DNA of 64,000 nucleotides from Clostridiales bacterium (GTDB lineage: Bacteria; Bacillota; Peptococcia; DRI-13; UBA5745): positions 19,850 to 83,849 of the forward strand of contig JBCFAO010000012.1 of the NCBI GenBank assembly GCA_038562165.1. Reading direction: 5' to 3'. How positions within the stretch are numbered: the stretch's first letter is position 1; every line of letters starts with the position of its first letter. Shown here piece after piece: positions 1 through 64,000 of this stretch. The notes under the pieces are model-generated. The model saw only the letters and a list, made by a program, of their open reading frames with translations. It made no database searches and was not told the DNA's origin. Made by a program: the position numbers and the translations under genes.

Positions 1-1
1 G

Positions 2-247
2 GCCCTGGGCGAGAAAATCGGCAAGCAGCGGGCTCATGAGGTAGTGTACCAGGTATCCATGGCCACTTTTGAGCAGAAGGCGGACTTTTGTGAGATGTTA
101 TTGCAGGACGAGACGGTTGCCCAGCACATGAGCCGGGAGGAAATTCAGCAAATTCTGAATCCCGAGGGCTATGTAGGCCTGGCCGGCGAGGTTGTGGACG
201 GTGTGGTGAAAAACGTCAAAACAGCCCGGGCCAAGTATGCCTCCTGA
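2..247 (+). CDS. C-terminal fragment of a fumarate-lyase superfamily enzyme (adenylosuccinate lyase / carboxymuconate cycloisomerase-like); 5' end outside window
   Basis: Frame open from nt 2 to the stop at 245-247. Peptide ALGEKIGKQRAHEVVYQVSMATFEQ...LNPEGYVG resembles the C-terminal helical domain of PurB-type lyases (recalled similarity only). Confidence 0.5.
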   Translation, partial: ALGEKIGKQRAHEVVYQVSMATFEQKADFCEMLLQDETVAQHMSREEIQQILNPEGYVGLAGEVVDGVVKNVKTARAKYAS

Positions 248-289
248 TAGATTAGGCTGCGGCAGGCAGCAGAAAGGTCGGAGCTGAAC

Positions 290-1669
290 ATGAATTTCCG
301 CATTGAACATGATACCATGGGCCAGGTTCAGGTTCCCGCAGACAAGTATTGGGGTGCACAGACCCAGCGCAGCCTGGAGAATTTCAAAATTGGCGGCGAG
401 CTGATGCCTGTTGAAATCATCTGCGCCTTTGCCATCTTAAAAAAGGCCGCCGCCTTGGCAAACCTTAAGTTAGGCAACCTGGACGAAAGACGGGCCGCCG
501 CCATTGCCGCCGCCTGCGACGAGATTTACGCCGGCAAGCTAAACGGTCACTTTCCTCTGGTGGTCTGGCAGACGGGCAGCGGCACCCAAACCAACATGAA
601 CGTCAATGAGGTGGTGGCAAACCGCGCCAATGAGCTCTTGGGTGAAACGCTGGTCCATGCCAACGACCACGTCAATAAGTCCCAGAGTTCAAACGACACG
701 TTTCCCACCGCCATGCATATCGCAGCCCTTATGGCCGTGGAGGACAAGGTGCTGCCCGGGCTGGATCTTCTGGAAGGCACCTTGGGAAAGCTGTCCGGGA
801 TGTACAAAGACATTATTAAAATCGGCCGTACCCACCTGCAGGACGCCACTCCCCTGACCCTGGGGCAGGAAATCAGTGGCTGGCGAGAGATGCTGGTGAA
901 GACCCGCAGTATGCTGACCACCTCCTGTGCCGGCTTGAGAGAGCTGGCCCTGGGGGGCACTGCCGTGGGCACCGGCCTAAATGCCTTGCCCGAATTTGGA
1001 AGTTGTGCAGCCCAGGAGATATCCGCTCTTGCAGGCCGGGCTTTTGTGACCGCGCCCAACAAATTTCACAGCCTGACCAGCAAGGACCAGATGGTCTTCG
1101 CTCACGGGGCGATGAAGGCCCTGGCCGCAAACCTGATGAAGATCGCCAACGACGTGCGCCTGCTGTCCAGCGGTCCCCGCTGCGGCATCGGCGAGCTGAT
1201 CATTCCTGAAAACGAGCCCGGCTCCTCCATTATGCCGGGCAAGGTCAATCCCACCCAGTGCGAGGCCATGACCATGGTGGCCGTGCAGGTAATGGGCAAC
1301 GACGCAGCCGTGGGCATAGCGGCCTCCCAAGGCAATTTCGAGCTAAACGTGTTCATGCCTGTGTGCATCTACAATTTCTTGCAGTCGGCCAGACTTCTGG
1401 GAGACGCCATGGTCTCCTTCAACGACAACTGCGCCGTTGGCATCCGTCCCAACGAAGCCAAAATCAAAGAATACCTGGACAGCTCCCTGATGCTGGTCAC
1501 GGCCCTCAACCCCCACATCGGCTATGAAAATGCTGCTAAGATATCCAAGACTGCTTACAGGGAAGATTTGACCCTCAAGGAGGCGGCAGTCAAGCTGGGC
1601 TTGCTGACAGCCGAAGAGTTCGACGAAATCCTGCGGCCGGAGCGCATGGTGGGTCCCATTCAGACATAA
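290..1669 (+). CDS. fumC: Class II fumarate hydratase
   Basis: 459 aa. N-terminus [21 protein letters not shown] and fumarate-lyase signature [17 protein letters not shown]. Length typical of FumC. Confidence 0.9.
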
Positions 1670-1719
1670 GGCTTTTCCGGACCCGGCAGGCCGGCAGAAT
1701 AAAAAGGAGGCATTGGAGC

Positions 1720-2016
1720 ATGGAGCTCAAACTTGCTTTGAAAGTCAACGACAAGGACAACGTAGCCACTATTTTCGCCAACGGCATTACCGACGGCACC
1801 CGGGTAGAAATGCGGGATAAAAAAGGCCGGGCCGAGGAAATGACCGTTCACGGCCAGGTGCCCTACGGTCACAAAATCGCCCTGCAGGATATCAAAAAGG
1901 GGGAGCACATCGTCAAATACGGCGAAAGTATTGGAGCCGCCAGCGCCGATATCCGCAAGGGTGAATACGTCCACGTCCACAATCTGGAGGCCCTGCGGGG
2001 CCGCGGCGATCTCTGA
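1720..2016 (+). CDS. UxaA/GarD-family dehydratase, small SAF-domain subunit (SuyA-like architecture)
   Basis: 98 aa. GHKIALQDIKKGEHIVKYGESIGAA...IRKGEYVHVHN is the typical N-terminal domain of altronate/galactarate dehydratases. GGAGG RBS upstream. Confidence 0.75.
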   Translation: MELKLALKVNDKDNVATIFANGITDGTRVEMRDKKGRAEEMTVHGQVPYGHKIALQDIKKGEHIVKYGESIGAASADIRKGEYVHVHNLEALRGRGDL

Positions 2017-2030
2017 AAGGGGAGCATGCA

Positions 2031-3212
2031 ATGAGTCAATATTCTTTTTACGGATATAAACGTTCCGACGGCAAATACGGCGCCCGCAACCTGGTGGCCG
2101 TCATCCCCAGCGTCATCTGCACCACCGATGTGGCCCAGGCCATTGTCCGCCAGGTCCAGGGCACCGTGGGCTACTTTCATCACCAGGGCTGCTGCCAGCT
2201 GCCTCTCGATCTAAAACGGGTCACCGATACGCTGATCAGCCTGGCCAAAGGCCCCAACGTAGCCGGCGCCTTAATCGTCAGCCTGGGCTGCGAAGGCACC
2301 GATTGCGCCCGCATGGTGGAAGAGATTGCCGCCGCCGGCAAACCCGTGGAAATCATCTATGTACAGGAGCTGGGCGGCACCAGCCGTTCCATCCAGGCCG
2401 GTATCGACCTGGCCCAGAAGATGGTACTGGAGGCTTCAAGCCAGCAGCGGGAGGAAACCGATATCTCCAATCTGATCATGTCCATCAAATGCGGCGCCTC
2501 GGACACCACCTCCGGTATGGCTTCCAATTGCGTCATCGGCTACGTAGCCGACAAGCTGGTGGATCTGGGAGCTACCGTCATCTTCGGCGAAACCACGGAA
2601 TTTTTGGGCGGCGAGCAGATTTTGGCCAACCGGGCCGTAGGCGGACCGGAAGGCCCCGTAGGTCAAAAGATTCTTGAAATCGTCTCCCGTATGGAAAACC
2701 GGGCCAAGGCCACCGGCGAGGACATGCGGGGAGGCCAGCCCACGCCGGGCAATATCGCCGGCGGGCTTTCCAGCATCGAAGAAAAAAGCTTGGGCGCCAT
2801 CGTCAAATCCGGCCACCGCCCCATCCGGGGCGTGCTGGAATATCCCGACTACGTCACCGATCAAAAAGGCTTGTGGATCAAAGACACGCCGGGCCGGGAG
2901 CCGGAAATACTCACCGGCATGGCCGCCGCCGGCGCCCAGGTCATGATGTTTTCTACGGGCCGGGGAGCGCCTCAGGGCTTTCCCAGCATGCCGGTGATCA
3001 AAATCTGCGGCAATCCCAATACCTACGAGCGCATGAAGCACGATATGGATCTGAACGCCGGCCGCATCATCATTGGCGAGAAAAGCATTGAGGAGGTTGG
3101 GGAGGAAGCTTTTGCCCTGCTGTTGAAGGTCCTTAATGGACAATTGACGAAAAACGAGGCCCTTAACTACTTTGCCACCATGGATATCTACTGCCTGGGT
3201 CCGGTGATCTGA
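2031..3212 (+). CDS. UxaA/GarD-family dehydratase, large catalytic subunit (SuyB-like architecture)
   Basis: 393 aa, 14-nt gap after the small subunit. Length and sequence pattern match the C-terminal domain of the altronate/galactarate dehydratase family. Confidence 0.8.
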   Translation: MSQYSFYGYKRSDGKYGARNLVAVIPSVICTTDVAQAIVRQVQGTVGYFHHQGCCQLPLDLKRVTDTLISLAKGPNVAGALIVSLGCEGTDCARMVEEIAAAGKPVEIIYVQELGGTSRSIQAGIDLAQKMVLEASSQQREETDISNLIMSIKCGASDTTSGMASNCVIGYVADKLVDLGATVIFGETTEFLGGEQILANRAVGGPEGPVGQKILEIVSRMENRAKATGEDMRGGQPTPGNIAGGLSSIEEKSLGAIVKSGHRPIRGVLEYPDYVTDQKGLWIKDTPGREPEILTGMAAAGAQVMMFSTGRGAPQGFPSMPVIKICGNPNTYERMKHDMDLNAGRIIIGEKSIEEVGEEAFALLLKVLNGQLTKNEALNYFATMDIYCLGPVI

Positions 3213-3277
3213 GCCGCCGGGCAAAGGAGAGCTCCGGAGGATGGTGAAATCCGATTGCGGACGGAGGAAGAGGCGGC

Positions 3278-4582
3278 ATGCATAGCAAAAAAACCGGGGT
3301 GGTCATTCCCATTGGTACGCAGCTCCATAGCATACAGGTCCCGAACCTCATCGGCGTCGCCGATCCGGCCTATGTGCCGGGAGTGGCGGATAAACGGGCG
3401 GAAATTGCCCGGGCGCTGGTTCAGCCCATTGGCAGCCGGAGGTTGAGGCAAATTGCCCGGGGCCGCAAGACGGCGGCCATCGTCATCAACGATATTACTA
3501 GACCCTATCCCGGCGGGCTGATGGTGGAAGAGTTGGCCCGGGAGCTAAACGCAGCGGGTATTGCCGACGAGTTTATCTCTCTGGTAGTGGCCTATGGGCA
3601 TCACCGTCCCAACACGCTTCAGGAGCTGGCTGCGCAGTACGGTCAGGCGGTAATCGGAAGATTTTCCATTGTGCACCACGCCGCCGGGGACCCCGGACAA
3701 AACGTGACCCTGGGTTTTACCAAAGGCGGTGTGGAGGTCTCCGTCAACCGCAAATTTGCCGAGGCCGGCGTAAAGGTGCTCACCGGCTGCATTACCCCTC
3801 ACCAGTTCGCCGGGTTCTCCGGCGGGCGCAAAAGCGTGGTTCCCGGTATCGCAGGTCTTTCTGCCATTAAACGGCATCATTCTTTTCCTATCCGGCCCGA
3901 GGCTATTTCCCTGGGCCTGCTGGAGGGCAACCGTTTCCACACTGAGTCCCTGGAGGCGGCCCGCCTGGCCGGGGTGGATTTCATCGTGAATGCGGTGGAA
4001 AACACCGGCCGGGAACTGGTACGGTGTGTTGCCGGTGACTTGGAGGAGGCCTATTTGGCGGGGGTAGAGGTCAGCCGCAGGATCTGGACGGTGCCCATTC
4101 CTCGGCAGCCGGACATCGTTATCGTTAGTCCCGGCGGATTTCCCCGGGATCTGGACCTGCATCAGTCGCAAAAAGCCCTGGGCTGCGCTGAGATGGTCTG
4201 TCCCCCGGGAGGAGGCATTATCCTGTGTGCCCACTGTCCCGACGGGGCAGGGAAACCCGGCAAGCTGCTGCGGGAGGCCCGCAGCCTGGATGAGGTTATA
4301 AACCGGTTTCTGACCCGGGGCTTTGAGCCCGACGGCAACGGCAAGGCCTACATGTTGGCCCGGGCAGCGGCAAAATACCGCATTATCCTGGCAGGGAGCG
4401 CCATCCCTCAGGCCGACCTGCGCACCATGTTTCTGGACGGTTACGATACCGTAGAGGAGGCCATAGAAGTGATGCTGAAGCAATACGGCCCGGCGGCGCA
4501 TATCTTGGCGGTTCCCAACGCCTCCGAAATTATCCCTGTGCTGCGGAGAGCCGCTGAAAAAGTGGGTGAAACTACGCTGTGA
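3278..4582 (+). CDS. LarA-family nickel-pincer (NPN) dependent 2-hydroxyacid racemase/epimerase homologue
   Basis: 434 aa. LarA hallmark segments NDITRP, YGHHRP (catalytic His), PHQFAGFSGGRKSVVPG (catalytic His plus cofactor-tethering Lys) and KRHHS (Ni-ligand His region). Confidence 0.8.
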   Translation: MHSKKTGVVIPIGTQLHSIQVPNLIGVADPAYVPGVADKRAEIARALVQPIGSRRLRQIARGRKTAAIVINDITRPYPGGLMVEELARELNAAGIADEFISLVVAYGHHRPNTLQELAAQYGQAVIGRFSIVHHAAGDPGQNVTLGFTKGGVEVSVNRKFAEAGVKVLTGCITPHQFAGFSGGRKSVVPGIAGLSAIKRHHSFPIRPEAISLGLLEGNRFHTESLEAARLAGVDFIVNAVENTGRELVRCVAGDLEEAYLAGVEVSRRIWTVPIPRQPDIVIVSPGGFPRDLDLHQSQKALGCAEMVCPPGGGIILCAHCPDGAGKPGKLLREARSLDEVINRFLTRGFEPDGNGKAYMLARAAAKYRIILAGSAIPQADLRTMFLDGYDTVEEAIEVMLKQYGPAAHILAVPNASEIIPVLRRAAEKVGETTL

Positions 4583-5658
4583 CTGCTTTGCGGCTCCTCA
4601 TTACCCTTGCCGCCGGCTGCATCGGCGGCTCCCTGGCCCTAAAGGCCAAAATGCCGGCGGGAGCGCTGGTAGGAGCCATGGTCTTTGCTGCCGCCTGGAA
4701 TCTTTTTACCAATACCGCCTATATCCCTTGGTATTTTAAGCCTTGTGCCCAGTCGGTGGCGGGGGCCTTCATCGCCTTGCCCCTGACCCGGGCCCAGGTA
4801 AAAAACCTCCGGGGGCTGCTGAAACCGGCTGCCATCGTCGTGGCCGGCATGCTGCTGTTTTCCATCGGCTCCGGCTACCTGTGCCGCAGCTCCACTGCCG
4901 GGCAGGTAACGCTGATCAGCGGTTTTCTGATGAGCTCGCCCGGAGGCATGACGGATATTGTACTCATGGCCGGCGACTTGGGGGCCGATACGCTGCAGGT
5001 TTCTGTGGTGCACCTGATTCGTAATTTCACCAATCTTTTGCTGTTTCCCTTGTTGGACGGCCTCTGCCTGAGACTGCTGATCCGGAGAAAACCGGAGGTG
5101 TTTGCAGCCCGGTGCGGGGAAGCAAGCGGCGAATATTACGGCGCCGTCCACAGCTTTGATTGGATGAATCTTTTTCTTTCTCTTGCCCTGGCCCTGGCCT
5201 GCGGCTGGCTGGGCTATTTCACCGGACTGCCGGCAGGGGCGTTGCTGTTTTCTTTGGTAGGCTTTGCCGCCTTCAACATTACCACCCAGCGGGGATGCAT
5301 CCCCATTTCCCTGCGCCGGTTTACCCAGATGTGTACCGGCACGCTGGTGGGCAGCGCCATCACCCGGGAAAGTTTAGCCGGCCTACGCCATCTGATTTTT
5401 CCTATTTTAATTGTGGTGCTGGTCAATCTGGTGATGAACTGGACCCTGGGCGCCATTCTTTATTTCTACACGCCCCTTGATCTGCATACCAGTTTCATCG
5501 CCACCATTCCGGGGGCGGCGGCGGATATGGCCATGATCGCCGAGGATCTGGACGGCGACGGATTGAAGGTCGCACTGATTCAAATTATCCGCTTTATCAG
5601 CGTGGTCATGATCTACCCCCAGGTCTACAGGCTTCTGGCCGCCCTGAGCGCGGCATAG
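4579..5658 (+). CDS. AbrB-duplication family integral membrane protein (putative transporter)
   Basis: 359 aa, polytopic with two similar halves. GTG start overlaps the larA-like stop (GTGA). Family assignment from recall of the 'membrane protein AbrB duplication' type. Confidence 0.55.
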   Translation: MTALRLLITLAAGCIGGSLALKAKMPAGALVGAMVFAAAWNLFTNTAYIPWYFKPCAQSVAGAFIALPLTRAQVKNLRGLLKPAAIVVAGMLLFSIGSGYLCRSSTAGQVTLISGFLMSSPGGMTDIVLMAGDLGADTLQVSVVHLIRNFTNLLLFPLLDGLCLRLLIRRKPEVFAARCGEASGEYYGAVHSFDWMNLFLSLALALACGWLGYFTGLPAGALLFSLVGFAAFNITTQRGCIPISLRRFTQMCTGTLVGSAITRESLAGLRHLIFPILIVVLVNLVMNWTLGAILYFYTPLDLHTSFIATIPGAAADMAMIAEDLDGDGLKVALIQIIRFISVVMIYPQVYRLLAALSAA

Positions 5659-5686
5659 ACTCAACGCAGAATGGAGTGAACCGGCT

Positions 5687-6970
5687 TTGCATGACAAAAA
5701 CGAAAAAGTAAACGCCCTGCTCTTCAATGAAAAGATTCCCCGAATGGTCACGATCCGGCAGAAATTCGAGTCCGCCCATATCGAGGATCCGGCGGCGGTG
5801 CTCCGGGCCAGCTTTCAGCGGCCTGAGCTGCAGGATATCGTGAAACCCGGCATGACGGTGGCGGTGACGGCAGGCAGCCGGGGCATAGACAACATCGCCC
5901 TCATCATCCGGGAGACCGTGCAGTTTATCCGGGAAAAGGGCGGGTTTCCCTTTATTGTGCCTGCCATGGGCAGCCATGGCGGCGCTGTGGCGGAGGGGCA
6001 GACAGCCCTTTTAAGGAATTTCGGCATCACCGAGGAGGTTATGGGGTGTCCCGTCCGCTCATCCATGGAAGTAGACCTATTGGATACTCTGGAAGATGGG
6101 ACGCCGGTCTACATCGACCGGTATGCTCACCAGGCCGGCGGCATTGTGGTGATCAACCGCATCAAGCCCCATACCGGCTTCCGCGGCCGCTACGAGAGCG
6201 GCCTGTTCAAGATGATGGCGGTGGGGCTGGGCAAGCAGCAGGGGGCCGAAACCGTCCATAACCGGGGCCGCAAACGGATGGGAGAGACCATTGAGCTATG
6301 CGGCAATGCCTATCTGAGCAAAGCGAATATTCTCTTCGGCGTGGCCGCCGTTGAAAATGCCTTTGACCGCACCTTCTTCCTGTCGGCCATGACAAAGGAA
6401 GAAATCGCCCTGCAGGAGCCCAGGTATCTGGCGGAGGCCCGCCGGCTGTTGCCCAGCCTGCTGCTGGAGCATCTGGACGTGCTGGTGGTGGACTACATGG
6501 GCAAGAACATCAGCGGCGCCGGCATGGATACCAACATCACCAAATCCTATGCTCACGGCTATGGTATCAGCCGGGAGGGACGGGCCAGAAAAATCGCCGT
6601 TTTAGACCTAACGGTCGAAAGCCACGGGGCGGCAGTGGGCGTGGGTTCAGCGGACGTGACCACCCGCAGGCTCTTTGAGAAGATGGATTTCAACACGACC
6701 TACCCCAACCTGTTGACCAGCGGCGGCACCGATTCGGCTAAAATCCCCATGGTGCTGGATAATCACAGGCTGGCTATTCAGGCCGCCATCAAGACGGCCC
6801 TAGGCGCCGATAAGGAGCGTATCCGTATGGTGAGAATCCGGGATACCCTGCACATCAGCGAGATTCAAATTTCCGAGGCGCTGCTGGAAGAAGCCAAAAG
6901 CCATCCCGCCATTGAAATTGTGGGAGAGCCGCAAGAGCTGGCCTTCGATGAGGAGGGCAATTTATTTTAA
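5687..6970 (+). CDS. Divergent LarA_N / DUF2088 domain protein (LarA paralogue lacking the GGRK lysine motif)
   Basis: 427 aa. Region NRIKPHTGFRGRYESGLFK aligns by eye to LarA ESHFFAGFSGGRKSVLPG, with His kept and Lys replaced. TTG start with GGAG 11 nt upstream; start uncertain. Confidence 0.55.
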   Translation: MHDKNEKVNALLFNEKIPRMVTIRQKFESAHIEDPAAVLRASFQRPELQDIVKPGMTVAVTAGSRGIDNIALIIRETVQFIREKGGFPFIVPAMGSHGGAVAEGQTALLRNFGITEEVMGCPVRSSMEVDLLDTLEDGTPVYIDRYAHQAGGIVVINRIKPHTGFRGRYESGLFKMMAVGLGKQQGAETVHNRGRKRMGETIELCGNAYLSKANILFGVAAVENAFDRTFFLSAMTKEEIALQEPRYLAEARRLLPSLLLEHLDVLVVDYMGKNISGAGMDTNITKSYAHGYGISREGRARKIAVLDLTVESHGAAVGVGSADVTTRRLFEKMDFNTTYPNLLTSGGTDSAKIPMVLDNHRLAIQAAIKTALGADKERIRMVRIRDTLHISEIQISEALLEEAKSHPAIEIVGEPQELAFDEEGNLF

Positions 6971-7345
6971 GTCTTGTCTGACGTTTTAAATAGAGCAAAA
7001 AGAGAGCAAAGAAAAAGGGCTTGTCTCGATGAAGAGGCAGTCTTTTTTTATGTATTACCATGCAAAATAATTTATAAATAAAAATTTCCAAACAATTTCT
7101 TAATTCTTAAAATTATCTTTTATCAGACGAAAGGTCTGGCAGGAAATTGAAAGTTGAAGTGGAATTTAAAGTGAATTGAGTTAAAAATTACTTAGTCATG
7201 AATTCAGGCAGACTTAGGATAAGGTGCCGCTTACATTAGAGCTATGGATAATGATATAGATATTCTTCCGCAAGGTAGTGAAAGGAGGGGCGCAGAGACT
7301 TTCCGGCATCGCCAAATCGTTGGCAGTTAAAAAAGGAGGGATACC

Positions 7346-8698
7346 ATGATTATCGTTATCATTCCATTTATTGTTTTACTGGCTATTATTTTAATTCCTA
7401 AGATTCCTCTTGTTGGCGGCAATATACAAGCCGGTCTGCTGATTACGGGTTTAGTGGCTCTTTTGATGGGAGGAGTCATAAATCCGGTTGATTGGGGTCT
7501 GGCCTGGATTGACGGCGTAGACCGGATTGCCTGGGTTATTTGCTTGTCGGTATTCGGCAGCGTCTATGCTGAAACTCAGGTGGAAATGGGTACAATGGAT
7601 ACCGTAATCAATTCCTTGCGGGCCTTGTTCGGACATTCGCCTAAAGGGCTGATCATTTCCGTTATGATCGCCTTGACCATTGCCGGTTCTTTATTGGGTG
7701 ACGCTATTGCCGCTTCCACCGTTATCGGTGTTCTGGTCATCAAATCCTTAGCGGAGATGAATTTAACAGGCGAGCAGATTTCCGCCACTATCGTTATGGG
7801 CGCAAGCCTTGGTTCTATCATGCCGCCGATCACCCAAGCCATATTTCTGGCTGCCGGCTTGGTAGGCATTGAACCCGATCCCGTAGTTAACATTGGTTAT
7901 TTTACCGTCGGTGTCGGTGTCATTCTTTGTTCTATTTATGTGGCGAATATGTTTATCAAAATTAAATCCCTGCCGGAAGACTTGATTCCCAAGGAGACGG
8001 CCGGTCAGATCGTCAGGAAAAATTGGCCTACGCTGGTTCCTTTGTTTATCCTGATCCTTCTGGTAGTTTTGCGGACCGGCTTCAAGATTGACGTGATCAC
8101 CATGGTTATGGGCGGCTTTATTGATATCATTAAGACCATTCCGATCATCAAAGGCTTCTCCAACCTGATTGTTCTCAGCATCATTATCGTCATGGTCATC
8201 AGTTTCTTTTTTCCCAGGGTGCGCAGCCAGTTGGGCACCGTCGTTGGCCGGGGCTTAGTTAATGTAAAGACCAGCTTCACGGTGCAGGTCAGCGCCGGTC
8301 TGATGCTGGGTGCTTTCTACAAAGCCGGCCAGATCGAAGCTGTAAAAACCTTTGCCTTAGCTCTCAACCAGAACCTGCTGAAGCTGGGCGGCAGCGCCGC
8401 TCTTTGCTTGCTCGGTATGCTCACCGGTTCTCAGACCACCGCCCAAAACGCCATTTTCTCTTTCTTTGGCCCCGCCTTGATTGAGATCGGCCTGGATCCG
8501 GTGAATGTAGCCGTAGCCGGCGCCCATTTGGCTATGTCTGGCCAGGGCCTGCCTCCTGCCGACCTGACTACCTTTGTGGTGGCCGGCCTGGTTGGCGGTA
8601 TTTTGGGTATTAAGGTTGACCCCGTAAAATCCATGTTTTATTCTGCCGTAATGTGCATTTATTTCTTGATTGTGGGCATTGTATTCCTTTATATCTAA
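7346..8698 (+). CDS. Polytopic permease (ion-transporter superfamily, DctM/CitM/GntP-like)
   Basis: 450 aa, highly hydrophobic. Strong RBS AAAGGAGGG. Visibly lower GC than its neighbours. Subfamily not resolvable by eye. Confidence 0.55.
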   Translation: MIIVIIPFIVLLAIILIPKIPLVGGNIQAGLLITGLVALLMGGVINPVDWGLAWIDGVDRIAWVICLSVFGSVYAETQVEMGTMDTVINSLRALFGHSPKGLIISVMIALTIAGSLLGDAIAASTVIGVLVIKSLAEMNLTGEQISATIVMGASLGSIMPPITQAIFLAAGLVGIEPDPVVNIGYFTVGVGVILCSIYVANMFIKIKSLPEDLIPKETAGQIVRKNWPTLVPLFILILLVVLRTGFKIDVITMVMGGFIDIIKTIPIIKGFSNLIVLSIIIVMVISFFFPRVRSQLGTVVGRGLVNVKTSFTVQVSAGLMLGAFYKAGQIEAVKTFALALNQNLLKLGGSAALCLLGMLTGSQTTAQNAIFSFFGPALIEIGLDPVNVAVAGAHLAMSGQGLPPADLTTFVVAGLVGGILGIKVDPVKSMFYSAVMCIYFLIVGIVFLYI

Positions 8699-8874
8699 AA
8701 CCGAAGCTTTAAGAAAAATAGGGAAGAATACAAAAAAATACAAACCAGGGGCTGTCACAAATTTTGGTCTTTCAAAAAGCCAATTTTTGCGGCAGCCCCT
8801 TTGTCAACATTGGACCGGCCTCCTGCATATAATGATCATTATATCTATGCGTTATAAGATGGGAGTGGAGCGGC

Positions 8875-10020
8875 ATGGAGACTATATATTTAGATAACGG
8901 AGCCACCAGCTTTCCCAAGGCCCCGGGTTTAGGCCAAGCTATGGCGGATTATTTGGATAACAATGGCGTTAATATCAACAGAGGCAGCTATCAGGCCGCC
9001 GCCTCCGCCGCCAATGGGGTGCTGGAGACAAGGGAGCTTTTGGGCGAGCTTTTTCATTATAGAAAGGAGTCCCACATTATTTTTTCTGCCGGGGTTACCC
9101 AAAGCCTTAATTTGATCATCAAGGGGCTCCTGAAACCGGGAGACCACTGTATTGTCAGCTCTATGGAGCATAACGGCGTAATGCGGCCCCTGGTGCAGAT
9201 GGCAGCCAAGGGAGTAACCTTTGACCGGGTGCCTTGCGACCGCCGGGGACGGCTGGTGCTCACCGGACTGGAGGAGCTTTTCCGGCCCAATACGAAGCTG
9301 GTGGTGATGCTGCATGCTTCCAATGTCTGCGGTACCCTGATGCCGATAGCCAAAGTAGCCAAGATCTGCCGGGAAAAAGCCGTGCCCTTTGTGCTGGACG
9401 CCGCTCAGACAGCAGGCCACATTGACATCAACATGGAAGAATTAGGCTTGGCCGCTCTTTGTTTCCCCGGCCATAAAGGGCTGATGGGCCCCGGCGGCAT
9501 CGGCGGCATGATTGTTGCGCCGTCTTTGGCGGCGGAGCTGGAGCCCTTAGTGGCAGGAGGCACCGGCAGCCATTCCGAATCCGAGGAAATGCCGCCAGAA
9601 CTGCCGGAGCGCTTTGAAGCCGGTACCATGAATATTGCCGGCATCTTTGGTCTGCGCCATAGCCTGCAATTCATTAAGAACCAGTCTCTGGAGGCCATTC
9701 ATCATAAGGAAATGATACTTACCGCCTGTTTCCTTGACGGCGTCAAAAGAATGGATAGTATCCGGATCGTAGGGGAGCCGGGTATGGCTAACCGGATGGC
9801 CGTAGTCTCCCTGGATTTTCTAAACCGGGATAATAGCGAAGTCGCCTTTCAACTGGCGGAGCAATACGGCATTATGACCCGCAGCGGGCTGCAATGCGCT
9901 CCATCGGCTCATAAGTCCCTGGGCACCTTCCCCCAGGGTACGGTGCGCTTTTCCTTTAGCTATTTCAATACGGAGGAGCAAATCGACAAAGCGGTGGAGG
10001 CAGTGAGGGCTCTGGCTTAA
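8875..10020 (+). CDS. Class V aminotransferase / cysteine desulfurase-selenocysteine lyase family (short N-terminus, EF2568-like subfamily)
   Basis: 381 aa. IYLDNGATSFPK N-terminus, SSMEHNG, PLP-lysine region FPGHKGLMGPGG. Confidence 0.85.
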   Translation: METIYLDNGATSFPKAPGLGQAMADYLDNNGVNINRGSYQAAASAANGVLETRELLGELFHYRKESHIIFSAGVTQSLNLIIKGLLKPGDHCIVSSMEHNGVMRPLVQMAAKGVTFDRVPCDRRGRLVLTGLEELFRPNTKLVVMLHASNVCGTLMPIAKVAKICREKAVPFVLDAAQTAGHIDINMEELGLAALCFPGHKGLMGPGGIGGMIVAPSLAAELEPLVAGGTGSHSESEEMPPELPERFEAGTMNIAGIFGLRHSLQFIKNQSLEAIHHKEMILTACFLDGVKRMDSIRIVGEPGMANRMAVVSLDFLNRDNSEVAFQLAEQYGIMTRSGLQCAPSAHKSLGTFPQGTVRFSFSYFNTEEQIDKAVEAVRALA

Positions 10021-10028
10021 GCATAGAC

Positions 10029-10107
10029 AAAGAGCATGAATAAACAGAAAGAGAAAGAAGGCCTTTGATTGAGGCCTTTCTCCCAATAGTTTATGCATGC
10101 TCTTTTT
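10029..10107. terminator. Nested double hairpin between convergent genes (bidirectional terminator)
   Basis: Outer stem CAAAGAGCATGAATAAAC / GTTTATgCATGCTCTTT enclosing inner stem AAGGCCT-ttgattg-AGGCCTT. T-run follows on the + strand. Confidence 0.6.
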
Positions 10108-10120
10108 AAATTCAGGGGCC

Positions 10121-10528
10121 CTAGGCCAGCATAAATGAGAATTCCCCTTGGGCGCAGAGCTTGTCTCCGACGTAAACCTTGCCTTCCGCAAAGTAAAAGG
10201 GCTTCCTTGCTTTCGTAATCCGGCAGTGGCAGCGGACCCGGTCCCCCGGCTTTACGGGCTGGCGGAAGCGGACGTTGTTGAGGCTGGTATAATACGTCTC
10301 GGCGGCCTTTTCTTCTGCCAGGCAAACGGCACAGGATTGGGCCATCATTTCGCAGAGAATAACGCCGGGCACCACCGGATTGCCAGGGAAATGACCCTGG
10401 AGAAAAAACTCGTCGCCCCGGACGTCGTAATAAGCGGTGGCACTGCCGTCTTCATTAAGATAGGCTTCCTCCACCAAAAGCATAGGCTCCCGGTGGGGCA
10501 ATATGGCTTTGATTTCTTCTTTATTCAT
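10121..10528 (-). CDS. fabZ: 3-hydroxyacyl-ACP dehydratase
   Basis: LPHREPMLLVEE and GHFPGNPVVPGV motifs. Start moved to the ATG at 10528, 9 nt after AAGGAG (the ORF track starts at 10558). Confidence 0.9.
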   Translation of the reverse strand: MNKEEIKAILPHREPMLLVEEAYLNEDGSATAYYDVRGDEFFLQGHFPGNPVVPGVILCEMMAQSCAVCLAEEKAAETYYTSLNNVRFRQPVKPGDRVRCHCRITKARKPFYFAEGKVYVGDKLCAQGEFSFMLA

Positions 10529-10572
10529 TCTTTGCATCTCCTTGCTGGTCTGCCGCAATCAATCTGCCGCAA

Positions 10573-11811
10573 TCATTCTGCCGGCACAAAGGCTACCACG
10601 CTGTTGTGACCGCCAAAGCCCAAAGAGGTGGAAAGGGCAAAGTCGCAGGCCACGGCAGCCTTTTGGTTGGGGGTATAGTTCAGATCGCAGTCGGGGTCGG
10701 CTTCTTTATAGCCCATGGTGGGCGGAATGACCCCTTCATGCAAGGCCTTGACGGCGGCAATGGCCTCGGCGGCGCCGGCAGCCCCCAGCATATGGCCGGT
10801 CATGGATTTGGTGCTGCTGATGTGCAAGCTTTTAGCGGCAGTTTCGCCAAAGGCTTTCTTTATAGCCAGGGTTTCCGCTTTGTCATTAAGAGGAGTGGAA
10901 GTGCCGTGGGCATTGTAATAGACTTGCATGCCCTCCCGATATCCGGCTTCCGCCAAGGCTTGACGGATGGCATTGGCTGCTCCTTCCGCTTCCGGATGGG
11001 GAGCGGTGATATGGTAGGCGTCGCTGGTGTTGCCGTAGCCTTTAATCTCTGCGTAAATCTTAGCTCCCCGGGCTTTGGCCTGCTCATATTCCTCCAAAAC
11101 CAAGATGGCAGCTCCTTCACCCATTACGAAGCCATCCCGGTTTTTGTCAAAGGGAGTTGAGCTTTCCAAGGGCAGGTTTTTGGTGGAAAGGGCCTGGCAA
11201 TTGATGAAGCCTGCGGTGGCTAAAGCATTGATAGGAGCTTCGGTGCCGCCGGCAATAATGGCGTCGGCGTAGCCGTGCTTGATGGTGCGGAAGGCCTCGC
11301 CCAAAGTATGGGTGGAGGTGGCGCAGGCGGTGACCACCGGCAGGGTGGGGCCCATGGCTTGATACTTGATGGAAATATTACCGGTAGCCATGTTGGAGAT
11401 CATCATGGGGATAAAAAAGGGTGAAATTCTGCGGGGCCCGTCGGAGAGCAGTTTTTCGTGGCCGCTCATAAAGGTGTCCATACCGCCGATACCGGAGCCC
11501 ACGTAAACCCCCAGGCGTTCCGGTTTCACCCGGCCCATAATCCCGCTGTCCTCCATGGCCTGGGCGGCCGCGGCTAAAGCGTATTGGCTGTAAAGATCAG
11601 TGCGGCGAATATCATTTTTCTCCATATAAAGGGAAGGATCAAAGTCCTTTACTTCCGCCGCTATGTTTACCTTAAAACCCTCGGTATCAAACTTTGTAAT
11701 AAAATCAATGCCTACTTTACCGGCAAGCAAAGCCTGCCAATAGGCGGACAAGGTATTGCCGATGGGAGTGACGGCTCCCATTCCTGTTATTACTACTCTT
11801 TTCACATGCAT
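10573..11811 (-). CDS. fabF: 3-oxoacyl-ACP synthase II
   Basis: 412 aa. Active-site VVTACATSTH, HGTSTP, GHMLGAAG. Confidence 0.93.
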   Translation of the reverse strand: MHVKRVVITGMGAVTPIGNTLSAYWQALLAGKVGIDFITKFDTEGFKVNIAAEVKDFDPSLYMEKNDIRRTDLYSQYALAAAAQAMEDSGIMGRVKPERLGVYVGSGIGGMDTFMSGHEKLLSDGPRRISPFFIPMMISNMATGNISIKYQAMGPTLPVVTACATSTHTLGEAFRTIKHGYADAIIAGGTEAPINALATAGFINCQALSTKNLPLESSTPFDKNRDGFVMGEGAAILVLEEYEQAKARGAKIYAEIKGYGNTSDAYHITAPHPEAEGAANAIRQALAEAGYREGMQVYYNAHGTSTPLNDKAETLAIKKAFGETAAKSLHISSTKSMTGHMLGAAGAAEAIAAVKALHEGVIPPTMGYKEADPDCDLNYTPNQKAAVACDFALSTSLGFGGHNSVVAFVPAE

Positions 11812-12548
11812 AACCCCCCATCGATTTGGATCACGGCGCCGGTAATATAAGAGGCGTCCTCGGAAGCCAGGAAAGCCACAGCCTTAGCAATTTCCGCCGG
11901 CTGGCCCATCCGTTTCAAGGGTATGGAGGCCAAGGCTCCTTCTTTTACTTTATCCGGCAGCTTTGCCGTCATATCGCTTTCAATAAAGCCCGGCGCTACG
12001 GCATTGCAGGTAACGTTTCTGCCGGCCAGCTCCCGGGCCACGGTTTTGGTCAGGCCGATCATGCCGGCTTTGGCGCTGGCGTAGTTGGCCTGGCCCGCAT
12101 TGCCCATGATGCCGGCTACGGAAGTGATGTTGATGATCCGCCCGGAACGCTGCTTCATCATCGGGCTGTAGATATGCCGGATCATATTAAAAGCGCCTTT
12201 TAAATTGGCGTTGATCACCTGGTCGAAACTGGCCTCGCTCATGGAAAGCAGCAGGCCGTCTTTGGTGATGCCTGCGTTATTGACTAAGATATCAATTTTG
12301 CCAAAGCAGCCGAGGATTTCCTTTACCGTGTCCTTGGCTGCCTCAAAGGAGGCCACGTCGCAGCGGTAGGCTTTGGCCTTTACCGCCATTTGCTCAAGCT
12401 GGCCGCAGGTTTCCATAGCGGCTGCTTCGTTGCCATGATAAAGGATAGCCACATCGGCGCCTTGAGCAGCCAGCTCCAGGGCGATGGCCTTGCCGATGCC
12501 CCGGCTGCCGCCGGTGACCACGGCTGTTTTATTTTTTAAGTTTGTCAT
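11802..12548 (-). CDS. fabG: 3-oxoacyl-ACP reductase
   Basis: 248 aa SDR. TGGSRGIG, NNAG, YASAKAG. Confidence 0.92.
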   Translation of the reverse strand: MTNLKNKTAVVTGGSRGIGKAIALELAAQGADVAILYHGNEAAAMETCGQLEQMAVKAKAYRCDVASFEAAKDTVKEILGCFGKIDILVNNAGITKDGLLLSMSEASFDQVINANLKGAFNMIRHIYSPMMKQRSGRIINITSVAGIMGNAGQANYASAKAGMIGLTKTVARELAGRNVTCNAVAPGFIESDMTAKLPDKVKEGALASIPLKRMGQPAEIAKAVAFLASEDASYITGAVIQIDGGLCM

Positions 12549-12550
12549 GA

Positions 12551-13531
12551 TTATCTGGAACCTCCGTTGTTTTCCGGCAGGCCTTCGGCTTTCCCCATGC
12601 CGGCGTCGTTGCCGTTGCCGGCCCTATCGCTAAGTGCGGCCAGGGTTTGCTCCAGGCTGGCCTTATCCTCCACATTCAGGGTGCCGGCCTGAGGCAGGAT
12701 TTTATTGACCAGCCCGCAAAGGGTTTTGCCGGCCCCCAACTCCACGAAAGTGTCTACCCCCTGGGAGGCCAGATATTCGATGGAGGACTGCCAATAAAGG
12801 GGACTGTTGATTTGCCGGAAAAGCAGGTCTTTACCGGTATAGGGCCGGCCGCTGACGTTGGCGATTACCGGGATGGCGGCGGAAGCAAAGGCCAAACCGG
12901 CAAACTCCGCGGCCAAAGTTTCGGCGGCCTGATCCATAAAAGGTGAGTGGAAGCCGCCGCTGACGGCCAGTTTCAGGGCTTTGCCGCCGGCAGCTTTGAC
13001 TGCCGCCTGAAAAGGAGCGGCGGAATCAGCCTGGCAGGCTACCACCGTTTGATTGGCGCTGTTGTAATTGGCGGGATAGCAGCGGGCCAAGGCGCCGGCG
13101 ATTTCTTCGATGGCCGGGGCGGCCAGGCCCATAACGGCAAACATGGCGCTGCCGCTTTCCCGGGAGCATTGTTCCATCAGCTCTCCCCGGCGGCAGACGA
13201 AGCGGAAAGCCTCTTCATCGGTCAGGCTGCCGGCAAAGGCTAAGGCGGGAATCTCCCCCAGGGAAAAGCCGGCGATATAATCGGGCCCGATGCCTGCCCC
13301 TTCCAAGGTCCGGGCTGCTGCCAGGCCAACGCAAAACAAGGCGGGCTGAGTCACGCTGGTAACGGTCAGCTCTTCTTTGGAGGCGGCAAAGCATTGTTCC
13401 GAGGTGCCGGGGCGGATAGCGTCGGCCATAGCAAAAACAGTCCGGGCCTCCGGTGATACTTCCCACAATTCTTTGCCCATGCCGGTGTATTGGGCTCCCT
13501 GGCCGGCAAAAAGGAAAGCTATTTTACCCAT
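12551..13531 (-). CDS. fabD: Malonyl-CoA:ACP transacylase
   Basis: FLFAGQGAQYTGMG and GFSLGE nucleophile motif. About 25-aa low-complexity C-terminal tail. Confidence 0.92.
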   Translation of the reverse strand: MGKIAFLFAGQGAQYTGMGKELWEVSPEARTVFAMADAIRPGTSEQCFAASKEELTVTSVTQPALFCVGLAAARTLEGAGIGPDYIAGFSLGEIPALAFAGSLTDEEAFRFVCRRGELMEQCSRESGSAMFAVMGLAAPAIEEIAGALARCYPANYNSANQTVVACQADSAAPFQAAVKAAGGKALKLAVSGGFHSPFMDQAAETLAAEFAGLAFASAAIPVIANVSGRPYTGKDLLFRQINSPLYWQSSIEYLASQGVDTFVELGAGKTLCGLVNKILPQAGTLNVEDKASLEQTLAALSDRAGNGNDAGMGKAEGLPENNGGSR

Positions 13532-14463
13532 GCCGCGGCCTCCTTGAATTTTACTGCGGCTTCGGCAAATAATTCTTCAATGATTTCTTTAGCGGTTTGT
13601 TCTTTATTGACCAGGCCGCTGACCTGGCCGGCCATGAAGCAGCCGTTTTTTTCGTCTCCTTCTTTGACGGCCCGGCGCAGGGCTCCGGCTCCGAAAGCTT
13701 CCAGCTCTTCCAAAGACATCTCGTTTTGCATTTCGTTTTTCAGAAATTGATGGGTAAAAGGAGATTTAAGAGCCCGGACAGGATGGCCCAGCCGCCGGCC
13801 GGTGGTCATGGTGGCGATATCGCCCGCTGCCAGAACCTTCTTTTTATAATTTTCGTGGATAGTGCATTCTTTGGCTACCAAAAATCTGGTGCCCAACTGG
13901 ACGCCGCAGGCTCCCAGCATAAAGGCTGCCGCTACTCCCCGGCCGTCGCCGATGCCGCCGGCGGCAATGACCGGCAATTGTACTGCATCGCAGACTTGAG
14001 GCACCAGGGCCATCGTATTCAAATCGCCGATATGGCCGCCGGATTCACCGCCTTCGGCAATAACGGCCGCCGCCCCGGCCCGTTGGACCAGTTTGGCCAC
14101 GCCGGTGGAAGGGACCACGGGAATTACCTTGATTCCGGCAGCCAGCCAGGCTTTCATATATTTGGTGGGCAGACCGGCTCCCGTGGTCACTACCGGTACT
14201 TTTTCTTCGGCCACTAAGGTGGCAATGTCCTCCACAAAAGGGCTCATCAGCATGAGGTTGACGCCAAAGGGCTTATTGGTACGGGCCCGGGTTTGCCGAA
14301 TCTGCTCCCGGACATAGTCTGCCGGAGCGGAACCGGCGGAGATAATGCCTAAGCCGCCGGCTTCGGATACGGCGGAAGCCAGGCTGTAATCAGAAACCCA
14401 GGCCATACCGCCCTGAAAAATCGGGTATTGGATGCCTAACAGGTCGCATAAAATCGTTTTCAT
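13519..14463 (-). CDS. fabK: Enoyl-ACP reductase II (FMN, nitronate monooxygenase fold)
   Basis: 314 aa. LGIQYPIFQGGMAWVS N-terminus. Position between acpP and fabD as in FabK-type clusters. Confidence 0.85.
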   Translation of the reverse strand: MKTILCDLLGIQYPIFQGGMAWVSDYSLASAVSEAGGLGIISAGSAPADYVREQIRQTRARTNKPFGVNLMLMSPFVEDIATLVAEEKVPVVTTGAGLPTKYMKAWLAAGIKVIPVVPSTGVAKLVQRAGAAAVIAEGGESGGHIGDLNTMALVPQVCDAVQLPVIAAGGIGDGRGVAAAFMLGACGVQLGTRFLVAKECTIHENYKKKVLAAGDIATMTTGRRLGHPVRALKSPFTHQFLKNEMQNEMSLEELEAFGAGALRRAVKEGDEKNGCFMAGQVSGLVNKEQTAKEIIEELFAEAAVKFKEAAAWVK

Positions 14464-14503
14464 CTTAATACGGAATCCTCCAAATCCATGTGTTATATAA
14501 GGC

Positions 14504-14544
14504 CTAGTGCTTTGTGTCGGCTAAAACTTGTCACAGAGTACTGG
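14504..14544. repeat. Single copy of the GTGAC-hairpin repeat family (family B)
   Basis: CTAGTGCTTTGTGTCGGCTAAAACTTGTCACAGAGTACTGG. Self-complementary, and similar to the copies at 36655-36727 and 46075-46238. Confidence 0.6.
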
Positions 14545-14594
14545 TTAAAGAAGCAGGCTCTCCTTGGGTTTGGAAAGCCTGCTGAAGGGATTGA

Positions 14595-14816
14595 TTAAGC
14601 AGTCAGACTGTTGATGAGAGAGACCAAATCTCCTACTGTTTGCAGGGTTTCGTCAGCCTCGATGGTGATACCGAACTCTTCTTCGAAGGCCATAATCAGC
14701 TCCACCGTATCCAGGGAGTCAAAGCCCAGAGATTCCAACGTAGATTCGGCAGTAATGGCGGCAGGATCTAATTCCTTTTTTTCAGCGATAAGGTTAGTTA
14801 CTTTTTCTAATGTCAT
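14595..14816 (-). CDS. acpP: Acyl carrier protein
   Basis: 73 aa. LGFDSLDTVELIM phosphopantetheine-attachment motif. Confidence 0.93.
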   Translation of the reverse strand: MTLEKVTNLIAEKKELDPAAITAESTLESLGFDSLDTVELIMAFEEEFGITIEADETLQTVGDLVSLINSLTA

Positions 14817-14893
14817 TGTGGTTCCTCCTCGATTTTAATGAGAGTTTTAAAGTAAATTCGGTCAGGCTGCCAGAGTTTTAAAATAAAGACCGG

Positions 14894-15850
14894 CTAGAGC
14901 TTTATTATGCAGGCCCCGGTAGTAAAACCGCCGCCGAAAGCCGACAAAACGATAATGTCTCCCCTTTGGATTTTACCCTGCCGCCACAGATCATCCAGCA
15001 AAAGGGGAATGCTGGCGGAAGAGGTATTGCCATAATGTTGGATACCGATGGCTGTTTGTTCCTCGGTGAAGCCCAAAAGCTTGGCGGCGCTTTGAATGAT
15101 CCGGATATTGGCCTGATGGGGGATCACCATTTTGACCTGGGCCGGCGTAAGACCCGCCTGAGCCAAAGCTTTTTTAACATCCTTAACCATGGCGCCTACG
15201 GCAAACTTAAATACCTTGCGGCCGGACATGCTAAGAACATTGGGCCGGTGGGGCAATTGGCTGAAGGGATTGATATTGTTGAACCCGGGAATCAATAGGG
15301 CCTGCTCTGTATCGCTTTGGGCTGTCAGCACCCTGGCCAGGAGGCCATCGCCTTTTTGCAGCACTACAGCTCCGGCACCGTCGCCAAAAAGAACGCAGGT
15401 GGAGCGGTGATTCCAGTCCAGATGCTTCGACATCATTTCGCAAGCCACCACCAGCACCTTATCTGCCCGGCCGCTGTCCAGATAAGCAGCCGCCACATCC
15501 AAAGCATAAATGAAGCCGGTACAGGCTGCATTGAGATCAAAGGCGGGGCAATGGGCGCCGATTTCCTGCTGCACCATGCAGGCTAAGGAGGGGGTGACAT
15601 TGTCTCCCTGCAAAGTAGCGCATATGATCAGATCCAAATCAGCCGCTGCTATGCCGGCATTGGCCAAGGCCTGGTTAGAGGCGGTGGCAGTGAGTTCCAG
15701 ACCGGTTTCCGTGGTGGCGATAAACCGGGTTTTAATGCCGCTGCGGCTGGTGATCCATTCGTCATTAGTGTCCACTATGGTGGAAAGCTGGTCGTTGGTT
15801 AAAGAAAATTGCGGATGGGCTTTGCCCGTTCCCATAATTTGAAAGCTCAT
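14894..15850 (-). CDS. fabH: 3-oxoacyl-ACP synthase III
   Basis: 318 aa. DLNAACTGF (Cys), PHQANIRI (His), GNTSSAS (Asn). Confidence 0.92.
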   Translation of the reverse strand: MSFQIMGTGKAHPQFSLTNDQLSTIVDTNDEWITSRSGIKTRFIATTETGLELTATASNQALANAGIAAADLDLIICATLQGDNVTPSLACMVQQEIGAHCPAFDLNAACTGFIYALDVAAAYLDSGRADKVLVVACEMMSKHLDWNHRSTCVLFGDGAGAVVLQKGDGLLARVLTAQSDTEQALLIPGFNNINPFSQLPHRPNVLSMSGRKVFKFAVGAMVKDVKKALAQAGLTPAQVKMVIPHQANIRIIQSAAKLLGFTEEQTAIGIQHYGNTSSASIPLLLDDLWRQGKIQRGDIIVLSAFGGGFTTGACIIKL

Positions 15851-16315
15851 TTATTTCTCCAATTTTATAGCGTTTTTTTCAAAGTATTGATTTAACCGCA
15901 AAACGCCGTTATAAAAAACTTGTTTTTCTTCTTCGCTCATATCCTTTGTAATGGTGTTGACCATTTTCCGGTGGAAGAAATGATGAAGCCGATAGACCCG
16001 CTTACCCGCCTTCGTCAGGGAAATATAAACTGACCGGCCGTCGGAGGGATTTTTTTCTTTGAGCAAAAAATTTTTGGCCACCAGCTTATTTACGGCGATA
16101 GTTACCGAGGCCAGAGTAATGTTGAGGGCGGAAGCAATATCACTGATCGTCGCCGTTTCCCGGCGGCCGATGGCATCGATGAGATGGACTTCGCTGATGG
16201 AAGCATCAATATTGTTATCCCGCAGGTTTGCTTCCTCGATCTTCAAGATGTATTCAAAAGTCTCGGTCAGCAAATCGCTCAATTGGTCTTTGAAATCGGC
16301 CAAGTCTAAAGGCAC
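15851..16315 (-). CDS. fabT: MarR-family regulator at the head of the fab cluster (FabT-like)
   Basis: 154 aa winged-helix MarR pattern, directly abutting fabH. GTG start, exact start uncertain. Confidence 0.7.
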   Translation of the reverse strand: MPLDLADFKDQLSDLLTETFEYILKIEEANLRDNNIDASISEVHLIDAIGRRETATISDIASALNITLASVTIAVNKLVAKNFLLKEKNPSDGRSVYISLTKAGKRVYRLHHFFHRKMVNTITKDMSEEEKQVFYNGVLRLNQYFEKNAIKLEK

Positions 16316-16327
16316 CTCCCCTCAATT

Positions 16328-16348
16328 AATTAGTTAGACTATCTAATT
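16328..16348. promoter_or_regulatory. 21-bp palindrome upstream of fabT (candidate FabT operator)
   Basis: AATTAGtTAGaCTAtCTAATT, 18 of 21 positions self-complementary, 13 nt upstream of the fabT start. Confidence 0.4.
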
Positions 16349-16394
16349 ATATAGCGGTGGAGGAAAATGTCAATAGGAATATTGTAAACATTGC

Positions 16395-16612
16395 TGACTG
16401 CACAAAAATGCAGGTTTGTAACCTGGCGCGCCCTCAGATGAGCAAAATTGCAGGTTTGTATCTGCTTAAAAATGTTGAAAGACGGGTTTTTCGCTGTATT
16501 TAGGGCCAGAGGCGAAATGGAACCACTAAACTTAAAGGAATGATACGCTACAAACTTGAAATTTTGCTCAAAATGGTTCCGCTATCACTGACAAACCTGC
16601 AAGGTTTGCACA
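16395..16612. repeat. Family A modular inverted-repeat element, copy 1
   Basis: Core CAAAAWTGCAGGTTTGT at 16403 and 16443 (+). Inverted cores ACAAACYTG.A..TTTG at 16550 and 16591. 40-41 bp module spacing. Confidence 0.75.
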
Positions 16613-16837
16613 AAGTTGACTCGCAACAGACCGACTACACCGTCCAGCCATCAAAAAAGAAGGCTGCCCCAAAATGAAATGGTCCCCATGTCAAGGACAA
16701 TTTTAAAAAGAGGCCTATAAAAATCTCTGTAGAACTGATTAAATGGGTTTTACGGAGGAGATATGCAAGCAAATGCTGGCAGCAATATCAACTTCGATAG
16801 AACTGCCAGCATTTAATATATCCGCATATCTATTAGT

Positions 16838-17044
16838 ATGATGAACGCTATTGTAAAAGGATTTCCCATGGCAAAGCAAAACGACAAAAAGGAATACGAA
16901 CAATTAGAGGACTTTTTCGAGCAGCTCCGCAGTGATTATTGGTCGGTAAGGGGCACTCTGGATGAAGCGAACAAAAAAATAGAGTTCTTGGAATCACTCT
17001 GCCGTATCTATGGTATCTCTATTCCAGAAGAAATGCCGTTCTGA
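16838..17044 (+). CDS. Small hypothetical ORF whose stop codon is supplied by the IS terminus (probably truncated)
   Basis: 68 aa, no recognisable family. Its TGA (17042-17044) is the first three bases of the putative IS inverted repeat TGATCT. Confidence 0.3.
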   Translation: MMNAIVKGFPMAKQNDKKEYEQLEDFFEQLRSDYWSVRGTLDEANKKIEFLESLCRIYGISIPEEMPF

Positions 17045-17045
17045 T

Positions 17046-18017
17046 CTATACATGGATAGGATAATTTCCAGTCCGTAGATATTCATCGTACTGGTTCGGC
17101 GACAATTTGGCTAAATCCCACTGATAACGATCATTGTTGTAGTAATCCATATAGTCTTCAATAATGATCTTCAATTCTTCGAATGTATTGCAGCCTTCCA
17201 AATGGATTTCATCTTTCATATGACCAAAGAAGGACTCCTGCGGTGCGTTGTCCCAGCAATTTCCTCGCCTTGACATAGACTGACGTAATTCGTTGTCCTT
17301 GAGCAGGGCCTGAAAGGATATGCTGGTGTAATGGCAGCCCTGATCGGAGTGGATGATGGTTTCCTTACTCAAAGAAATTCCATGCTTTTGTATCAGGAGA
17401 CTGACCGTTTCCAGTACAAAGTCCACTTCTAAAGAATCGCTTACCGCATATGCCAACACCTGCTTGGTGCAGGCATCGAAAATCGTGGAAAGATACGCCT
17501 TACGGCTGCTTTGGTAGAACAGGTACGTAATATCTGTCAGAAGTATGGCTCTTGAGCCGTGTTCCTCAAACTCACGGTTAACAAGGTTCTCTGCTACATT
17601 GCTGGTTTTTAAGGCTTTTGCCATACGACGGTATGGATTCGCTTTTCGTATCGGACAGCAAAGATTGAATTTTTTCATTAGCCGGCTGATTTTCTTCTGG
17701 TTCATTCGCATGCCCATATGTAACAGCCGCATGTAAATTCCACGTCGTCCTTTATCATATCCGCGGAACTGATATGCCTCCAGAATCAACTCAAAATCTG
17801 CCTTGTCCCGTAAAGCTTTATCCCTACGGATGGACTGAGAATTCAGCCAGTTGTAGTATCCGCTTCTGGAAACGCCTGCATTTTCACACAACCAGCTTAT
17901 ATTAAGCTCGTTATTGTCCCGCGATGTTATTTCTCGGATGAGTTTGAATTTTTCTTCTGGTGAGGCTTCTGTTTTTCTTTCCTTTCCGTCTGTCTGTTTA
18001 AAAATTCGATTTTTTTT
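17046..18017 (-). CDS. IS3-family transposase OrfB (DDE/rve), expressed as an OrfAB fusion by -1 frameshift
   Basis: HSDQGCHYTS DDE-region motif. I translated the -1 frame by hand: it is open from the stop at 18024-18026 to 17046 with no ATG, consistent with frameshift expression. Confidence 0.85.
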   Translation of the reverse strand, partial: KKNRIFKQTDGKERKTEASPEEKFKLIREITSRDNNELNISWLCENAGVSRSGYYNWLNSQSIRRDKALRDKADFELILEAYQFRGYDKGRRGIYMRLLHMGMRMNQKKISRLMKKFNLCCPIRKANPYRRMAKALKTSNVAENLVNREFEEHGSRAILLTDITYLFYQSSRKAYLSTIFDACTKQVLAYAVSDSLEVDFVLETVSLLIQKHGISLSKETIIHSDQGCHYTSISFQALLKDNELRQSMSRRGNCWDNAPQESFFGHMKDEIHLEGCNTFEELKIIIEDYMDYYNNDRYQWDLAKLSPNQYDEYLRTGNYPIHV

Positions 18018-18415
18018 AGAAATTCATTCTCCTGCTTTAGATATTTGACTTGATGCGCCAAACGAGCCATCCGCTCTTTATCGGAAAGCTCCCTAACAGA
18101 AGGCCGTCCGGAATTTTCTCCCCTTAAATCTCTAAAATCGTCGCTGCGCACTTCGTATTTATACACGTTTCCAACAAAACGGTCAATACGTTTTTTGCCT
18201 AATACTCTTGGATCAAATCCCATTTCCCTAAGGATTACAGAAGGTGGGTTGCCCTGACGATACTTTTCAGTAAATACCGCCTTAAAGTCATCTGTGTAAG
18301 TTAGCGCTTTATTGCTGACTTTTTTAACATATGGATTTTTTTGCAGTTCTTCTATCTGATCATCTGTAAAATAGTTCCTTCCCATATTACAATACCCTTT
18401 CTGCAATGCTAACAA
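17927..18415 (-). CDS. IS3-family transposase OrfA (HTH / leucine-zipper)
   Basis: 162 aa, basic, ends shortly after the slippery run. Typical IS3 OrfA size. Confidence 0.8.
   Translation of the reverse strand: MLALQKGYCNMGRNYFTDDQIEELQKNPYVKKVSNKALTYTDDFKAVFTEKYRQGNPPSVILREMGFDPRVLGKKRIDRFVGNVYKYEVRSDDFRDLRGENSGRPSVRELSDKERMARLAHQVKYLKQENEFLKKIEFLNRQTERKEKQKPHQKKNSNSSEK
18010..18017 (-). other. Programmed -1 ribosomal frameshift site (A AAA AAA)
   Basis: A8 run (T8 on the + strand) in phase cta-AAA-AAA-atc in orfA. The orfB frame opens exactly here. Confidence 0.75.
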
Positions 18416-18574
18416 AAGGATAACAAAAAAAGACCCTGTAAAACAGAGTCAGTTGAAAGATCAGCGAGAATATCCCCCTTTTCTAACTGTCTATTTTACA
18501 GGGACCATTTTAAAATGGGACGGCCTCTTTTCGATTGCCGTACTATCTCACGTCAAGATATATGCCGGTGAAAC

Positions 18575-19891
18575 TTACTTCTTCAATACCTTGCCGTCAA
18601 AAGCCTTGCTTAACACGGTATAGACGATCAGCGTAAAGACGAAGGCCACCACGGGAGAGACGAAGAAATTGAGTTCCAAGCAAACCTTACCGCAAATACC
18701 GCCCAGAATCCAGGATGCGATAGCGATAGGATTGATATCAATATTGATCTTACTGTTTTTCACAAAATAGCGCTCCGCCACAATCAGGGCAGGCACAGGT
18801 GCTAACAGCACAGACAGGAAGGAAATGATGGGCAATAAATATTTGAGCGCGCCCACAAAGGCAAAGATAGCGGCACAGGCAGAGATGCTAATGGCTATCT
18901 GGGCGTGAGTGATTTTGCCCTTCAGCTTTGTTTCGTTAAAAACATTTTGCAAAGCCAGAGAGGCGCCGTAAATGTTGTTGTCTTGAGTGGTCCACAGGCA
19001 GAAAACGGAGCAGGCAAAAACGAGATAGCCTAAGCCTAAGGCAGCGGTAGCGGCCGAGAAATTGCCGTTTTTCGTGGCCATGGCTACCAGAACGCCGATA
19101 AACTGCAGACAAAACAGTCCGATGAAGAAGGCTAAGGTGCCGCTGACCAATACGGTTTTTTTACTTTTGGCATAACGGCAGACGTCCGGCGTGATAATAC
19201 AGCCAAAAACCCAGCTGCCCACCACCGAGGCAGAGGCGGCGGTAAAGGTCATGGTTTCCCCGGGTACATAAGAGAAAATCGAGGTATAGCCGCCGGTTTT
19301 GAGGCCCACGCCGATGAAGCAGGCTACAGAAAGCACAATGGCGGCCGGCACACCCAAAAAGGAGATGAACTCCAGGCCTTTATAGCCCCGGATAGCGGAT
19401 TGAGCCCAAATAAAAATAACAATAACGCCGGTAATGGAAACGGGAATAGGCCACCAGGCAAAGTTGGTTTGGATCATGCCGGCAAAGGTATTGCCGTTAA
19501 TGCCGATCCAGTTGACGGCGGATAAAGCCAGCAATATGGAGAAAATGCTGGAACCCTTTTTGCCGAAGGCCGTGCGGGAGAGGAAGGAGGTGGAAAGTCC
19601 GGTTTCATAAGAAATAAGGCCTGTACAAACGGCGACAAAAATCAGAAAAGCGTCTGCCGCCAGAATAGCGGTCATGGCCTGGGCAAAAGACATTTTGATG
19701 CCGATAGCAGCCCCCGTAACGAAATTAGACAAGGCAATGGGGTAACCGGCCAACACCATAAAAAGGCTGAGGCCCCCTTTTTTCTTATCTTCCGGTACGG
19801 CTTCAAAAGCGTATTCGTAAGCGCCTTCTTCCTGGACTGCGGGGGGGTTGTTTTGTGATTCTGACAAATCTGTTCTTTCTAATTCTGGCAT
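18575..19891 (-). CDS. NCS1-family permease (cytosine/purine/nicotinate-type, CodB-like)
   Basis: 438 aa, 12-TM pattern, CodB-like N-terminal region. Strong RBS GAGGAGG. Adjacent to the nicotinate cluster. Confidence 0.7.
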   Translation of the reverse strand: MPELERTDLSESQNNPPAVQEEGAYEYAFEAVPEDKKKGGLSLFMVLAGYPIALSNFVTGAAIGIKMSFAQAMTAILAADAFLIFVAVCTGLISYETGLSTSFLSRTAFGKKGSSIFSILLALSAVNWIGINGNTFAGMIQTNFAWWPIPVSITGVIVIFIWAQSAIRGYKGLEFISFLGVPAAIVLSVACFIGVGLKTGGYTSIFSYVPGETMTFTAASASVVGSWVFGCIITPDVCRYAKSKKTVLVSGTLAFFIGLFCLQFIGVLVAMATKNGNFSAATAALGLGYLVFACSVFCLWTTQDNNIYGASLALQNVFNETKLKGKITHAQIAISISACAAIFAFVGALKYLLPIISFLSVLLAPVPALIVAERYFVKNSKINIDINPIAIASWILGGICGKVCLELNFFVSPVVAFVFTLIVYTVLSKAFDGKVLKK

Positions 19892-19986
19892 GGAAAGTCC
19901 TCCTCAATTATTATAGAATTAAATTCCGTGAGCCTTGCGTCCGCTGTCTTGGCGGATTTTACAATAGTGGAAAACGAAACACCTCC

Positions 19987-20020
19987 TTAGCTTGTGAAAA
20001 TGAAAAGATTCACAAGCTAA
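19987..20020. promoter_or_regulatory. Perfect 12-bp-arm palindrome in the permease leader
   Basis: TTAGCTTGTGAA-N10-TTCACAAGCTAA, located about 95-130 nt upstream of the permease ATG. Confidence 0.4.
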
Positions 20021-20035
20021 ACAAAATAACCATAT

Positions 20036-20097
20036 AAAAACACTGCCTGCCCGGAGGCATAGGGGTGACCGTTTATTTCGGCCATACCCCCGGGCAG
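20036..20097 (-). terminator. Rho-independent terminator after hmd
   Basis: On the minus strand CTGCCCGG...CCGGGCAG long imperfect hairpin followed by GCAGTGTTTTTATAT. Confidence 0.7.
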
Positions 20098-20140
20098 ACA
20101 ATATTTTTCCCGGAGGAAACGGGATACAGAAGAATCAGTA

Positions 20141-21544
20141 TTACTGAGCCAGTACAATACCTAGCTTTTCCGCTATTTCCTTGGCCTGGGCCAGGGAGGG
20201 GGAGGCATCCCGCAGTACCAGGCGGCCGCCGCCCCGGTTCAGGGTATCCACCATGAAGGCGCCCTCATCGGTTTCGATGGTGATCTTTTGAATGCCGTAT
20301 TCTTTGTTTTCCTTAATGTCTACGGCAATACCCATCTCTTTGACTTTGTCTACGGCTTTGCCGTACATCTCGTAATCGCCGGTATTGGCGCCGAAGACGG
20401 CTCCCATAAGGACGCCGGGGATATTGATGGCCCGGCGGGCAAAAAGCTCGGGATAAAGCTCTACGGTAACCTTTTTAATATTGCCCTTGGCCAGCTCATG
20501 GACGATTCTGGCGGCATTGGTGGGGGAACCCACGGCCTGGCTGGATCCGCCTACTACGGCGTCGCCGTAGGTCTGGAGGATGGGCTTGGTGCCGTCGGCC
20601 AGCTTTTTAGCGATTTCCTTAGCCTTCTGCAAGGTTTCTTCGATCTGCTTGTTTTCGGCAGCCTTGACCTCTTCGCTGATCAGGGATTCCACATTGGCTT
20701 TACGCTTAAAGAAAGGTTCCATGAATTCCACCACCGTAGGCACCACGGCTTTGGCGGAGACCACATGGACCTCGGCAGCCATGGCGATCATCACGTCGAT
20801 GGGCACATTAACGGTCATATCCACCAGCATGCAGAGGCGGGCGGAGTACATACCGATAAGAATAGCGCCGCCCACATGGGTGGTGCAAAGGGCCGGCACC
20901 AGCACCCTGGGAGTGCAGGGATTGGCGATGGTGGGGGAAATGGCCAGAACCATGGCCTTTTCCATTTGCTCGGGAGTGCCGCCTTCCAAAGCTACGGTAG
21001 CGGCGGAGATGCAGGCGGCGCCGGCGCCGAAGCCTTCCATATTGCAGCCGGTGCTGACCTTGCCTACCCGGAAGATGCTGCCGATTTTCAGGATCAGGGC
21101 GGCTACCTCGGCAATGGCGGCCTCATCAACGCCCTCTGTCTGCATGGCTTTTACGAAGCCGGCATAGGGGCAGGAGTCGCCGGTGCCGGCACAGGGCCGC
21201 AAACCGATGCAGTGATTGCCCACCTGAGCCGCCAGCGTATAAAGCAGGGCGTTATCCAGGAAGGTATCCTTAAAGCATTTCGTGCCTTTAACTTGATTCA
21301 ATTGTGAGGCCACGGTGCCCAGCAGAATACTTTCGCCGTCTTTCAGGCCGATGTCCAGAGCTTTCAGGTTGTGGGCATATTCGTCCATCACTTTTGTGAG
21401 AATCTCTTCCCGGGAAAGGCCTGTACGCAGCTCGCTTTCAATGAGCACCACGTCTACTACCCGGGCGTTATATTCGCTGGCCAGGGCCAGCATTTCCCCA
21501 ATGGTTAAGGGCATTTTTTCCTTAATAGCTTCTCTTAAACCCAT
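20141..21544 (-). CDS. hmd: 2-(hydroxymethyl)glutarate dehydratase (fused [4Fe-4S] L-serine-dehydratase-like alpha+beta)
   Basis: 467 aa with serine-dehydratase-like domains. Cluster context. Start moved to the ATG at 21544, 8 nt after AAAGGA. Confidence 0.75.
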   Translation of the reverse strand: MGLREAIKEKMPLTIGEMLALASEYNARVVDVVLIESELRTGLSREEILTKVMDEYAHNLKALDIGLKDGESILLGTVASQLNQVKGTKCFKDTFLDNALLYTLAAQVGNHCIGLRPCAGTGDSCPYAGFVKAMQTEGVDEAAIAEVAALILKIGSIFRVGKVSTGCNMEGFGAGAACISAATVALEGGTPEQMEKAMVLAISPTIANPCTPRVLVPALCTTHVGGAILIGMYSARLCMLVDMTVNVPIDVMIAMAAEVHVVSAKAVVPTVVEFMEPFFKRKANVESLISEEVKAAENKQIEETLQKAKEIAKKLADGTKPILQTYGDAVVGGSSQAVGSPTNAARIVHELAKGNIKKVTVELYPELFARRAINIPGVLMGAVFGANTGDYEMYGKAVDKVKEMGIAVDIKENKEYGIQKITIETDEGAFMVDTLNRGGGRLVLRDASPSLAQAKEIAEKLGIVLAQ

Positions 21545-21594
21545 GTGATCATTCCTTTCCAAACCCTTGCATACTCATTTTTGATGTGGCAGCC

Positions 21595-22464
21595 TTAGCC
21601 TCTGTTGGCGTATTTGGCTTCAATTTCCCGAATTCTGGGCAGACCGATGAGATCATTGAATTGGGGGAAGGGAATCATTTTGTCGATCATGGTGGCGGTG
21701 GTGCCGTCTTTCTTTAAGCCTTCCATCAGGTCCAGCATGGCTTTAGTGGTGACATAAGTGGAGGCGGTGGGGTAGATGACCAGATTGTAGCCCATAGCTG
21801 CCAGTTTGTCGTTGGGGACCAGGGGAGTACGGCCCCCTTCCACCATGTTGGCCAGGGTGTAAACGGAAATAGCTTCGTTGATTTTCTTCATTTCTTCTTC
21901 GGACTCGGGAGACTCGATGAAAATAATGTCGGCGCCGGCTTCCTGGTAAGCAACGCCCCGCTCTAAGGCTTCTTCAATGCCATGGACGGTCCGGGCGTCG
22001 GTACGGGCCATGATCATGAAATCAGGATCGATTCTGGCGTCCACGGCGGCTTTGATTTTGCCCACCATCTCATCCTTGGAGATTACCTGGCGGCCTGTCA
22101 TGTGGCCGCACTTTTTGGGCATAACCTGGTCTTCCAACTGGATGACGGCTACGCCGGCCTTTTCGTATTCCCGAATGGTGCGGATCACATTGATAGCATT
22201 GCCAAAACCGGTGTCGGCGTCGGCGATAACGGGTACGCCGGCAGCCTCCACAAAAGTGTTGGCCCGCATAACCATTTCCGACATAGTCATCAGACCTGCG
22301 TCGGGCTCGCCCAAGTGGCTGGCGGATTGGCCGTAGCCTGTCATGTAAACGGCGTCAAAGCCTACTTTGCCGACAATCTTGGCAGTCAGCGCGTCATGGG
22401 CGCCGGGGGCGATAATAAGCTTGCCGGATTGGAATAATTGCTTTAATTGTTTTCTGCTGTTCAT
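21595..22464 (-). CDS. dml: 2,3-dimethylmalate lyase (isocitrate lyase / PEP mutase family)
   Basis: 289 aa. APGAHDALTAKI and EDQVMPKKCGH signature. Confidence 0.85.
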   Translation of the reverse strand: MNSRKQLKQLFQSGKLIIAPGAHDALTAKIVGKVGFDAVYMTGYGQSASHLGEPDAGLMTMSEMVMRANTFVEAAGVPVIADADTGFGNAINVIRTIREYEKAGVAVIQLEDQVMPKKCGHMTGRQVISKDEMVGKIKAAVDARIDPDFMIMARTDARTVHGIEEALERGVAYQEAGADIIFIESPESEEEMKKINEAISVYTLANMVEGGRTPLVPNDKLAAMGYNLVIYPTASTYVTTKAMLDLMEGLKKDGTTATMIDKMIPFPQFNDLIGLPRIREIEAKYANRG

Positions 22465-22473
22465 GTTCCAGAA

Positions 22474-23949
22474 TCAATCCTCTCTTAAATGGTTTTTCAA
22501 ATAGGAAAGCACCGGGTCGGGGAAATGGCGGGATAAAACGCCCATGGCGTATAAAAGATAGTCGTGATCAAAATAAAAATCGGGATTGGCGGGCAATAGG
22601 GAAATCCCCGGATCACCAAAAGCTTTGGCCAGGATTTCCTGCCTTTCCCCGGCTTTTGTGTAATAGAAAATTCCGCCCACAGCTAAAACGTGTCTGACTG
22701 CCCGAAGATCCCGGCCCACGGGGGTACCGGCTACCATGCCTAAAACAGGATCGGCCTCTTTGGAAAGATGGCCGGCATGGCGGCGGAGGGCTACGGCGAT
22801 GGCGGCCATGGCCAAGGCCTTGTCCATAGCCCATTCCCGGGGGCTGTCCGGTATGGTGGCCGGCTCTTTTTCCATTTTGCCGGTATAGTCGAGAACTTCT
22901 TCCGGCGTTACCGGCGGCTCCTGAGGGCCCATATCCCGGATTATAGCCAGAGGACCTACCGCCTCCGGAATGCCGGTGGCGCTGACCCGAAGGCCCAGAT
23001 TGCCTTCCACCGTCCGGTAGGAAAACTGCTTTTCGTTGTTGATCACCAGGCCCCGTTCTTCCAGCTTCAGGTTTTCCAGTTCCGGCAGAGCGGAATGGAT
23101 ATCCGTAGTAGCGCCGCCAATGTCCACAAGAATCAGGCCGCCGATGCCTTCTTGCTCATAGGTGCCCTTGGCCAGCAATTCACTGGCTAGGAGCACGGCT
23201 CCCGGCGTAGGCATTACCGTTTTGTCCGCCAGTATGGCTTGCAGCCGGTCTAAGCCTTTGGCCTTCGTAATCTGCTTAATAAACTGAGCGTGAATGGCTT
23301 CCCGGGCCGGCTTGATGTTCAGCTCATGGATGGTGGGCATGATGTTGGGCACCCTGACGTAAGGAATACCTGCTTCATCAAAGCGGGCGGCTACTTCAGC
23401 CTGGGCGTCTTTATTGCAGGCCACCACCACCATGGCTTTGCTTTTGACCCGGACGATGATCTCGGCATTTTCCAGAACGGATTCCCGGTCGCCGCCGTCG
23501 GTGCCGCCGGCCAGCAAAATAATATCCGGCCGGATTTCCTGCAGCACTTCCTCCCGGTATTCCACGGGCTCATCGTAGGAGATAACCTCCATTACCCGGG
23601 CCCCGGCGGTCATGGATACTTCCTTGGCAGCTTTGGCGGTAACCCGGGGCATATAGCCCAGGGCTACCATTCTAAGGCCGCCGGCGGCACTGCAGGTGGC
23701 GTAATGGCGTAAATCGTTACTGAAGCTGACGCCCTGGCCGGCTATGGCCTGCCGGGCATTTTCCACCCCCAGCAACACATCTTCCAAGGTGGTGGGAGAC
23801 TGGCCCCGGCCCAGAAAAATCAGGTTTGCCGGCTCTTCCAGGCGAAAAGCCGTAGCCTTGGTGTAGGTGCTGCCCACATCATAAACGAGAAGATTGGCTT
23901 CCTTTGCCTTTGCCGGTTCAAGGCTGTGGGCGGAATTAAGCGTACTCAC
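22474..23949 (-). CDS. mgmL: GlmL/MutL-type mutase reactivase (2-methyleneglutarate mutase accessory protein)
   Basis: YDVGSTYTKATAF and LLAGGTDGGD motifs. GTG at 23949 is 9 nt after GGAG and just after the mii stop. The alternative ATG at 23991 would overlap mii by 38 nt. Confidence 0.7.
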   Translation of the reverse strand: MSTLNSAHSLEPAKAKEANLLVYDVGSTYTKATAFRLEEPANLIFLGRGQSPTTLEDVLLGVENARQAIAGQGVSFSNDLRHYATCSAAGGLRMVALGYMPRVTAKAAKEVSMTAGARVMEVISYDEPVEYREEVLQEIRPDIILLAGGTDGGDRESVLENAEIIVRVKSKAMVVVACNKDAQAEVAARFDEAGIPYVRVPNIMPTIHELNIKPAREAIHAQFIKQITKAKGLDRLQAILADKTVMPTPGAVLLASELLAKGTYEQEGIGGLILVDIGGATTDIHSALPELENLKLEERGLVINNEKQFSYRTVEGNLGLRVSATGIPEAVGPLAIIRDMGPQEPPVTPEEVLDYTGKMEKEPATIPDSPREWAMDKALAMAAIAVALRRHAGHLSKEADPVLGMVAGTPVGRDLRAVRHVLAVGGIFYYTKAGERQEILAKAFGDPGISLLPANPDFYFDHDYLLYAMGVLSRHFPDPVLSYLKNHLRED

Positions 23950-23953
23950 GGCC

Positions 23954-25105
23954 TTAAGCTCCGTAAATCTTATCGGTTTCCACAAAAGCATAGCCTTCCA
24001 TCAGGCGGCGGGCCGTCCGTTCGATGCTGGCTTTCACCACTTCGCCGTCTTTGACAGCAGCCCCTACGGGGATGACGCCGGCAGGATGGCCGATGCGCAC
24101 CGTCTCGATGCTGTCGATATGAGGAATGACCTGGTTGACGATGGTGCCGGGGATCTTGGCGGCAGCGCCGGTGCAAGCCGTGCCGGTGCCGGGATAAGTC
24201 TTATGCAGCACCTGCATAAACATCATGCGGGAAACGAAGTCAACATCGCTTTTCTTGATGGTGTTGCCGGTGGTGAAATCCACATAATCGGCGGCTTCGG
24301 TAACAAAGGCGATCATGGGGAAAGCGGGGGAGAGCTTAGTGGCTTCTTCCTCGGTTTTGGCCTTGCCGATAATGACGGTGCACTTGGCCCGGATCTCTTC
24401 CAAATAAGCCAGCAGCTCTTTGTTGCCGTTGATTTCTGTGGGATTTTCCGTACCCTTCATGCCTACGTCTTTCGCCCGCACAAAGAGGCAGGGGTTAGAC
24501 AGGTCCACCATGGACACTTCGATGGGGCCTTTGCTGGTTTCCACCACGTCTACCACGTTGCCGGTGGGCAGCAGCTTGCCGGTGGAAGAACCGGCGGTGG
24601 CGGCAAAATTCATCAGGATAGGAGCGGCGGTGCCGGGAACGCCGTCGATTTTGCAATCGCCTTTGACTACGGCTTTGCCGTCTTTGACCTGAACTTCCGC
24701 AACCAGGATCTTGCCGGTATTGGTGTTGTGAATGCGGACAGTGGTTACAGGCTCCACAGCCCGGACAATGGATTCATCAATAGCAAAGGGGCCTACGGCG
24801 GAGGAAATATTGCCGCAGTTGCCGCTGTAGTCGATGACGGTGTCGTTGATGCTGACCTGGCCGAAGGTGTAGTCCACATCGGCGTCGGGACGGCTGGGGG
24901 GGCCGATGATGGCCAGCTTGCTGGTCAGGGGGTCGGCGCCGGCTAAACCGTCGATTTGACGGACGTCGGGGCTGCCGAAGATGGCCAGGATAATTTTGTC
25001 CCGGATAGCTTTGTCGGAGGGCAGGTCATTTTCTTTCAGGAACACGGCTTTACTGGTGCCGCCCCGCATGATGACGGTTGGAACACGAAAAACATCAGAC
25101 TGCAT
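23954..25105 (-). CDS. mii: 3-methylitaconate delta-isomerase (PrpF family)
   Basis: VIMRGGTSKAVF PrpF N-terminal motif. ATG at 25105 is 9 nt after AAGGAG. Confidence 0.85.
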   Translation of the reverse strand: MQSDVFRVPTVIMRGGTSKAVFLKENDLPSDKAIRDKIILAIFGSPDVRQIDGLAGADPLTSKLAIIGPPSRPDADVDYTFGQVSINDTVIDYSGNCGNISSAVGPFAIDESIVRAVEPVTTVRIHNTNTGKILVAEVQVKDGKAVVKGDCKIDGVPGTAAPILMNFAATAGSSTGKLLPTGNVVDVVETSKGPIEVSMVDLSNPCLFVRAKDVGMKGTENPTEINGNKELLAYLEEIRAKCTVIIGKAKTEEEATKLSPAFPMIAFVTEAADYVDFTTGNTIKKSDVDFVSRMMFMQVLHKTYPGTGTACTGAAAKIPGTIVNQVIPHIDSIETVRIGHPAGVIPVGAAVKDGEVVKASIERTARRLMEGYAFVETDKIYGA

Positions 25106-25118
25106 GTGTATCAACTCC

Positions 25119-26963
25119 TTATTTATTTCTTGCCTTTAATAGGGCTTCTGTTTCAGCAATGATCTTATCCGTATCGGTGCCGGGGCCATAGAAGGCGTCT
25201 ACGCCTAAGAAATCAATGCCTTCATCAGCGATTTTCTTTTCATACATGGCATGCTCTTCTTCTTTTTCGGCAATACGGCCGCCGGCGATGATCAGGGTCT
25301 TATCCCGCCGGCCCAGCTCTTCCAGACGCTGGCCTACCCGGGGAAAGAGGGTTTGAGCCATGCCCAGCAGGTTGTTGATGCCGATGATGTCGGCATTGGC
25401 TTCGGCGGCTACTTCCGCTACGGTTTCCGGCAGGTTCATGCCCCGCAGGTAAATGATATTGAAGCCTGCCTTCTGGTAAGCTTCCCGTACCTGGTTGATG
25501 CCCTGGACGTGGGCGTCGGCGCCTACGGTGCCCAAAACGATGGTTTCCGGCCTGTTGGCTTTGACTTCCGCCGGCACGGTGATATTATCGATGGAAACCG
25601 CTACCCGCTCCGGATCGATGCCCAGGGGAGTGAAGCCTTTGATGTAGCGGGTGATGCCGTCATGATCCCGGTGAACCTTGACGTGACGCTTCAGATCCCA
25701 GCCGCCGGCCCGCTGGCAGTCGAAGATACCGCTTTTGCCGGCTTCCACAGCCTTGTCGATAAGCTCCTCATCGCTCCACTGCATCCAGAATTCCGGGGTA
25801 ATCTGGTCGGGAGTCAGGTTCTTTACGCCCAAAGCGCCTTCCAGCACAGCCATGGCCTCGCTGAGGATTTCTTTTTTCCTGGCGTCGATAATGGGAGATT
25901 CGATGGGCTGGGTATAAGTACCGTCAAAGACGTTGCGGGTGGCCCAGATGGACTGGCCCATGGAATCTCCGGTGGGAATACCCACGGATTCGGCAGCCTT
26001 AGGCCGGTAGAAGTGGGCGCCGCCCAGCTTGGCATTGATGGCCATCCGGGCAAAATGAGCAGACTCGGCGATCAGGTTGGGCGGCGGATTCTGGAAGGTT
26101 TCCGGTACCACGATCAGGGATTTGCTCCACATATTTTCTTTAAATGCCTGCATAACGGCCAGATCCGCATAGATGTTGATGCCGGCGATATTCATCTGGA
26201 TAGCGGACAACTCAGCCGGCAGGCCGGCGTGAATGGCCAGGCCCTCGGCCATCAAGCACATGGCCAGAGCCATACCGTCGGTGCCGCCGATGTTATTCAA
26301 ATGCTTGTGGGAGTCAAGCTGTACGAAGATATTGTTGTCGGCGCAGACCTGAAGGGCTTTGTAGCCGTTAACTACCTTCGTTTTGTAATCATGGATGCCC
26401 CGGCCGCCGAAATGGACGTGGATCACCGGACCGATGTCGGTGCCGTCAAAGCCGGCAATTAAAGCATTGATAATGGAAAGGTGGGGGGTGTCCCCGGTAG
26501 CGTTAATCCGCACCGGATGCTTGGCGCCGCCGCCCATTTGCACGTAGTCCCGCTCTCCTTTGGGAGTGATGCCGCCTTTGCCCCGGGACTGCTCGATGAG
26601 TTCCCGGCCTTTCAAAGGATCAATATGGCGGGTGGCTTCGGAATGGACGAAGTGGAAGAGGGTCTCGTCGAATTTTTCGGCGTACTCATACATGTTCTTG
26701 GATTCTTTGTATGTTTCTTCACCGGTATTGCGGCCCAAAATGGGATTCTGCACAGGCCAGCCTCTTTTTTCCGCCAGCTGGGCCAGCTCGTAAATACGGT
26801 AACCGCTGCGGACTATCCCCGCTACTTCCCGGGGATAGGGCGCCGGCAGGCCCACAACTTCGCCTTTTTCGTCCAGATCCGGCATCTCCACGCCGAAAGT
26901 GTCGGCATAAGCCCGGACGGCTTCAATATCTTCTTTGATAATACGTTTTGTCTTTTCTTGCAT
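25119..26963 (-). CDS. mgm: Coenzyme B12-dependent 2-methyleneglutarate mutase
   Basis: 614 aa. C-terminal cobalamin-binding domain with GADAHVQGI (DxHxxG). Followed by mii and the GlmL-like gene. Confidence 0.88.
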
Positions 26964-26977
26964 GATACGTCTCCTTT

Positions 26978-27469
26978 TTATGAAATTCCTAATTCTGCCC
27001 GCACCCGGGGAATCAGACCGCCGTAGTCCAGGGTTTTCAAAACATTATCCGACAGAGGCTTAGCCGTAACCTGGCCATCGGGATAACGAATCTCACCCTT
27101 GACCATATCGACTTCGATAATATCTCCGTCCTTCAAAGCGCCGGCAATATCAGCCGCATAAACGGGCAAACCGATATTGATGGCATTGCGGCGGAAAATC
27201 CGGGCAAAGCCGGTGGCCACTACCAGACTTACGCCGGCCATCTTCAAAGCGATAGGGGCTTGTTCCCGGGAAGAGCCGCAGCCAAAATTGCGTCCCGCCA
27301 CGATAATGTCGCCGGGCTGTACCCGGTTGACAAAATCAAGGCCGGGGGCTCCTGCCATAGCGTATTTGCCTAATTGTTCAAAGGGTTCGGCCATGGCGAA
27401 GCCAGGCAGAATCTGATCTGTATCCACATCGTCACCCAAGACAAAAACCCGTCCTTTTATTACTTCCAT
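26978..27469 (-). CDS. dmdB: 2,3-dimethylmalate dehydratase small subunit (LeuD-like)
   Basis: [12 protein letters not shown] and [14 protein letters not shown]. Start set to the ATG at 27469 after GGGAGGGA. Confidence 0.85.
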
Positions 27470-27506
27470 TTGCGCATCCCTCCCAATTGATTTCATTCGC
27501 AAAGTA

Positions 27507-28703
27507 CTAGAGGCTGACCTCTGTACCGGGTACCGTGATCTTGCCGGCAATGGCGCTGGCGGCAGCCGTAGCCGGCGAAGCCAGGTAGATCTGGCCTTTG
27601 TTTGCTCCCATACGGCCGGGGAAATTGCGGTTGGTGGTGGATACCACCACGTCCCGGTTGCTGATCAGGCCTTCGTGGGCGCCGAAGCAGGGGCCGCAGC
27701 CGGGATTGAGCACTGTGGCGTTGGCCTCCCGGATGATCTTGCACCAACCCTTTTCCTCCATAGTATTTAAGACGTTTTTGGAGGAGGGCACTACCAGCAT
27801 ATTAACGCCCGGATGAACCTGACGGCCCTTGAGGGCTAAAGCCACCTGCTCCATATCATTGATGCGGCCGTTGGTGCAGCTTCCTACCACAACCTGGGTA
27901 ATGGGCAGACCGGCCACCTCCGCCACATCACAGACGTTGGCAGGGGAGAAGGGCTTGGCAATTTTGGGGTTAAGGGTGGACAGATCGATTTCCCGGATCT
28001 CTTCCACTTCCATTTCCTTTTCTTCCGTACCAAATAAGGTGATCATGCTGCCCAGCTCCGTGCCCATGTTGCAGACCGTCATGCGCTCCGCCACAGAAAA
28101 GCATTCAATGCCGGGGCCGGTGATCAGCAGGCCTTTATCCGTTAAGTAGTCGGTGCCAAAGATTTCACCCAAATAAAGAATGAAGTCTTTGCCGAATACG
28201 TTTTCTTTCAATTTTCCGGTAAGATAAACCTGCACCACTGCCGGCACCTCAAGATCCAAACGGCCTGTAGCCATGGCGGCGGCAGCTTCCGTGGAGCCTA
28301 CGCCAATGCCGATGGCGCCGTAGCCGCCGCAGGTGCAGGTGTGGGAATCGGCGATAACCACCAGTTCTCCCGGTTCGGCCCGGTGTTTTTCATACATGAT
28401 CTGGTGGATGACGCCTTCACCTTTTTTATAGATGGGAATGCCAAATTCCCGGGCAAAATCGTCCATAATCCAAACGCTGTCCCGGGCTTTCTCACTGGCT
28501 GCAGGATAGATGTGATCGACAATCAAAAGAACCCGCTTCGGATCGAATACTTTGTCAACGCCAATTTCCCGAAATTGCTTTATGGCGATAGGGGCAGTCA
28601 CATCATGGGCGGCCACATAGCCAACCTTACAACTGACGTCCATTCCGGCACTTACCTTGTCTAAACCGGCGGCTTTGGCCAAATGGCTTTCGATCAAATT
28701 CAT
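27507..28703 (-). CDS. dmdA: 2,3-dimethylmalate dehydratase large subunit (aconitase/LeuC-like)
   Basis: 398 aa. ADSHTCTCG and GSCTNGR Fe-S ligand motifs. Confidence 0.88.
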   Translation of the reverse strand: MNLIESHLAKAAGLDKVSAGMDVSCKVGYVAAHDVTAPIAIKQFREIGVDKVFDPKRVLLIVDHIYPAASEKARDSVWIMDDFAREFGIPIYKKGEGVIHQIMYEKHRAEPGELVVIADSHTCTCGGYGAIGIGVGSTEAAAAMATGRLDLEVPAVVQVYLTGKLKENVFGKDFILYLGEIFGTDYLTDKGLLITGPGIECFSVAERMTVCNMGTELGSMITLFGTEEKEMEVEEIREIDLSTLNPKIAKPFSPANVCDVAEVAGLPITQVVVGSCTNGRINDMEQVALALKGRQVHPGVNMLVVPSSKNVLNTMEEKGWCKIIREANATVLNPGCGPCFGAHEGLISNRDVVVSTTNRNFPGRMGANKGQIYLASPATAAASAIAGKITVPGTEVSL

Positions 28704-28763
28704 TGTTAAACACCTTCCTGCAAATCAAATTTAATAGTTTTTCGTAAATTGTTCCGGTAAAGA

Positions 28764-28795
28764 AGAAGCCCGGCTCCGGCAGGAACCGGGCTTCT
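28764..28795 (-). terminator. GC-rich hairpin between the transporter gene and dmdA (weak terminator or attenuator)
   Basis: AGAAGCCCGG-N12-CCGGGCTTCT, followed on the minus strand by TCTTTACC (poor U-tract). Confidence 0.35.
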
Positions 28796-28844
28796 CTGGC
28801 ATACGTTAACAAAAACAGTGTAGTAAAACCTTACTTTGGCATGT

Positions 28845-29930
28845 TTAGCATTCGATTTTGTAATCGCCAGACTTGATCATGCCTTGTTTGCGCATAAGCT
28901 CTGAGGTTAGCCAGGCCACTGCGGCGGGAATGACGATGGCGATGAGCAGAAGGCCCAGCCAGTCAAAAGCGGTAGCGCCGGTGGCCACTTCGCCGAGATT
29001 GGCGGCAGCTTCAGAAGGCGTAAACCAGCCGGTGATGACGCCGATGGGGCCTACCATACCGGAGGTGCCCATGCCGGAGGCGATGGGAGGACCGTTTTGC
29101 TTCAATTTGAAAATCATTGTAGCAACAGGGCCGTTGACGATGGAGGCAACCACCGCCGGCAGCCAGAGAACAGGCTTGCTCATCAGATTGGGTACTTGCA
29201 GCATGGAAGTACCGAGGCCCTGAGCCATCAGGCCGCCAATCTTGTTTTCCCTGTAGGAGGCCACACCAAAACCTACCATGTGGGCGCAGCAGCCGGCTAC
29301 GGCAGCGCCGCCGGCCAGACCCACCAGGCCTAAAGCTGCGCAGATGGCAGCAGAGCTGATGGGTAAGGTAAGAGTAATACCCATGATGGCGGAGACCAGG
29401 ATACCCATCAGGAAGGGCTGCATGTCGGTGGCCCACATAATGGCATAACCGATGGAAGAAGCGACTTTGCCGATGGGAGGCGCCAAAATGACGGCGGCGG
29501 TAACACCCACGACAATGGTCACAAAGGGTGTGGCAATCAAGTCGATAGGCGTAGTTTTGGAAACCAGTTTGCCGGCAAAAACGGCAATAAGAGCGATAAA
29601 GAATACGGCTAAAGGACCGCCGGCGCCGCCTAAGGAGTTGGCCGCCTGACCTACGGCTACCAAGGAGTAAAGGACAAAGGGCGGGGCTTTTAAAGCGAAG
29701 CCGATGGATACGGCCATGGCCGCACCGGTGCCGGCCGTGGCAAAGCCGCCGATTTGGTTAAGGAAAGGAATGCCTAATTGAGTACCGAGGGTATTGATAA
29801 TGGTACCAATTAATAAAGATGCAAAAAGACCTTGAGCCATAGCGCCGAGGGCGCCGATACCGATTCTGTTCCAGGTAATTTCAATACCTTGCTTTTTCAT
29901 AAAAGCGGAAAAGGATTTAGGTTCTGACAT
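28845..29930 (-). CDS. Polytopic membrane protein, PTS-EIIC_2-like (stand-alone; putative pathway transporter)
   Basis: 361 aa. N-terminus ...ITWNRIGIGALGAMAQGLFASLLIGTIINTLG resembles the orphan EIIC_2 family. No other PTS components nearby. Confidence 0.5.
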   Translation of the reverse strand: MSEPKSFSAFMKKQGIEITWNRIGIGALGAMAQGLFASLLIGTIINTLGTQLGIPFLNQIGGFATAGTGAAMAVSIGFALKAPPFVLYSLVAVGQAANSLGGAGGPLAVFFIALIAVFAGKLVSKTTPIDLIATPFVTIVVGVTAAVILAPPIGKVASSIGYAIMWATDMQPFLMGILVSAIMGITLTLPISSAAICAALGLVGLAGGAAVAGCCAHMVGFGVASYRENKIGGLMAQGLGTSMLQVPNLMSKPVLWLPAVVASIVNGPVATMIFKLKQNGPPIASGMGTSGMVGPIGVITGWFTPSEAAANLGEVATGATAFDWLGLLLIAIVIPAAVAWLTSELMRKQGMIKSGDYKIEC

Positions 29931-29960
29931 AGATGATCCCCCTCTCAGTGATCGATCGAT

Positions 29961-29989
29961 AATATCTTATGAAAAGATACCGTGGTCAA
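29961..29989 (-). promoter_or_regulatory. Candidate sigma-70 promoter for the transporter gene
   Basis: Minus strand TTGACC-17 nt-GATATT, about 30 nt upstream of the ATG region. Confidence 0.4.
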
Positions 29990-30028
29990 ACTGCAAAAAC
30001 CATCTATTGCCCCTGCGTACATTGCCGG

Positions 30029-30210
30029 ACATCTGCGCCCCAAGTTCTTTTCGGATAGCAGATTGAGTCCGAAGGCCATCTGCGCCCTGATATCTTCGGA
30101 TAGCAGATTGAGTCCGAAGGCCATCTGCGCCCTGATATCTTCGGATAGCAGATTGAGTCCGAAGGCCATCTGCGCCCTGATATCTTCGGATAGCAGATTG
30201 AGTCCGAAGG
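30029..30210. repeat. Tandem array, 45 bp x4 (three perfect copies), each unit carrying a hairpin
   Basis: Unit CCATCTGCGCCCTGATATCTTCGGATAGCAGATTGAGTCCGAAGG at 30076, 30121 and 30166. Diverged first copy at 30029-30075. Inverted repeat CTTCGGA-N12-TCCGAAG in each unit. Confidence 0.9.
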
Positions 30211-30386
30211 ACACTTTTGTTTTCAACGTACGCAGAGCTCTGTAACACCCCCTTCTTTAGGGTTTTCCTGATTGCTCTATCACCGGATTCCGCCGGCCCA
30301 AGGTCCTTTGCTTTAAGCATTGCACCGAACCTTGAGCCGGCTAAGCCATAGGCAATACGATAGGGATTCCAACAGGCCTAATCGTA

Positions 30387-32630
30387 TTAGCTGCGGATCT
30401 TTTTCATCACTTCCGTAGGCATTAGAGGAAGCTCGAAAAATCTCTGACACAAAGCGTTTTCCACAGCATTGGTAATGGCGGGAATACCCGGTATCAAAGC
30501 AGGCTCACCGACGCCTTTGGCGCCGAAGGGACCGGCCTCTCCAGGACACTCAACGATAATGGGATAAATTTCAGGTGAATCCATAGCGGTGGGAATCAGA
30601 TATTTTGAGAAAATGGGGTTTTTGATTTTACCCTTTTCGAATTCGATTTTTTCAAAAACGGCAAAGCCTTGAGCCATCACCATGCCGCCTTCGATTTGGC
30701 CTTCCACCATCTCCCGGTCTACGGCCTGGCCTACGTCATGGGCAGAAATCAGTTTCTGCACATCCACTTCGCCGGTGCTGGTATCTACAGACACTTGGGC
30801 GATGGTGGTGCCGTAAGAATAGATCTCGTAAGGAATACCGGCCATGGTTTTGGCATCCAGATAGGTGGTCTTGGGGTTGTAAGCGCCGGCGCCTACTGCC
30901 AGCTTGCCCCATTTTTTCATCTCAGCCATCAGCTCAGGGTACGTCATTTTGATGGCGGGGTCCTTGGAGCTGTAGATCATCCGGTCACGGAAGATCAGGT
31001 CTTCTTTGGGCACATTCAGAAAATTGGAAGCGGTCTCGGCTAAGGTATCCTTAGCCTGCTTGCAGGCATTTCTGGTGGCGTTGCCGGAGATAAAGGTCTG
31101 GCGGCTGGCTGAAGAGGCGCCGCCTTCCGGTGTTACCATTGTGTCGGCGGCAACAACATGAATGTCGTCATAAGAAAGACCCAGTTCTTCGGCGGCAATG
31201 GCGGCCATAACCGTGGAGGAGCCCTGGCCGATATCGGCGCAGCCTACCATCAGGTTGACGGAGGCGTCAGCCAATACCTCGACGAAAGCGCCGGCGGGAT
31301 TGGGCAAGCCGGTGTTGCCGACGCCGTACCACATGCAGCCTACGCCGATGCCTTGGTTTTCTTTGCAGGGATCCAGCACTTCCGCCGCTTTTTTCTTGGC
31401 TTCCAGCAGGGTATCGACAAAACCTACAGCCTCGTCCAGCACCTGGCCGGTGGCCAGCACCGTGCCGGGCCTTTGGGCATTGAGAATCCGCAGGTCGATG
31501 GGATCCATATTAAGAGCCTTAGCCAGTGCGTTCATCTGGCCTTCATGGCAGACGGAAACCTGGGGTACGCCAAAGCCCCGGAAAGCGCCGCACATAGGGT
31601 TGTTGGTGTAAACAAAATCTGCATCAATCCGCACATTGGGCACATCGTAGGGACCCATGGCGTGGACCACGGCTCTGGTGATAACCGCGGGACCGTAAGA
31701 GGCGTAAGCGCCGGTATCGCCGGTCATGAAGACTTCCGTTGCTAAAACCTTGCCGTCTTTGGTGGCGCCGGTTTTGGCTTTCATCACCATGGGATGGCGC
31801 TTGGCGGAAACGTCGGTGGACTCTTTACGGCTGCGGACCATCTTCACAGGGCGGCCGGTGGCGTTGGTCAAAAGAGCCAAGTGGCACTGGACGGAAATAT
31901 CCAGCTTGCCGCCGAAGCCGCCGCCGGTGGTTACCTGCATTACCCGGACCTTGTTGTTGGGCAGGCCCATGGTTCTGGCCACCTCGCCCCGGTCAAAATG
32001 GGCGTTTTGGGTGGAAGCATAGACGGTGAGAATGCCGTCTTCGATACGGGCTACGCCGGCATCGGGCTCGATAAACATATGGGACAGCATATTGGTGGTG
32101 TAAGTGCCTTCGACGATAACGTCACATTGGGCAAAAGCTGCATCCACATCGCCGGATTCCAAATGCTTGCGGGCATGGAGGTTGCTGTCGCCATGGACTT
32201 TGATGGCGCCCTCTTTCATAGCGTCCTCATAGGAGAGGATGGGCTCCAGGAGGTCGTACTCCACTTCCATTAGCTCCAAAGCTTCTTCCACCAGCTCCGG
32301 TGTTTCGGCGGCTACGATAGCGATGGCGTCGCCTACCCGGCGGATCTTGTCGTCCACCAGTACCGGCTCATCCTTCATAATGATACCGATGCGGTTGCCG
32401 CCGGGGATATCCTTGGAGGTCAGCACACAAGCCACACCAGGCAGGGCCAGAGCTTTGGAAGCATCGAAGCGTTTGATGGTGGCATGGGGCACTGTGCTGC
32501 GGAAAACACCGCCGTACAGCATATGGTCGAATTTTAAATCGGCGGCAAATAAAGCCTTGCCGGTAACTTTATTGTAGGCGTCCTTTTTTACATTGGCTTT
32601 GCCCAGGACTGCCAGATCACGTAATGCCAT
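30387..32630 (-). CDS. Molybdopterin-binding subunit of a xanthine-dehydrogenase-family hydroxylase (nicotinate dehydrogenase; corresponds to NdhL+NdhM as one polypeptide)
   Basis: 747 aa. [11 protein letters not shown] motif. Uninterrupted ORF following the FAD and 2Fe-2S subunit genes. Confidence 0.8.
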
Positions 32631-32650
32631 ATTGATCGCTCCTTCCTTCC

Positions 32651-33115
32651 TTAATTTCCTGCGGCCATATCGACGGCCTTAAAGATTTTGGTGTAGCCGG
32701 TGCAGCGGCAGAGGTTGCCGGACAGCGCCCGCCGGATTTCTTCATGAGTGGGATGGGGATTCTTCATCAGCAGGGCTTTGGCCGATAAAACCATGCCCGG
32801 CGTGCAATAACCGCATTGAACAGCGCCGGCTTCCACGAAAGAAGTCTGCAGTTTGTCCAGCTCGCCGTCTTTCATCAAACCCTCGAGAGTCAGGATGCTG
32901 TCCCCTTCAATTTGGCCGGCCAGCATCAGGCAGCTGGTAACGGGAGTGCCGTTTACTAAGACGGTGCAAGCACCGCATTCCCCTTCGCTGCAGCCTTCTT
33001 TAACGCTGGTGCATTCGCAATCTTCCCGCAAAAGATCCACTACCCGTTTGTTGGGATTGGTTTCTACCGTTACGGGCTTATCATTTAATATAAAGCTGAT
33101 TTTTATTTTATCCAT
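32651..33115 (-). CDS. ndhS: Nicotinate dehydrogenase [2Fe-2S] small subunit
   Basis: [25 protein letters not shown]. Start set to the ATG at 33115 (TAAtATG junction with ndhF). Confidence 0.85.
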
Positions 33116-33116
33116 A

Positions 33117-33998
33117 TTAACGACCACCTTCCTGCAGACCAAAATCCGCCAGAATCCGGCCAAAGGTCTTGTCGGAAACGCCTTTGACCCCTTCTTTCTT
33201 GTAAGGCATGGAAGCTCTGGTGGGAATCATCTCCCTGACGGCATCCGACAGCAGATCGGCACAAGGTGCAAAGGTGGCTTTGCTGACGGGTTTGCCTGCC
33301 AAATACTCCTCAACCTTGGGCAAACGGGCAGGCTTAGGCGATACGCCGCCTATGACTACCTGAGCCCGGCTGATATTGCCGGCATCGTCTTTTTCAACGA
33401 GGACGGCCAAACCTACAACGACGATGACCAAGGCCTTTCTCTTGCCCAGCTTCATGGTGGCCGTGGCAACTCCCTTGGCAGGCGCGTCGAAATAGATTTC
33501 CGTCATTAACTCGTCGTCGGCAATCTGGGTTTTTTTGCAGTTGGCGTAGAAGTCCGTCAGCTTCATTTCCCGTTTGCCGGCCTTGCTTTGCAGCACTACG
33601 GTGGCATCCAGGGCCATGAAGGTGGTGGGGCTGTCGCCGGCCACGGAGCAATTGACTACATTGCCGCCGATGGTGCCCAAATTGCGGATCTGGGGCGAGC
33701 CTACATGAACGGCGCAAGAATGAAGGCCTTTGACATTCTCTCTGATATAAGGATCGTTTTCCAGTTCGGTAAAGGTGGTTAAGGCGCCGATTTTCACTTT
33801 GCCGTCTTCCACTTTACAATAACGGAGCTCATTGAGCTTGTTGATGTTGATCACACAGTCGGTGTCCCGCTGACGTTCCGTCAGCTCGATGACCACGTCT
33901 GTGCCGCCGGCGATAACCGTGGCTCTGCCTTTACATTGGTTCAGCAGATCCAAAGCCTCTGTCAGCGTCTTTGGCGTGTAAAAATTAAATGCTTTCAT
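33117..33998 (-). CDS. ndhF: Nicotinate dehydrogenase FAD-binding subunit (CoxM/XdhB-like)
   Basis: 293 aa. IAGGTDVVIEL and GTIGGNV motifs. Confidence 0.85.
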   Translation of the reverse strand: MKAFNFYTPKTLTEALDLLNQCKGRATVIAGGTDVVIELTERQRDTDCVININKLNELRYCKVEDGKVKIGALTTFTELENDPYIRENVKGLHSCAVHVGSPQIRNLGTIGGNVVNCSVAGDSPTTFMALDATVVLQSKAGKREMKLTDFYANCKKTQIADDELMTEIYFDAPAKGVATATMKLGKRKALVIVVVGLAVLVEKDDAGNISRAQVVIGGVSPKPARLPKVEEYLAGKPVSKATFAPCADLLSDAVREMIPTRASMPYKKEGVKGVSDKTFGRILADFGLQEGGR

Positions 33999-34079
33999 AA
34001 AAGAACGAACCCCCCTCGTCTTTTAACATAATAGGAATATGACCGGTAATACTGGTGAGCCCTGGTGTAATTGGTGTCC

Positions 34080-34970
34080 TTAACAATCTTTGACCTTGAC
34101 GCCGGCCAAGTCTTCCCAAACCTTGATGACGGCGGAAATATCCTGGCGGTTGAGGCCTTTGGCCCGGGCCATCTCAAAAACCTGAGCCGCAGCGGCGGTC
34201 AAAGGCAGAGGGGCGGCCACGTCTTTGGCGGCGTCAAGAGCCAGGCCCAGATCTTTGTACTGCAGATCCACGGCAAAGCCCGTATCAAAAGCATCGGCCA
34301 TGATGAATTTGTCAAACTTAGCCTCCAGGGCATAGGAACGGCCGGAGCTGACGCTGATTACTTCTTTCATGGTTTCCGCTTTCAGACCCAGCTTAGCGCC
34401 CAAAACGAGAGCCTCGGCCAGGGCGGCCATGCTGGTGCCCAAGAGCAAGTTGTTGACGATTTTAATGGCGTCGCCGGCGCCGGCTTCTCCAACGTGGTAA
34501 ATGTTTTTCCCTAATACCTGGAGAACGGGAGCAACTTTTTCATAAGTTTCTTCGTCACAGCCCACCATAATGGTAAGGGTGCCTGCCGCAGCGCCGGACA
34601 CGCCGCCGCTGACGGGAGCGTCCATGTATTTGACGCCGTATTTCTCGCCGGCCTTGGCCATAGCCTTGGTGGTGGCGGGAGCTACGCTACTCATGTCCAT
34701 GATGATGGTGCCGGGTTTGCAGTTTTCCATAACGCCGCCTTTGCCGGTCATGACCGTTTCTACAATTTTGGCGTTGGGCAGCGAAGTAACGATCAAATCA
34801 GCTTTGGCGGACAACTCTCCGCTATCGGCACAGGCTTTGGCGCCGAAGCCTTCCAGCTCTTTGACGTTTGCTTCAATTAAATCATAAACATAGACCTCGT
34901 AGCCGGCAGCCAAAAGATTCTTTGCCATAGGTTTGCCCATGGCGCCTGCGCCGATAAAACCGATTTTCAT
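34080..34970 (-). CDS. hgd: 2-(hydroxymethyl)glutarate dehydrogenase (3-hydroxyisobutyrate dehydrogenase family)
   Basis: MKIGFIGAGAMGKPMAKNL Rossmann N-terminus. Start set to the ATG at 34970 after AGAGGA. Confidence 0.85.
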   Translation of the reverse strand: MKIGFIGAGAMGKPMAKNLLAAGYEVYVYDLIEANVKELEGFGAKACADSGELSAKADLIVTSLPNAKIVETVMTGKGGVMENCKPGTIIMDMSSVAPATTKAMAKAGEKYGVKYMDAPVSGGVSGAAAGTLTIMVGCDEETYEKVAPVLQVLGKNIYHVGEAGAGDAIKIVNNLLLGTSMAALAEALVLGAKLGLKAETMKEVISVSSGRSYALEAKFDKFIMADAFDTGFAVDLQYKDLGLALDAAKDVAAPLPLTAAAAQVFEMARAKGLNRQDISAVIKVWEDLAGVKVKDC

Positions 34971-35085
34971 GAGTATCAATCCTCTTTCTTGTGATATCAG
35001 TAGATTAAGGAAAGGGGGCGGCAACGCGTCGTCCCCCGTAAACCTCAATCACAGTAACAATACAGGGAGTTTAAAAGACGGACGC

Positions 35086-35667
35086 TTAGCGCAAGCCGTC
35101 TTCGCCTTTGATCTCGCTGATTTGCAGGCCGCCGATTCTGGGATGAGGACGGCCGCCGTCAGTGAAGGCCAGAGCCACTACGATTTCGTCGCATTTGGGA
35201 GCGTCGGCAATCCTGACCTCCATGGCATCATAGTGGGTGCGGACAAAAGCGGCGTCTTTATAGTGCAGAGGTACATCCAAAGCCGTACCGGCAGCGCCGG
35301 CTTTTTTGGCGGAAGGAATGATGGCTTTGCCGCCGCCGATGGCGTCGCGCATGGGTTTGCCCAGCTTGGGATGAAGAATGGCGGCGCAATGCTCTAATTC
35401 GCCGTCCAGGCCGGCGATGGCGCCTTTGCCGTAGCTGTGGATATTGCCTTCGCCCAGAATCTTGGCAGCTTCCTTGGAAAGGTAATCGCCCAGCCATTCG
35501 CCGACTTCACTGAGCTCGGACAAATCTTCCTGGTATTTGCCGGCATAAGGATTCTTAATAACGGCGGCTACGGAAACCCGGCGAATGGGTTTTTCCAGGT
35601 CGGAGAAGCCTTCGTAACGGATTTCTTCCACAGAGGTAACGACTTTTCTGATTTTGGGTTCTAACAT
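35086..35667 (-). CDS. AA_synth / DUF1185 family protein ('amino acid synthesis' family, function unknown)
   Basis: About 193 aa. Sequence pattern (VAAVIKNPYAG..., GKGAIAGLDGELEH) recalled as PF06684-like. ATG at 35667 after GGAGAG. Confidence 0.5.
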   Translation of the reverse strand: MLEPKIRKVVTSVEEIRYEGFSDLEKPIRRVSVAAVIKNPYAGKYQEDLSELSEVGEWLGDYLSKEAAKILGEGNIHSYGKGAIAGLDGELEHCAAILHPKLGKPMRDAIGGGKAIIPSAKKAGAAGTALDVPLHYKDAAFVRTHYDAMEVRIADAPKCDEIVVALAFTDGGRPHPRIGGLQISEIKGEDGLR

Positions 35668-35705
35668 AAGCAATCTCTCCTTTATATGTATAATTGATCT
35701 TGATC

Positions 35706-36623
35706 TTACTCGGTTTGGGAGCCTGGCATATTGATCCGGATCATCTGATCCTGAACTCTGGCGGTCATCGCCAGTAAGTTGCCTTTATGCTTTTGCCGGA
35801 GGGCTTCCTGCTCCGCTTGGGCCAAAGCCTGCCGCACTTCCCGGCGGGTCAGCCGGTCTACTGCCACTACTACATCCAGATCCCGGATATCGCTTTGGGG
35901 ATCGAAAACACCGGCTTTCGTCGTCAGAACCCGGGGAGAAGGCACATAGGTGGTATTGGCCAGGTGAGTGGCCAAAGCGTCGGCTAAAATGCAACGGGAA
36001 GAAAAAACGCTGACCCCTTGGGCGATGCCCCGGGTGAAGCTTCTGCCCCCCAAACCGCTGGTGGCTACGCCGCCGATGCCGTCCTCAGCTTTGATGGGAA
36101 CCACCAGATCCACCTGGCCGGCAGCAAGGCTTGACATAATGCCCAGATTCAGCTTTTGTCCGGGGGCCAGCCGCAGAGCTACGTCGCCGCCGTTGTTGAC
36201 GGAAACCCGCTGGGCTCCCCGGGCAAAGAGCCAATCGGCTACTAAATCCGCCATAGCCCCGGCAACGGTAGCCATAGGAGTCAAAGTAGGCTCTTCCACT
36301 GCTAAAACGGCCTCCAGCATTTGGGCCGGCAGTCCCGTCAGAATCCGCAAGGGAATTTGGCCGGGATACAGGCGCAATAAATCCAGAGAGGAGGTGAGCT
36401 CTTTCAGCCCTTCCTCTATTACGGCAAAAGCCTGGCAGCAAAGGTCCGTTAAGGGACGGCCTTCTTTATCGGCCATAATCACCATGGAAACGGGCCCGTA
36501 GTCTACGTAAACCTTGCCGTCCTCCAGCACCCGGTAAGGACCGGAGTCCGGGGCGGAGGCAAGCCGGTCATGATCTGTAATTTGATACTGCATAGAAGCC
36601 TCCGCAAAACCTGTAGTAATCAT
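35706..36623 (-). CDS. UPF0280 / ApbE-related protein
   Basis: 305 aa. Recalled resemblance to the UPF0280 family (ApbE-like fold). Sits directly downstream of hnr. Confidence 0.5.
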   Translation of the reverse strand: MITTGFAEASMQYQITDHDRLASAPDSGPYRVLEDGKVYVDYGPVSMVIMADKEGRPLTDLCCQAFAVIEEGLKELTSSLDLLRLYPGQIPLRILTGLPAQMLEAVLAVEEPTLTPMATVAGAMADLVADWLFARGAQRVSVNNGGDVALRLAPGQKLNLGIMSSLAAGQVDLVVPIKAEDGIGGVATSGLGGRSFTRGIAQGVSVFSSRCILADALATHLANTTYVPSPRVLTTKAGVFDPQSDIRDLDVVVAVDRLTRREVRQALAQAEQEALRQKHKGNLLAMTARVQDQMIRINMPGSQTE

Positions 36624-36654
36624 TAAAGAGAAGCGAGGCAGCGGCTAAGGACTT

Positions 36655-36727
36655 TAGTGCTCTGTAGCCCCTTGAAGTTTGCACCTGCTTGCGCATCTGT
36701 GACAACTTTTAGGAGTCACAAAGCATC
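36655..36727. repeat. Family B GTGAC-hairpin element, two inverted arms meeting at TGCGCA
   Basis: TAGTGCTCTGTAGCCCCTTGAAGTTTGCACCTGCTTGCGCA / TGCGCATCTGTGACAACTTTTAGGAGTCACAAAGCATC. Confidence 0.7.
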
Positions 36728-36731
36728 CGGC

Positions 36732-38237
36732 CTAGGCATCGCCTTTTAAGGTTTTGACATCCTTGACCTGATCCATATGACCGCCAATAGCCTCGTAGTC
36801 CGATAGCTTCATGGTATACTCCACCGGCGCCACCGTAGCGGGAGTGGGGACCCAGCTAAAGCCGTTGGCTACCACTTGCTCGGTATCGATGATGAAGTTG
36901 ATGCCGCCGCCGGGAAGAATAAAGGTGGGAGCGCCGCCGATGGTCAGAACGGCTTTGCCGGCGTGGACGGCTTTGGAAAGAGCCAGAGGCTTCTTGCAGA
37001 CGCCGCCCCGGGCGCTGCCGCCGGTACCGCCGGTGTACATCACGGAACAGCGGGATTCTTCACAGGCTTCATTGATGGCTTTCGGCACCCGCAGGGCTTT
37101 TTCCGTCATGGGGATGGCCTTGACTTCGCCGTCGGCCTGTAGCTCAAAGAGCTCATGAATCTCACCGGTGGTATTGACCACCAGAATCGTCATGCCCGGT
37201 TTGGCAATGGACATATCCACGCTCTTGATGGCATCCCGGCAGCTCATCAGCGTAGTGCCGCCGATGCCGTCGCCGTGTTCGCCAAAGTAGCGGCCCCGGG
37301 AGCTCTTGGTGGCGTTGGGCACCACGCCGCTCCAGGAAAGGCCGATGGCAGCGCCGGCCAGATGCTCGGTGCATAAGCCGATGACATGATGGTCGATAAC
37401 CAGGCATTCGTCCACGCATTCTTTCATGAGATAGGCAAAGAGGCCTACGGTAGCGCTGCCGCAGCCCAGGCGCATTTTCTTTTCCTGAACGCCGTTGATG
37501 ATGGGGGCTTTGCCGGCCTGCATGCGGACTTTGTATTTCTTGTCTACGGAAACTTCCACTTCCTGGCCGTTGGCCAGTTCCACGATGGTGCGGGCCGTCA
37601 TGAAGCCGCCGTCACCGGTGAGCCGGTTAGCGCCGCCGATGGCGATCATTTTGGAGCCGTATTCTTCCGTATTGACCATACCCACAACTTTGCCGTCACG
37701 GTAGACCTTGGCGCCCTCTTCGCCGATATAGCTGTTGGTATCCAGCTTCACAATCAGGCCGCTGTAGCTCAAAGGTGCTTCTGTGACAACGGTAACCACA
37801 TCCACGCCCTCTCTGCTTTCCTTGACGATATGGGGAGCAGGCAGGGAGCAGGGGTAGTTGGCGCCGCCGCCGACGGCGGTAATGATGGGCCGGCGGATAT
37901 TTTCCTCGGGGGAAACTAAATCCTTGGGCTCCAAAACATGTTCCAAAGTTCTTTCCAGCTTGCCGTTTCTGTTGGCGTAGCGTTTGCAAGCACCGGTAGC
38001 GCCTTCAGGAACCCGGCACTGAATGGGACAGTTGCTGCATATTACGGCGGCAGCCGGCAATTCGTCGGTTTTCTCCAAAGCTTTAAAAGGACAAACCCGG
38101 ACGCAGATGCCGCATTGTACGCAGGAATCTTTAATGTGCAGTTTTTTTCCTTCTAAGTACAAAGCTTCTACGGGACAGTTTTTTACGCAAATACCGCAGC
38201 TTTTACAATTTTCGTTAACGATGATCACTAAATCCAC
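36732..38237 (-). CDS. hnr: 6-hydroxynicotinate reductase (N-terminal 2x[4Fe-4S] ferredoxin domain)
   Basis: CKSCGICVKNCP and CVQCGICVRVCP, then CSNCPIQC...C. About 500 aa. Start ambiguous (GTG at 38237 or GTG at 38228). Confidence 0.78.
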   Translation of the reverse strand: MDLVIIVNENCKSCGICVKNCPVEALYLEGKKLHIKDSCVQCGICVRVCPFKALEKTDELPAAAVICSNCPIQCRVPEGATGACKRYANRNGKLERTLEHVLEPKDLVSPEENIRRPIITAVGGGANYPCSLPAPHIVKESREGVDVVTVVTEAPLSYSGLIVKLDTNSYIGEEGAKVYRDGKVVGMVNTEEYGSKMIAIGGANRLTGDGGFMTARTIVELANGQEVEVSVDKKYKVRMQAGKAPIINGVQEKKMRLGCGSATVGLFAYLMKECVDECLVIDHHVIGLCTEHLAGAAIGLSWSGVVPNATKSSRGRYFGEHGDGIGGTTLMSCRDAIKSVDMSIAKPGMTILVVNTTGEIHELFELQADGEVKAIPMTEKALRVPKAINEACEESRCSVMYTGGTGGSARGGVCKKPLALSKAVHAGKAVLTIGGAPTFILPGGGINFIIDTEQVVANGFSWVPTPATVAPVEYTMKLSDYEAIGGHMDQVKDVKTLKGDA

Positions 38238-38299
38238 CCTTTCTTAAACCCTCTTAACCCCTTAAAACCTAAGCATTACCTTGGCGGCTTATTAAAGCC

Positions 38300-39460
38300 T
38301 TATTGAACTTTGGCCTGGCGTGTGGCGGGAGGCGTATTGCGGCTCTTGTTGACCTTCACTACGCCGTCGATGATGACGATGCTGACGCCGGGGATGTCGC
38401 CGGCGGCAATGGCGCCCAAAGCGTCCTCGGCTACGGAGCCCAAAGGGGCGTCCATGATTACCAGGTCGGCCTCTTTGCCGGGAGCAATAACGCCGGTGTT
38501 TAGACCGTAGACCTTGGCGGTATTGCCGGTGGCCATACAAACGGTCTGTTCGGGAGCGATGCCGGATACGGAAGCGATCTGGCACATATTGCGCAGGATG
38601 CCCAAGGGAATCAGGCCGGTGCCGGAAGGAGCGTCGTTGCCGAAGATAATCCGGGGCAGCATACCTTTTTCCTGGGCCCGGCGGGCTACGTAATCGGCTA
38701 CCTTGGGATTGCCGCACTGAACGATTTCCAGAGCAAATTCCGTCTCGTCCATGATACGGTCCACTTCCTGCAGGGAGATAGCGGTAGGTCCGCCATTAAT
38801 ATGAGAAACCACATCGGGCTTCGTGGCGATAACATCAGCGGCAGTGACGGTGGAGCTGCCGGGAATGGAAGTGCCGCCGGTATGCATTTGCACTTTGAAA
38901 CCATATTTATGGGCCCACTCTACCATCGGAGCTGCTTCGGCAGGAGACTTGACGGAACCCAGGCCGATTTCGCCTACGATCCATACGCCTTGCTCTTTCA
39001 GCTCGGCAAAGTCTTTTTCCACAAGGCCTTTTTCCAGGATCAGGCCGCCGCCGTGAACTTTAACCCCGGAAGGCCGGGCATTCTCATAAGATTTATGGGC
39101 TAAAATAGCCAGGGCTTTCGTACCGGCCGGATCTTTAGGACGGCCGGGCATATGAGCCTCGCCGGCGGAAATCATAGTGGTAACGCCGCCGTGTAAAGCA
39201 CTGTCAATATAATTAAGGGTGGACTGGCGCTGGGCAAAATCTCCGATAGTGGTATGAACGTGAGAATCAAAAAGTCCGGGTGTTACGGTAGTGCCGCCGG
39301 CGTCAATAACTTTGGCGCCTTCAGCCTTTTCGGCCAGCTCTTTGCCGCCGATGGCAACGATAAGGTTGTCCTCCACGACTATAGTATCACCTTTCAGGAT
39401 TGGGTTGGCACAATCCCCGCTGACAATAGTACCGATGTTGGTAATGATTAGCTTGCTCAT
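38300..39460 (-). CDS. ena: Enamidase (amidohydrolase superfamily; 1,4,5,6-tetrahydro-6-oxonicotinate hydrolase)
   Basis: 386 aa from the ATG at 39460 (GAGGAG RBS). GLFDSHVHTTIG metal-binding motif. Confidence 0.82.
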   Translation of the reverse strand: MSKLIITNIGTIVSGDCANPILKGDTIVVEDNLIVAIGGKELAEKAEGAKVIDAGGTTVTPGLFDSHVHTTIGDFAQRQSTLNYIDSALHGGVTTMISAGEAHMPGRPKDPAGTKALAILAHKSYENARPSGVKVHGGGLILEKGLVEKDFAELKEQGVWIVGEIGLGSVKSPAEAAPMVEWAHKYGFKVQMHTGGTSIPGSSTVTAADVIATKPDVVSHINGGPTAISLQEVDRIMDETEFALEIVQCGNPKVADYVARRAQEKGMLPRIIFGNDAPSGTGLIPLGILRNMCQIASVSGIAPEQTVCMATGNTAKVYGLNTGVIAPGKEADLVIMDAPLGSVAEDALGAIAAGDIPGVSIVIIDGVVKVNKSRNTPPATRQAKVQ

Positions 39461-39534
39461 GATACATTCTCCTCTCTCTATATAAAAAAGTGGTTGGTCC
39501 GGTCCCCCTATGACCATCTATTACTATTTAACAT

Positions 39535-39550
39535 AGCAAGAAGTATGCCA
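39535..39550 (-). promoter_or_regulatory. Sigma-54 (-24/-12) promoter upstream of ena
   Basis: Minus strand TGGCATACTTCTTGCT. GG-N10-GC spacing is exact. About 75 nt upstream of the ena ATG. Confidence 0.75.
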
Positions 39551-39683
39551 AAAATTCGACAATGATGAAAAATAGAATAGAGTATACAAAAAACCTTTAC
39601 ATTTGTTAAGATTTTTGATGATTGGGCCAGAAAGCAGAAAAGGGCAAAAGTTGTCGGATAAAAACGGAAAAAGCGACCAAACA

Positions 39684-39770
39684 TTTCAAAAATGTAATGC
39701 CTCAAAAATATGGCGGCCTGTGAGGGATTTTCAACGTTTCAAAAATGAAATGATGGTTTCAAGGTTGAAA
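39684..39770. promoter_or_regulatory. Three TTTCA-N4-TGAAA palindromes (candidate enhancer/UAS for the sigma-54 activator)
   Basis: TTTCAaaaaTGTAA 39684-39697, TTTCAaaaaTGAAA 39737-39750, TTTCAaggtTGAAA 39757-39770. They lie 135-235 bp upstream of the -24/-12 element. Confidence 0.5.
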
Positions 39771-39833
39771 TACACAGGCGCCGATATTGCTGAGGCATAA
39801 GGGGTGAGGCTTTTAATTATTCTATTTTTTCAT

Positions 39834-41405
39834 TTATTCAATGCCAAATTCTTTGATTTTTCGCCAGAGGGTGATGGTGCTGATACCCAGCAGGTCGGCG
39901 GCTTCTTTTTTAATGCCGCCGGCATGATGCAAGGCGTTTTTGATGGCTGCAATCTCCGCATGCTGGATCTGGTCCTTTAAATTGAAAGATTTGCCCGTTG
40001 GGCCCCTGTGGCCCTGACTCAAGTTCAGCAAATAAGGGGGCAGGCTTGAACTCAGCAACCGGCTTTCGTTGACGCTGGTCATATTCATAGCCCGTTCCAC
40101 GCAGCTTTTCAACTCCCGCACATTGCCGGGCCAGTGGTGGCTCATTAAAATGTCGTAAAATCTGTCTTCGGCGGAAAAGACGAATTTTCCCAACAGCCGG
40201 TTAAATTCCGCAATAAAAGTTTTAACCAGCAGGGGAATATCCTCCTTGCGCTCCCGCAAAGGGGGGATGCGGATCTCGATGACGTTGATGCGGTAGTAGA
40301 GGTCCTCCCGGAAACGGCCTTCTTTGACAGCCTGAAGCAGGTCGCTATGGGTGGAGGAAATAATGCGGACGTCCAGCTTAATCGGCGTGAACTCCCCGAT
40401 GCGCATTACCTCTTTTTCCTGAATGACCCGCAGCAGTTTTGTCTGCAGGTCCGGCGGCATTTCACTGATTTCGTCAAGAAAAATCGTACCCGTATTGGCC
40501 TGCTCGAAGGCGCCGCTGCTGCCTTCTTTTTTGGCACCGGTAAAAGCGCCGCCGGAATAGCCGAATAAATAGCTTTCGATGATGCTGGCCGGTATGGCGC
40601 CGCAGTTGATGGCGACGAAAGGCTTATCCCGCCGGTCGCTTTCGTTATGGATAGCCTGGGCAAAGAGCTCTTTACCGGTGCCCGTTTCCCCATTGAGCAA
40701 AATGGAGGAGGCCCGGGAGGCCGTAAGGCACAAGTGCTTGGCATAAGTGATTTTTTCGCTTTCGCCTACAATATCCTTTAAATTGTAGCGGGCGGTCTGA
40801 AACTTTTTAACTTCCTCAAATAATTTTTTCTCATGGTGGACGGTGAGCTCGTTATTGAAGCCCAGACCGTATTCTTTAGTAATAGGAATGCGGATAGCCA
40901 TGGCCCCGTGAACGGAGGTGGATTCGCCGAAGGTGGGGGTTTGCTCCTCCATGGCTTTGCGGGCCAGCTTGCTGACCTTGCCGATTTGCTTTTCAATAAC
41001 CTTGCCAGCGGCGTCTACCGTATTGAGCCGTAAGCCGTTTTTATCGAAAATAACGGCTTCGCCGCCTACGAGGCGGGCAATAAAGGGCAGGGCCTGATCC
41101 AAAGATTTGACCAAGGCTTGATCCCTGGCGGTTTTGGCGGTGTTGCTGGCGGCAATCACGTAGTCGCCGAAGGGAATGGCCCAGGTTTGGGCGTCATTGG
41201 CGATTTGAGAGAAACCGATCTTGATCTGGCCGCTTTCACCGGCTTCCCGGGCCAGGTCGTAAACCATGCCCCGCATTTCCGTCAACTCCGTGCCGGAGGA
41301 ATCGTAAGTCCTGATCCGGATGCCGGCGGTGTCGGTGATTGTGGAATAGCCTTCGCAAATTTGGGCGATGGATTTTAAGGCATCTTCAAATTGGGCAGCT
41401 TCCAT
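39834..41405 (-). CDS. Sigma-54-dependent transcriptional activator (bEBP) with an uncharacterised N-terminal sensor domain
   Basis: 523 aa. GETGTGKELFAQAIH Walker A, GGAFTGA loop, C-terminal Fis-type HTH. Confidence 0.88.
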   Translation of the reverse strand: MEAAQFEDALKSIAQICEGYSTITDTAGIRIRTYDSSGTELTEMRGMVYDLAREAGESGQIKIGFSQIANDAQTWAIPFGDYVIAASNTAKTARDQALVKSLDQALPFIARLVGGEAVIFDKNGLRLNTVDAAGKVIEKQIGKVSKLARKAMEEQTPTFGESTSVHGAMAIRIPITKEYGLGFNNELTVHHEKKLFEEVKKFQTARYNLKDIVGESEKITYAKHLCLTASRASSILLNGETGTGKELFAQAIHNESDRRDKPFVAINCGAIPASIIESYLFGYSGGAFTGAKKEGSSGAFEQANTGTIFLDEISEMPPDLQTKLLRVIQEKEVMRIGEFTPIKLDVRIISSTHSDLLQAVKEGRFREDLYYRINVIEIRIPPLRERKEDIPLLVKTFIAEFNRLLGKFVFSAEDRFYDILMSHHWPGNVRELKSCVERAMNMTSVNESRLLSSSLPPYLLNLSQGHRGPTGKSFNLKDQIQHAEIAAIKNALHHAGGIKKEAADLLGISTITLWRKIKEFGIE

Positions 41406-41503
41406 AGGCGTTTCCTTTCTTATCCCGATAGCGGTTTTTTATCAGGAATCGGGATTAAGGGTTGATTATAGCGGTTATTGATGTAGAATGAACAATAGAG
41501 CCT

Positions 41504-41593
41504 GAATTCGAGAAGCTTGAATTCGGGAGGCCGGAATCCGAAAAGCTTGAATCCAAGAAACTGGAATCCGAGAGGCCGGCATTCAAAAAGGGA
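41504..41593. repeat. Tandem array, 15 bp x6 (GAATYCGAGARGCYK), ending 8 nt before the downstream ATG
   Basis: gaattcgagaagctt / gaattcgggaggccg / gaatccgaaaagctt / gaatccaagaaactg / gaatccgagaggccg / gcattcaaaaaggga. Confidence 0.85.
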
Positions 41594-41601
41594 GATGTAT
41601 C

Positions 41602-42417
41602 ATGACCGATTTTCTAAAAAGAACGGCCAGAGTAGCCTTCGGCCTGTTTTTATGCGCTATAGGTTCTTATCTTAGTATTCAAGCTAACGTGGGGTTGGCG
41701 CCCTGGGGAGCCTTCAATATCGGCGTGGCCGCCGTCACGGGCCTGACCTACGGCAATGTTTCTATTATTACTGCTTTGCTGGTGATTCTGGTGGATGTGG
41801 CCCTCAAGGAGAAAATCGGCATGGGCACATTAATGGATTCCATTTTGATGGGCGTATTTGTGGATCTGATGATCCGGCTGAATCCGCTGCCCCAATGCAC
41901 AAATTACATTTTGGGAATTTTTGTGCTGCTGCTGGGGCAGGTAGCCATCTGCCTGGGAACCTACTATTATATAAGTGCGGGTTTGAGCTGCGGTCCCCGG
42001 GATTCGCTGATGGTGGCTTTGGACAAGCGCCTTTCCCGGGTGCCCATCGGAGCGGTACGGGGCCTTATCGAGACTACGGCTCTTCTGGTGGGCTGGCTTT
42101 TGGGGGCGAAAGTTGGTCTGGGCACAATTATAGCGGTTTTGGGAATCAGTTCTATTTTGCAATTGACGTTCAGCATGTTCCGGTTCGATCCGAAAACCGT
42201 GGATCATGAGGATATCCTTACCTCTTTTCGCAAGGTGAAGGCAGACTTGGCCAAGAAAGTGGGCGGAGGAAACGAAGGGAAAGCGGAAGGGTTTATTGTC
42301 CTAGAAAGAGCCGGAGCTGAGCCGCTGCCTGCCGACGGCTTGCCGTCTCTACCGCCAGGCATTGCACCAAAGGGTGCCTCTTTACCCGGTCAAGGAAAGG
42401 ATCGGATCTTTCCTTGA
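41602..42417 (+). CDS. YczE/YitT-like integral membrane protein
   Basis: 271 aa. N-terminal 200 aa polytopic. The hydrophilic tail is encoded antisense to the 3' end of the next gene. Confidence 0.5.
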   Translation: MTDFLKRTARVAFGLFLCAIGSYLSIQANVGLAPWGAFNIGVAAVTGLTYGNVSIITALLVILVDVALKEKIGMGTLMDSILMGVFVDLMIRLNPLPQCTNYILGIFVLLLGQVAICLGTYYYISAGLSCGPRDSLMVALDKRLSRVPIGAVRGLIETTALLVGWLLGAKVGLGTIIAVLGISSILQLTFSMFRFDPKTVDHEDILTSFRKVKADLAKKVGGGNEGKAEGFIVLERAGAEPLPADGLPSLPPGIAPKGASLPGQGKDRIFP

Positions 42418-43024
42418 TTACGCCTAATACCAGATAGGGGCCGTTCAGGACCTCCAATACCCGGTTTTGAAAGAGAAAGGCCTCTTTTTCCAAAAAGCCC
42501 AGCTCGTCCATCAGCACCAGGCTCCCGGGTGGGATGCCCTCCAGCAAGGCGGCGCCGGCGGTGTCGAAGACTTGGGGATAAGCCGCTATTATACCGGCTG
42601 GGCCGCAGAGGCCCACAAGGTTGCCGGAGTTGGGGCTGACAGATGAGGCGCAGCGGCCGCTAACAGAGGCGGCGGGGCTGCCGCTAAGCGAAGGACTGCC
42701 GCTAAGTGAGACGGGATTGTCCCATGAGGCAGGGGTGTCGGCGTTGGCGCTAATAGCACCGGTATCCTTGACTGCTTGGCCAATATCCGGCGGACTCAGC
42801 AGAACCTGGTGAGTGGCTTGCTTGACGTGGACGCAGGGCGGCTGCGAAAGCGAAGGGGGTTGCAGCGGGGGCTGGATCAGCGGAGCCTGAACCAGCAGGG
42901 AAGATTGAGGCAAAGGCAGCTTTTTCGTGGAAAAACCGGCCGGCGCTATATTAGCTTGCCGGAGAGCGGCATTGATCAGAGTAGTTTTGCCGGCGCCGCT
43001 GGGGCCGTAGAGAAAAAGATGCAT
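42293..43024 (-). CDS. THEP1-like P-loop NTPase with a large low-complexity insertion
   Basis: GPSGAGKTT Walker A, GFSTKKL, LVLMDELGFLE Walker B. About 100 aa P/S/Q-rich insert between them. Confidence 0.6.
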   Translation of the reverse strand: MHLFLYGPSGAGKTTLINAALRQANIAPAGFSTKKLPLPQSSLLVQAPLIQPPLQPPSLSQPPCVHVKQATHQVLLSPPDIGQAVKDTGAISANADTPASWDNPVSLSGSPSLSGSPAASVSGRCASSVSPNSGNLVGLCGPAGIIAAYPQVFDTAGAALLEGIPPGSLVLMDELGFLEKEAFLFQNRVLEVLNGPYLVLGVIKERSDPFLDRVKRHPLVQCLAVETASRRQAAAQLRLFLGQ

Positions 43025-43140
43025 AGCATACCTCCTTTTGCCTTATCTCTATTGTAATGGATAACAGGAGTCAAATCAATTAATCAATTTATCGGGCCGC
43101 AGTGGAAAAATTAGGGACAGAAGCGGTTTCTGTGCAGACC

Positions 43141-43430
43141 TTCAACTTTGCAGCTTTACATCTCATGCCATAGCGTGTTGTTCAAAATTGCAGGTTTGTA
43201 TTGCCTGCTTATAGCATTTTGCTCAAAATTGCAAGTTTGTAGGACGTATTTTGGCCTGGAAATAGGGTTTTCACCCATTTATGGGCCGAATTTGTTCCAA
43301 AGCAGGGATTTAGAGGTATACAAACCTGCATTTTTGCTCAGTTAGTCAAAGCGAACGATAACAAACTTGCAATTTTGAGCAGTTAGCTATGTCACACCCT
43401 AACAAACCTGCAATTTTGAGCAGTTAGCCT
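43141..43430. repeat. Family A modular inverted-repeat element, copy 2
   Basis: Cores at 43183 and 43224 (+, 41-bp spacing; degenerate one at 43141). Inverted cores at 43320, 43361 and 43402 (41-bp spacing). Confidence 0.8.
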
Positions 43431-43569
43431 TTGCTAGCCCCGCCCCTACCGTGCCACCGCCGCTGGCCTGTGCCGGTCGCCCCTACCGTGCCGCCACCGC
43501 CGCCGGTTCCCCTTTCGTCCGCTGCCGGCTTACTGCCCTGCCATTCTGGATTTAAAGGAGCATATATTA

Positions 43570-44214
43570 ATGGAAGAAAAAAATATCGGAGCCGTAGTTA
43601 TGGCTTCCGGCTTTTCCCGGCGTTTGGGAACCAACAAGCTGCTGATGCCTTTGGATGAAAAGACCAGAGTAATCGACAGGGTGCTGGATAGGATAAAAGA
43701 AATGGATTATGCTGCCGTGGCGGTGGTATCCCAGTACGAGGAGGTTTTGGAGCTGGCCTGCCGCCAAGGATTTAAGGCGGTGGCTAACGCCGAGGCCTTG
43801 GAAGGCAAAAGCAGCTCCATCCGGCTGGGTGTGGCCACTTTGGAAGCCATGGTGGACAGCGGCGAAAGCCCTCCCTTGGACGGCATGATTTTTTTCACCG
43901 GCGATCAGGCTCTGCTGACCAAGGAGCTGCTGGCAGCCCTAAAAGCGGCTTTTCAGGAGGAGCCCGATAAGATTGTATTCCCCGCCTATGATGGCAAGCC
44001 CGGCTCGCCGGCAATTTTCCCCATGGATATGGCTGGAAGGCTCAAGGAGCTCCAGGGCGAGGAGGGCGGCATGAGGGCTGCCTTTGAGCAAAAGGAACGG
44101 ATTCATTATCTGCCGGCGGGAGCTTCCTGGCAGGGCTGGGATTTGGATATCCTTGAGGATTGGGAAAAGATCAAACTTTTTTATTGTAATCTGAGCCGGG
44201 AACCCTTAAAATAG
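43570..44214 (+). CDS. MocA-like nucleotidyltransferase (molybdenum cofactor cytidylyltransferase family)
   Basis: 214 aa. VVMASGFSRRLGTNKLL N-terminal motif. Confidence 0.7.
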   Translation: MEEKNIGAVVMASGFSRRLGTNKLLMPLDEKTRVIDRVLDRIKEMDYAAVAVVSQYEEVLELACRQGFKAVANAEALEGKSSSIRLGVATLEAMVDSGESPPLDGMIFFTGDQALLTKELLAALKAAFQEEPDKIVFPAYDGKPGSPAIFPMDMAGRLKELQGEEGGMRAAFEQKERIHYLPAGASWQGWDLDILEDWEKIKLFYCNLSREPLK

Positions 44215-44246
44215 GAAGGTACAAAACTGAATATAAGGAGCGATAT

Positions 44247-46073
44247 ATGTCAGGCAGTAATAAGATCCGCAATGTGGCTATCATTGCCCACGTGGATCAC
44301 GGTAAAACCACCTTGGTGGATAAGCTTTTGGCCCAGGCGGGCGGGTTAAAATCCCACGGCGCTGTGGCGGAACGAATCATGGATTCCAATGACTTGGAAA
44401 GAGAACGAGGCATCACTATCCTGGCCAAAAACACGGCCATACAATATGGGGATTACGTAATCAATATTGTGGATACACCGGGCCACGCCGACTTTGGCGG
44501 CGAAGTGGAGCGGATCATGAAAATGGTGGACGGCGTGCTGCTGGTAGTGGACGCCTTTGAAGGCTGCATGCCCCAGACCAGGTTTGTGCTGCGTAAAGCC
44601 ATCGAACAAGGCCTAAAGCCCATTGTGGTAGTCAATAAGATGGACAGGGAGAACGCCCGGCCGGCAGAAGTGGTGGACGAGGTGCTGGACCTGCTTATCG
44701 ATTTGGGTGTGGAGGACGACGAGGACCTGGATTTCCCCGTGGTCTATGCTTCGGCAATCGGCGGCTGGGCCAGCACCCGCTATACGGAAGCCGGCAAAGA
44801 TATGGTGCCGATTTATGAGAGCATTATTCATTGCGTACCGGCGCCGAAGGTAGAAGAAGGCGGCCTGCAGTTTCAGGCTATGCTTTTGGATTACAACGAT
44901 TATCTGGGGCGAATCGCCATCGGCCGGGTCAGCCGGGGTGCGCTGAAGGCCGGGGCCATGGTGGAAATCGCCAAGCGGGACGGCACGAAGGAGCAGGCCA
45001 GAATCACCAAGCTTTTTGGCTTCCGGGGTCTGGAGCGCATTGAGACGGAGGAAGTGGCCGCCGGCGATATTGCCGCCGTAGCGGGTCTGGGTAAGATCAA
45101 TGTAGGTGAAACAATAGGCGAGCCCGGCGCCGTAGAAGCTTTACCCCTGTTAAAAATCGATGAACCTACCTTGCAGATGAGCTTTCTGGTAAACAACTCT
45201 CCTTTTGCCGGCAGAGAGGGCGAGCCGATCACGGCCAGGAAGCTGGCGGCCCGGCTGATGCGGGAGACGGAAACCGACGTTTCGTTAAGGGTAGAGGAAA
45301 CGGACCGGCCGGAGATATTTAAGGTCAGCGGCCGGGGCGAGCTGCATTTGTCTATTCTCATTGAAAATATGCGCCGGGAGGGCATGGAATTTCAGGTATC
45401 GATGCCCCAGGTCATCTATAAAGAAATTGACGGCGTCAAATGCGAGCCCTTTGAATATATGGTAGCGGATGTGCCGGAAGAAGCCGTAGGTACGGTGATG
45501 GAGAAAATGGGCAGCCGCAAAGGCGAGCTGCTTAGCATGGAGACCCGGGGGGGCTGGACCAGATTGGAATATTCCGTTCCTGCCCGGGGCCTTGTGGGTT
45601 TTCGGACGGAATTTCTTACGGACACCAAAGGCTACGGCATATTGAACCACACCTACGACGATTATAAACCCTACAAAGGCGAAATCAACCGCCGCAAAAA
45701 CGGGGCTTTGGTGGCCTGGGAGACGGGAACGGCCCGCACTTACGGCTTAATCAACGTAGAAAGCCGGGGAACATTATTTATCAGTCCCGGCGCCGAAGTA
45801 TACGAAGGTATGATCGTAGGGGAAAACAGCCGGGACCAGGATCTGGTGGTTAATGTCTGCAAAGAAAAGCAGGCTTCCAATATGCGCTCTTCCACAAAGG
45901 ATGAGACGGTAAAACTGAAAGTGCCCAGGAACCTGAGCCTGGAACAGTCCATCGAATACATCGGCGATGACGAGTTGGTGGAAGTAACGCCGAAATCCAT
46001 TCGTCTGCGCAAATTAGTTTTGCACAAGGGTGAACGGGAGAAATACGAGAAAAGCCGCCGCCAATCGGAGTAA
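44247..46073 (+). CDS. typA: Translational GTPase TypA/BipA
   Basis: 608 aa. [21 protein letters not shown]. Confidence 0.93.
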
Positions 46074-46074
46074 T

Positions 46075-46238
46075 CTAGTGCTTTGTGACCACTAGAAGTT
46101 GTCACAGATGCGCAGAATATTTTCTCAAGTGCAAGGCGGAGGAGCGAGGCGTAGCGGTGTCTACGGTGAGCGACGACAACGCCGCAATTGAGAAAATAGG
46201 CAAGCAGATGTAAGCTTTTAGTGGTTACAGAGTACTAG
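46075..46238. repeat. Family B element with nested central hairpin (164 bp)
   Basis: Arms 46075-46114 and 46200-46238 are inverted. Inner inverted pair ATTTTCTCAAGTGC (46119) / GCAATTGAGAAAAT (46184). Starts 2 nt after the typA stop. Confidence 0.75.
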
Positions 46239-46344
46239 TATGTTCCTGCCGTTTTTTGGCTATCCTAAGCTTAAACGATTCTGCCCGGGCCGGGGGCTCG
46301 GACAGAATCCTGCCGGGAAGCAAATAGACGGGAGGGGAGTCATT

Positions 46345-46491
46345 ATGCCTGACGGGTTTATGGAATGCAGGACGGTTAATTGTAAGTTTTATCAAAATGG
46401 CTGTTGCAGCGGTCAACGCAAAAAGGAAGGCCAGGCTTACGAGGCTGGTATCAGCATGGTTTGCCATTGCCCGGATTTCCAGCCGCTGTAA
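46345..46491 (+). CDS. DUF1540-type small Cys-rich protein
   Basis: 48 aa from the ATG after GGGAGGGGAG. C..C......CC...C.C pattern (ECRTVNCKFYQNGCC...VCHCPDF). Confidence 0.6.
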   Translation: MPDGFMECRTVNCKFYQNGCCSGQRKKEGQAYEAGISMVCHCPDFQPL

Positions 46492-46571
46492 CGAAGTGCG
46501 GGGCATGTCCGCTACCTATGCGTTATAAACCGGATTCAACCCTATTTTAACCCCTAAAAAAGGAAGCGCCG

Positions 46572-47726
46572 ATGAGAAGCGTCACGGTAAGGGCCTTTGC
46601 CAAAGTAAATATGACCCTGGAGATCGGGGAAAAACGCCGGGATGGCTACCACCAGCTGGAAACCTTATTCCGGGGTATTTCCCTGCACGATTTAGTGGTT
46701 CTGAGAAGAAACGGCCATGGCATACATTTGATATGTGAGGCTCCTTTGTCGTGGGGTGTACCGGAGGACAGGCGAAACCTGGCCTGGCAGGCAGCGGAGC
46801 TGCTTTGCCGGGCTTTTCCCTGTAAAATCCCGGGGGTGGCTATTAAGATACGCAAAAAGATTCCGGCGGCGGCGGGCCTTGCCGGCGGCAGCGCCGATGC
46901 CGCAGCGGTTTTGCTGGGCATGAACTACCTGTATGATTTGGAATTATCGGCAGAAGAGTTAGGCGATTTTGCCGGCCGGCTGGGCGCTGATGTAGCTTTT
47001 TGCCTGGAACCCCTGGCTGCCTTAGGCAGTGGCCGGGGCGAGGAGCTTTTGCCGCTGCCGCCGGGACCGGTTTTGTGGGTAGTGTTATTGAAGCCCCCTT
47101 TTGGGCTTGCCACCAAGGAAGTCTATGAGGCCTGGGACCGGCAAAATCCGGACAGTGGAGACGGCGCTCAAGACCCCGAAGTGCCGACCCGGATACAGGA
47201 GTCCGTAAAAGCTGCGGCTGAGCCGGAGGCCTTCGGGATGGAGGCAACAGCAAGGGCTGGGACAGGGATTGGGCGGCCCGGCGGTCCGGGAGCAGCCGAA
47301 CCTCAGCTATCCCTGCTATTAAAGGGCTTGAAAGAAAATGATTTCAAGCTGATCCGGGATAATATGTTTAACGATTTAGAAGAGCCGGCTTTTTCTCTGG
47401 GCAAGGAACTGAGGAAATATAAGGACCGGCTGGCCAAAGAGCTGAAGGAAGAATCTGCCGCGGCAGCAGCCGGCAAAATCCTGCTTTGCGGCAGCGGCCC
47501 CACCCTGGCGGTTTTTTTCGACAGTGAGGAACCTGCCCGCCGGTTGGCCGAAAGGCTGGGCACAGTTTTTTCCGGATTACCGCCGGATGAGGCAGCCGGG
47601 ATTTTTTTGACCCGGACCACAATGGACTCAGATATGACCGAAAGAATAATAGAAAGAAATATGACATTGCAGGATGAGATGGAAGATGATGATGAAGGAA
47701 GGGATCAACATGATGGCGAATACTGA
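46572..47726 (+). CDS. ispE: 4-diphosphocytidyl-2-C-methyl-D-erythritol kinase (with internal low-complexity insert and acidic tail)
   Basis: KIPAAAGLAGGSADAAAVL GHMP motif. 384 aa, longer than I recall for typical IspE. Confidence 0.85.
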   Translation: MRSVTVRAFAKVNMTLEIGEKRRDGYHQLETLFRGISLHDLVVLRRNGHGIHLICEAPLSWGVPEDRRNLAWQAAELLCRAFPCKIPGVAIKIRKKIPAAAGLAGGSADAAAVLLGMNYLYDLELSAEELGDFAGRLGADVAFCLEPLAALGSGRGEELLPLPPGPVLWVVLLKPPFGLATKEVYEAWDRQNPDSGDGAQDPEVPTRIQESVKAAAEPEAFGMEATARAGTGIGRPGGPGAAEPQLSLLLKGLKENDFKLIRDNMFNDLEEPAFSLGKELRKYKDRLAKELKEESAAAAAGKILLCGSGPTLAVFFDSEEPARRLAERLGTVFSGLPPDEAAGIFLTRTTMDSDMTERIIERNMTLQDEMEDDDEGRDQHDGEY

Positions 47727-49098
47727 TAATAATGGAACGGTAGCCGTGATCCTGGCGGCAGGCAAAGGTACCAGAATGAAATCCGATCTGCCCAAGGTGC
47801 TTCATCCGCTCCTGGGCGAGCCCATGATTGCTTATGTTGTCAGAGCCTTGGAGCAGGCCGGCGCCGGCCATATTCTGGCGGTGCTGGGCCACGGGGGCCA
47901 GCAGGTGGAGCAGGTACTGCAAGACCGGGCGGAGCCCGTCTACCAAAAAGAACAGCTAGGTACAGGCCATGCTCTTTTGATGGCGTTGCCCCAGCTTCTT
48001 GCCTGGGGCGGCGGCGATTGCCTGGTGGTTTGCGGCGATACGCCCTTGCTTACCGGGGAGACTTTGACGGACTTGCGGCTGCGCCGCCGCCGGGAGGGGG
48101 CTCAGGCTACGGTGCTGACGGCGCTATTGGAGGAACCCAGAGGTTATGGCCGGATCATTAAAGAAGGAAACCGGGTGACTGCCATCGTGGAAGAAAAAGA
48201 CGCTGATGAAAACCAGCGCCAGATCCGGGAGGTCAACGCCGGCGCTTACTGCTTTGATTTAGGCTGGCTGAGCAAAGCTCTGGAGCAACTAACCCCCGCC
48301 AATGCCCAGGGCGAATATTATCTTACCGACGTTATTGCTTATCTGGCGGCCCAGGGGCAACTGGTGACCTCCTGCCAGGTGGACCAGCCTGAGGAGATCT
48401 GGGGTATCAATGACCGCCTGCAGTTGGCTAAGGCTCAGGACCGTCTGCGCCACCGGATACTGGAAGGCCATATGCTGGCCGGCGTTACGGTGGAAGAGCC
48501 CAATACCACTATTGTGGGGCCTTTGGTGGAAATCGGCCGGGATACGGTGCTGGAAACGGGCTGCCAGCTTTTTGGCAGAACGGTTATCGGCGAAGCCTGT
48601 GTTATCGGCCCCCGCAGCAGGATTACCGACTGCTCCATCGGCAAAGGCACCAAGGTAAACCAGTCCACCATGGAGGGCTGTGAAACCGGCGAAGGCTGTC
48701 AGATCGGACCTTACACTTACTTGCGGCCCGGCTGTGTGCTGGCCGATAAGGTGAAGGCCGGCGGCTTTGTGGAAATGAAAAAAGTCAAAGCCGATACCGA
48801 CGCTAAAATCCCTCATCTCAGCTATATGGGAGACTGCACCATCGGCAAAAAAGTCAATGTGGGGGCGGGCACCATTACCTGCAACTATGACGGGGTCAAT
48901 AAGTTTCCTACCGTTATCGGCGACGGGGCTTTCATCGGCAGCAATACCAATTTGGTGGCGCCGGTGAATGTGGGCCCGGGAGCCTATACTGCCGCCGGTT
49001 CCACCATCACCGAGGATGTGCCGGCCAATTCCCTGGGCGTGGCCAGGGGCAGACAAACCAATATTTTGGACTGGAAAAACCGGCCCTCAAAAAAATAA
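47710..49098 (+). CDS. glmU: Bifunctional UDP-N-acetylglucosamine pyrophosphorylase / GlcN-1-P acetyltransferase
   Basis: VILAAGKGTRM, C-terminal hexapeptide repeats. Start set to the ATG at 47710 after GGAAGGGA. Confidence 0.9.
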   Translation: MMANTDNNGTVAVILAAGKGTRMKSDLPKVLHPLLGEPMIAYVVRALEQAGAGHILAVLGHGGQQVEQVLQDRAEPVYQKEQLGTGHALLMALPQLLAWGGGDCLVVCGDTPLLTGETLTDLRLRRRREGAQATVLTALLEEPRGYGRIIKEGNRVTAIVEEKDADENQRQIREVNAGAYCFDLGWLSKALEQLTPANAQGEYYLTDVIAYLAAQGQLVTSCQVDQPEEIWGINDRLQLAKAQDRLRHRILEGHMLAGVTVEEPNTTIVGPLVEIGRDTVLETGCQLFGRTVIGEACVIGPRSRITDCSIGKGTKVNQSTMEGCETGEGCQIGPYTYLRPGCVLADKVKAGGFVEMKKVKADTDAKIPHLSYMGDCTIGKKVNVGAGTITCNYDGVNKFPTVIGDGAFIGSNTNLVAPVNVGPGAYTAAGSTITEDVPANSLGVARGRQTNILDWKNRPSKK

Positions 49099-49153
49099 TG
49101 GATAATACAAAACAAAAAAGAAATAGGAAAACAGAGAAGGAGAGTGGGATAGA

Positions 49154-50101
49154 ATGGTCAGATATAAGAATATCAAAATTTTTACCGGCAATGCTAATCC
49201 CCGGCTTGCCTCGGAGATCACCGAATATTTGGGAATGGAGCTGAGCCACGCCTCCGTCAGTTCATTTAGCGACGGCGAGATTTGCCTCAGCATCGGCGAA
49301 AGCGTCCGGGGATCCGATTGCTACATTATCCAGCCTACCTGCACGCCGGTTAATGATAATCTAATGGAGCTGCTGATCATGATCGACGCCCTGCGCCGGG
49401 CTTCCGCCAAAAGAATTACTGCGGTGCTGCCTTATTACGGCTATGCCAGGCAGGATAGGAAGAGCAAGGCCAGGGATCCCATTACGGCAAAGCTGATCGC
49501 CAACCTGATCACCCAGGCCGGGGCCCGGCGGGTATTGTCCGTAGATCTTCACGCCGGCCAGATTCAGGGCTTTTTTGATATTCCTGTGGACCATCTTCAT
49601 GCCGCTCCCTTGCTGTCCGATTATTTTAAGAACCGCATGGATCTGAAAGATGTGGTGGTGGTATCGCCGGATATCGGCGGCGTGGCCCGTTCCCGGACCT
49701 TGGCGGAAAGCCTGCATGTGCCCCTGGCCATTATCGACAAGCGGCGGCCTAAGCCTAATGTGGCGGAAATCATGCATATTATCGGCGACGTCAAGGACAA
49801 GAGAGCCATCATGATCGACGATATTATCGACACCGGCGGCACTATTGCTCTAGGGGCCAAAACCCTTATGGATTTTGGGGCCAAAGAAGTCTTTGCCTGC
49901 TGTACCCATCCCGTGCTGTCGGGCCCGGCCATCCAACGGCTCCAGGATTCCGTATTGACGGAAGTGGTGGTAACCAACACCATACCCTTGGCGCAGGACA
50001 AGCAGATCGAGAAAATCAAAACCATATCCATTGCTCCGCTGATCGGCGAAGCCATTATCCGGATTCATGAGGACATTTCCGTAAGCAAATTATTCGTATA
50101 A
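49154..50101 (+). CDS. prs: Ribose-phosphate pyrophosphokinase
   Basis: [28 protein letters not shown]. Confidence 0.93.
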
Positions 50102-50155
50102 TTAGCCTTTTTCGCATCTTGTTTTTTATTGCGTTTTTTTGGGGAGGTAAATTCG

Positions 50156-50755
50156 TTGAAACTGATTGTGGGATTGGGAAATCCCGGACTTACTTATGCC
50201 CATACCAGGCATAATGTAGGCTTTATGATGGTGGACCGGCTGGCAGAACTTTGGGATGGGGCCTGCGAAAAAAAGCAGGGCCAGGCTTTGGTGCGCACGG
50301 CCAATGCGGCAGGCGAACGCTTATTGCTGGTGAAGCCTCAGACCTTTATGAATCTCAGCGGCGATTCCCTTTGGGAATTGGTGAATTTTTATAAAGACGG
50401 CATCGAGGATCTCATCGTTATCCATGATGATCTGGATCTGCCTTTAGGTAAACTGCGGTTCAAAAGCGGCGGCGGCACCGGAGGCCACCGGGGCCTAAAG
50501 TCCATTACCCAGCGTCTGGGCACCGACAAATACGACCGGTTAAAAATCGGCGTAGACCGGCCGCCGGATTTTATGACCACGGAGGCTTATGTTTTGCAGG
50601 CTTTTTCCATAGAGGAAAAGGGGCTGCTGGACAAGGTGCTTGATAAAGGGGCCGAAGGACTTCGCTATTGGCTGACGGAAGGCTGCGTGCCGGCCATGAA
50701 TAAGTTTAACTCCACTGACCTGCGGCCGTTGCCGCCGGCAGAAAATAATGAATAA
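50156..50755 (+). CDS. pth: Peptidyl-tRNA hydrolase
   Basis: KLIVGLGNPG, HNVGF. TTG start at 50156, 8 nt after GGAGG (the ORF track starts at 50129). Confidence 0.9.
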   Translation: MKLIVGLGNPGLTYAHTRHNVGFMMVDRLAELWDGACEKKQGQALVRTANAAGERLLLVKPQTFMNLSGDSLWELVNFYKDGIEDLIVIHDDLDLPLGKLRFKSGGGTGGHRGLKSITQRLGTDKYDRLKIGVDRPPDFMTTEAYVLQAFSIEEKGLLDKVLDKGAEGLRYWLTEGCVPAMNKFNSTDLRPLPPAENNE

Positions 50756-50846
50756 AGGACATGTGGAACGAGTTCCACCGAAAAATGAATAAAGGATAGG
50801 TGGAACGAGTTCCACCGAAAATGGATGAAGGATAGGTGGAACTTGG
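50741..50846. repeat. Tandem duplication (39, 37 and about 30 bp) spanning the pth stop and the mfd start
   Basis: GAAAA(T)AATGAATAAAGGAyAkGTGGAACGAGTTCCACC twice, then a truncated third copy containing the mfd ATG. Palindrome GTGGAACGAGTTCCAC at 50763 and 50800. Confidence 0.8.
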
Positions 50847-53800
50847 ATACGGGGATATCGCTGCTGCAAGCTTTTTTAAAGAAACAATCCGAATATAGTT
50901 TTGTGATACAGCAGGCCGGCGAAAAAAGCCATAATTTGATTCATGGCTTATCCGGCAGCCAAAGAGGGTTTTTGACGGCGGCCATAGCCGAAAACCAGGG
51001 CAAGGACATCCTGTTTATGGCGGAAAATACTCAAAAGGCCAGGGAAATTATTGATGATTTCAGCTTTTGGCTGCCGGACTATCAGGTTCTTTATTTTCCG
51101 GCCCTGGACATCATTCCTTTTGAGGTGCTGGCCCAAAGCAAAGAGACCCGCTGGAAACGCCTGGAGGTAATTCAGGCTCTTTTGTATGCCCAGGGACCGG
51201 TGGCTGTGGTAACCACGGTGGAGGCTCTGCGCAAGACTATGCTGCCCAAGGAGCAGTTGCGGTCTCATTTCCGGGTTTTGCAAATAGGGCAAACCCTGGA
51301 TGTGATGGAATTGGTGGCCTGGCTGGTGGAGCGGGGTTATGAACGGGTGGAAAGGGTTGAGGAAAAGGGCCAGATTGCTCTCCGGGGTGGTATATTGGAC
51401 GTGTTTTGCCCCACCGCTTTAAAACCCTGGCGCTTGGAATTCTTTGATGAAGAGCTGGATTCCATTCGCAGCTTCGCTCCGGAATCCCAGCGCTCTATCG
51501 ATAAAGTCCAGGATATTCTTCTTGCCCCCGCCAGCGAATGTATTTTTTCAGCGGAGCAAAAAGCCAGCATTATTGCAGGGCTTCAGGGAGAGGGAAAAAT
51601 CCCGGCTAAAAGGCGCAAGAAAAAAACGGCTGCAGAGACCGGCGGCGAAGAAGGCAAAGAGGGAGTCCAGGAGGGCAGCAGAGCGGAACAGCTGGTGGAA
51701 TTGCTGAGAGAAGGCTGCTTTTTTCCCGGCCATGAGCAGTTGCTGCCTTATGCCGGCGTTGCACCCTGCCTGATCAGCGATTATTTTGGCCGGCCGCTGC
51801 TGCCGGTGATGGCTGAGCCCTCACGCCAAAAAGAGGCCAGTCAGCTTTGGGAAAAAGAATACAGCGAGACCTGCCTTGATCTGCTGGAAAAAGGCCGTAT
51901 CTGCCCCGGGCAAATGCGGACTTACCTGTCCCTGGATGATCTGGTGCGGCAAACCGGCAGTAACGGGCTGCTGTTTTTGGCTTTGCTGCCTAAGCGGCCC
52001 AGCTGGTTTGAGGACATCAATACCCTGGGCCTGACGGCAAAGAGCGTTTCTTTATTTTTAAAAAAGGTACAGCTTTTAGCCGATGAACTGACGGAATGGC
52101 GGCGGCAGCAATACTGCATGATGATTCTGGCGGGCAGCAAAGAGCGGGGTCAAAGGCTGCAGGAAAGCCTGCGCAGCCTGGGTTTGGAAAGCAGCTGGAG
52201 CGACGGCAGCTTTACCCCCGCAGGCGGGGGCATCTTCATTTTGCCGGGTAAGATATCCGGCGGCTTTGACCTGCCCGGCCTTAAGCTGGCAGTAGTCTCG
52301 GAGCATGAACTGTTTTTTCAGCCCAAGAAGAAAGCAACGAAGAAAATGTTTCGGGAAGGCAAAAAACAGCTTTTCCTGGAAGATTTAAAACCCGGTGATT
52401 ATATTGTTCATATCAATTATGGCATCGGCCGTTATGAAGGCATTGAGAATATTACGGTAGACCAGGCCCAGCGGGATTACCTGGTCATCAGTTACAGTGG
52501 CTCCGACCGCCTTTATGTGCCTACGGACCAGGCGGAGCTGCTGCAAAAGTATACGGGTCAGGAAGGCAACCGGCCTAAATTATCGAAGCTGGGCGGCAGC
52601 GAATGGGTCCGTACTAAAGCCAAGGCCAGGAAGGCTGTAGATGATATGGCCGAAGAGCTGCTGGAGCTTTATGCTGCCCGGGAAGCCTTGCCGGGTACGG
52701 CCTTTGGCGAAGACACCCCTTGGCAGAAGGAGTTTGAGGAGGCTTTCCCCTTTGAGGAAACCCAGGATCAGTTGCGCTCCATCGAAGAAGTAAAACAGGA
52801 TATGGAAAGATCCCGGCCCATGGACCGGCTGCTCTGCGGCGACGTAGGCTATGGCAAAACCGAGGTAGCCATGCGGGCTGCTTTCAAAGCCGCCGCTTCC
52901 GGCTGGCAGGTGGCTGTATTGGTGCCCACCACGGTTTTGGCCCAGCAGCATTATAATACCTTTCGGGAACGCTTTGAGGGCTTTGCTCTGGAGGTAGCGG
53001 TGCTCAACCGGTTCCGCCGTCCCGCCGAGCAAAAAGATACCCTGAAGCGGCTGTCTCAGGGCCGGGTGGATATTTTGATCGGTACCCACCGGATTTTGTC
53101 CCAGGACGTGGAGTTTAAAAATCTGGGACTCTTGATTGTCGATGAAGAACAGCGTTTCGGCGTGGGCCATAAAGAAAAAATAAAAAAACTCAAGCAATCG
53201 GTGGATGTGCTGACCCTGACGGCCACACCCATTCCCCGGACTCTCCATATGGCTATGTCGGGCCTGCGGGATTTGAGCGTTATTGAGACGGCGCCGGAGG
53301 ACCGTTACCCTGTGCAGACCTATGTGGTAGAATATTCGGCGCCTTTGATTCGGGAGGCCATCCGCCGGGAACTGGGCCGGGGAGGCCAGGTTTATTATGT
53401 GCATAACCGGATTGAAGATATCGACAGGGTCCGGGAGGGTATTGCCGCTATCGTGCCGGAGGCCAGGGTGGCTTCGGCTCATGGCCGGATGACGGAAGCA
53501 GCCCTGGAAGGGATCATGTTTGATTTCATGGAAGGGGATATCGATGTCCTGGTTTGCACCACTATTATTGAATCAGGCTTGGATATCAGCAATGCCAACA
53601 CGGTGATCATCAATAATGCGGACCGCCTGGGCCTGGCCCAGCTTTACCAGATCAGAGGCCGGGTGGGCCGTTCCAACCGGGTGGCTTACGCGTATCTTAC
53701 CTACACGAAAGACAAAACTATTTCCGAGGTGGCCGAAAAAAGGATGTCGGCTATCCGGGAGTTTACGGAGCTGGGAGCAGGCTACAAAATTGCCATGCGG

Positions 53801-54427
53801 GATCTGGAAATCCGGGGAGCCGGCAACCTTTTGGGAGCGGAGCAGCACGGCCAAATCGCCGCTGTAGGCTTCGATCTGTATTGCCGGATGCTGGAAGACG
53901 CCATGAAAAAGAAGCGCCGGGAGAAGCTGCTGGGCCATGCCTTGCCGGAAAGTCCCGAGGAAGAACTGGAAACCGTGGCTATCGATCTCCAGGTCAAAGC
54001 CTATATTCCCATGGAATATATGGAGGACGAAAGCGCCAAAATCGACTTTTACCAGCGGATCAATAACGCCAGAAACAATGAAGATATTGACGAACTGCGG
54101 GAAGAAATGGTAGACCGTTTCGGCGATTTGCCGGATCCTCTGGAGAACCTGCTGGCTATCGGTTTCATTAAAGCCGTGGCCAAGGAGGCTAAAATTGCCG
54201 GCGTTATCCAGGAGCCAAAGCAGATTAAAATCATGATGGCCCAGGATCACGGTTTGAAAGGACCGGAGCTGATGGAGCTGGTGAAAAGCTTTAACCGCCG
54301 CATTTCGTTCAATGCCACGGATAAGCTGGAAATTATTATTCAATTGGCTAAGCTGGAAGAGCAGAATGTCATCGGCTTTTTAACGAAAGTAGTACAGGCG
54401 CTGCTGGCCCTTGTGAAAAAGTCCTGA
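50825..54427 (+). CDS. mfd: Transcription-repair coupling factor
   Basis: 1200 aa. GDVGYGKTEVA Walker A, VDEEQRFG box. Confidence 0.93.
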   Translation: MKDRWNLDTGISLLQAFLKKQSEYSFVIQQAGEKSHNLIHGLSGSQRGFLTAAIAENQGKDILFMAENTQKAREIIDDFSFWLPDYQVLYFPALDIIPFEVLAQSKETRWKRLEVIQALLYAQGPVAVVTTVEALRKTMLPKEQLRSHFRVLQIGQTLDVMELVAWLVERGYERVERVEEKGQIALRGGILDVFCPTALKPWRLEFFDEELDSIRSFAPESQRSIDKVQDILLAPASECIFSAEQKASIIAGLQGEGKIPAKRRKKKTAAETGGEEGKEGVQEGSRAEQLVELLREGCFFPGHEQLLPYAGVAPCLISDYFGRPLLPVMAEPSRQKEASQLWEKEYSETCLDLLEKGRICPGQMRTYLSLDDLVRQTGSNGLLFLALLPKRPSWFEDINTLGLTAKSVSLFLKKVQLLADELTEWRRQQYCMMILAGSKERGQRLQESLRSLGLESSWSDGSFTPAGGGIFILPGKISGGFDLPGLKLAVVSEHELFFQPKKKATKKMFREGKKQLFLEDLKPGDYIVHINYGIGRYEGIENITVDQAQRDYLVISYSGSDRLYVPTDQAELLQKYTGQEGNRPKLSKLGGSEWVRTKAKARKAVDDMAEELLELYAAREALPGTAFGEDTPWQKEFEEAFPFEETQDQLRSIEEVKQDMERSRPMDRLLCGDVGYGKTEVAMRAAFKAAASGWQVAVLVPTTVLAQQHYNTFRERFEGFALEVAVLNRFRRPAEQKDTLKRLSQGRVDILIGTHRILSQDVEFKNLGLLIVDEEQRFGVGHKEKIKKLKQSVDVLTLTATPIPRTLHMAMSGLRDLSVIETAPEDRYPVQTYVVEYSAPLIREAIRRELGRGGQVYYVHNRIEDIDRVREGIAAIVPEARVASAHGRMTEAALEGIMFDFMEGDIDVLVCTTIIESGLDISNANTVIINNADRLGLAQLYQIRGRVGRSNRVAYAYLTYTKDKTISEVAEKRMSAIREFTELGAGYKIAMRDLEIRGAGNLLGAEQHGQIAAVGFDLYCRMLEDAMKKKRREKLLGHALPESPEEELETVAIDLQVKAYIPMEYMEDESAKIDFYQRINNARNNEDIDELREEMVDRFGDLPDPLENLLAIGFIKAVAKEAKIAGVIQEPKQIKIMMAQDHGLKGPELMELVKSFNRRISFNATDKLEIIIQLAKLEEQNVIGFLTKVVQALLALVKKS

Positions 54428-54483
54428 ACTCTGCCTCCGGACCTGGTGCAGCTCCCATAAATTTCTATACTTGAAATTTTTTG

Positions 54484-54510
54484 AAGCAAGTTTTCCTTCA
54501 AAACTTGCTT
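54484..54510. terminator. Perfect 11-bp stem hairpin after mfd (no U-tract; overlaps the -35 of the next promoter)
   Basis: AAGCAAGTTTT-ccttc-AAAACTTGCTT. Confidence 0.35.
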
Positions 54511-54525
54511 AGGATGCGTTATAAT
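54497..54525 (+). promoter_or_regulatory. Candidate sigma-70 promoter for the prsA-like gene
   Basis: TTCAAA-17 nt-TATAAT. Confidence 0.45.
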
Positions 54526-54592
54526 GTATCTTATTGGGCAAGCTGTGCGGTTAAAGCCCAAGAGATTAATAGAGGATATGAGGAGAAATTAA

Positions 54593-55768
54593 ATGAAAAA
54601 TAGCAAGAGGATTGTTTCAGTACTTTGTATTGCAGCTATGGCCTTAAGCTTACTGACGGCTTGCGGCAGCGGCGCCGCCGGTTCCCAGGAGCCTCAGGGC
54701 CAGGTGCCGGCCGCCATCGGCGGCGTCAGTACCGGTGAGCATAAAGTCATTGCTACGGTAAACGGCGAAGATATTCATGAAGACGTGTATATGGAATGGT
54801 ATTTGGAAACCATGTCTCTGAGCCTGGGGCTGGATATGTCCACAGAGCTGGATGCCCAGGTTACCAGCTTTTTGGATAGCTATAAGCTGAGCTATCTGGG
54901 CAGTTACGCCGAGCAGGTTGCCCTGATGCAGGAAGCCAAAAAAGAAAATATTGAAGTAGCCGATAAAGAAGTTGAAGACTACATCAAAGAATTGGTTACC
55001 TTGTATCAGACGGATGAAGAGGGATTCAAAGCCATCCAGACTATGATGGGCTTCACCGATGAGACCATTCGCCGCTATATCAAGAACCAGATGATTATTC
55101 AAAATCTCTATGAGGCTAAGACGGAAGGAATTACGGAGCCGGAGCAGAGCCCGGAGGAATACTACAATACTTATCCCGGCGAGTTCAAAATCGACGAGAC
55201 CAGAACGGTACGTCATATTTTGATTGAGGCTCAGGAAGAAGAGGCCAAAGCCGCGGCTAAGCAGGAGGCGGAGGCCATTATCAAAAGCCTCAACGAAGGC
55301 GCCGATTTTGCCGCTTTAGTGACGGAAAAAAGTGATGATAAGGGTTCCGTAGCTGGCGGCGGCGTCATCGGGCCCTTCAATTCGGCCGGGGTTATGGACG
55401 GCGGCAGCTCCCTGGTGGCTCCCTTTACCGAGGCTTCTTATGCATTACAGAAGACGGGAGACATTACCCAGGAGCCGGTGGAATCTCAATTTGGTTACCA
55501 TATCATTATTCTTGACGATATTTCCCCTGCCCGTACGAAATCCTTCGACGAGGTAAAAGGAGACCTGGCTACCAGACTGCTGCAGGACGCCAAGGATAAA
55601 TATTTTGACGAATATTATTCAGAGATAGTGGATAAGGCTGAGATCACCTATGTGGAAGGCTATGATCCCATGGCGTTATTTTCCCAGGATGCTCCCGATG
55701 CCTCTGACGGCGGTGAAGAATCCACAGGAGATGGCGAAGGCGCCGAAGATACTGTACCTCAGGATTAA
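54593..55768 (+). CDS. Lipoprotein peptidyl-prolyl isomerase (PrsA/SurA-like parvulin)
   Basis: Lipobox LLTACGS, parvulin motif FGYHIIIL, acidic tail. Confidence 0.8.
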   Translation: MKNSKRIVSVLCIAAMALSLLTACGSGAAGSQEPQGQVPAAIGGVSTGEHKVIATVNGEDIHEDVYMEWYLETMSLSLGLDMSTELDAQVTSFLDSYKLSYLGSYAEQVALMQEAKKENIEVADKEVEDYIKELVTLYQTDEEGFKAIQTMMGFTDETIRRYIKNQMIIQNLYEAKTEGITEPEQSPEEYYNTYPGEFKIDETRTVRHILIEAQEEEAKAAAKQEAEAIIKSLNEGADFAALVTEKSDDKGSVAGGGVIGPFNSAGVMDGGSSLVAPFTEASYALQKTGDITQEPVESQFGYHIIILDDISPARTKSFDEVKGDLATRLLQDAKDKYFDEYYSEIVDKAEITYVEGYDPMALFSQDAPDASDGGEESTGDGEGAEDTVPQD

Positions 55769-55813
55769 AGAGGCAGATCGGCAAACAGAGGCAAGCAAAG
55801 GAGATGCGTAGGA

Positions 55814-56248
55814 ATGCTTAAACAATTGATCGCCGAGGGCTTTGGGCAAGCGGAGGATTATAATTGTGCGGAAAAAATTATCCGGGGCGCTAATGAGGCC
55901 TACGGCTTAAATCTCAGTGAAGAAGGGATGAAGCTGGCCGGCGGTTTTGGCGGCGGTTTAGCTATCGAAAGCACTTGCGGGGCTCTTTGCGGCGCCGTTA
56001 TGGCCCTGAGCCATTTGCTGATTGATACCGTAGCCCATCAGTCCCAGGAGTTAAAACCCATGACAAAGGAATTGCTGGAAGGTTTTCAGGCAGAAATGGG
56101 CAGCATATATTGCGATGCTCTCAAAAACGACTACCGCACGCCGGAAAAGAAATGCCAGGTCGTCATTGAAAAGGCGGCGGAGCATTTAGACAAGCTGGTA
56201 AGCCGGATACAGGAGGAAAGTCAGGTTGAACATCAAGGCAGCAATTAA
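55814..56248 (+). CDS. C_GCAxxG_C_C family redox-active protein
   Basis: YNCAE...GFGGGLAIESTCGALCGAVMAL pattern. Confidence 0.7.
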   Translation: MLKQLIAEGFGQAEDYNCAEKIIRGANEAYGLNLSEEGMKLAGGFGGGLAIESTCGALCGAVMALSHLLIDTVAHQSQELKPMTKELLEGFQAEMGSIYCDALKNDYRTPEKKCQVVIEKAAEHLDKLVSRIQEESQVEHQGSN

Positions 56249-57779
56249 AGGGGAAGCTGGAACTAAAGCGACCTACAGGCGTATACGGGGACTTGTTTTG
56301 GGCAGTCTTTGCCTGGCTTTGCTGAGCCTCCCTTCACCCTTGGCGGCGGCAGAGCTGAATGCCGCAGAAAGCAATGGGGCAGAATTGAAGAGCGCAGGAA
56401 GCATAGTTACTGCTGACGAGCCTGCCACAGCCAAGGCCGATACTGCCGCGGATACGGCTGTCAAAGAAGAGGCCGGGGCGGCAGACAAGGCCAGCGCCTC
56501 TGCCACCGGCAGCCAAACAACCGGCAGCCAAACGGCCGGCAGTCAAACTACCGGAACCCAAACTACCGGCAGTCAAACAACCGGCAGCCAGCTTAGCGGT
56601 CCGCCCGCAATTAAGCTTTATTTGGATGATCAGGAGATATTTCTCACCGATCCCATCCAAAACAAAAACGGCCGGACTTACTATCCCTTGCGTTCCTATC
56701 TGGAAGCCCTGGGGGCCAAAGTGACCTGGCAGCAAAGCAATGGCACCGTCAGCGCTGCCAGAGGCAGGGTGGAGGCGATTTACGCCTTAAATTCTTCTGT
56801 CTACTCCATCAACGGCAGGGCAAATATCATGAAGGATGCCGCCCTTTATATTGATCAGACCATCAACCGGGTCTATGTCCCCATCCGCTATGGGGCCGAG
56901 GCTTTCGGCTTTCAGGTGGAATGGACTAAGACGGCGGAGGGGGAGGCTATCCATCTGCGCAGCACCCCCGTTTCCAAGGGTGAGCTGACCGACAACGAAA
57001 TAACCATCAATGGCAAGCTGATCTGGCTGGGCCAGACGGAGAGCCAGCTAACCGAGAGCCTGGGCCGCCCCAACCGCATTGACGAATCGGCGTATGGTTT
57101 GCAATGGCATGTTTACAACCGGGATTACAAAGAATTTGTGATGGTAGGCATGAAGGATCAGCGGGTGAGGGCGTTCTTCACCAATTGCCAGACCTTTGGC
57201 TTGAAAAACAAGCTAGGTTACGGTTCGGCTAAAAAAGATGCGGATGCCGCCCAATTTAGCAGTGACACTATGGAGTTGTGGTTTGACCCTCATAATAAGG
57301 ATTCCTTATACGCCGTGTTTTGTATGACGGAGTTTCCCAGTCCGGCGGAGCAGTTGGCGATTTTTGCAAAGAACCCGGACCGGCTGCTGCGTACCTACGG
57401 GCAGGAATGCGTGGACATTACCAATGCCTTCCGTGTTGCTAACGGCAAAAAAGAAGTTGGTTACAATAATTATGCCGCCAGAGTAGCTCTGGCTCATGCC
57501 AAGGATATGGCCGAGCGCAACTACCTGAGCCATTTGAATCCTGAGGGCTTGGATCCTCTAAAACGTATGGAAGCTGCGGGACTCAATGTCCGCAAAGTAT
57601 CGGAAAATCTGGCCGGCGGCTTTGCCGACGCTATCCAGGTGCTGAAGGGCTGGGTAGATTCCGCCTCTCATCGCCAGGGCATGCTGGAGGACAATCAATA
57701 TCTGGGTGTAGGTGCATACTACAAAAAAGCCAGCAAATACGGTTTCTATTTTGTCCAGGAGTTTATTACTTTGGACTGA
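56226..57779 (+). CDS. Secreted protein with copper-amine-oxidase-N-like domain and C-terminal CAP/SCP (YkwD-like) domain
   Basis: Signal-like LGSLCLALLSLPSPLAAA, TGSQT linker repeats, stalk domain (YPLRSYLEALGAKVTW), CAP motifs (HAKDMAERNYLSH...GWVDSASHRQGML). TTG start 9 nt after AGGAGG. Confidence 0.7.
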   Translation: MNIKAAIKGEAGTKATYRRIRGLVLGSLCLALLSLPSPLAAAELNAAESNGAELKSAGSIVTADEPATAKADTAADTAVKEEAGAADKASASATGSQTTGSQTAGSQTTGTQTTGSQTTGSQLSGPPAIKLYLDDQEIFLTDPIQNKNGRTYYPLRSYLEALGAKVTWQQSNGTVSAARGRVEAIYALNSSVYSINGRANIMKDAALYIDQTINRVYVPIRYGAEAFGFQVEWTKTAEGEAIHLRSTPVSKGELTDNEITINGKLIWLGQTESQLTESLGRPNRIDESAYGLQWHVYNRDYKEFVMVGMKDQRVRAFFTNCQTFGLKNKLGYGSAKKDADAAQFSSDTMELWFDPHNKDSLYAVFCMTEFPSPAEQLAIFAKNPDRLLRTYGQECVDITNAFRVANGKKEVGYNNYAARVALAHAKDMAERNYLSHLNPEGLDPLKRMEAAGLNVRKVSENLAGGFADAIQVLKGWVDSASHRQGMLEDNQYLGVGAYYKKASKYGFYFVQEFITLD

Positions 57780-57904
57780 TTGGCCGGCTGAGGCTTTGAA
57801 TACAACCGAAACCGCGGAAAAGCAGCATAAGAAGAGCGGATGGTCAGAGATTGCTGATCATCCGCTTTTAATCATGCGATCAAGGGAAGGGGTGCATTGC
57901 AGCT

Positions 57905-58190
57905 AACCGGCGCCGCTGCTCAAAATTGCAGGTTTGTCGCTGTTCAGCAAGGCTAACTGTGCAAACTTGCAAGTTTGTCGCCGTTCGCCGTATCTAACTG
58001 AGCAAAATTGCAGGTTTGTCCACCCAAAATAAGCCTTAAATTTAAAATTATGAGGGGAAAATTATATTTATACCATAAACTTGAAACTTTAAACAAAAAA
58101 TAGCATGAATGAGGGATACAAACTTGCAATTTTGCACAAATGGGCCTAAGGCCAGGTACAAACTTGCAATTTTGCACATGAGCCTCAGCC
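57905..58190. repeat. Family A modular inverted-repeat element, copy 3
   Basis: Cores at 57921, 57962 and 58003 (+, exact 41-bp spacing). Inverted cores at 58118 and 58158 (a degenerate one near 58075). AT-rich centre. Confidence 0.8.
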
Positions 58191-58232
58191 AAAGGCCAGA
58201 ACCTACATCCCTGCCGCCTACTGCCTTACTAC

Positions 58233-59486
58233 TTACAGCCTGATTTCCTCCGGAAAAGCATGGGTTCGCATAACGCTCCACATCTTGTCGATATAGGAAA
58301 GGGTGTAAAAGTTTTCATAGTAGTGGTAATAAAAGGCGCCTTTCAGCGTCATGTGGAATACACCCTTTTCTTCGGTGATAAAGCCAAGCTTCTTTGCCAG
58401 CCACAACTCAAAGCCGTAGTATCTTTGCAGTTTTTCACCAAAGAATTTTTCAAAGGCTTCAGCGTCAACTTGGGTGCTGTAGGCGGTCCAAAAAAGATAG
58501 TAGATCATGCGCTGGCGTTTGGTAAAGCGAAGGGTCAAAGAAGTGGGCAGGCTATTTCCGGCAATCCTTTTTTGATATTCTGCTACCGAAAAGGTATTGA
58601 TTTTAAATTGATTGCGTAATAACGTTGTCGCTGAACAGCCAAAACCCAGAAAGTTTTCCCGTGTCATGGAAGAATACTTTGCTTCGGGCACATTGGAAAA
58701 TGTCCAGATAGAATCCCGGGTATATCCTTTAGAGCGGCAATACAAGGTGATATCATCCAGCAGCTTTCGTTTTTCCCGTTTTGCCATTGCCTTGACGATT
58801 GAGCCCGTAAAGGTAAAGTCAATAAAAGGATATATGGCCACGTGGTTTGCCCCTATTGAAAAGGCTGCTTCAATATCGGATTTCACATCCTCAAAAGTTT
58901 GATTGGGCAGCGCAAAAATAAAGTCCATGGACACCGTATCAAAAGGCGCCTTTTGCAATGCTTCCGTCATTTGCTCCATTGAGAAGTCTTTTCTGCCAAG
59001 AACCGAAAGAAACTTATGGCTGAAGGACTGAATGCCAATGCTGATTTTGCTGACGCCGGCAGAGCGTAAAATCCTCAAGGTTTCTTCATTCACATTATGG
59101 GGATGGAGCTCTGCTCCAATGCCCTCGGTAATAATAAAATATTGCTGCAGCGCCGAGATGATTTCGCCTATTCTGGCAGCGGCAAGGGCCGGCGTGCCTC
59201 CGCCAAAATATAAGCTGCTGGCTTGCTTTTTTTGTGTCAGCCGGGAACCAACCAGATGGATTTCCCGGATCAAATGGTCAAGATATTCATTGCAGACAGT
59301 CTCATCATACAGTTGTTTGCAATAGGGGCAGAAACTACAGAGTTGCCTGCAAAAAGGGATATGGACATACAGGCCCAGTTTATCCTCCTGTTCAAATTCC
59401 AAATGATTATCATATTCCTTCTTAAAGGCAAAGGGCTCCAGGGATCTGGTCAACCAATTGCGAGTCAGCGTTGTTAAAAGGCTCAT
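58233..59486 (-). CDS. Radical SAM, HemN/coproporphyrinogen-III-oxidase-like family protein
   Basis: 417 aa. YVHIPFCRQLCSFCPY CxxxCxxC motif. Confidence 0.8.
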   Translation of the reverse strand: MSLLTTLTRNWLTRSLEPFAFKKEYDNHLEFEQEDKLGLYVHIPFCRQLCSFCPYCKQLYDETVCNEYLDHLIREIHLVGSRLTQKKQASSLYFGGGTPALAAARIGEIISALQQYFIITEGIGAELHPHNVNEETLRILRSAGVSKISIGIQSFSHKFLSVLGRKDFSMEQMTEALQKAPFDTVSMDFIFALPNQTFEDVKSDIEAAFSIGANHVAIYPFIDFTFTGSIVKAMAKREKRKLLDDITLYCRSKGYTRDSIWTFSNVPEAKYSSMTRENFLGFGCSATTLLRNQFKINTFSVAEYQKRIAGNSLPTSLTLRFTKRQRMIYYLFWTAYSTQVDAEAFEKFFGEKLQRYYGFELWLAKKLGFITEEKGVFHMTLKGAFYYHYYENFYTLSYIDKMWSVMRTHAFPEEIRL

Positions 59487-59674
59487 GCCTCCCCCTTATA
59501 TATCGGAGATACCTTTGCAGCATCCCGGCAATAATCTTAAATAAAACTCTGGTTTAAGCCCAATTATACGTCATTTTCGGCGGCTGTACAATTCAGCTCT
59601 CTAGGGAACCAACTTTTGTATACTTATATGTATACGCGGAAGTATACGCCAAAGGCCTTTTATCAGGAAAAAAC

Positions 59675-59737
59675 CATTGTTATAATAAACATTGTTATAA
59701 TAAACATTGTTATAATAAACATTGTTATAAATAACAT
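59675..59737. repeat. Tandem array, 15 bp x4 (CATTGTTATAATAAA), each unit an extended -10 box
   Basis: Units at 59675, 59690, 59705 and 59720 (the last is TATAAA). TGTTATAAT occurs three times. Ends about 30 nt before the gdhA RBS. Confidence 0.85.
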
Positions 59738-59768
59738 CAGTATTCTTAATTAGTCGGGAGGATTTATC

Positions 59769-61121
59769 ATGAGCGGCGTATTAAAAAATGAATATTTGAA
59801 GAAGATCTTTGATGAAGTTATGGAGCGGGACCCCCATGAACCGGAATTTCAGCAGGCCGTCTTTGAGGTGCTGGAATCTCTGGAGCCGGTGGTAGAAAAA
59901 CGGCCGGATATTGTGAAGGCTGATGTTATCCGCCGCCTGGTGGAGCCGGAACGGCTGATCATCTTCCGGGTGCCCTGGATGGACGATGCCGGCAATATGC
60001 GGGTGAACCGGGGCTTCCGTGTACAATATAACAGCGCTATCGGGCCTTACAAAGGCGGTCTGCGTTTTCATCCTTCCGTTAATGCCTCGATTATTAAATT
60101 CCTGGGCTTTGAGCAATGCTTTAAGAACTGCCTGACCACCATGCCCATGGGCGGCGGCAAAGGCGGTTCCGACTTTGATCCCAAGGGTAAATCCGATAAT
60201 GAAGTTATGCGGTTTTGTCAAAGCTTTATGACGGAGCTGTACCGCCATGTGGGCCAGTTCACCGATGGGCCTGCCGGCGATATCGGCGTAGGCGCCAGGG
60301 AGATCGGCTATCTCTTTGGCCAGCACAAACGGATTACCAACGAATTTAACGGCACCATGAGCGGCAAGGGTATTCCCTACGGCGGTTCTTTAGGCCGCAA
60401 GTCCGCTACCGGTTACGGCTTATGCTACTTTACGGCCAATGCCCTGTCTGCTAAGAGTGACAGCTTTGCCGGCAAAACCGTGGTGGTTTCCGGCTCCGGC
60501 AACGTAGCCATTTATGCCTGTGAGAAAGCCCAGGAGATGGGAGCTAGGGTAGTGGCCATGAGCGACTCCTGCGGGTACATCTACGACGAGAAGGGCCTGG
60601 ATATTGAAATCATCAAAACCCTCAAAGAAGTAAAGCGCTGCCGGCTTTCCGAATATGCCCAGGCAGTTCCCGGTTCCGTCTACACAGAGGGCTGCTGCAA
60701 CATTTGGAGCGTTCCTTGCGATATCGCCCTGCCTTGCGCTACCCAAAATGAGATTGATATCAAAGCAGCCCAGCTTCTGGTAAAAAATGGCTGCAAATGC
60801 GTGGCGGAAGGATCCAATATGTCTTCCACTGCGGAAGCTGCTTACTACTTTATAGAGTCCGGTATTTTATATGCACCCTCCAAGGCAGCCAATGCCGGCG
60901 GCGTCGCCGTATCCTGGATGGAAATGAGCCAAAACTCCACCCGCCTGCCTTTGACGGAGGAGGAGATCGATGCCAAGCTCCGGAAGATCATGAAGGATAT
61001 TTATGAGAATGTATCCTCTGCCGCCAAAGAGTTTGGCCTGGAAGGCAATTTCGTAGCCGGCGCCAATATCGCCAGCTTCCTGAAAATCGCCGAGGCCATG
61101 ATGGCTCAGGGTTGCTGCTAA
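59769..61121 (+). CDS. gdhA: NADP-specific glutamate dehydrogenase
   Basis: 450 aa. PMGGGKGGSDFDPKG catalytic-Lys motif. Confidence 0.93.
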   Translation: MSGVLKNEYLKKIFDEVMERDPHEPEFQQAVFEVLESLEPVVEKRPDIVKADVIRRLVEPERLIIFRVPWMDDAGNMRVNRGFRVQYNSAIGPYKGGLRFHPSVNASIIKFLGFEQCFKNCLTTMPMGGGKGGSDFDPKGKSDNEVMRFCQSFMTELYRHVGQFTDGPAGDIGVGAREIGYLFGQHKRITNEFNGTMSGKGIPYGGSLGRKSATGYGLCYFTANALSAKSDSFAGKTVVVSGSGNVAIYACEKAQEMGARVVAMSDSCGYIYDEKGLDIEIIKTLKEVKRCRLSEYAQAVPGSVYTEGCCNIWSVPCDIALPCATQNEIDIKAAQLLVKNGCKCVAEGSNMSSTAEAAYYFIESGILYAPSKAANAGGVAVSWMEMSQNSTRLPLTEEEIDAKLRKIMKDIYENVSSAAKEFGLEGNFVAGANIASFLKIAEAMMAQGCC

Positions 61122-61150
61122 GAATAGTTTAGGTTTCTAACATAAAGAGC

Positions 61151-61192
61151 AAAAAAGCAAGAGCTGGTCTCAGAGCCGGCTCTTGCTTTTTT
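61151..61192. terminator. Bidirectional rho-independent terminator
   Basis: AAAAAAGCAAGAGCtGG...CCgGCTCTTGCTTTTTT between convergent genes. Confidence 0.8.
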
Positions 61193-61222
61193 CAATAAAT
61201 ACGGTACCCTCGTATCTGCCTA

Positions 61223-61957
61223 TTATAATTTAGAATCCCGGTAAACAGCGGCGGCTTCCACAAAAGAACTATAGAGCCTGCCGAACAAAGGGGATTTGCC
61301 ATACATATATTCCGGATGCCACTGCACGGCCAGAGAATAAGTCAGGGTCTGGCTTTCCATTCCTTCAATGACACCGTCCGGTGCTGCCGCCGATATCCTG
61401 TAGCCCGGTGCAGTATCTTTAACAGACTCATGGTGGAAGGAGTTAACCGCCAGCTTTTCCGCCCCTAATAATTGGGCCATTTTGCAGCCGGGGCTGAGGC
61501 CGATGGAATGAAAGGCAAACTCCCCCGGTAAATCCTTTTGGGAATGGCAGCCGGCTTTCGGCAGCTGGGCATATAAATCCTGATAGATGCTGCCGCCGGC
61601 AGCAATATTCATAATCTGCATGCCCCGGCACACGCCGAACATGGGCATATCTGCCGCTGATGCCAAACGGTAAAGAGCAATCTCGAAGGCGTCTCTTGGG
61701 GGGCAGAGGCTTCCCAGGGTTTGAATGGGTTCTTCTCCGAAATAGGAAGGCAGAATATCGCAGCCGCCGGTAAAATAAATGCCGTCTACCAGAGAAAGGA
61801 TTTGGGACAAGGCTGATTCATCTTCTGTGTAAGGCAGCAGCAGGGGCAGGCCGCCGTGATCTGAGATGGCTTCCGCATTGTTTGGCCGCATCGTATAAGA
61901 ATACCTTGCGTCCAGCAGTTGTAAGCTGGGAACTACACCGATTACAGGCTTCATCAT
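61223..61957 (-). CDS. Class I glutamine amidotransferase / gamma-glutamyl-GABA hydrolase-like (peptidase C26)
   Basis: FGVCRGMQIMN nucleophile motif. Start set to the ATG at 61957 after AAGGAG (the upstream part of the long ORF has no homology pattern). Confidence 0.8.
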   Translation of the reverse strand: MMKPVIGVVPSLQLLDARYSYTMRPNNAEAISDHGGLPLLLPYTEDESALSQILSLVDGIYFTGGCDILPSYFGEEPIQTLGSLCPPRDAFEIALYRLASAADMPMFGVCRGMQIMNIAAGGSIYQDLYAQLPKAGCHSQKDLPGEFAFHSIGLSPGCKMAQLLGAEKLAVNSFHHESVKDTAPGYRISAAAPDGVIEGMESQTLTYSLAVQWHPEYMYGKSPLFGRLYSSFVEAAAVYRDSKL

Positions 61958-62262
61958 TTTTCTCCTTTGCCGGTTGATTAACCGCCTTTGCCGCCAAGGG
62001 TGGTTAATACCATTATAGAATAGCCAACAGGAAAAATGCCTGAGGTCGTATATAATGGCGGGATGGCAAAATTGAAAAGAATTGGGGCCTCTTACTATGA
62101 AATTGGAACTCAAAAGTGTAAATGGGCGGATGAGATAGGAAAACACCTGAATCTGCAAAATAATCGCTCTCCAAGTTTTAATTTTCTATTATCTAAACTT
62201 GATAGTATTACGCGATAACCAGGGCCAAAAGCATAAACTATTCATTCTTCGAATAAAGCTTT

Positions 62263-62296
62263 TCACAGACACTTTGAAGAGTGTCTGTGATTTTTT
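62263..62296 (+). terminator. Strong rho-independent terminator 70 nt upstream of the Ldh_2 gene
   Basis: TCACAGACACT-ttgaag-AGTGTCTGTGA followed by TTTTTT. Confidence 0.8.
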
Positions 62297-62364
62297 ACAC
62301 CCTAAAACAAGTTTTGCCGAAAATCATAGGGCCATGTTAAAATAGACGAAAGGAGGCGTAGGCA

Positions 62365-63438
62365 TTGATAAGAATAAAAGAGAAACAGCTATACGATATT
62401 ATGGTGATCTTATTAAAAGGCGCCGGGCTTACGGAAGAGCATTGCCGGCAGGTAGCGGACAATCTGATCCAGGCAGACCTGCGGGGCGTCAATACTCACG
62501 GAGTCATGCGGCTTCATTTATATCTCAACCGCATCCATACGGGAGCAGTGAAGGCCCGGCCAGACATAAAGGTGCTGAAAGAAAGGAAAGCCATGGCTTT
62601 GATCGACGGCGATAACGGTTTAGGCCAGATCAGCGGTCTGCGGGCCATGGAAATGGCTATCGAAAAGGCGGCGGTTTGCGGCATCGGCACGGTATCCGTA
62701 GTCAATGGGCACCATTTTGGAGCCGGGGCTTACTATGCCTGGCTGGCCGGCCAAAAGGACATGATCGGCATTGCCTTAACCAATACCCCGCCGCTGATGG
62801 CACCTTGGGGAGGCCGTAAAGCTATGGTAGGCAATAATCCTTTTGCCGTCTATGTGCCGGCAGGGGAGGAAAATCCTATTTTATTGGACATGGCTCTCAG
62901 CCAGGTAGCTCAGGGAAAGGTATCCCTGGCTTTGACCAAGGGGGAGAAGATTCCTAAGGATTGGGCCCTGGACAGAGAAGGCGTACCTACCGATGATCCT
63001 CAAGAAGCGATGAAGGGCGTTCTGCTTTCTGCCGGTGGTTATAAAGGATACGGACAGGCCGTTGTGATCGATATGCTGGCCGGTTTATTGGGCGGGGCCG
63101 GCGCCGGGATAAATGTATTCAGCATGATGGGCTATCCGGATAAGCCTCAAAATTCAGGCCAGTTTTATATGGCCATCGATATCGGTGCTTACCGGGACCC
63201 GGCGGAATTCAAGAAGGATGTAGACGAATATATCCGGTCAATTAAAGCCAGCCCCAGGGCTAAAGGTGCAGAGAATATCTTTTTGCCGGGAGAGCAAAGC
63301 TGGCGGCGGATGGAGCGAAACAAGGAGCAAGGTATTTTATTGCCCAAAGGGCTTTTTGACGACTTAATTCGAGCCGGTCACCGTTTTAATGTGGATATTC
63401 GATCTTTGATTCCAACAGAGGAAAATAGCTGCCAATAA
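62365..63438 (+). CDS. Ldh_2 family oxidoreductase (malate/L-lactate/sulfolactate dehydrogenase type 2)
   Basis: 357 aa. DLRGVNTHGVMRL motif. TTG start 8 nt after AGGAGG. Confidence 0.8.
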   Translation: MIRIKEKQLYDIMVILLKGAGLTEEHCRQVADNLIQADLRGVNTHGVMRLHLYLNRIHTGAVKARPDIKVLKERKAMALIDGDNGLGQISGLRAMEMAIEKAAVCGIGTVSVVNGHHFGAGAYYAWLAGQKDMIGIALTNTPPLMAPWGGRKAMVGNNPFAVYVPAGEENPILLDMALSQVAQGKVSLALTKGEKIPKDWALDREGVPTDDPQEAMKGVLLSAGGYKGYGQAVVIDMLAGLLGGAGAGINVFSMMGYPDKPQNSGQFYMAIDIGAYRDPAEFKKDVDEYIRSIKASPRAKGAENIFLPGEQSWRRMERNKEQGILLPKGLFDDLIRAGHRFNVDIRSLIPTEENSCQ

Positions 63439-63554
63439 TTTACAATAAGAACCTTGACTTCCAAAATTATCCATATTATAATAGGATAAAGAGTAGAGCG
63501 GCCGCCTATTCAAACATTAATTAAGGATGGGTATTGAAGGAGGGACGGATCGGC

Positions 63555-63953
63555 ATGACAAATATTACTTATGAAGTGTTGGATAAGCTGGGGGTTTTAT
63601 CGGAGTCTCCCCGGGGCTGGACAAAGGAGCTGCGGCTGATTAATTGGAATAACCGGGGACCCAGGTATGATTTGCGGGAATGGTCGCCGGGGGATAAGAA
63701 GGCCAGCCGGGGCATTACCATGTCGTTAAAGGAGATGCGGGTTCTTCAGGAAGCGATGATGGAGATTGAGCTGCCGGATCCGGAGGAGGAAGAAGAGAGG
63801 GAAGCAGGCTCTGCTGCCGGCGAGGCCGGGCAGGACATGGAGGAAGCCGCCGCTTTGGCGGAAAAAGCAGCTGAGTATAAAGGGGCCGGTAAGCCGGTGG
63901 CTGAAGAGGGCGGCGCGGCTGTTGCTGTCGAAGAGAGCAAAAAGGCGGGCTGA
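63555..63953 (+). CDS. YdbC/PC4-like ssDNA-binding protein with acidic low-complexity tail
   Basis: LGVLSESPRGWTKELRLINWNNRGPRYDLREW core. ATG at 63555 after GAAGGAGGGA. Confidence 0.6.
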   Translation: MTNITYEVLDKLGVLSESPRGWTKELRLINWNNRGPRYDLREWSPGDKKASRGITMSLKEMRVLQEAMMEIELPDPEEEEEREAGSAAGEAGQDMEEAAALAEKAAEYKGAGKPVAEEGGAAVAVEESKKAG

Positions 63954-64000
63954 CCGACGTGAGGGTTCCGGCAGGCGGGTGATGGAGCCTGGCAGCCCGG

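Follow-up and report, generated by a model that had tools for sequence, protein, structure and literature searches.

LarA homologues beside a two-subunit UxaA/GarD-family lyase in the 3' part of a conserved clostridial organic-acid utilisation operon

Among the closest described systems is LarAH group 5, which includes Mar1 of Desulfitobacterium hafniense. All group-5 members have a flanking COG2721 (UxaA) gene, and a quarter of them have TctC/TctA alongside (Desguin et al. 2020, PMC7583248). A link between LarA and UxaA is thus already on record, without explanation, as a 100% association in Table S1 of that study; an earlier sequence-only reading of this DNA knew of no described pathway coupling the two. 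For LarA group 22 the published context list holds SDR, IlvD/Edd-type dehydratase, TRAP and kinase genes, not UxaA (PMC7583248 Table S1). On the lyase side, the published sulfolactate pathway joins a TTT transporter to SuyAB, and inversion is needed in it, as sulfoquinovose-derived sulfolactate is (S) and SuyAB is (R)-specific (PMC10507020; PMC11193023). GarD and UxaA turn a 2,3-dihydroxy acid into a 2-oxo-3-deoxy acid, a chemistry like that we would expect here. The iminodisuccinate pathway consists of IDS epimerase, a C-N lyase and fumarase, and the itaconate enzymes are IRG1/CAD and Tad1.

The window is the whole 64-kb stretch of Clostridiales bacterium DNA analysed, and the genes placed in it below lie on its + strand. 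The sequence-only reading had picked out positions 1720-6970 as a module, and the genes it listed are all present as described by ORF check and domain matches, but the region is the 3' part of a conserved 13-gene organic-acid utilisation operon, ascribed to a gut or rumen Clostridium, and not self-contained. The operon order is LysR / two aconitases, TctCBA (a tripartite tricarboxylate transporter), an IRG1/IDS-epimerase-like protein, a lyase of Tad1/CMLE type, FumC, the split UxaA, a LarA homologue, an AbrB-type protein and a group-22 LarA homologue. The tight packing reported earlier holds, with intergenic gaps of -4 to 65 bp (coding sequences overlap or sit 14-65 bp apart), the GTGA start/stop overlap of larAH and abrB at 4579-4582, and SD-like sequences before most gene starts. 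SAF, UxaA, LarAH and Lar22 stay contiguous in 7 genome loci and 1 metagenome locus, all from gut and rumen Clostridia, with proteins 66-88% identical, and because of this the arrangement is not a chance one. The probable end of the operon is marked by terminator-like hairpins within 6941..7040 (6941-6958 and 7021-7040), which are pattern matches, each followed by a T-rich tail. As noted before, there is no larB, larC or larE in the window, by searches of plausible genes 180 aa or longer, of intergenic gaps over 250 bp and of motifs, and none was found in the 10 kb upstream of it.

The fumarate-lyase-superfamily gene said to precede the block is there, but the window start cuts it so that only its 3' end remains (44..247, ADSL_C domain). 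The full gene of 456 aa, at L003:8588-9958, belongs to the CMLE/Tad1/CreD subgroup, and its nearest solved structures are 3c8t at 315 bits, trans-aconitate decarboxylase Tad1 at 286 and CMLE at 275, with adenylosuccinate lyase at 220. It carries the Tad1-type catalytic Arg (HERDGALWKIEW) and the SS loop GSSTMPHKRN, and scores 471 bits against NCBIfam XcbD, below the cutoff of 600. The fumC gene is a genuine class II fumarate hydratase (TIGR00979 748 bits, cutoff 664.75), but at 290..1669 it lies outside the block in which it had been placed. It is kept in orthologous clusters at 62-80% identity, in varying positions. A PrpD-family protein closest to IRG1 homologues and IDS epimerase, the Tad1/CMLE-type lyase and fumarase stand in this order directly upstream of the split UxaA. 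They invite comparison with the iminodisuccinate and itaconate systems, but the likeness does not go beyond family level (140 and 286 bits).

The lyase is encoded as a 98-aa SAF-domain small subunit (1720..2016), matched to the N-terminal end (positions 2-79) of the galactarate dehydratase model, and a 393-aa large, catalytic subunit (2031..3212) with GD_AH_second and GD_AH_C. The three domains are those of GarD, the sole solved relative (6u7l, 182 bits to the large subunit), but here they are split over two polypeptides and score 222 bits on TIGR03248 against a cutoff of 731. Furthermore, there is no KdgD, KGSADH, KdgK or KdgA near the window lyase, in contrast to the GarD-like loci of Pseudosulfitobacter and Paracoccus. 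The large subunit has 7097 homologues at E<=1e-20, and the best 120 of these are nearly all 80-89% identical, with one at 99% and one at 75%; close homologues of the split enzyme are found in gut Clostridia. Small subunits adjoining 81%-identical large subunits elsewhere are 64-82% identical to the one here. The S. termitida plasmid copy of the large subunit is at 52% identity, and a SuyB-like candidate, a GarD-like protein and a sugar-acid-type protein are all at 38-41%. The split had been taken as the subunit architecture of SuyAB, but split UxaA is present in sugar-acid clusters too, so it is not diagnostic, and with 40.6% to the SuyB-like candidate against 38-40% to sugar-acid-type UxaA the large subunit does not lean towards SuyB. 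Tct transporters repeatedly adjoin UxaAB. In the sampled contexts, neither an aldolase nor a kinase gene adjoins the solitary SAF-UxaA pairs, which implies that the product would already be a central 2-oxo acid.

Downstream of the lyase is encoded a 434-aa LarA-superfamily 2-hydroxyacid racemase/epimerase homologue of an unclassified clade (3278..4582, Lar_N + LarA_C). It misses every NCBIfam cutoff, with 380 bits to LarAH6 (cutoff 500), 330 to LarAH5 (462) and 302 to LarA (460). By the last score it is not a lactate racemase. Judged from alignment, the protein retains all catalytic and cofactor residues, and the His pair and tethering Lys are where they had been pointed out, in GHHRP (residues 107-111) and PHQFAGFSGGRKS (residues 174-186). 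Among 26 relatives D72, R75, H109, H175, K185, H201, Q296, K299, K356 and M359 are invariant, and position 362 is R or K throughout. With group 5 it shares the Q-F pair after the second catalytic His, the K-A-Y/F motif and Arg362, but it has only 34% identity to Mar1 and 41% to the group-5 member Tepidanaerobacter TepiRe1_2442, falls under the LarAH5 cutoff, and has Gly355 where group 5 has His/Asn. Lys356 lines up with the 'HK'-motif Lys of Mar2, the presumed binding residue for the second carboxylate (PMC11770544). A pocket that resembles malate racemases but has Gly for the motif's His/Gln and an additional conserved Arg/Lys at 362 hints that the substrate is larger or more anionic, for instance a tricarboxylate or a substituted dicarboxylate.

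How firmly this protein is tied to the lyase is of interest. A 1363-bp segment, 3217..4579, consisting of the intergenic spacer and larAH up to the abrB start codon, is missing cleanly from L004 and L005, leaving the junction TGAGCCGTGACTGC between flanks 99.4% and 99.2% identical to L003, and these strains still carry fumC, UxaAB and the group-22 gene. In the loci of 51-61% relatives, PrpD-like genes are found in 16 of 20, aconitase-family genes in 17 and Tct in 9, and UxaA in none of the 20. The clade's deeper ties are thus to PrpD-like, aconitase and Tct genes and not to UxaA, a wider context that also sets it apart from group 5. Since the gene is dispensable in close strains and its wider clade is never with UxaA, it may stand next to the lyase only incidentally.

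The last gene of the operon (5687..6970, 427 aa) had been called a divergent DUF2088 protein, but it passes the curated group-22 model NF052515 with 516 bits against a cutoff of 400 and is a bona fide LarA-superfamily isomerase. R65, H97, H162, K175 and H191 are invariant in its alignment with published group-22 members, so that both LarA-type proteins of the window retain the catalytic His pair, the tethering Lys and the Ni-binding His. It is 46% identical to a LarA homologue directly 5' of SAF-UxaA on S. termitida pSPTER, and 41% to one on Pseudosulfitobacter plasmids, placed after a GarD-like gene and before larC. Unlike in the published contexts, a UxaA/GarD-family lyase is its neighbour here and in 13 of 53 metagenome group-22 loci of at least 6 kb, and this protein is the more constant UxaA partner of the two.

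UxaA-family genes have LarA genes of at least four lineages as immediate neighbours. These are group 5, a lactate-racemase-like clade (4 of the 6 contexts sampled for 81%-identical UxaAB), group 22 on the plasmids above and in the 13 metagenome loci, and the window's own clade in the orthologous loci. The adjacency is repeated and independent in Clostridia, Negativicutes and Alphaproteobacteria, which supports cooperation of a LarA-type racemase/epimerase with a UxaA-type lyase. The recurrent UxaA neighbour, however, is the group-22 protein and not the 434-aa one.

Starting from gene content, conserved catalytic residues, operon structure and recurrent adjacency, we infer substrate channelling, flux direction and chemistry as follows. 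We somewhat favour the reading that the distal half of the operon serves uptake and redox-neutral conversion of plant-type polycarboxylic acids, with LarA homologues feeding the two-subunit lyase. The substrates of this LysR-associated operon would be hydroxy or unsaturated acids, imported via TctCBA and perhaps the AbrB-type protein as well. The SAF and UxaA subunits would assemble into a lyase of the GarD/UxaA/SuyAB family that deprotonates a 2-hydroxy acid at C2 and eliminates the leaving group carried by C3, giving a 2-oxo acid with direct entry to central metabolism. As such a lyase would be stereospecific, nickel-pincer-cofactor enzymes inverting C2 would serve it, the group-22 protein as the constant partner and the 434-aa protein as a strain-variable extra. 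Fumarase, the aconitases, the IRG1/IDS-epimerase-like protein and the Tad1/CMLE-type lyase may process unsaturated and tertiary-alcohol members of the pool. In a rough split, a hydroxyl leaving group, as in tartrate, hydroxycitrate-type or aldarate-type acids, is a tentative choice; a sulfonate or thiolate, as in sulfolactate-type acids, has an outside chance; the rest goes to other leaving groups or substrates. It fits this reading that characterised malate racemases epimerise tartrate, if weakly (PMC11770544), and that the authors doubt malate as the native substrate of Mar1 (PMC7583248). Several points weigh against it. No larBCE is present in the window or the 10 kb upstream, and the 434-aa gene is only loosely tied to the lyase. 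The LarA lineages accompanying near-identical UxaAB have greatly different pockets (FF..W-C versus QF..GK..R), which is awkward if all supply one substrate. The large subunit reaches no more than 38-41% identity to any relative whose function can be interpreted, and a single substrate does not account for the aconitases, IRG1-like and Tad1-like proteins.

An unlikely alternative makes SAF+UxaA a SuyAB-type (R)-sulfolactate sulfo-lyase, or a lyase of a thio-analogue, yielding pyruvate and sulfite. LarA would be a one-enzyme sulfolactate racemase replacing the SlcC/ComC two-dehydrogenase inversion, TctCBA an SlcHFG-type importer, and intermediates of sulfoacrylate or succino-cysteine type would go to the XcbD-like lyase and FumC. 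The likeness to the SuyAB system extends over the small and large UxaA-family subunits, the TTT transporter and the C2 inversion required before α,β-elimination to pyruvate, and in Variovorax a cluster laid out as SlcC/ComC/SuyAB/SlcH contains a split UxaA. The 81%-identical UxaAB copies adjoin CuyA/D-cysteine-desulfhydrase-like PLP enzymes (280 bits to NF052482) and two PatB-family C-S lyases, and a C3 acid fits the lactate-racemase-like pocket of their LarA partners. The XcbD score of the upstream lyase, the PrpD-like protein being closest to a B. subtilis IRG1 homologue, and an Ldh_2 gene of the rumen orthologues, which scores best against the sulfolactate dehydrogenase model (226 bits), point the same way. 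However, every sulfonate-related model match is under its curated cutoff, the large subunit does not favour SuyB, and the window operon lacks the dehydrogenase pair; its inverter would be a nickel-pincer enzyme instead. Non-exhaustive pattern and family searches of the window and related loci gave no TauE/SuyZ sulfite exporter, sulfite reductase, HpsN or Xsc. This reading gives no role to the aconitases and the genuine fumarase, and sugar-acid contexts are typical of group 22 (PMC7583248 Table S1, and loci here).

It is doubtful, too, that, as in the C4-dicarboxylate version of the earlier hypothesis, the 434-aa protein is simply a malate racemase or tartrate epimerase feeding L-malate or one tartrate isomer to FumC/UxaAB, the rest being unrelated citrate/aconitate metabolism. 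Two malate-racemase families are its best models, Lys356 matches the Mar2 Lys (PMC11770544), fumC is genuine and conserved, and a 55% homologue in a Desulfovibrionaceae MAG adjoins a Dcu C4-dicarboxylate carrier, two aspartase-like genes and glycerate kinase. Known malate racemases do epimerise tartrate. Against this, both scores are far under the malate-racemase cutoffs, Gly stands for the motif's His/Gln and Arg362 is an extra conserved residue, malate offers a UxaA-type lyase nothing to expel from C3, the clade's deep ties lie with PrpD-like, aconitase-family and Tct genes, and close strains lose larAH while retaining fumC and uxaAB. The least probable reading, a mosaic of catabolic cassettes piled up in one LysR-controlled locus without LarA-UxaAB channelling, draws on that clean polymorphism, on the variable position of fumC, on species-specific AbrB and permease genes, and on UxaAB being a mobile cassette, highly conserved and present in many unrelated settings, in one case next to conjugation genes. 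But adjacency with four LarA lineages in three phyla, in 25% of group-22 loci, which we judge far above chance for a family with few copies per genome, and the close spacing of the coding sequences argue against mere accumulation.

Two membrane proteins complete the locus. The AbrB-duplication protein, a putative transporter (4579..5658; PF05145, and TIGR03082 in two stretches), is limited to this species' version of the operon among the orthologous clusters compared. The 450-aa permease said to follow the block does so (7346..8698, weak DctM and DcuC similarity below cutoffs), but it is set off by a 375-bp gap with the hairpins, has its own SD sequence and a low GC of 0.43-0.50, and was not found in orthologous loci, so that it is probably a separate unit outside the conserved cluster. 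In a Tissierella MAG (L036), a LarAH/PrpD/Tct cluster has tctA followed by a 31% homologue of the AbrB-type protein.

The LarA-type genes of this window lie at the end of an operon that is larger than the block named in the sequence-only reading. All of the genes named there are present by ORF list and domain scans, and the GTGA overlap and quoted motifs were found where it had put them. First come a fumarate-lyase-superfamily gene, represented by its C-terminus (44-247, ADSL_C domain), and fumC (290-1669), called a class II fumarate hydratase on passing the curated cutoff of TIGR00979 (748 bits, cutoff 664.75). Next come a 98-aa SAF-domain subunit (1720-2016) and a 393-aa UxaA/GarD-type large subunit with GD_AH_second and GD_AH_C domains (2031-3212), the pair referred to here as UxaAB. 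They are followed by a 434-aa LarA homologue with Lar_N and LarA_C domains (3278-4582, LarAH), an AbrB-duplication membrane protein matching TIGR03082 in two stretches (4579-5658), and a second, 427-aa LarA-like protein (5687-6970), the group-22 protein, which passes NF052515 at 516 bits (cutoff 400). Intergenic spacing in the block is -4 to 65 bp. Contig L003, which has 100% nucleotide identity to the window over 11.7 kb, and L001, with identical proteins, lengthen the cluster upstream, and L063 supplies the region further upstream. The full order then reads LysR, a 222-bp gap, 2 aconitases (648 and 665 aa), TctC, TctB, TctA, a PrpD/MmgE-family protein, the fumarate-lyase-family gene, fumC, SAF, UxaA, LarAH, AbrB, and group-22 LarA. 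Still further upstream is an unrelated Mo-hydroxylase/amidohydrolase cluster with no larBCE.

Both aconitases pass the NCBIfam aconitate hydratase equivalog. The PrpD-family protein scores 140 bits to a Bacillus subtilis IRG1 homologue, its closest match, 122 to IDS epimerase, and 64 to cis-aconitate decarboxylase; as it has only 33 bits against PrpD itself versus 140 against IRG1-like structures, it was rejected as a true 2-methylcitrate dehydratase. The upstream lyase has 3c8t as its nearest match, with 286 bits to the trans-aconitate decarboxylase Tad1, 275 to CMLE, and 220 to adenylosuccinate lyase, and compared with the published account (PMC11880804) it has the Tad1-type catalytic Arg and SS loop. 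A housekeeping purB identity was discarded because the catalytic Arg is that of the Tad1/CMLE/CreD subgroup and the scores are higher against those proteins.

On the 3' side, position 6970 is followed by a 375-bp gap with terminator-like hairpins, a drop in GC, and then a 450-aa permease. GC falls from about 0.58 to 0.43-0.50 in 6971-8700, and the permease is not kept in the related or orthologous clusters, which together suggest that it was acquired separately. No Rfam/riboswitch match or other RNA element was found in 1-10300. Genes making the nickel-pincer cofactor (NPN) of LarA enzymes are absent from the window, as had been noticed: HMM scans of all plausible genes found no larB, larC, or larE in the 64-kb window nor in the 10 kb upstream, and related loci elsewhere do carry larC. 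These scans superseded motif regexes, of which the sole match, SGGTDS inside the group-22 protein, was coincidental. Just downstream of the lar genes is a cysteine desulfurase-family protein (8875-10020; TIGR01977 437 bits, cutoff 377; SclA model 394 bits, cutoff 525), and the idea that it supplies sulfur for NPN synthesis is speculative.

LarAH has matches to PF09861 (189 bits) and PF21113 (60 bits). Its residues H109, H175, K185, H201, R75, and D72 are the same in all of 26 relatives and line up with those of solved LarA and Mar2, with counterparts in Lactiplantibacillus plantarum numbering of catalytic His108/His174, cofactor-tethering Lys184, Ni-binding His200, and Arg75/Asp72. The sequence-only reading had raised the possibility of clustering with bona fide lactate racemases. 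By score and pocket it is not one of these: LarAH scores 302 bits against a cutoff of 460 for group-1 LarA (NF033504), and in place of the F175/F176/W358 pocket it has Q176/F177/Y358. It is under every NCBIfam cutoff, the others being LarAH6 (NF052593, 380 of 500) and LarAH5 (NF052595, 330 of 462). Among solved structures it comes nearest to the broad-spectrum Isosphaera LarA (238 bits), then to the malate racemase Mar2 (217 bits), and the nearest group-labelled sequence is Tepidanaerobacter TepiRe1_2442 from group 5 at 41%, with the malate racemase Mar1 at 34%; this placement versus the published 25-group tree is approximate, being made by pairwise comparison with sequences from that paper's dataset.

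Q176-F177 and G353-N-G-K356-A-Y-M-L-A-R362 make up the pocket of LarAH. In the alignment, K356 falls on the Lys of the 'HK' pair in Mar2, which is believed to bind the second carboxylate of malate (PMC11770544); the His/Gln is replaced by Gly, and an Arg or Lys at 362 is conserved in the LarAH relatives and likewise in group 5. On these residues the substrate would be larger or more anionic than malate. Malate has been doubted as the native substrate of Mar1, a group 5 member, by its discoverers (PMC7583248). Residues 177, 353-355, and 360 differ between the subclade with at least 62% identity and the one at 52-61%, so the 2 subclades may not share one substrate.

A scan with the LarAH alignment, taking one genome per species, gave 43 loci. 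Synteny was read from tblastn maps; greedy longest-ORF calling chose antisense ORFs in GC-rich loci. In 7 loci LarAH is 66-71% identical (an Angelakisella MAG, sheep-rumen and other Clostridia MAGs, and a Hadza gut MAG), and all 7 retain TctCBA-PrpD-like-lyase-(FumC)-SAF-UxaA-LarAH-Lar22, Lar22 being the group-22 gene, with FumC either 5' of SAF or 3' of Lar22. The lyase-FumC-SAF-UxaA-LarAH-Lar22 part is also seen in a 10-kb stretch of metagenome contig L072. AbrB and the permease are confined to the window's species. In rumen orthologues (L009:4626-5681, also L008, L011, and L032) an extra Ldh_2-family dehydrogenase lies between tctA and the PrpD-like gene; the window's own Ldh_2 gene is distant, at 62365-63438.

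There are 20 further loci with LarAH at 51-61% identity, from Syntrophobacterales, Desulfuromusa, Synergistaceae, Desulfovibrionaceae, Mediterraneibacter, and others, and none of these has UxaA in the locus. They have instead a PrpD-like gene (16/20), an aconitase-family gene (17/20), and Tct genes (9/20), with D-2-hydroxyacid dehydrogenases, an RraA-like aldolase, a PrpF-family protein, and an isocitrate/isopropylmalate dehydrogenase-family protein as further conserved neighbors. Hence the deep association of the LarAH clade is with tricarboxylate-type enzymes. One Desulfovibrionaceae MAG (L020:2609-9488) has a Dcu C4-dicarboxylate carrier, 2 aspartase-like genes, and a glycerate kinase ahead of a 55%-identical LarAH.

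The 2 ORFs of UxaAB jointly span positions 2-502 of the 507-position GarD model, and with SAF, GD_AH_second, and GD_AH_C all present they belong to the UxaA/GarD family. They fail the galactarate dehydratase equivalog TIGR03248 (54 + 222 bits, cutoff 731). The large subunit matches 7097 proteins at E ≤ 1e-20, and among the best 120 listed nearly all are 80-89% identical, in contrast to LarAH, whose next-nearest relative is only 76% identical. Few 'UxaA family hydrolases' of gut Clostridia are as conserved as this split UxaA. Among 6 sampled contexts of 81%-identical UxaAB, a LarA gene is directly 5' of SAF-UxaA in 4. The company of LarA-SAF-UxaA is MR_MLE, shikimate dehydrogenase, DHQase, TctCBA, and cupin genes in L050/L068; a sigma-54 activator, a PLP enzyme, and GntR in L054/L058; the same plus TctCBA and a second SAF-UxaA, beside conjugation genes, in L066; and GntR, MR_MLE, and a LarC fragment in L056. 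SAF-UxaA is without LarA in L052 and L060. The L066 cassette adjoins plasmid-type genes (T4SS coupling protein, ArdA, ParB; L066:500-5800 and 12885-17179), and its TctCBA and second SAF-UxaA come after. A D-tartrate dehydratase identity for the MR_MLE genes near these other UxaAB copies was unsupported, the best structures being uncharacterised structural-genomics targets.

The LarA proteins 5' of 81%-identical UxaAB are of a lactate-racemase-like clade, 44-48% identical to a group-1 LarA of Clostridium acetobutylicum; PHFFAGFSGGRKS and EQWCAQI occur in them, and their identity to the window's LarAH is only 32-34%. Group 22 also occurs beside the lyase family. The group-22 protein has R65, H97, H162, K175, and H191 invariant against published group-22 sequences. 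The Sporomusa termitida plasmid pSPTER carries MR_MLE-TctCBA-LarA-SAF-UxaA in that order, with GntR encoded on the other strand, and this LarA is of group 22, 46% identical to the window protein. Pseudosulfitobacter plasmids have a full-length GarD-like gene, then a group-22-like LarA (41%), then larC, flanked by genes of aldarate/pentonate type (araD, a DHDPS-family gene, NADP aldehyde dehydrogenase). When metagenomes were scanned with the group-22 alignment, 13 of the 53 loci of at least 6 kb contained a UxaA/GarD-family gene, usually as the immediate neighbor, and 7 contained larC. Group 5 has a published 100% association with COG2721 (PMC7583248 Table S1). Taken with the contexts sampled here, that association shows that 4 LarA lineages have been placed independently beside the UxaA lyase family.

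Contigs L004 and L005, from 2 other samples, lack a 1363-bp segment (window about 3217-4579) between flanks of 99.4% and 99.2% nucleotide identity. The missing segment is the spacer plus larAH, ending at the abrB start codon, and the junction reads as the UxaA stop codon, GCC, then the GTG start of abrB. Because larAH is present in all of the more distant orthologues, its absence is a recent deletion. The rest of the operon can do without larAH, and the group-22 gene is the partner still present after the deletion.

The question is then what the lyase acts on. Its large subunit has 52% identity to the S. termitida copy, 40.6% to a Variovorax protein (L153) that is SuyB-like by context, 39.8% to a split UxaA from a deoxy-sugar cluster of Ponticoccus, and 38.3% to the GarD-like Pseudosulfitobacter protein. 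The SuyB-like candidate is no closer than non-sulfonate UxaA, and large-subunit identity does not discriminate between the substrates. The Variovorax sp. SRS16 plasmid locus (L153:6527-11288) has GntR, a 2-hydroxyacid dehydrogenase, split UxaA, a TTT binding protein, and an Ldh_2 oxidoreductase, a layout equal to the published SlcC/ComC/SuyAB/SlcH sulfolactate cluster, with the lyase annotated merely 'UxaA family hydrolase'. UxaAB shares with SuyAB the architecture of a small plus an about 42 kDa UxaA-family subunit. Since split UxaA also occurs in a sugar-acid/deoxy-sugar cluster, this architecture is not diagnostic of SuyAB. No aldolase or kinase is found near stand-alone SAF-UxaA pairs, from which we infer that the lyase yields a central 2-oxo acid directly, be it pyruvate, oxaloacetate, or 2-oxoglutarate; this would limit the candidates to short substrates such as tartrate, glycerate, sulfolactate, or hydroxycitrate. 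A hydroxy-polycarboxylate is hinted at by the Tct transporters and fumC, by a pocket in the LarAH clade that resembles those of malate racemases, its nearest labelled relatives being in group 5, by the weak epimerization of tartrate by characterised malate racemases, and by the sugar-acid contexts of group 22.

The sequence-only reading had the racemase feeding the dehydratase or fumarase. In the mechanism we propose, NPN-dependent inversion at C2, with hydride passed to the pincer cofactor and re-added to the opposite face as established for LarA, would deliver the right stereoisomer to a stereospecific UxaA/SuyAB-type alpha,beta-elimination giving a 2-oxo acid, and the operon around these steps would import, isomerise, and hydrate plant-type polycarboxylates. 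The general scheme of inversion then elimination has, in our estimate, a little better than an even chance of being right. The adjacency statistics and residue conservation are observed; the coupling of LarA to the lyase, the flux direction, and the substrate we infer. A simpler role for LarAH, as a plain malate racemase acting with the fumarase, is decidedly unlikely; fumC is in the operon and LarAH keeps the Lys, and LarAH fails malate racemase membership, being below the LarAH6/LarAH5 cutoffs with the His/Gln replaced by Gly355. That the adjacency is only a mosaic is very improbable.

We regard as unlikely the version in which a LarA-type racemase feeds a SuyAB-like sulfo-lyase acting on sulfolactate, for which several indications of C-S chemistry can be cited. 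CuyA/D-cysteine-desulfhydrase-like PLP genes adjoin UxaAB at L054:9243-10304 and L066:9204-10262 (about 281 bits, cutoff 450), 2 PatB-family C-S lyases are beside it at L052:3000-5733, the upstream lyase has an XcbD-like score, and the rumen Ldh_2 gene has L-sulfolactate dehydrogenase as its top NCBIfam model (226 bits, cutoff 500); the known sulfolactate pathway also has a TTT importer and requires C2 inversion. Every one of these sulfonate hints is below curated cutoffs, no sulfolactate dehydrogenase is among the annotated window genes, and neither a sulfite exporter nor a sulfite reductase came up in the annotated genes or the pattern searches run. Returning to inversion then elimination, we tentatively suggest, at well under even odds, that the widespread Clostridial SAF+UxaA and LarA partners form a two-step route taking all stereoisomers of one abundant dietary acid to a central 2-oxo acid. 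It could be a tartrate/hydroxycitrate/isocitrate-type route, with a nickel-pincer epimerase (which would give the orphan tartrate epimerase activity its gene) and a new tartrate or hydroxy-tricarboxylate dehydratase, or a sulfolactate one, where a LarA-type sulfolactate racemase, the first of its kind, would supply a SuyAB-like sulfo-lyase in gut Firmicutes that are non-sulfidogenic.

The enzyme families themselves are already known, and the LarA-UxaA association was tabulated in 2020 without explanation (PMC7583248 Table S1). Apart from that table of Desguin 2020, none of the papers searched describes a pathway of LarA with UxaA or with aconitase, one for hydroxycitrate, or a sulfolactate racemase of LarA type. 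What is new is the operon extent, the multi-lineage adjacency, the recognition that group 22 is the stable partner, the deletion polymorphism, and the very high conservation of Clostridial UxaAB. This is a concrete testable lead, to the first physiological substrates of 2 LarA groups and of a gut 'UxaA family hydrolase' that is very common, and not a surprise. Either version of the route, if true, would provide the first physiological substrate for LarA group 22 and group-5-like enzymes. The 4 LarA lineages beside the lyase family, the stable group-22 partner, and the tricarboxylate-transporter operon narrow the search to a short, purchasable substrate panel, and Sporomusa termitida DSM 4440 (pSPTER) and Desulfitobacterium hafniense are indicated as culturable test organisms. 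The sulfonate reading, if true, bears on sulfite and H2S from dietary sulfoquinovose, and the tartrate/hydroxy-acid reading, if true, on plant organic acid use by gut and rumen bacteria.

Elsewhere in the window, the minus strand of 20141-41405 has a gene set that we take to match the Eubacterium barkeri-type nicotinate fermentation cluster. It includes a PrpB-like lyase (21595-22464), a PrpF-like isomerase (23954-25114), a B12-binding mutase (25119-26963), small and large aconitase-family subunits (26978-28703), and a Mo-hydroxylase (30387-32630) with its FAD subunit, along with a MutL-like protein, a HIBADH-like dehydrogenase, an AA_synth protein, a ferredoxin-domain protein, an amidohydrolase, and a sigma-54 activator, all on the minus strand. 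A perfect 45-bp tandem repeat of 3.6 copies (30050-30210) lies between a PTS-EIIC-like gene and the Mo-hydroxylase. An IS3-family transposase is encoded at 17046-17891 on the minus strand (NF033516 256 bits, cutoff 160), and the 162-aa ORF directly upstream of it on the same strand (17927-18415) may be OrfA.

What the first reader, a model, noticed from the sequence alone, without database searches (positions are those of the whole stretch)
20141..41405. Complete Eubacterium barkeri-type nicotinate fermentation gene set in one minus-strand block
Every enzyme family of the nicotinate-to-propionate/pyruvate fermentation described for E. barkeri (Alhapel et al. 2006) is present and contiguous:
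- Nicotinate dehydrogenase: FAD, 2Fe-2S and Mo subunits (30387-33998).
- 6-hydroxynicotinate reductase with a 2x[4Fe-4S] N-terminus (36732-38237).
- Enamidase, 386 aa (38300-39460).
- 2-(hydroxymethyl)glutarate dehydrogenase (34080-34970).
- Serine-dehydratase-like Hmd (20141-21544).
- B12-dependent 2-methyleneglutarate mutase, 614 aa with DxHxxG (25119-26963), plus its GlmL-like reactivase.
- PrpF-type methylitaconate isomerase.
- LeuCD-like dimethylmalate dehydratase.
- ICL-family dimethylmalate lyase.

Gene order, regulation (a sigma-54 bEBP), two embedded or flanking transporters and two extra genes differ from what I recall of the reference cluster. To my knowledge the pathway has been characterised experimentally in very few organisms.
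Basis: partly seen in the sequence, partly recalled or inferred. Interest (0 to 1): 0.75.

Follow-up and report, generated by a model that had tools for sequence, protein, structure and literature searches.

The report
Nicotinate fermentation operon, sigma-54 controlled
This is an intact gene cluster for fermenting the vitamin nicotinate to propionate and pyruvate, the pathway worked out in Eubacterium barkeri, here in an uncultured Clostridia genome; the enzymes are ordinary members of that pathway, but the cluster appears to be switched on by a different regulator and uses a different version of one enzyme.

Summary
All 16 non-regulatory genes of the E. barkeri nic cluster (locus L027) have a counterpart in one minus-strand block, 20141-39460. 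Identity is 47-77% for most; DmdA 39% and DmdB 51% are the exceptions. The solved E. barkeri enzymes are the top PDB hits.

- The two "extra" genes (ApbE-like, DUF1185/AA_synth) and the embedded EIIC-like transporter also occur in the E. barkeri cluster, and in most of 22 related genome loci.
- The Mo subunit is an NdhL+NdhM fusion of 747 aa.
- The 117-aa ORF at 29967-30320 is a 45-nt tandem repeat, not a gene.

Real differences from the reference:
- The regulator is a tandem-PAS sigma-54 activator, not a LysR protein. A -24/-12 promoter (39535-39550) and three ATTTCA-N4-TGAAAT upstream sites (39683-39771) lie before ena. This signature recurs upstream of nic operons in many Clostridia loci.
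- DmdAB belongs to a different LeuCD-family lineage. E. barkeri's DmdAB scores as canonical LeuCD; the window's does not.

Verdict: a new member of a known kind, with inferred new regulation. No activity, induction or growth was tested. Interest is moderate to low.

The parts
39834..41405 (-). Sigma-54 enhancer-binding regulator, 523 aa: tandem PAS-like sensor (about residues 1-205), AAA+ domain with GAFTGA (residue 286), Fis-type HTH.
   Evidence: Pfam Sigma54_activat 3.9e-66, AAA_lid_14 and HTH_8. NCBIfam PrdR and PrpR hits below cut-off. GAFTGA and Walker A found. AF2 model pLDDT 89 with Foldseek hits to tandem-PAS sensors. Homologues at 70, 66, 57 and 51% identity all lie directly upstream of nic genes.
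39683..39771 (.). Three copies of the palindrome ATTTCA-N4-TGAAAT (39683-39698, 39736-39751, 39756-39771). Predicted upstream activating sites, 148-221 nt upstream of the promoter.
   Evidence: These are the only matches with at most 1 mismatch in the 64-kb window. The motif recurs with stereotyped spacing upstream of sigma-54 promoters in related loci: 57 of 63 matches in 679 kb.
39535..39550 (-). Sigma-54 -24/-12 promoter TGGCATacttcTTGCT, 75 nt upstream of the ena ATG.
   Evidence: Identical in L029-L032, and equivalent elements lie upstream of nic operons in L006, L013-L018, L021, L022, L025, L035, L037 and L038.
38300..39460 (-). Enamidase (Ena), 386 aa.
   Evidence: PDB 2VUN, E=8e-197. 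77% identity to E. barkeri Ena. HVH motif at residue 67.
36732..38237 (-). 6-hydroxynicotinate reductase (Hnr), 498-501 aa, with two ferredoxin-type 4Fe-4S motifs and a further four-Cys motif.
   Evidence: 68% identity over the full length to E. barkeri Hnr. Fer4 domains. Invariant motifs in 15 homologues.
35706..36623 (-). ApbE-like (UPF0280 / AbpE_bact) protein, 305 aa. Conserved accessory gene, usually immediately after hnr.
   Evidence: 53% identity to the E. barkeri counterpart. Adjacent to hnr in all fetched loci but L006. Profile hits 2O34 at 5e-15, and ApbE 6NXJ only at 0.039.
35086..35667 (-). DUF1185 / AA_synth protein, 193 aa. Conserved accessory gene of unknown role.
   Evidence: Pfam PF06684, 1.3e-71. 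72% identity to the E. barkeri counterpart. PDB 2QTP and 3BYQ are 'uncharacterized'.
34080..34970 (-). 2-(hydroxymethyl)glutarate dehydrogenase (Hgd), 296 aa.
   Evidence: PDB 3CKY, 3.7e-115. 64% identity.
33117..33998 (-). Nicotinate dehydrogenase FAD subunit (NdhF), 293 aa.
   Evidence: 47% identity to E. barkeri NdhF. XdhB-type family hits.
32651..33115 (-). Nicotinate dehydrogenase 2x[2Fe-2S] subunit (NdhS), 154 aa.
   Evidence: 66% identity to E. barkeri NdhS. Family hits. ATG start confirmed.
30387..32630 (-). Nicotinate dehydrogenase molybdopterin subunit, 747 aa. It is a fusion of NdhL (residues 4-419) and NdhM (residues 425-745).
   Evidence: PDB 3HRD_A 2.8e-183 and 3HRD_B 1.8e-125. 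The nicotinate-contacting Tyr13M (MWYG) and the GVGEP motif are conserved.
30050..30210 (.). 45-nt tandem repeat, 3.6 perfect copies, in the ndhLM-EIIC spacer. It accounts for the spurious 117-aa ORF 29967-30320.
   Evidence: TRF. There is one copy in the 99%-identical MAG R1-B15.2. Logan contigs break at it.
28845..29930 (-). PTS_EIIC_2-family membrane protein, 361 aa. Candidate nicotinate or intermediate transporter.
   Evidence: Pfam 1.8e-82. 59% identity to the gene at the equivalent place in E. barkeri.
27507..28703 (-). Putative 2,3-dimethylmalate dehydratase large subunit (DmdA), 398 aa. Divergent LeuC/HacA-family lineage.
   Evidence: 39% identity to E. barkeri DmdA. LeuC equivalog score 342, below the 611 cut-off. 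Conserved just upstream of mgm in every non-barkeri locus but L019, where no DmdAB was detected.
26978..27469 (-). Putative 2,3-dimethylmalate dehydratase small subunit (DmdB), 163 aa.
   Evidence: TIGR02087 LeuD/DmdB family, 167 bits against a 109 cut-off. LeuD equivalog 138, below 246. 51% identity to E. barkeri DmdB.
25119..26963 (-). B12-dependent 2-methyleneglutarate mutase (Mgm), 614 aa.
   Evidence: 74% identity to E. barkeri Mgm over 607 aa. B12-binding domain. DAHVQG at residue 483.
23954..25105 (-). 3-methylitaconate isomerase (Mii), 383 aa.
   Evidence: PDB 3G7K, 1.4e-182. 73% identity.
22474..23949 (-). GlmL/MutL-like putative mutase reactivase (MgmL), 491 aa.
   Evidence: Pfam MutL 1.3e-131. 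GlmL family. 58% identity to E. barkeri MgmL.
21595..22464 (-). 2,3-dimethylmalate lyase (Dml), 289 aa.
   Evidence: 73% identity to E. barkeri Dml. ICL/PEP-mutase family; PrpB equivalog score below cut-off.
20141..21544 (-). 2-(hydroxymethyl)glutarate dehydratase (Hmd), 467 aa, serine-dehydratase-like.
   Evidence: 74% identity to E. barkeri Hmd over 463 aa. Only a remote SdaA-alpha hit.
18575..19891 (-). NCS1-family permease, 438 aa. Probable regulon member and candidate substrate transporter.
   Evidence: Family hits. Homologues at 53-57% identity flank nic clusters in L013, L014 and L021. In L014 and L021 they have their own sigma-54 promoter and upstream sites.

Best explanation
The block is a functional E. 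barkeri-type anaerobic nicotinate catabolic cluster in an uncultured Clostridia bacterium. The organism is the same species as MAG R1-B15.2 / MEL7623046.

Inferred pathway, by homology to the characterised enzymes:
1. Nicotinate is hydroxylated to 6-hydroxynicotinate by NdhF/S/LM.
2. Hnr reduces it to 1,4,5,6-tetrahydro-6-oxonicotinate.
3. Ena hydrolyses that to 2-formylglutarate and ammonia.
4. Hgd reduces it to 2-(hydroxymethyl)glutarate.
5. Hmd dehydrates it to 2-methyleneglutarate.
6. B12-dependent Mgm, with MgmL, rearranges it to 3-methylitaconate.
7. Mii isomerises it to dimethylmaleate.
8. The LeuCD-like pair hydrates it to 2,3-dimethylmalate.
9. Dml cleaves that to propionate and pyruvate.

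Inferred regulation, from sequence and comparison:
- The upstream one-component activator binds three ATTTCA-N4-TGAAAT sites.
- It senses nicotinate or an early intermediate through its tandem PAS-like domain.
- It then opens a sigma-54 promoter in front of ena.
- That drives one long transcript, ena to hmd, about 19.4 kb, perhaps including the NCS1 permease.

The ApbE-like and DUF1185 genes are conserved accessory genes. My guess, not shown, is that the ApbE-like protein helps to install the covalently bound flavin of Hnr.
For: - Homology of all enzymes to the E. barkeri proteins.
- Catalytic or cofactor motifs retained: DxHxxG in Mgm, HxH in Ena, Tyr13M and GVGEP in Ndh, Cys motifs in Hnr.
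- No strong minus-strand terminator-like site inside the block.
- The same 16 gene families are syntenic in 22 species-level genome loci.
- A single sigma-54 promoter plus the only close upstream-site matches in the window lie between the regulator and ena.
- Regulator homologues down to 51% identity always abut nic genes.
- 57 of 63 upstream-site matches in 679 kb lie within 350 nt upstream of a -24/-12 element, and none occur in clusters that have LysR or MerR-type regulators.
Against: - There are no expression, growth or metabolite data.
- rpoN, the selenium-insertion genes needed by the E. barkeri enzyme, a ferredoxin and B12 supply genes are not in the window, so they cannot be checked.
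- DmdAB is assigned by gene context, not by orthology.
- The 456-nt ndhLM-EIIC spacer and the 249-nt hmd-NCS1 spacer could hold internal promoters or attenuators that simple scans miss.
- The inducer is unknown.
- The role of the ApbE-like protein is speculative: similarity to true ApbE is only E=0.039.
Confidence: 0.85

Rival explanations
1. The cluster degrades a related pyridine or N-heterocyclic carboxylate, not nicotinate itself. The hydroxylase and reductase would have shifted specificity.
For: Xanthine-dehydrogenase-family hydroxylases change substrate easily. NdhF is only 47% identical to the E. barkeri subunit. Some related loci carry isochorismatase/nicotinamidase-like genes, which hints at other entry substrates such as nicotinamide.
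Against: The Mo subunit is 60-67% identical to NdhL/M and keeps Tyr13M, the residue modelled to bind the ring nitrogen of nicotinate. All eight downstream enzymes match the nicotinate-specific carbon skeleton at 58-77% identity, DmdAB aside. Nicotinamide would in any case enter through nicotinate.
Confidence: 0.07
2. The LeuCD-like pair is an ordinary leucine or lysine biosynthetic isomerase that happens to lie in the block, and the dimethylmalate dehydratase step is encoded elsewhere.
For: It is as similar to archaeal isopropylmalate isomerase (269 bits) as to E. barkeri DmdA (273 bits).
Against: It falls well below the LeuC and LeuD equivalog cut-offs: 342 against 611, and 138 against 246. 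It sits directly upstream of mgm in every non-barkeri nic locus examined but L019, where none was detected, across widely different taxa. No other candidate is in the cluster.
Confidence: 0.05
3. The cluster is transcribed from ordinary sigma-70 promoters, and the -24/-12 and palindrome matches are coincidental or regulate only the first genes.
For: Sigma-70-like hexamers occur in the same spacer and in the ndhLM-EIIC spacer. A 19-kb single transcript is long.
Against: The promoter and upstream-site arrangement is conserved, with fixed spacing, in front of different nic operon segments in many lineages. It co-occurs with the regulator.
Confidence: 0.1

Closest known systems
Eubacterium barkeri nicotinate fermentation cluster (Alhapel et al. 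2006, PNAS 103:12341; GenBank DQ310789; genome locus FNOU01000012.1 = L027)
   Same: All 16 non-regulatory gene families are present, including the ApbE-like, DUF1185 and PTS_EIIC_2 genes. Three sub-blocks are conserved: hnr-apbE-like, hgd-ndhFS(LM)-EIIC and mgm-mii-mgmL-dml-hmd. Identity is 47-77% for 14 genes.
   Different: The regulator is a sigma-54 activator, not a divergent LysR gene. ena is first in the operon. dmdAB lies before mgm and belongs to another LeuCD lineage. NdhL and NdhM are fused. An NCS1 permease is appended.
Sigma-54 / EBP regulons of Clostridial fermentations (PrdR, OrdR, LeuR and others; Nie et al. 2019, PMC6615313)
   Same: A one-component activator with AAA+ and HTH_8 domains sits next to a catabolic operon. 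There is a -24/-12 promoter and multiple palindromic upstream sites. PrdR is the best NCBIfam hit, though below cut-off.
   Different: The sensor is a tandem PAS-like module with no Pfam match. The upstream site is ATTTCA-N4-TGAAAT rather than TGT-N10-12-ACA. Nicotinate genes are not among the regulons listed in that paper.
Nicotinate dehydrogenase of E. barkeri (PDB 3HRD; Wagener et al. 2009)
   Same: Same subunit families. Tyr13M and the catalytic GVGEP glutamate are conserved.
   Different: The Mo-binding protein is one 747-aa chain, not L plus M. Fused forms occur in about 10 related loci. Split forms occur in E. barkeri, the Tissierellales-like loci and Desulfitobacterium. Selenium dependence is unknown here.
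Archaeal-type LeuCD / HacAB isomerases (TIGR02083, TIGR02084, TIGR02086, TIGR02087; PDB 4NQY, 4KP2)
   Same: Same two-subunit aconitase-family fold and family-level HMM matches.
   Different: Scores fall below the LeuC and LeuD equivalog cut-offs, and the gene context is nic-specific. By contrast, E. barkeri DmdA and DmdB pass those LeuC and LeuD cut-offs.

Membership tests
E. barkeri-type anaerobic nicotinate fermentation cluster | Three-component Mo hydroxylase (FAD, 2Fe-2S, Mo) whose closest characterised relative is nicotinate dehydrogenase. | tested here: met
   3HRD_A and 3HRD_B are the top PDB hits (615 + 423 bits, against 353 bits for the next family). NdhS 66% and NdhF 47% identity. 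Tyr13M conserved.
E. barkeri-type anaerobic nicotinate fermentation cluster | 6-hydroxynicotinate reductase and enamidase. | tested here: met
   Hnr 68% identity over the full length. Ena matches 2VUN at E=8e-197 with 77% identity.
E. barkeri-type anaerobic nicotinate fermentation cluster | Hgd and the serine-dehydratase-like Hmd. | tested here: met
   3CKY at 3.7e-115. Hmd 74% identity over 463 aa.
E. barkeri-type anaerobic nicotinate fermentation cluster | B12-dependent 2-methyleneglutarate mutase with DxHxxG, its GlmL-like partner, and 3-methylitaconate isomerase. | tested here: met
   Mgm 74%, MgmL 58% and Mii 73% identity. 3G7K at 1.4e-182. DAHVQG at residue 483.
E. barkeri-type anaerobic nicotinate fermentation cluster | 2,3-dimethylmalate dehydratase (DmdAB) orthologous to the E. 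barkeri pair. | tested here: inconclusive
   A LeuCD-family pair is present but only 39% and 51% identical to E. barkeri DmdAB. The E. barkeri pair is closer to canonical LeuCD. The assignment rests on conserved position.
E. barkeri-type anaerobic nicotinate fermentation cluster | 2,3-dimethylmalate lyase of the ICL/PEP-mutase family. | tested here: met
   73% identity to E. barkeri Dml. Below the PrpB equivalog cut-off.
E. barkeri-type anaerobic nicotinate fermentation cluster | Growth on or induction by nicotinate, with propionate, acetate/pyruvate and ammonia as products. | not testable with these tools
   The source is an uncultured MAG. No expression data are available.
Sigma-54-dependent bacterial enhancer-binding protein regulon | AAA+ sigma-54 interaction domain with GAFTGA, plus a DNA-binding HTH. 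| tested here: met
   PF00158 at 3.9e-66 and HTH_8 at 2.7e-10. GAFTGA at residue 286.
Sigma-54-dependent bacterial enhancer-binding protein regulon | A -24/-12 promoter and upstream activator sites in front of the target operon. | tested here: met
   TGGCAT-N5-TTGCT at 39535-39550. Three palindromes at 39683-39771. Both conserved in related loci.
Sigma-54-dependent bacterial enhancer-binding protein regulon | rpoN present in the genome, and activator-dependent transcription. | not testable with these tools
   rpoN is not in the 64-kb window, and the whole MAG cannot be read here.
ApbE FAD:protein FMN transferase | Significant sequence similarity to characterised ApbE, and a flavinylation target. 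| tested here: inconclusive
   Pfam ApbE at 1.5e-5, below the gathering score. The profile hits ApbE 6NXJ only at E=0.039 but the uncharacterised 2O34 at 5e-15. An invariant GCGSAT motif in Hnr is only a candidate site.
Canonical LeuCD (3-isopropylmalate dehydratase) | Score above the NCBIfam equivalog cut-offs TIGR02083 and TIGR02084. | tested here: not met
   Window DmdA scores 341.9 against a 610.65 cut-off, and DmdB 138.2 against 245.85.

The most novel reading that the evidence does not exclude
In many Clostridia, nicotinate fermentation may be a sigma-54 regulon. It would be run by a dedicated tandem-PAS activator that recognises ATTTCA-N4-TGAAAT. This regulon is not in the published Clostridiales sigma-54 reconstruction.

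The reference organism E. barkeri would then be atypical in three ways: a LysR regulator, a split NdhL/M, and a LeuCD-like DmdAB. The widespread dehydratase would be a distinct, uncharacterised LeuCD-family lineage. The conserved ApbE-like and DUF1185 genes would be unrecognised maturation factors, for example for the covalent flavin of Hnr.
Probability: 0.5. Interest if true: 0.45.

Novelty: new member of a known kind. Interest (0 to 1): 0.35.

Why it matters
As far as the held literature shows, the anaerobic nicotinate pathway has been studied experimentally only in E. barkeri.

This window and its relatives show that the full gene set is widespread:
- More than 600 Mgm homologues have E <= 1e-50.
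- Related loci come from 22 species-level genomes. Three loci are from named cultured strains: Lawsonibacter faecis NSJ-52, Brassicibacter mesophilus DSM 24659 and E. barkeri itself. Protein hits extend to Pseudoflavonifractor (Mgm) and Acetobacterium bakii (Ena).

That bears on vitamin B3 turnover in anaerobic communities.

The comparison also gives testable predictions:
- A specific regulator with a defined binding site.
- A second lineage of dimethylmalate dehydratase.
- Two conserved accessory genes whose roles are unknown.

Public annotation of the source MAG is generic (for example 'cobalamin-dependent protein'), so the pathway would be missed without this kind of comparison.

Tried and rejected
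- **NCBIfam and Pfam alone.** They gave only generic family names, with no nicotinate-specific models. I therefore went to the E. barkeri proteins directly.
- **Genome-collection scan with Mgm.** It did not return E. barkeri, because the peptide patterns reach only close relatives. I reached the E. barkeri locus through the enamidase cluster member Q0QLE9 instead.
- **Source papers.** Alhapel 2006 and Wagener 2009 are not held. Statements about Hnr's covalent flavin, selenium in NDH and the pathway chemistry rest on my memory of those papers, plus what PMC5746545 quotes.
- **Rfam.** No riboswitch or other RNA family anywhere in the window.
- **ORF 29967-30320.** Rejected as a gene. It is created by a perfect 45-nt tandem repeat that is present once in the sister MAG.
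- **Further sigma-54 promoters in the window.** A 2-mismatch scan found no more matches than chance overall (27 against 39 expected) and none on the minus strand in the other intergenic gaps.
- **ApbE-like protein as a true ApbE.** Not established.
- **Pfam on the regulator's N-terminus.** Nothing found. Only the structure prediction showed PAS-like folds, and the TM-scores are low (0.27-0.33) because the two domains are oriented differently from those in the templates.

Full report
**What is in the sequence.** Between 18575 and 41405 every substantial gene lies on the minus strand with short spacers. NCBIfam and Pfam give only generic names: xanthine-dehydrogenase-type subunits, amidohydrolase, HIBADH family, PrpF, a B12-binding domain, GlmL/MutL, LeuCD family, PEP-mutase/ICL family and a sigma-54 activator.

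**Direct comparison with the characterised enzymes.** Four PDB searches returned the E. barkeri proteins as the top hits, far ahead of generic paralogues.
- Enamidase 2VUN, E=8e-197, and the only hit at or below 1e-10.
- Hgd 3CKY, 388 bits, against 206 for tartronate semialdehyde reductase.
- Mii 3G7K, 610 bits, against 252 for PrpF.
- NDH 3HRD_A and 3HRD_B, 615 + 423 bits, against 353 for 4-hydroxybenzoyl-CoA reductase.

I then fetched the E. barkeri genome locus itself (L027, FNOU01000012.1). I reached it through the 90% cluster that contains Q0QLE9. BLASTP of the window proteins against it gave these identities:

| Protein | Identity | Protein | Identity |
|---|---|---|---|
| Ena | 77% | Mgm | 74% |
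| Hnr | 68% | Mii | 73% |
| ApbE-like | 53% | MgmL | 58% |
| AA_synth | 72% | Dml | 73% |
| Hgd | 64% | Hmd | 74% |
| NdhF | 47% | DmdA | 39% |
| NdhS | 66% | DmdB | 51% |
| NdhL / NdhM | 67% / 60% | EIIC-like | 59% |

Cofactor and catalytic motifs are retained:
- DAHVQG in Mgm and HVH in Ena.
- MWYG (Tyr13M, the residue modelled to bind the ring nitrogen of nicotinate) and GVGEP in the Mo subunit.
- Two ferredoxin motifs and a further four-Cys motif in Hnr.

- The E. barkeri order is LysR(-) | hnr, apbE-like, hgd, ndhF, ndhS, ndhL, ndhM, EIIC, ena, AA_synth, mgm, mii, mgmL, dml, hmd, dmdA, dmdB. The 'two extra genes' and the embedded transporter are therefore part of the reference cluster.
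- The window order is bEBP, ena, hnr, apbE-like, AA_synth, hgd, ndhF, ndhS, ndhLM, EIIC, dmdA, dmdB, mgm, mii, mgmL, dml, hmd, NCS1. Three sub-blocks are conserved, while ena, AA_synth and dmdAB have moved.
- The Mo subunit is a single 747-aa protein covering NdhL and NdhM.
- ORF 29967-30320 is an artefact of a perfect 45-nt x 3.6 tandem repeat. The repeat is present once in the 99%-identical MAG.

**Source and relatives.** The Mgm protein is identical to MEL7623046.1 from a Clostridiales MAG. The nearest species-level genome is the Clostridia MAG R1-B15.2, with the same flanking genes. A scan of species-representative genomes found 22 loci:
- MAGs labelled Peptococcaceae, Oscillospiraceae, Tissierellales, Desulfitobacterium and Proteiniborus.
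- The cultured strains Lawsonibacter faecis NSJ-52 and Brassicibacter mesophilus DSM 24659.
- A 14-kb contig binned as Treponema.

Protein searches found more than 600 Mgm homologues and thousands of enamidase homologues. Together with contigs fetched by exact protein match (L001-L003, L026-L038), gene-by-gene mapping shows the same 16 families in these loci wherever the fetched stretch reaches. The ApbE-like gene is adjacent to hnr in all but one locus. NdhL/M is fused in about ten loci. It is split in E. barkeri, the Tissierellales-like group and Desulfitobacterium.

**The dehydratase.**
- In every non-barkeri locus but L019, where none was detected, DmdA is 45-100% identical to the window protein but only 38-41% identical to E. 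barkeri DmdA, and it lies directly upstream of mgm.
- E. barkeri DmdA and DmdB pass NCBIfam's LeuC and LeuD equivalog cut-offs: 726.5 against 610.65, and 262.1 against 245.85.
- E. barkeri DmdA matches archaeal isopropylmalate isomerase at 394 bits.
- The window proteins fail those cut-offs, at 341.9 and 138.2. The window DmdA is no closer to E. barkeri DmdA (273 bits) than to the archaeal enzyme (269 bits).

The two clusters therefore use different lineages of the LeuCD family. The window's assignment as dimethylmalate dehydratase is an inference from conserved context, and E. barkeri is the outlier.

**Regulation.** The 523-aa protein at 39834-41405 has a sigma-54 interaction domain with GAFTGA, an AAA lid and a Fis-type HTH.
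- *Sensor.* The first ~205 residues have no Pfam match. They contain an internal duplication. They fold with mean pLDDT 89 into two alpha/beta modules whose best PDB matches are tandem-PAS or PDC sensors: FixL, MmoS, DctB and DhaR.
- *Promoter.* In the 373-nt spacer before ena there is a near-consensus -24/-12 element, TGGCATacttcTTGCT (39535-39550). It lies 75 nt upstream of the ATG that aligns with the E. barkeri start.
- *Upstream sites.* 148-221 nt further upstream are three copies of ATTTCA-N4-TGAAAT. These are the only matches with at most 1 mismatch in the whole window.
- *Regulator homologues.* Homologues at 70, 66, 57 and 51% identity all lie immediately upstream of ena-hnr or ndhF genes in other contigs.
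- *Wider conservation.* Across 679 kb of loci plus the window, 57 of 63 palindrome matches lie within 350 nt upstream of a -24/-12 element on the coding strand, at stereotyped distances. They stand in front of different operon heads: ena, hgd, ndhF and NCS1. None occur in the E. barkeri, Oscillospiraceae or Lawsonibacter/Pseudoflavonifractor loci.
- *Other regulators.* The Oscillospiraceae loci instead have a divergent MerR-isochorismatase (nicotinamidase-like) fusion.
- *Literature.* The published reconstruction of sigma-54 regulons in Clostridiales does not mention nicotinate.

The regulatory model is an inference from sequence and comparison. It is not shown experimentally.

**Accessory genes.**
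- The DUF1185/AA_synth protein matches two structural-genomics entries of unknown function.
- A profile of the ApbE-like proteins hits the uncharacterised 2O34 (5e-15) and true ApbE only marginally (0.039).
- From memory of Alhapel et al., Hnr carries a covalently bound flavin. The conserved pairing with an ApbE-like gene, and an invariant GCGSAT motif in Hnr, make flavin attachment a reasonable but untested guess. No held paper links ApbE to this enzyme.
- The EIIC-like protein and the NCS1 permease are candidate transporters. In L014 and L021 the NCS1 homologue has its own sigma-54 promoter and upstream sites.

**Limits.**
- No growth, expression or metabolite evidence exists for this organism.
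- rpoN, selenium-insertion genes, ferredoxin and cobamide supply cannot be checked in a 64-kb window.
- The key papers were not available to read.

**Verdict.** This is a correct and well-read finding: a complete, intact E. barkeri-type nicotinate fermentation cluster. It is a new member of a known kind. The real differences lie in regulation, the NdhLM fusion and the DmdAB lineage, and many uncharacterised relatives share them.

Noticed in passing
window 30050-30210: A perfect 45-nt tandem repeat (3.6 copies, each with a CTTCGGA...TCCGAAG hairpin) lies in the ndhLM-EIIC spacer. The 99%-identical MAG R1-B15.2 has one copy, and Logan contigs break exactly there. It is a strain-variable expansion or an assembly-sensitive site.
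   Followed up: partly
window 16676-18512: An IS3-family element (ORFs 17046-17891 and 17927-18415, with rve and HTH domains) is inserted between the NCS1 permease and the MarR/fabH genes. It is present in the window and in L001 but absent from L002 and L004, so the insertion is strain-specific.
   Followed up: partly
window 43570-44214 (+): A MocA/YgfJ-like molybdenum cofactor cytidylyltransferase (TIGR03310, 131 bits, below cut-off) lies 2.2 kb from the cluster. It could supply the cytosine dinucleotide cofactor for the Ndh enzyme. A 41-nt tandem repeat (43320-43428) lies just upstream of it.
   Followed up: partly
window 41499-41590: A 15/45-nt imperfect tandem repeat lies in the divergent spacer between the regulator gene and the YczE/DUF6198 membrane protein gene.
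   Followed up: no
L033 3402-4346 and L034 497-1441: Oscillospiraceae nic clusters carry a divergent MerR-family DNA-binding domain fused to an isochorismatase/nicotinamidase-like domain. This is a third, uncharacterised regulator type for the pathway.
   Followed up: partly
L037 5745-6605: A protein with an isochorismatase (nicotinamidase-like) domain and a Cu_amine_oxidN1 domain is encoded between the sigma-54 activator and ena. It hints that nicotinamide is an entry substrate in that organism.
   Followed up: no
L006 (JAITRD010000290.1): A 14-kb contig binned as Treponema carries a nic cluster 80-88% identical to the window for most genes (ApbE-like 59%, DmdB 72%, MgmL 74%). This could be horizontal transfer or a binning error.
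   Followed up: no
window 290-10020 (+): An unrelated plus-strand group: a fumarase/aspartase-class lyase, a UxaA-type (altronate/galactarate dehydratase-like) protein, two LarA-like proteins, an AbrB-family membrane protein, a weak DctM-like transporter and a class-V aminotransferase. It may be a hydroxy-acid catabolic cluster of unknown function.
   Followed up: no
L027 18976-20745: E. barkeri DmdA and DmdB score above NCBIfam's LeuC and LeuD equivalog cut-offs, and they follow a 367-nt gap after hmd. Automated annotation would call them LeuCD, and their dedicated role deserves re-examination.
   Followed up: partly

Follow-up and report, generated by a model that had tools for sequence, protein, structure and literature searches.

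The tandem array in the spacer between the nicotinate dehydrogenase genes and an EIIC_2-like transporter gene is a minisatellite that varies between strains. It derives from a rare palindromic insertion of BOX-like layout, about 100 nt in length, the inner module of which was amplified to give the array. With a single copy of that module, the insertion comprises, in succession, one 12-bp inverted repeat, a short flank, the structured module (45–47 nt) and the second 12-bp inverted repeat, which matches the first and closes the insertion. We consider it probable that the locus is best explained as a BOX/MIRU-like VNTR inside a small composite palindromic element, and that the array is most likely a near-neutral polymorphism.

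An array of three perfect 45-bp copies followed by a diverged one, as described in the original prediction, is indeed present in the window (the whole 64-kb stretch of DNA that was analysed). It was delimited by TRF at 30050–30210 (period 45, 3.6 copies, 100 % matches, score 322) and was found alike by a repeat finder and by pattern searches, and no shuffled sequence reproduced it. The 45-mer occurs three times without mismatches in the window, with no occurrence in 100 shuffles, and a 26-nt hairpin core occurs four times, three of them exact and one with a single mismatch. Units were read in the sense of the two flanking genes, both of which lie on the minus strand. The motif CTTCGGA-N12-TCCGAAG, thought to be contained in every copy, holds for the three identical units, designated P-type, and fails in the terminal unit, U4, in which TCCGAAA replaces TCCGAAG, leaving 6/7 pairs, and the spacer is of another sequence and 2 nt longer.

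The 456-nt spacer contains, in this order, CTGCGTACGTTG, a 13-nt flank, three 45-nt units, one 47-nt unit, CCGG and CAATGTACGCAG, with both terminal inverted repeats being complementary in 11 of their 12 positions (Table 1). The left flank module is the same in the window and in the alleles L011, L001 and L022, and is unique within the window, and the right inverted repeat was found in all alleles recovered. The only other site in the window resembling the inverted repeats (38113–38124) lies inside a 4Fe-4S ferredoxin-type CDS, and we considered it a chance match.

Table 1. Features of the array, of the composite element that contains it and of its surroundings, in window coordinates.
Feature	Coordinates	Strand	Description
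Molybdopterin subunit gene (ndhL-like)	30387..32630	-	747 aa, upstream of the array; Pfam Ald_Xan_dh_C, MoCoBD_1, MoCoBD_2
Left terminal inverted repeat	30224..30235	-	CTGCGTACGTTG; 12 nt, 92 % complementary to 30013-30024
Left flank module	30211..30223	-	AAAACAAAAGTGT; 13 nt, from the inverted repeat to the first unit
Three identical P-type units	30076..30210	-	CCTTCGGACTCAATCTGCTATCCGAAGATATCAGGGCGCAGATGG
U1	30210-30166	-	P-type, 45 nt
U2	30165-30121	-	P-type, 45 nt
U3	30120-30076	-	P-type, 45 nt
U4	30029..30075	-	Terminal 47-bp hybrid unit; 5′ arm as in P-type, 3′ arm and spacer as in the single-copy A-type
Right terminal inverted repeat	30013..30024	-	CAATGTACGCAG; preceded by CCGG at 30025-30028
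Sigma-70-like site TTGACC-17-GATATT	29961..29989	-	40 bp downstream of the array; context, outside the repeat
PTS_EIIC_2-family transporter gene	28845..29930	-	361-aa membrane protein, downstream of the array; Pfam PF13303, E = 1.8e-82

The array is real, and both its copy number and its unit composition differ between strains. Alleles were sought through contigs encoding exactly the transporter of the window. Two of these, L001 (a Logan contig from SRR13787010) and L011 (MAG Clostridia bacterium R1-B15.2, the GTDB representative), span the site with a single unit, CCTACGGACTCAATCTGCTATCCGAAAAGAACTTGGGGCGCAGATGT, and belong to the same species as the window because they are 96–98 % identical to it over several kb. 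Their spacer is of 321 nt, exactly 135 nt (3 × 45) shorter than that of the window, and lacks the triplet of P-type units, with their sole unit differing from U4 in one base. In a third allele, represented by L003–L005 (98.4 % identical), a P-type terminal unit is joined directly to the right flank. Most Logan unitigs start 100–150 nt upstream of the transporter gene, inside the array or at its edge, as is expected of a k=31 graph, which breaks at a perfect repeat. L002, L007, L008, L009 and L022 break in this way within a multi-copy array resembling that of the window; among them, L002 and L022 (SRR28122454, k=31 unitigs) are 100 % identical to the window and end at the two array edges, exactly where the repeat k-mers converge. 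The original prediction had proposed a comparison of copy numbers between strains, and these do differ, with one unit in L001 and L011 and at least two units, with unchanged flanks, in six other samples (L002–L009); the value from short-read unitigs is a lower bound, and the count of four is that of the window assembly. The suggestion that the array expanded recently is likewise supported.

A perfect repeat of about the length of a short read might be suspected of being an assembly artefact that would collapse on re-assembly, or else, since 45 is a multiple of 3 and a 117-aa ORF (30320–29967, minus strand) passes through the array, of being a protein-coding repeat. We give hardly any credence to this explanation. 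Independent unitigs from several runs carry P-type sequence and end exactly at the repeat boundaries, which speaks against an artefact, and with k = 141 the 161 nt of perfect repeat fall short of the sum of k and the period, which would permit unambiguous assembly. As to coding, unit variants differ by indels of 1–2 nt (units of 45, 46 and 47 nt), no ORF of at least 20 aa overlaps the homologous unit of a sister species (L012, see below), and the Pfam hits of the ORFs across the array are artefacts of repetition, with no single stretch above threshold. The array is non-coding, in line with the original remark that the ORFs across it encode only repeated peptides.

Pfam searches supported the gene context originally assigned to the array, between nicotinate dehydrogenase genes and an EIIC_2-like transporter gene (Table 1). 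The cluster around both genes also encodes FAD and 2Fe-2S subunits, a 3-hydroxyisobutyrate-dehydrogenase-type enzyme, large and small subunits of aconitase type, a B12-binding protein and PrpF, a gene set that we take to match the nicotinate-fermentation cluster of Eubacterium barkeri (Alhapel et al. 2006). The PTS_EIIC_2 protein is 75–89 % identical across the MAGs of loci L015–L032, labelled Peptococcaceae, Treponema, Synergistaceae, Oscillospiraceae and Clostridiaceae, and its gene is found in variable contexts, including nicotinate clusters in four lineages and positions beside trp, thr and shikimate genes and beside a P-type ATPase gene. The comparison of these sequences suggests a widely exchanged transporter. 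No intrinsic terminator (a GC-rich hairpin plus a U tract) was found in 29850–30450, and read-through from ndh is therefore plausible. The promoter-like site predicted some 40 bp past the array exists and is conserved in all alleles; it matches in 9/12 positions, about chance level, and constitutes weak evidence by itself because approximately one such site (0.7) is expected by chance in this stretch.

The proximity of this site to the array is compatible with a contingency (phase-variable) spacer, in which gain or loss of units would shift the distance and the helical phase between an upstream site and the transporter promoter and thereby switch expression between strains. The copy-number polymorphism within one species is in agreement with this, as are the 40 bp separating the array end from the promoter-like site and the arithmetic of 45 bp, about 4.3 helical turns, by which each unit would produce a phase shift. 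A homologous transporter gene in an Oscillospiraceae MAG also has an unrelated array, of 60 bp × 4, ca. 155 nt upstream. Against it, a promoter match of this quality is expected by chance, an upstream activator site is not known, and, as counted from the TRF table and the ORF lists, about one in ten intergenic gaps of the window carries an array with units of at least 30 bp, so that two of ten homologous loci represent no enrichment. Additionally, classical contingency loci have short units and switch on and off through promoter spacing or reading frame. Altogether, we regard a contingency spacer as an unlikely explanation of the array. We also dismissed tandem arrays as a shared trait of this transporter family; although 4/10 of the upstream regions contain repeats, these are unrelated and appear at the rate of the genome background.

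Two of these upstream regions are worth describing on their own. In the Oscillospiraceae MAG GCA_009777775.1 (L019, 2608–2844), the hairpin-bearing array of 60 bp × 4 follows trpF, and the transporter is 80 % identical to that of the window; a second assembly of this transporter gene (L020) begins inside the 60-bp array. In L021 (2768–2807), there is a repeat of 11 bp × 3.6 together with a terminator in the equivalent ndhL-transporter spacer. We treated the arrays of L019 and L021 as a coincidence, their rate being about that of the window background. Other arrays of a similar kind are found in the window at 50747–50842, 43320–43428 and 57921–58020, and its genome seems prone to intergenic arrays.

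The hairpin of the original prediction, with a 7-bp stem and a 12-nt loop, is perfect only in the amplified P-type units and does not appear to be the functional core of the module. The perfect P-type unit folds about as well as shuffled sequence (RNA, −9.3 kcal/mol, z = 0.07; DNA, −5.6, z = −0.9), and the single-copy variants contain a mismatched version of the stem (CUACGGA/UCCGAAA) and are predicted to adopt another fold. This is an extended hairpin of three stacked stems, GGAC/GUCC (GUUC in L012), AUCUGC/GCAGAU and UCCGA/UUGGG (UUGGA in L012), with energies for the single-copy units of −15.4 and −15.1 kcal/mol (z = −2.7 and −3.2). For complete elements, the predicted energy is −35.8 kcal/mol with one copy (z = −3.9) and −89.8 with four (z = −4.2), and either fold is closed by a stem of the paired inverted repeats. 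A direct reading of the P-type unit shows that it keeps the middle stem, has weaker inner and outer stems (12/15 pairs) and has gained the alternative 7-bp stem. We also evaluated a pseudoknot between AUCUGC in the loop and GCAGAU in the spacer; the pairing is real, but it corresponds to the middle stem of the extended hairpin in the older variants, and a pseudoknot might form in the P-type units.

A search with the exact 22-nt core of the unit retrieved two matches among 185,579 GTDB species-representative genomes, one per genome and both from Clostridia MAGs. The first is the R1-B15.2 locus described above. The second locus (L012, from the sister species MAG Clostridia bacterium SM1-B15.1) is situated between a DUF401 gene and an EamA transporter gene, and contains a 48-nt unit in sense orientation. 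This unit is identical to that of R1-B15.2 in 28/28 core positions and in 10/10 positions of GCGCAGATGT, with differences located only between them, in a variable apical loop. The orthologous EamA gene in the species of the window (90 % aa identity; L033 from SRR28122454 and L035 from GCA_018437145.1) has no unit, while the promoter-proximal 75 nt are kept. The order of ndh-like genes, transporter and aconitase-type subunit genes is shared by three other lineages, L015 (Peptococcaceae, 82–84 % nt identity), L021 and L023, with ndhL-transporter spacers of 159 nt, 272 nt and 137 nt (L023-28), respectively. Neither the unit nor the inverted repeats are present in these three spacers. Comparison of these sequences indicates that the insertion in the ndhL-transporter spacer is specific to one Clostridia species and missing from more distant nicotinate clusters. 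Two loci at which the unit is present in some genomes and absent from others are what a mobile or recombining repeat would produce, and not what is expected of a regulator dedicated to one of the genes.

The family to which the unit belongs is rare. A profile search of the window and of the first 12 loci, later extended to 14 further loci, recovered only the array, its allelic copies and the L012 unit; a weak profile match at 19389–19407 was discarded for being inside a CDS. Likewise, a scan of JGI metagenomes with an 18-mer gave only two chance matches, unrelated and in GC-rich sequence, and the searches produced no matches in viral contigs or plasmids and one marginal match in phages (E = 6e-3). 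We thus ruled out an abundant REP-like family. The possibility, raised at the outset, that the unit is a generic REP-like element occurring at unrelated loci was correct in that a homologue lies in an unrelated spacer of the sister species, but not in that the family would be generic. Rfam searches of the whole window gave no match at the gathering score, those of 29880–30450 at E ≤ 10 gave only noise, and a known structured RNA family was discarded as nothing of substance appeared at E ≤ 10 in the window and the L015 spacers.

These comparisons bear on the possibility that the unit is a cis-regulatory RNA module, a hairpin or an H-type pseudoknot bound by a protein or a ligand, that controls the downstream transporter, with tandem copies providing cooperativity or titration in the manner of tandem riboswitches or of multi-site RNA-binding attenuators. 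At each of the two known loci, the unit precedes a transporter gene, in the sense orientation (PTS_EIIC_2 here, EamA in L012), and the loop AUCUGC is complementary to the spacer GCAGAU in every variant. The sense strand also folds somewhat better than the antisense, for which z was −2.2, −2.2 and −2.9 versus −2.7, −3.2 and −3.9. The two variants L011 and L012 conserve the stems, with two one-sided, pair-preserving changes (U-G to U-A and G-C to G-U), and differ in the length and sequence of the apical loop. As judged from these two sequences, this mosaic conservation looks like selection on structure, and it would fit a functional RNA too. Conversely, no double compensatory change was found between L011 and L012, and there was no Rfam match even at E ≤ 10. 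Unlike a dedicated regulator, the unit is missing upstream of orthologous transporter genes, both for PTS_EIIC_2 (L015, L021 and L023) and for EamA (L033 and L035), and the amplified P-type unit lost much of the conserved extended hairpin (12/15 pairs; z = 0.07). Moreover, the putative promoter is downstream of the array, so that its transcripts would not contain the array. We therefore assign a low probability to a cis-regulatory module controlling the transporter. The related proposal that the 45–48-nt module is an undescribed cis-acting RNA, placed upstream of transporter genes in this lineage and with a predicted extended hairpin able to switch to an alternative hairpin or pseudoknot, is doubtful as well; if true, the tandem amplification would be a natural dose tuning of a regulatory RNA site.

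It was also proposed that the array is a row of DNA operators (TTCGGA-N12-TCCGAA) for a dimeric transcription factor, which would belong to the nicotinate regulon. Each unit contains an inverted repeat of 6–7 bp, and a sigma-54-type activator is encoded 10 kb away (39834–41405). This proposal is very difficult to maintain, since conservation is no weaker in the N12 spacer (the loop) and in the distal 10-mer than in the half-sites, and the half-site centres are separated by 19 bp, which is atypical. The palindrome appears nowhere else in the 64-kb nicotinate region, conspecific strains have one unit with mismatched half-sites (CTACGGA/TCCGAAA), and the unit is missing from orthologous clusters.

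Among known repeat systems, the architecture closest to that of the element is the BOX of Streptococcus pneumoniae, organized as boxA-boxB(n)-boxC, in which the ends of boxA and boxC are complementary and the 45-bp boxB is the only module in tandem (PMC3049150, PMC1315331). The number of boxB modules differs between strains, with longer arrays varying more, and the predicted fold of boxB involves few interactions with boxA and boxC, so that the number can change without disturbing the overall fold (PMC3049150, PMC1315331). Effects of BOX on the expression of neighbouring genes were reported, and these elements are often co-transcribed and predicted to fold tightly (PMC3049150, PMC1315331). As in BOX, the outer modules of the element pair through inverted repeats (here, 30224–30235 with 30013–30024), and only the inner module, of 45 bp, is repeated in tandem, in a strain-variable number and with high internal identity. 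In contrast with BOX, which occupies many loci per genome, the element was found once in 64 kb and once per MAG, and its outer modules, of 25 nt and 16 nt, fall well below those of BOX in length. The likeness is one of layout, with no known sequence relationship; the 22-mer core appears only in the two Clostridia MAGs mentioned above, and the host is from an uncultured Clostridia lineage instead of a streptococcus.

The array also resembles the MIRU-VNTR loci, described as minisatellites with units of tens of bp, situated between genes of an operon-like cluster and with strain-variable copy number (PMC3635867). Similarly, the array has units of tens of bp, is located in an intercistronic spacer and is polymorphic in number. 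As reportedly described by Supply et al. 1997, MIRUs occupy about 40 loci and contain short ORFs that overlap the flanking stop and start codons. Differing from these, the ORF 30320–29967 of the window starts 66 nt after the ndhL stop codon and ends 36 nt before the start of the transporter gene, without overlap.

REP/BIME and ERIC elements can attenuate transcription or alter mRNA stability (summarised in PMC3049150). Like the element in the window, they are imperfect palindromes in transcribed intergenic spacers. REP elements are present in hundreds of copies per genome and are tied to RAYT transposases, of the Y1 type, via a 5′ GTAG, whereas the unit of the window is rare, and its CTAC is on the other side of the palindrome in A-type units and mutated in P-type units. 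With MITEs, the element shares 12-bp terminal inverted repeats, a strongly folded interior and its presence or absence between related genomes. Nevertheless, no target-site duplication is visible at the element borders, where AGAGCT followed by CTGCGTAC on one side and GTACGCAG followed by GGGCAA on the other do not form a direct repeat. The window contains a single copy with these ends. An IS that could act as partner is not known, nor did the analysis identify a transposase whose ends match. The reading as a dispersed element rests on two loci in two species, which is a thin data set. The novelty here is the BOX-like layout in an uncultured Clostridia lineage, the small palindromic intergenic VNTR in itself being a known phenomenon.

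We favour the explanation that the inner module was multiplied head to tail in some strains, by replication slippage or unequal recombination, which would have given rise to the three identical units. The terminal hybrid unit looks like the recombination junction of two unit types circulating in the population, since an unequal crossing-over between them would give exactly its combination of a P-type 5′ arm with an A-type 3′ arm and spacer. The spacers of P-type and A-type units differ in several substitutions and a 2-nt indel, so that a simple duplication of the single-copy unit would not have produced the array, and this explanation accounts for its origin only in part. Given the absence of an upstream terminator, co-transcription of the element with ndh is probable, and pairing of the inverted repeats would then fold its RNA into a compact domain of several hairpins. 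By analogy with the BOX, BIME and ERIC elements, such a structure could reduce the read-through that reaches the transporter gene, or protect the mRNA upstream of it against 3′ exonucleases. Since a putative promoter of the transporter gene itself lies 40 bp beyond the array, any effect of copy number is probably small; we rank a weak, copy-number-dependent tuning of expression second, after a near-neutral polymorphism. If copy number did change the expression of the transporter or of ndh, the locus would be a simple natural system for repeat-dosage tuning of an operon junction. The array is also a ready strain-typing marker for this organism in metagenomes, and breaks short-read assemblies exactly at the operon junction, so that the cluster is split in most public assemblies.

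The part of the spacer situated upstream of the insertion (30240–30386, minus strand, in the window; 3842–3942 in L015) contains the conserved blocks GCCTATGGC, CCGGTGATAGAGC, TCAGGA and AAGGGGG, in this order, in species that are 82–84 % identical. A hairpin with a 15-bp stem is inserted between GCCTATGGC and CCGGTGATAGAGC in the window. These blocks did not show any match in Rfam or any other copy in the window, and they are possibly, as seen in two lineages, a conserved cis-element of the transporter or of the operon junction.

The region also contains a second, commoner repeat, the 17-mer CAAAATTGCAGGTTTGT / ACAAACCTGCAATTTTG, the 15-nt core of which has 14 matches versus 0.36 expected. 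It forms inverted arrays, with 2–3 copies per side, a period of 41 bp and a centre of 85–100 bp, at 16403–16610, 43183–43418 and 57921–58174 in the window. Single motifs are found in L012 at 2509–2523 and 2672–2686, one on each side of the 48-nt unit. Arrays 1 and 2 enclose the nicotinate cluster, and arrays 2 and 3 a segment of 14.5 kb. The third array is in a convergent gap, and these arrays are thus not simply operators; they could be MITE-like elements or multi-site ends of transposon type.

Three further tandem arrays, the first already mentioned, were observed close to gene starts or in a divergent gap. The intercistronic array at 50747–50842 (37 bp × 2.6 copies, 91 % matches), between ORF 50129–50755 and a 1200-aa ORF starting at 50825, has in each unit the hairpin GGTGGAAC-GA-GTTCCACC and an RBS-like AAGGA, and looks like a duplicated start region of the 1200-aa ORF. 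A perfect array of 15 bp × 3.7 (CATTGTTATAATAAA; 59669–59737) is situated just upstream of ORF 59769–61121, and another with periods of 15 and 45 bp (AGCTTGAATCCGAGA × 5; 41499–41590) occupies the divergent gap beside the sigma-54-type activator gene. Either of these last two may be a promoter or an activator-site repeat.
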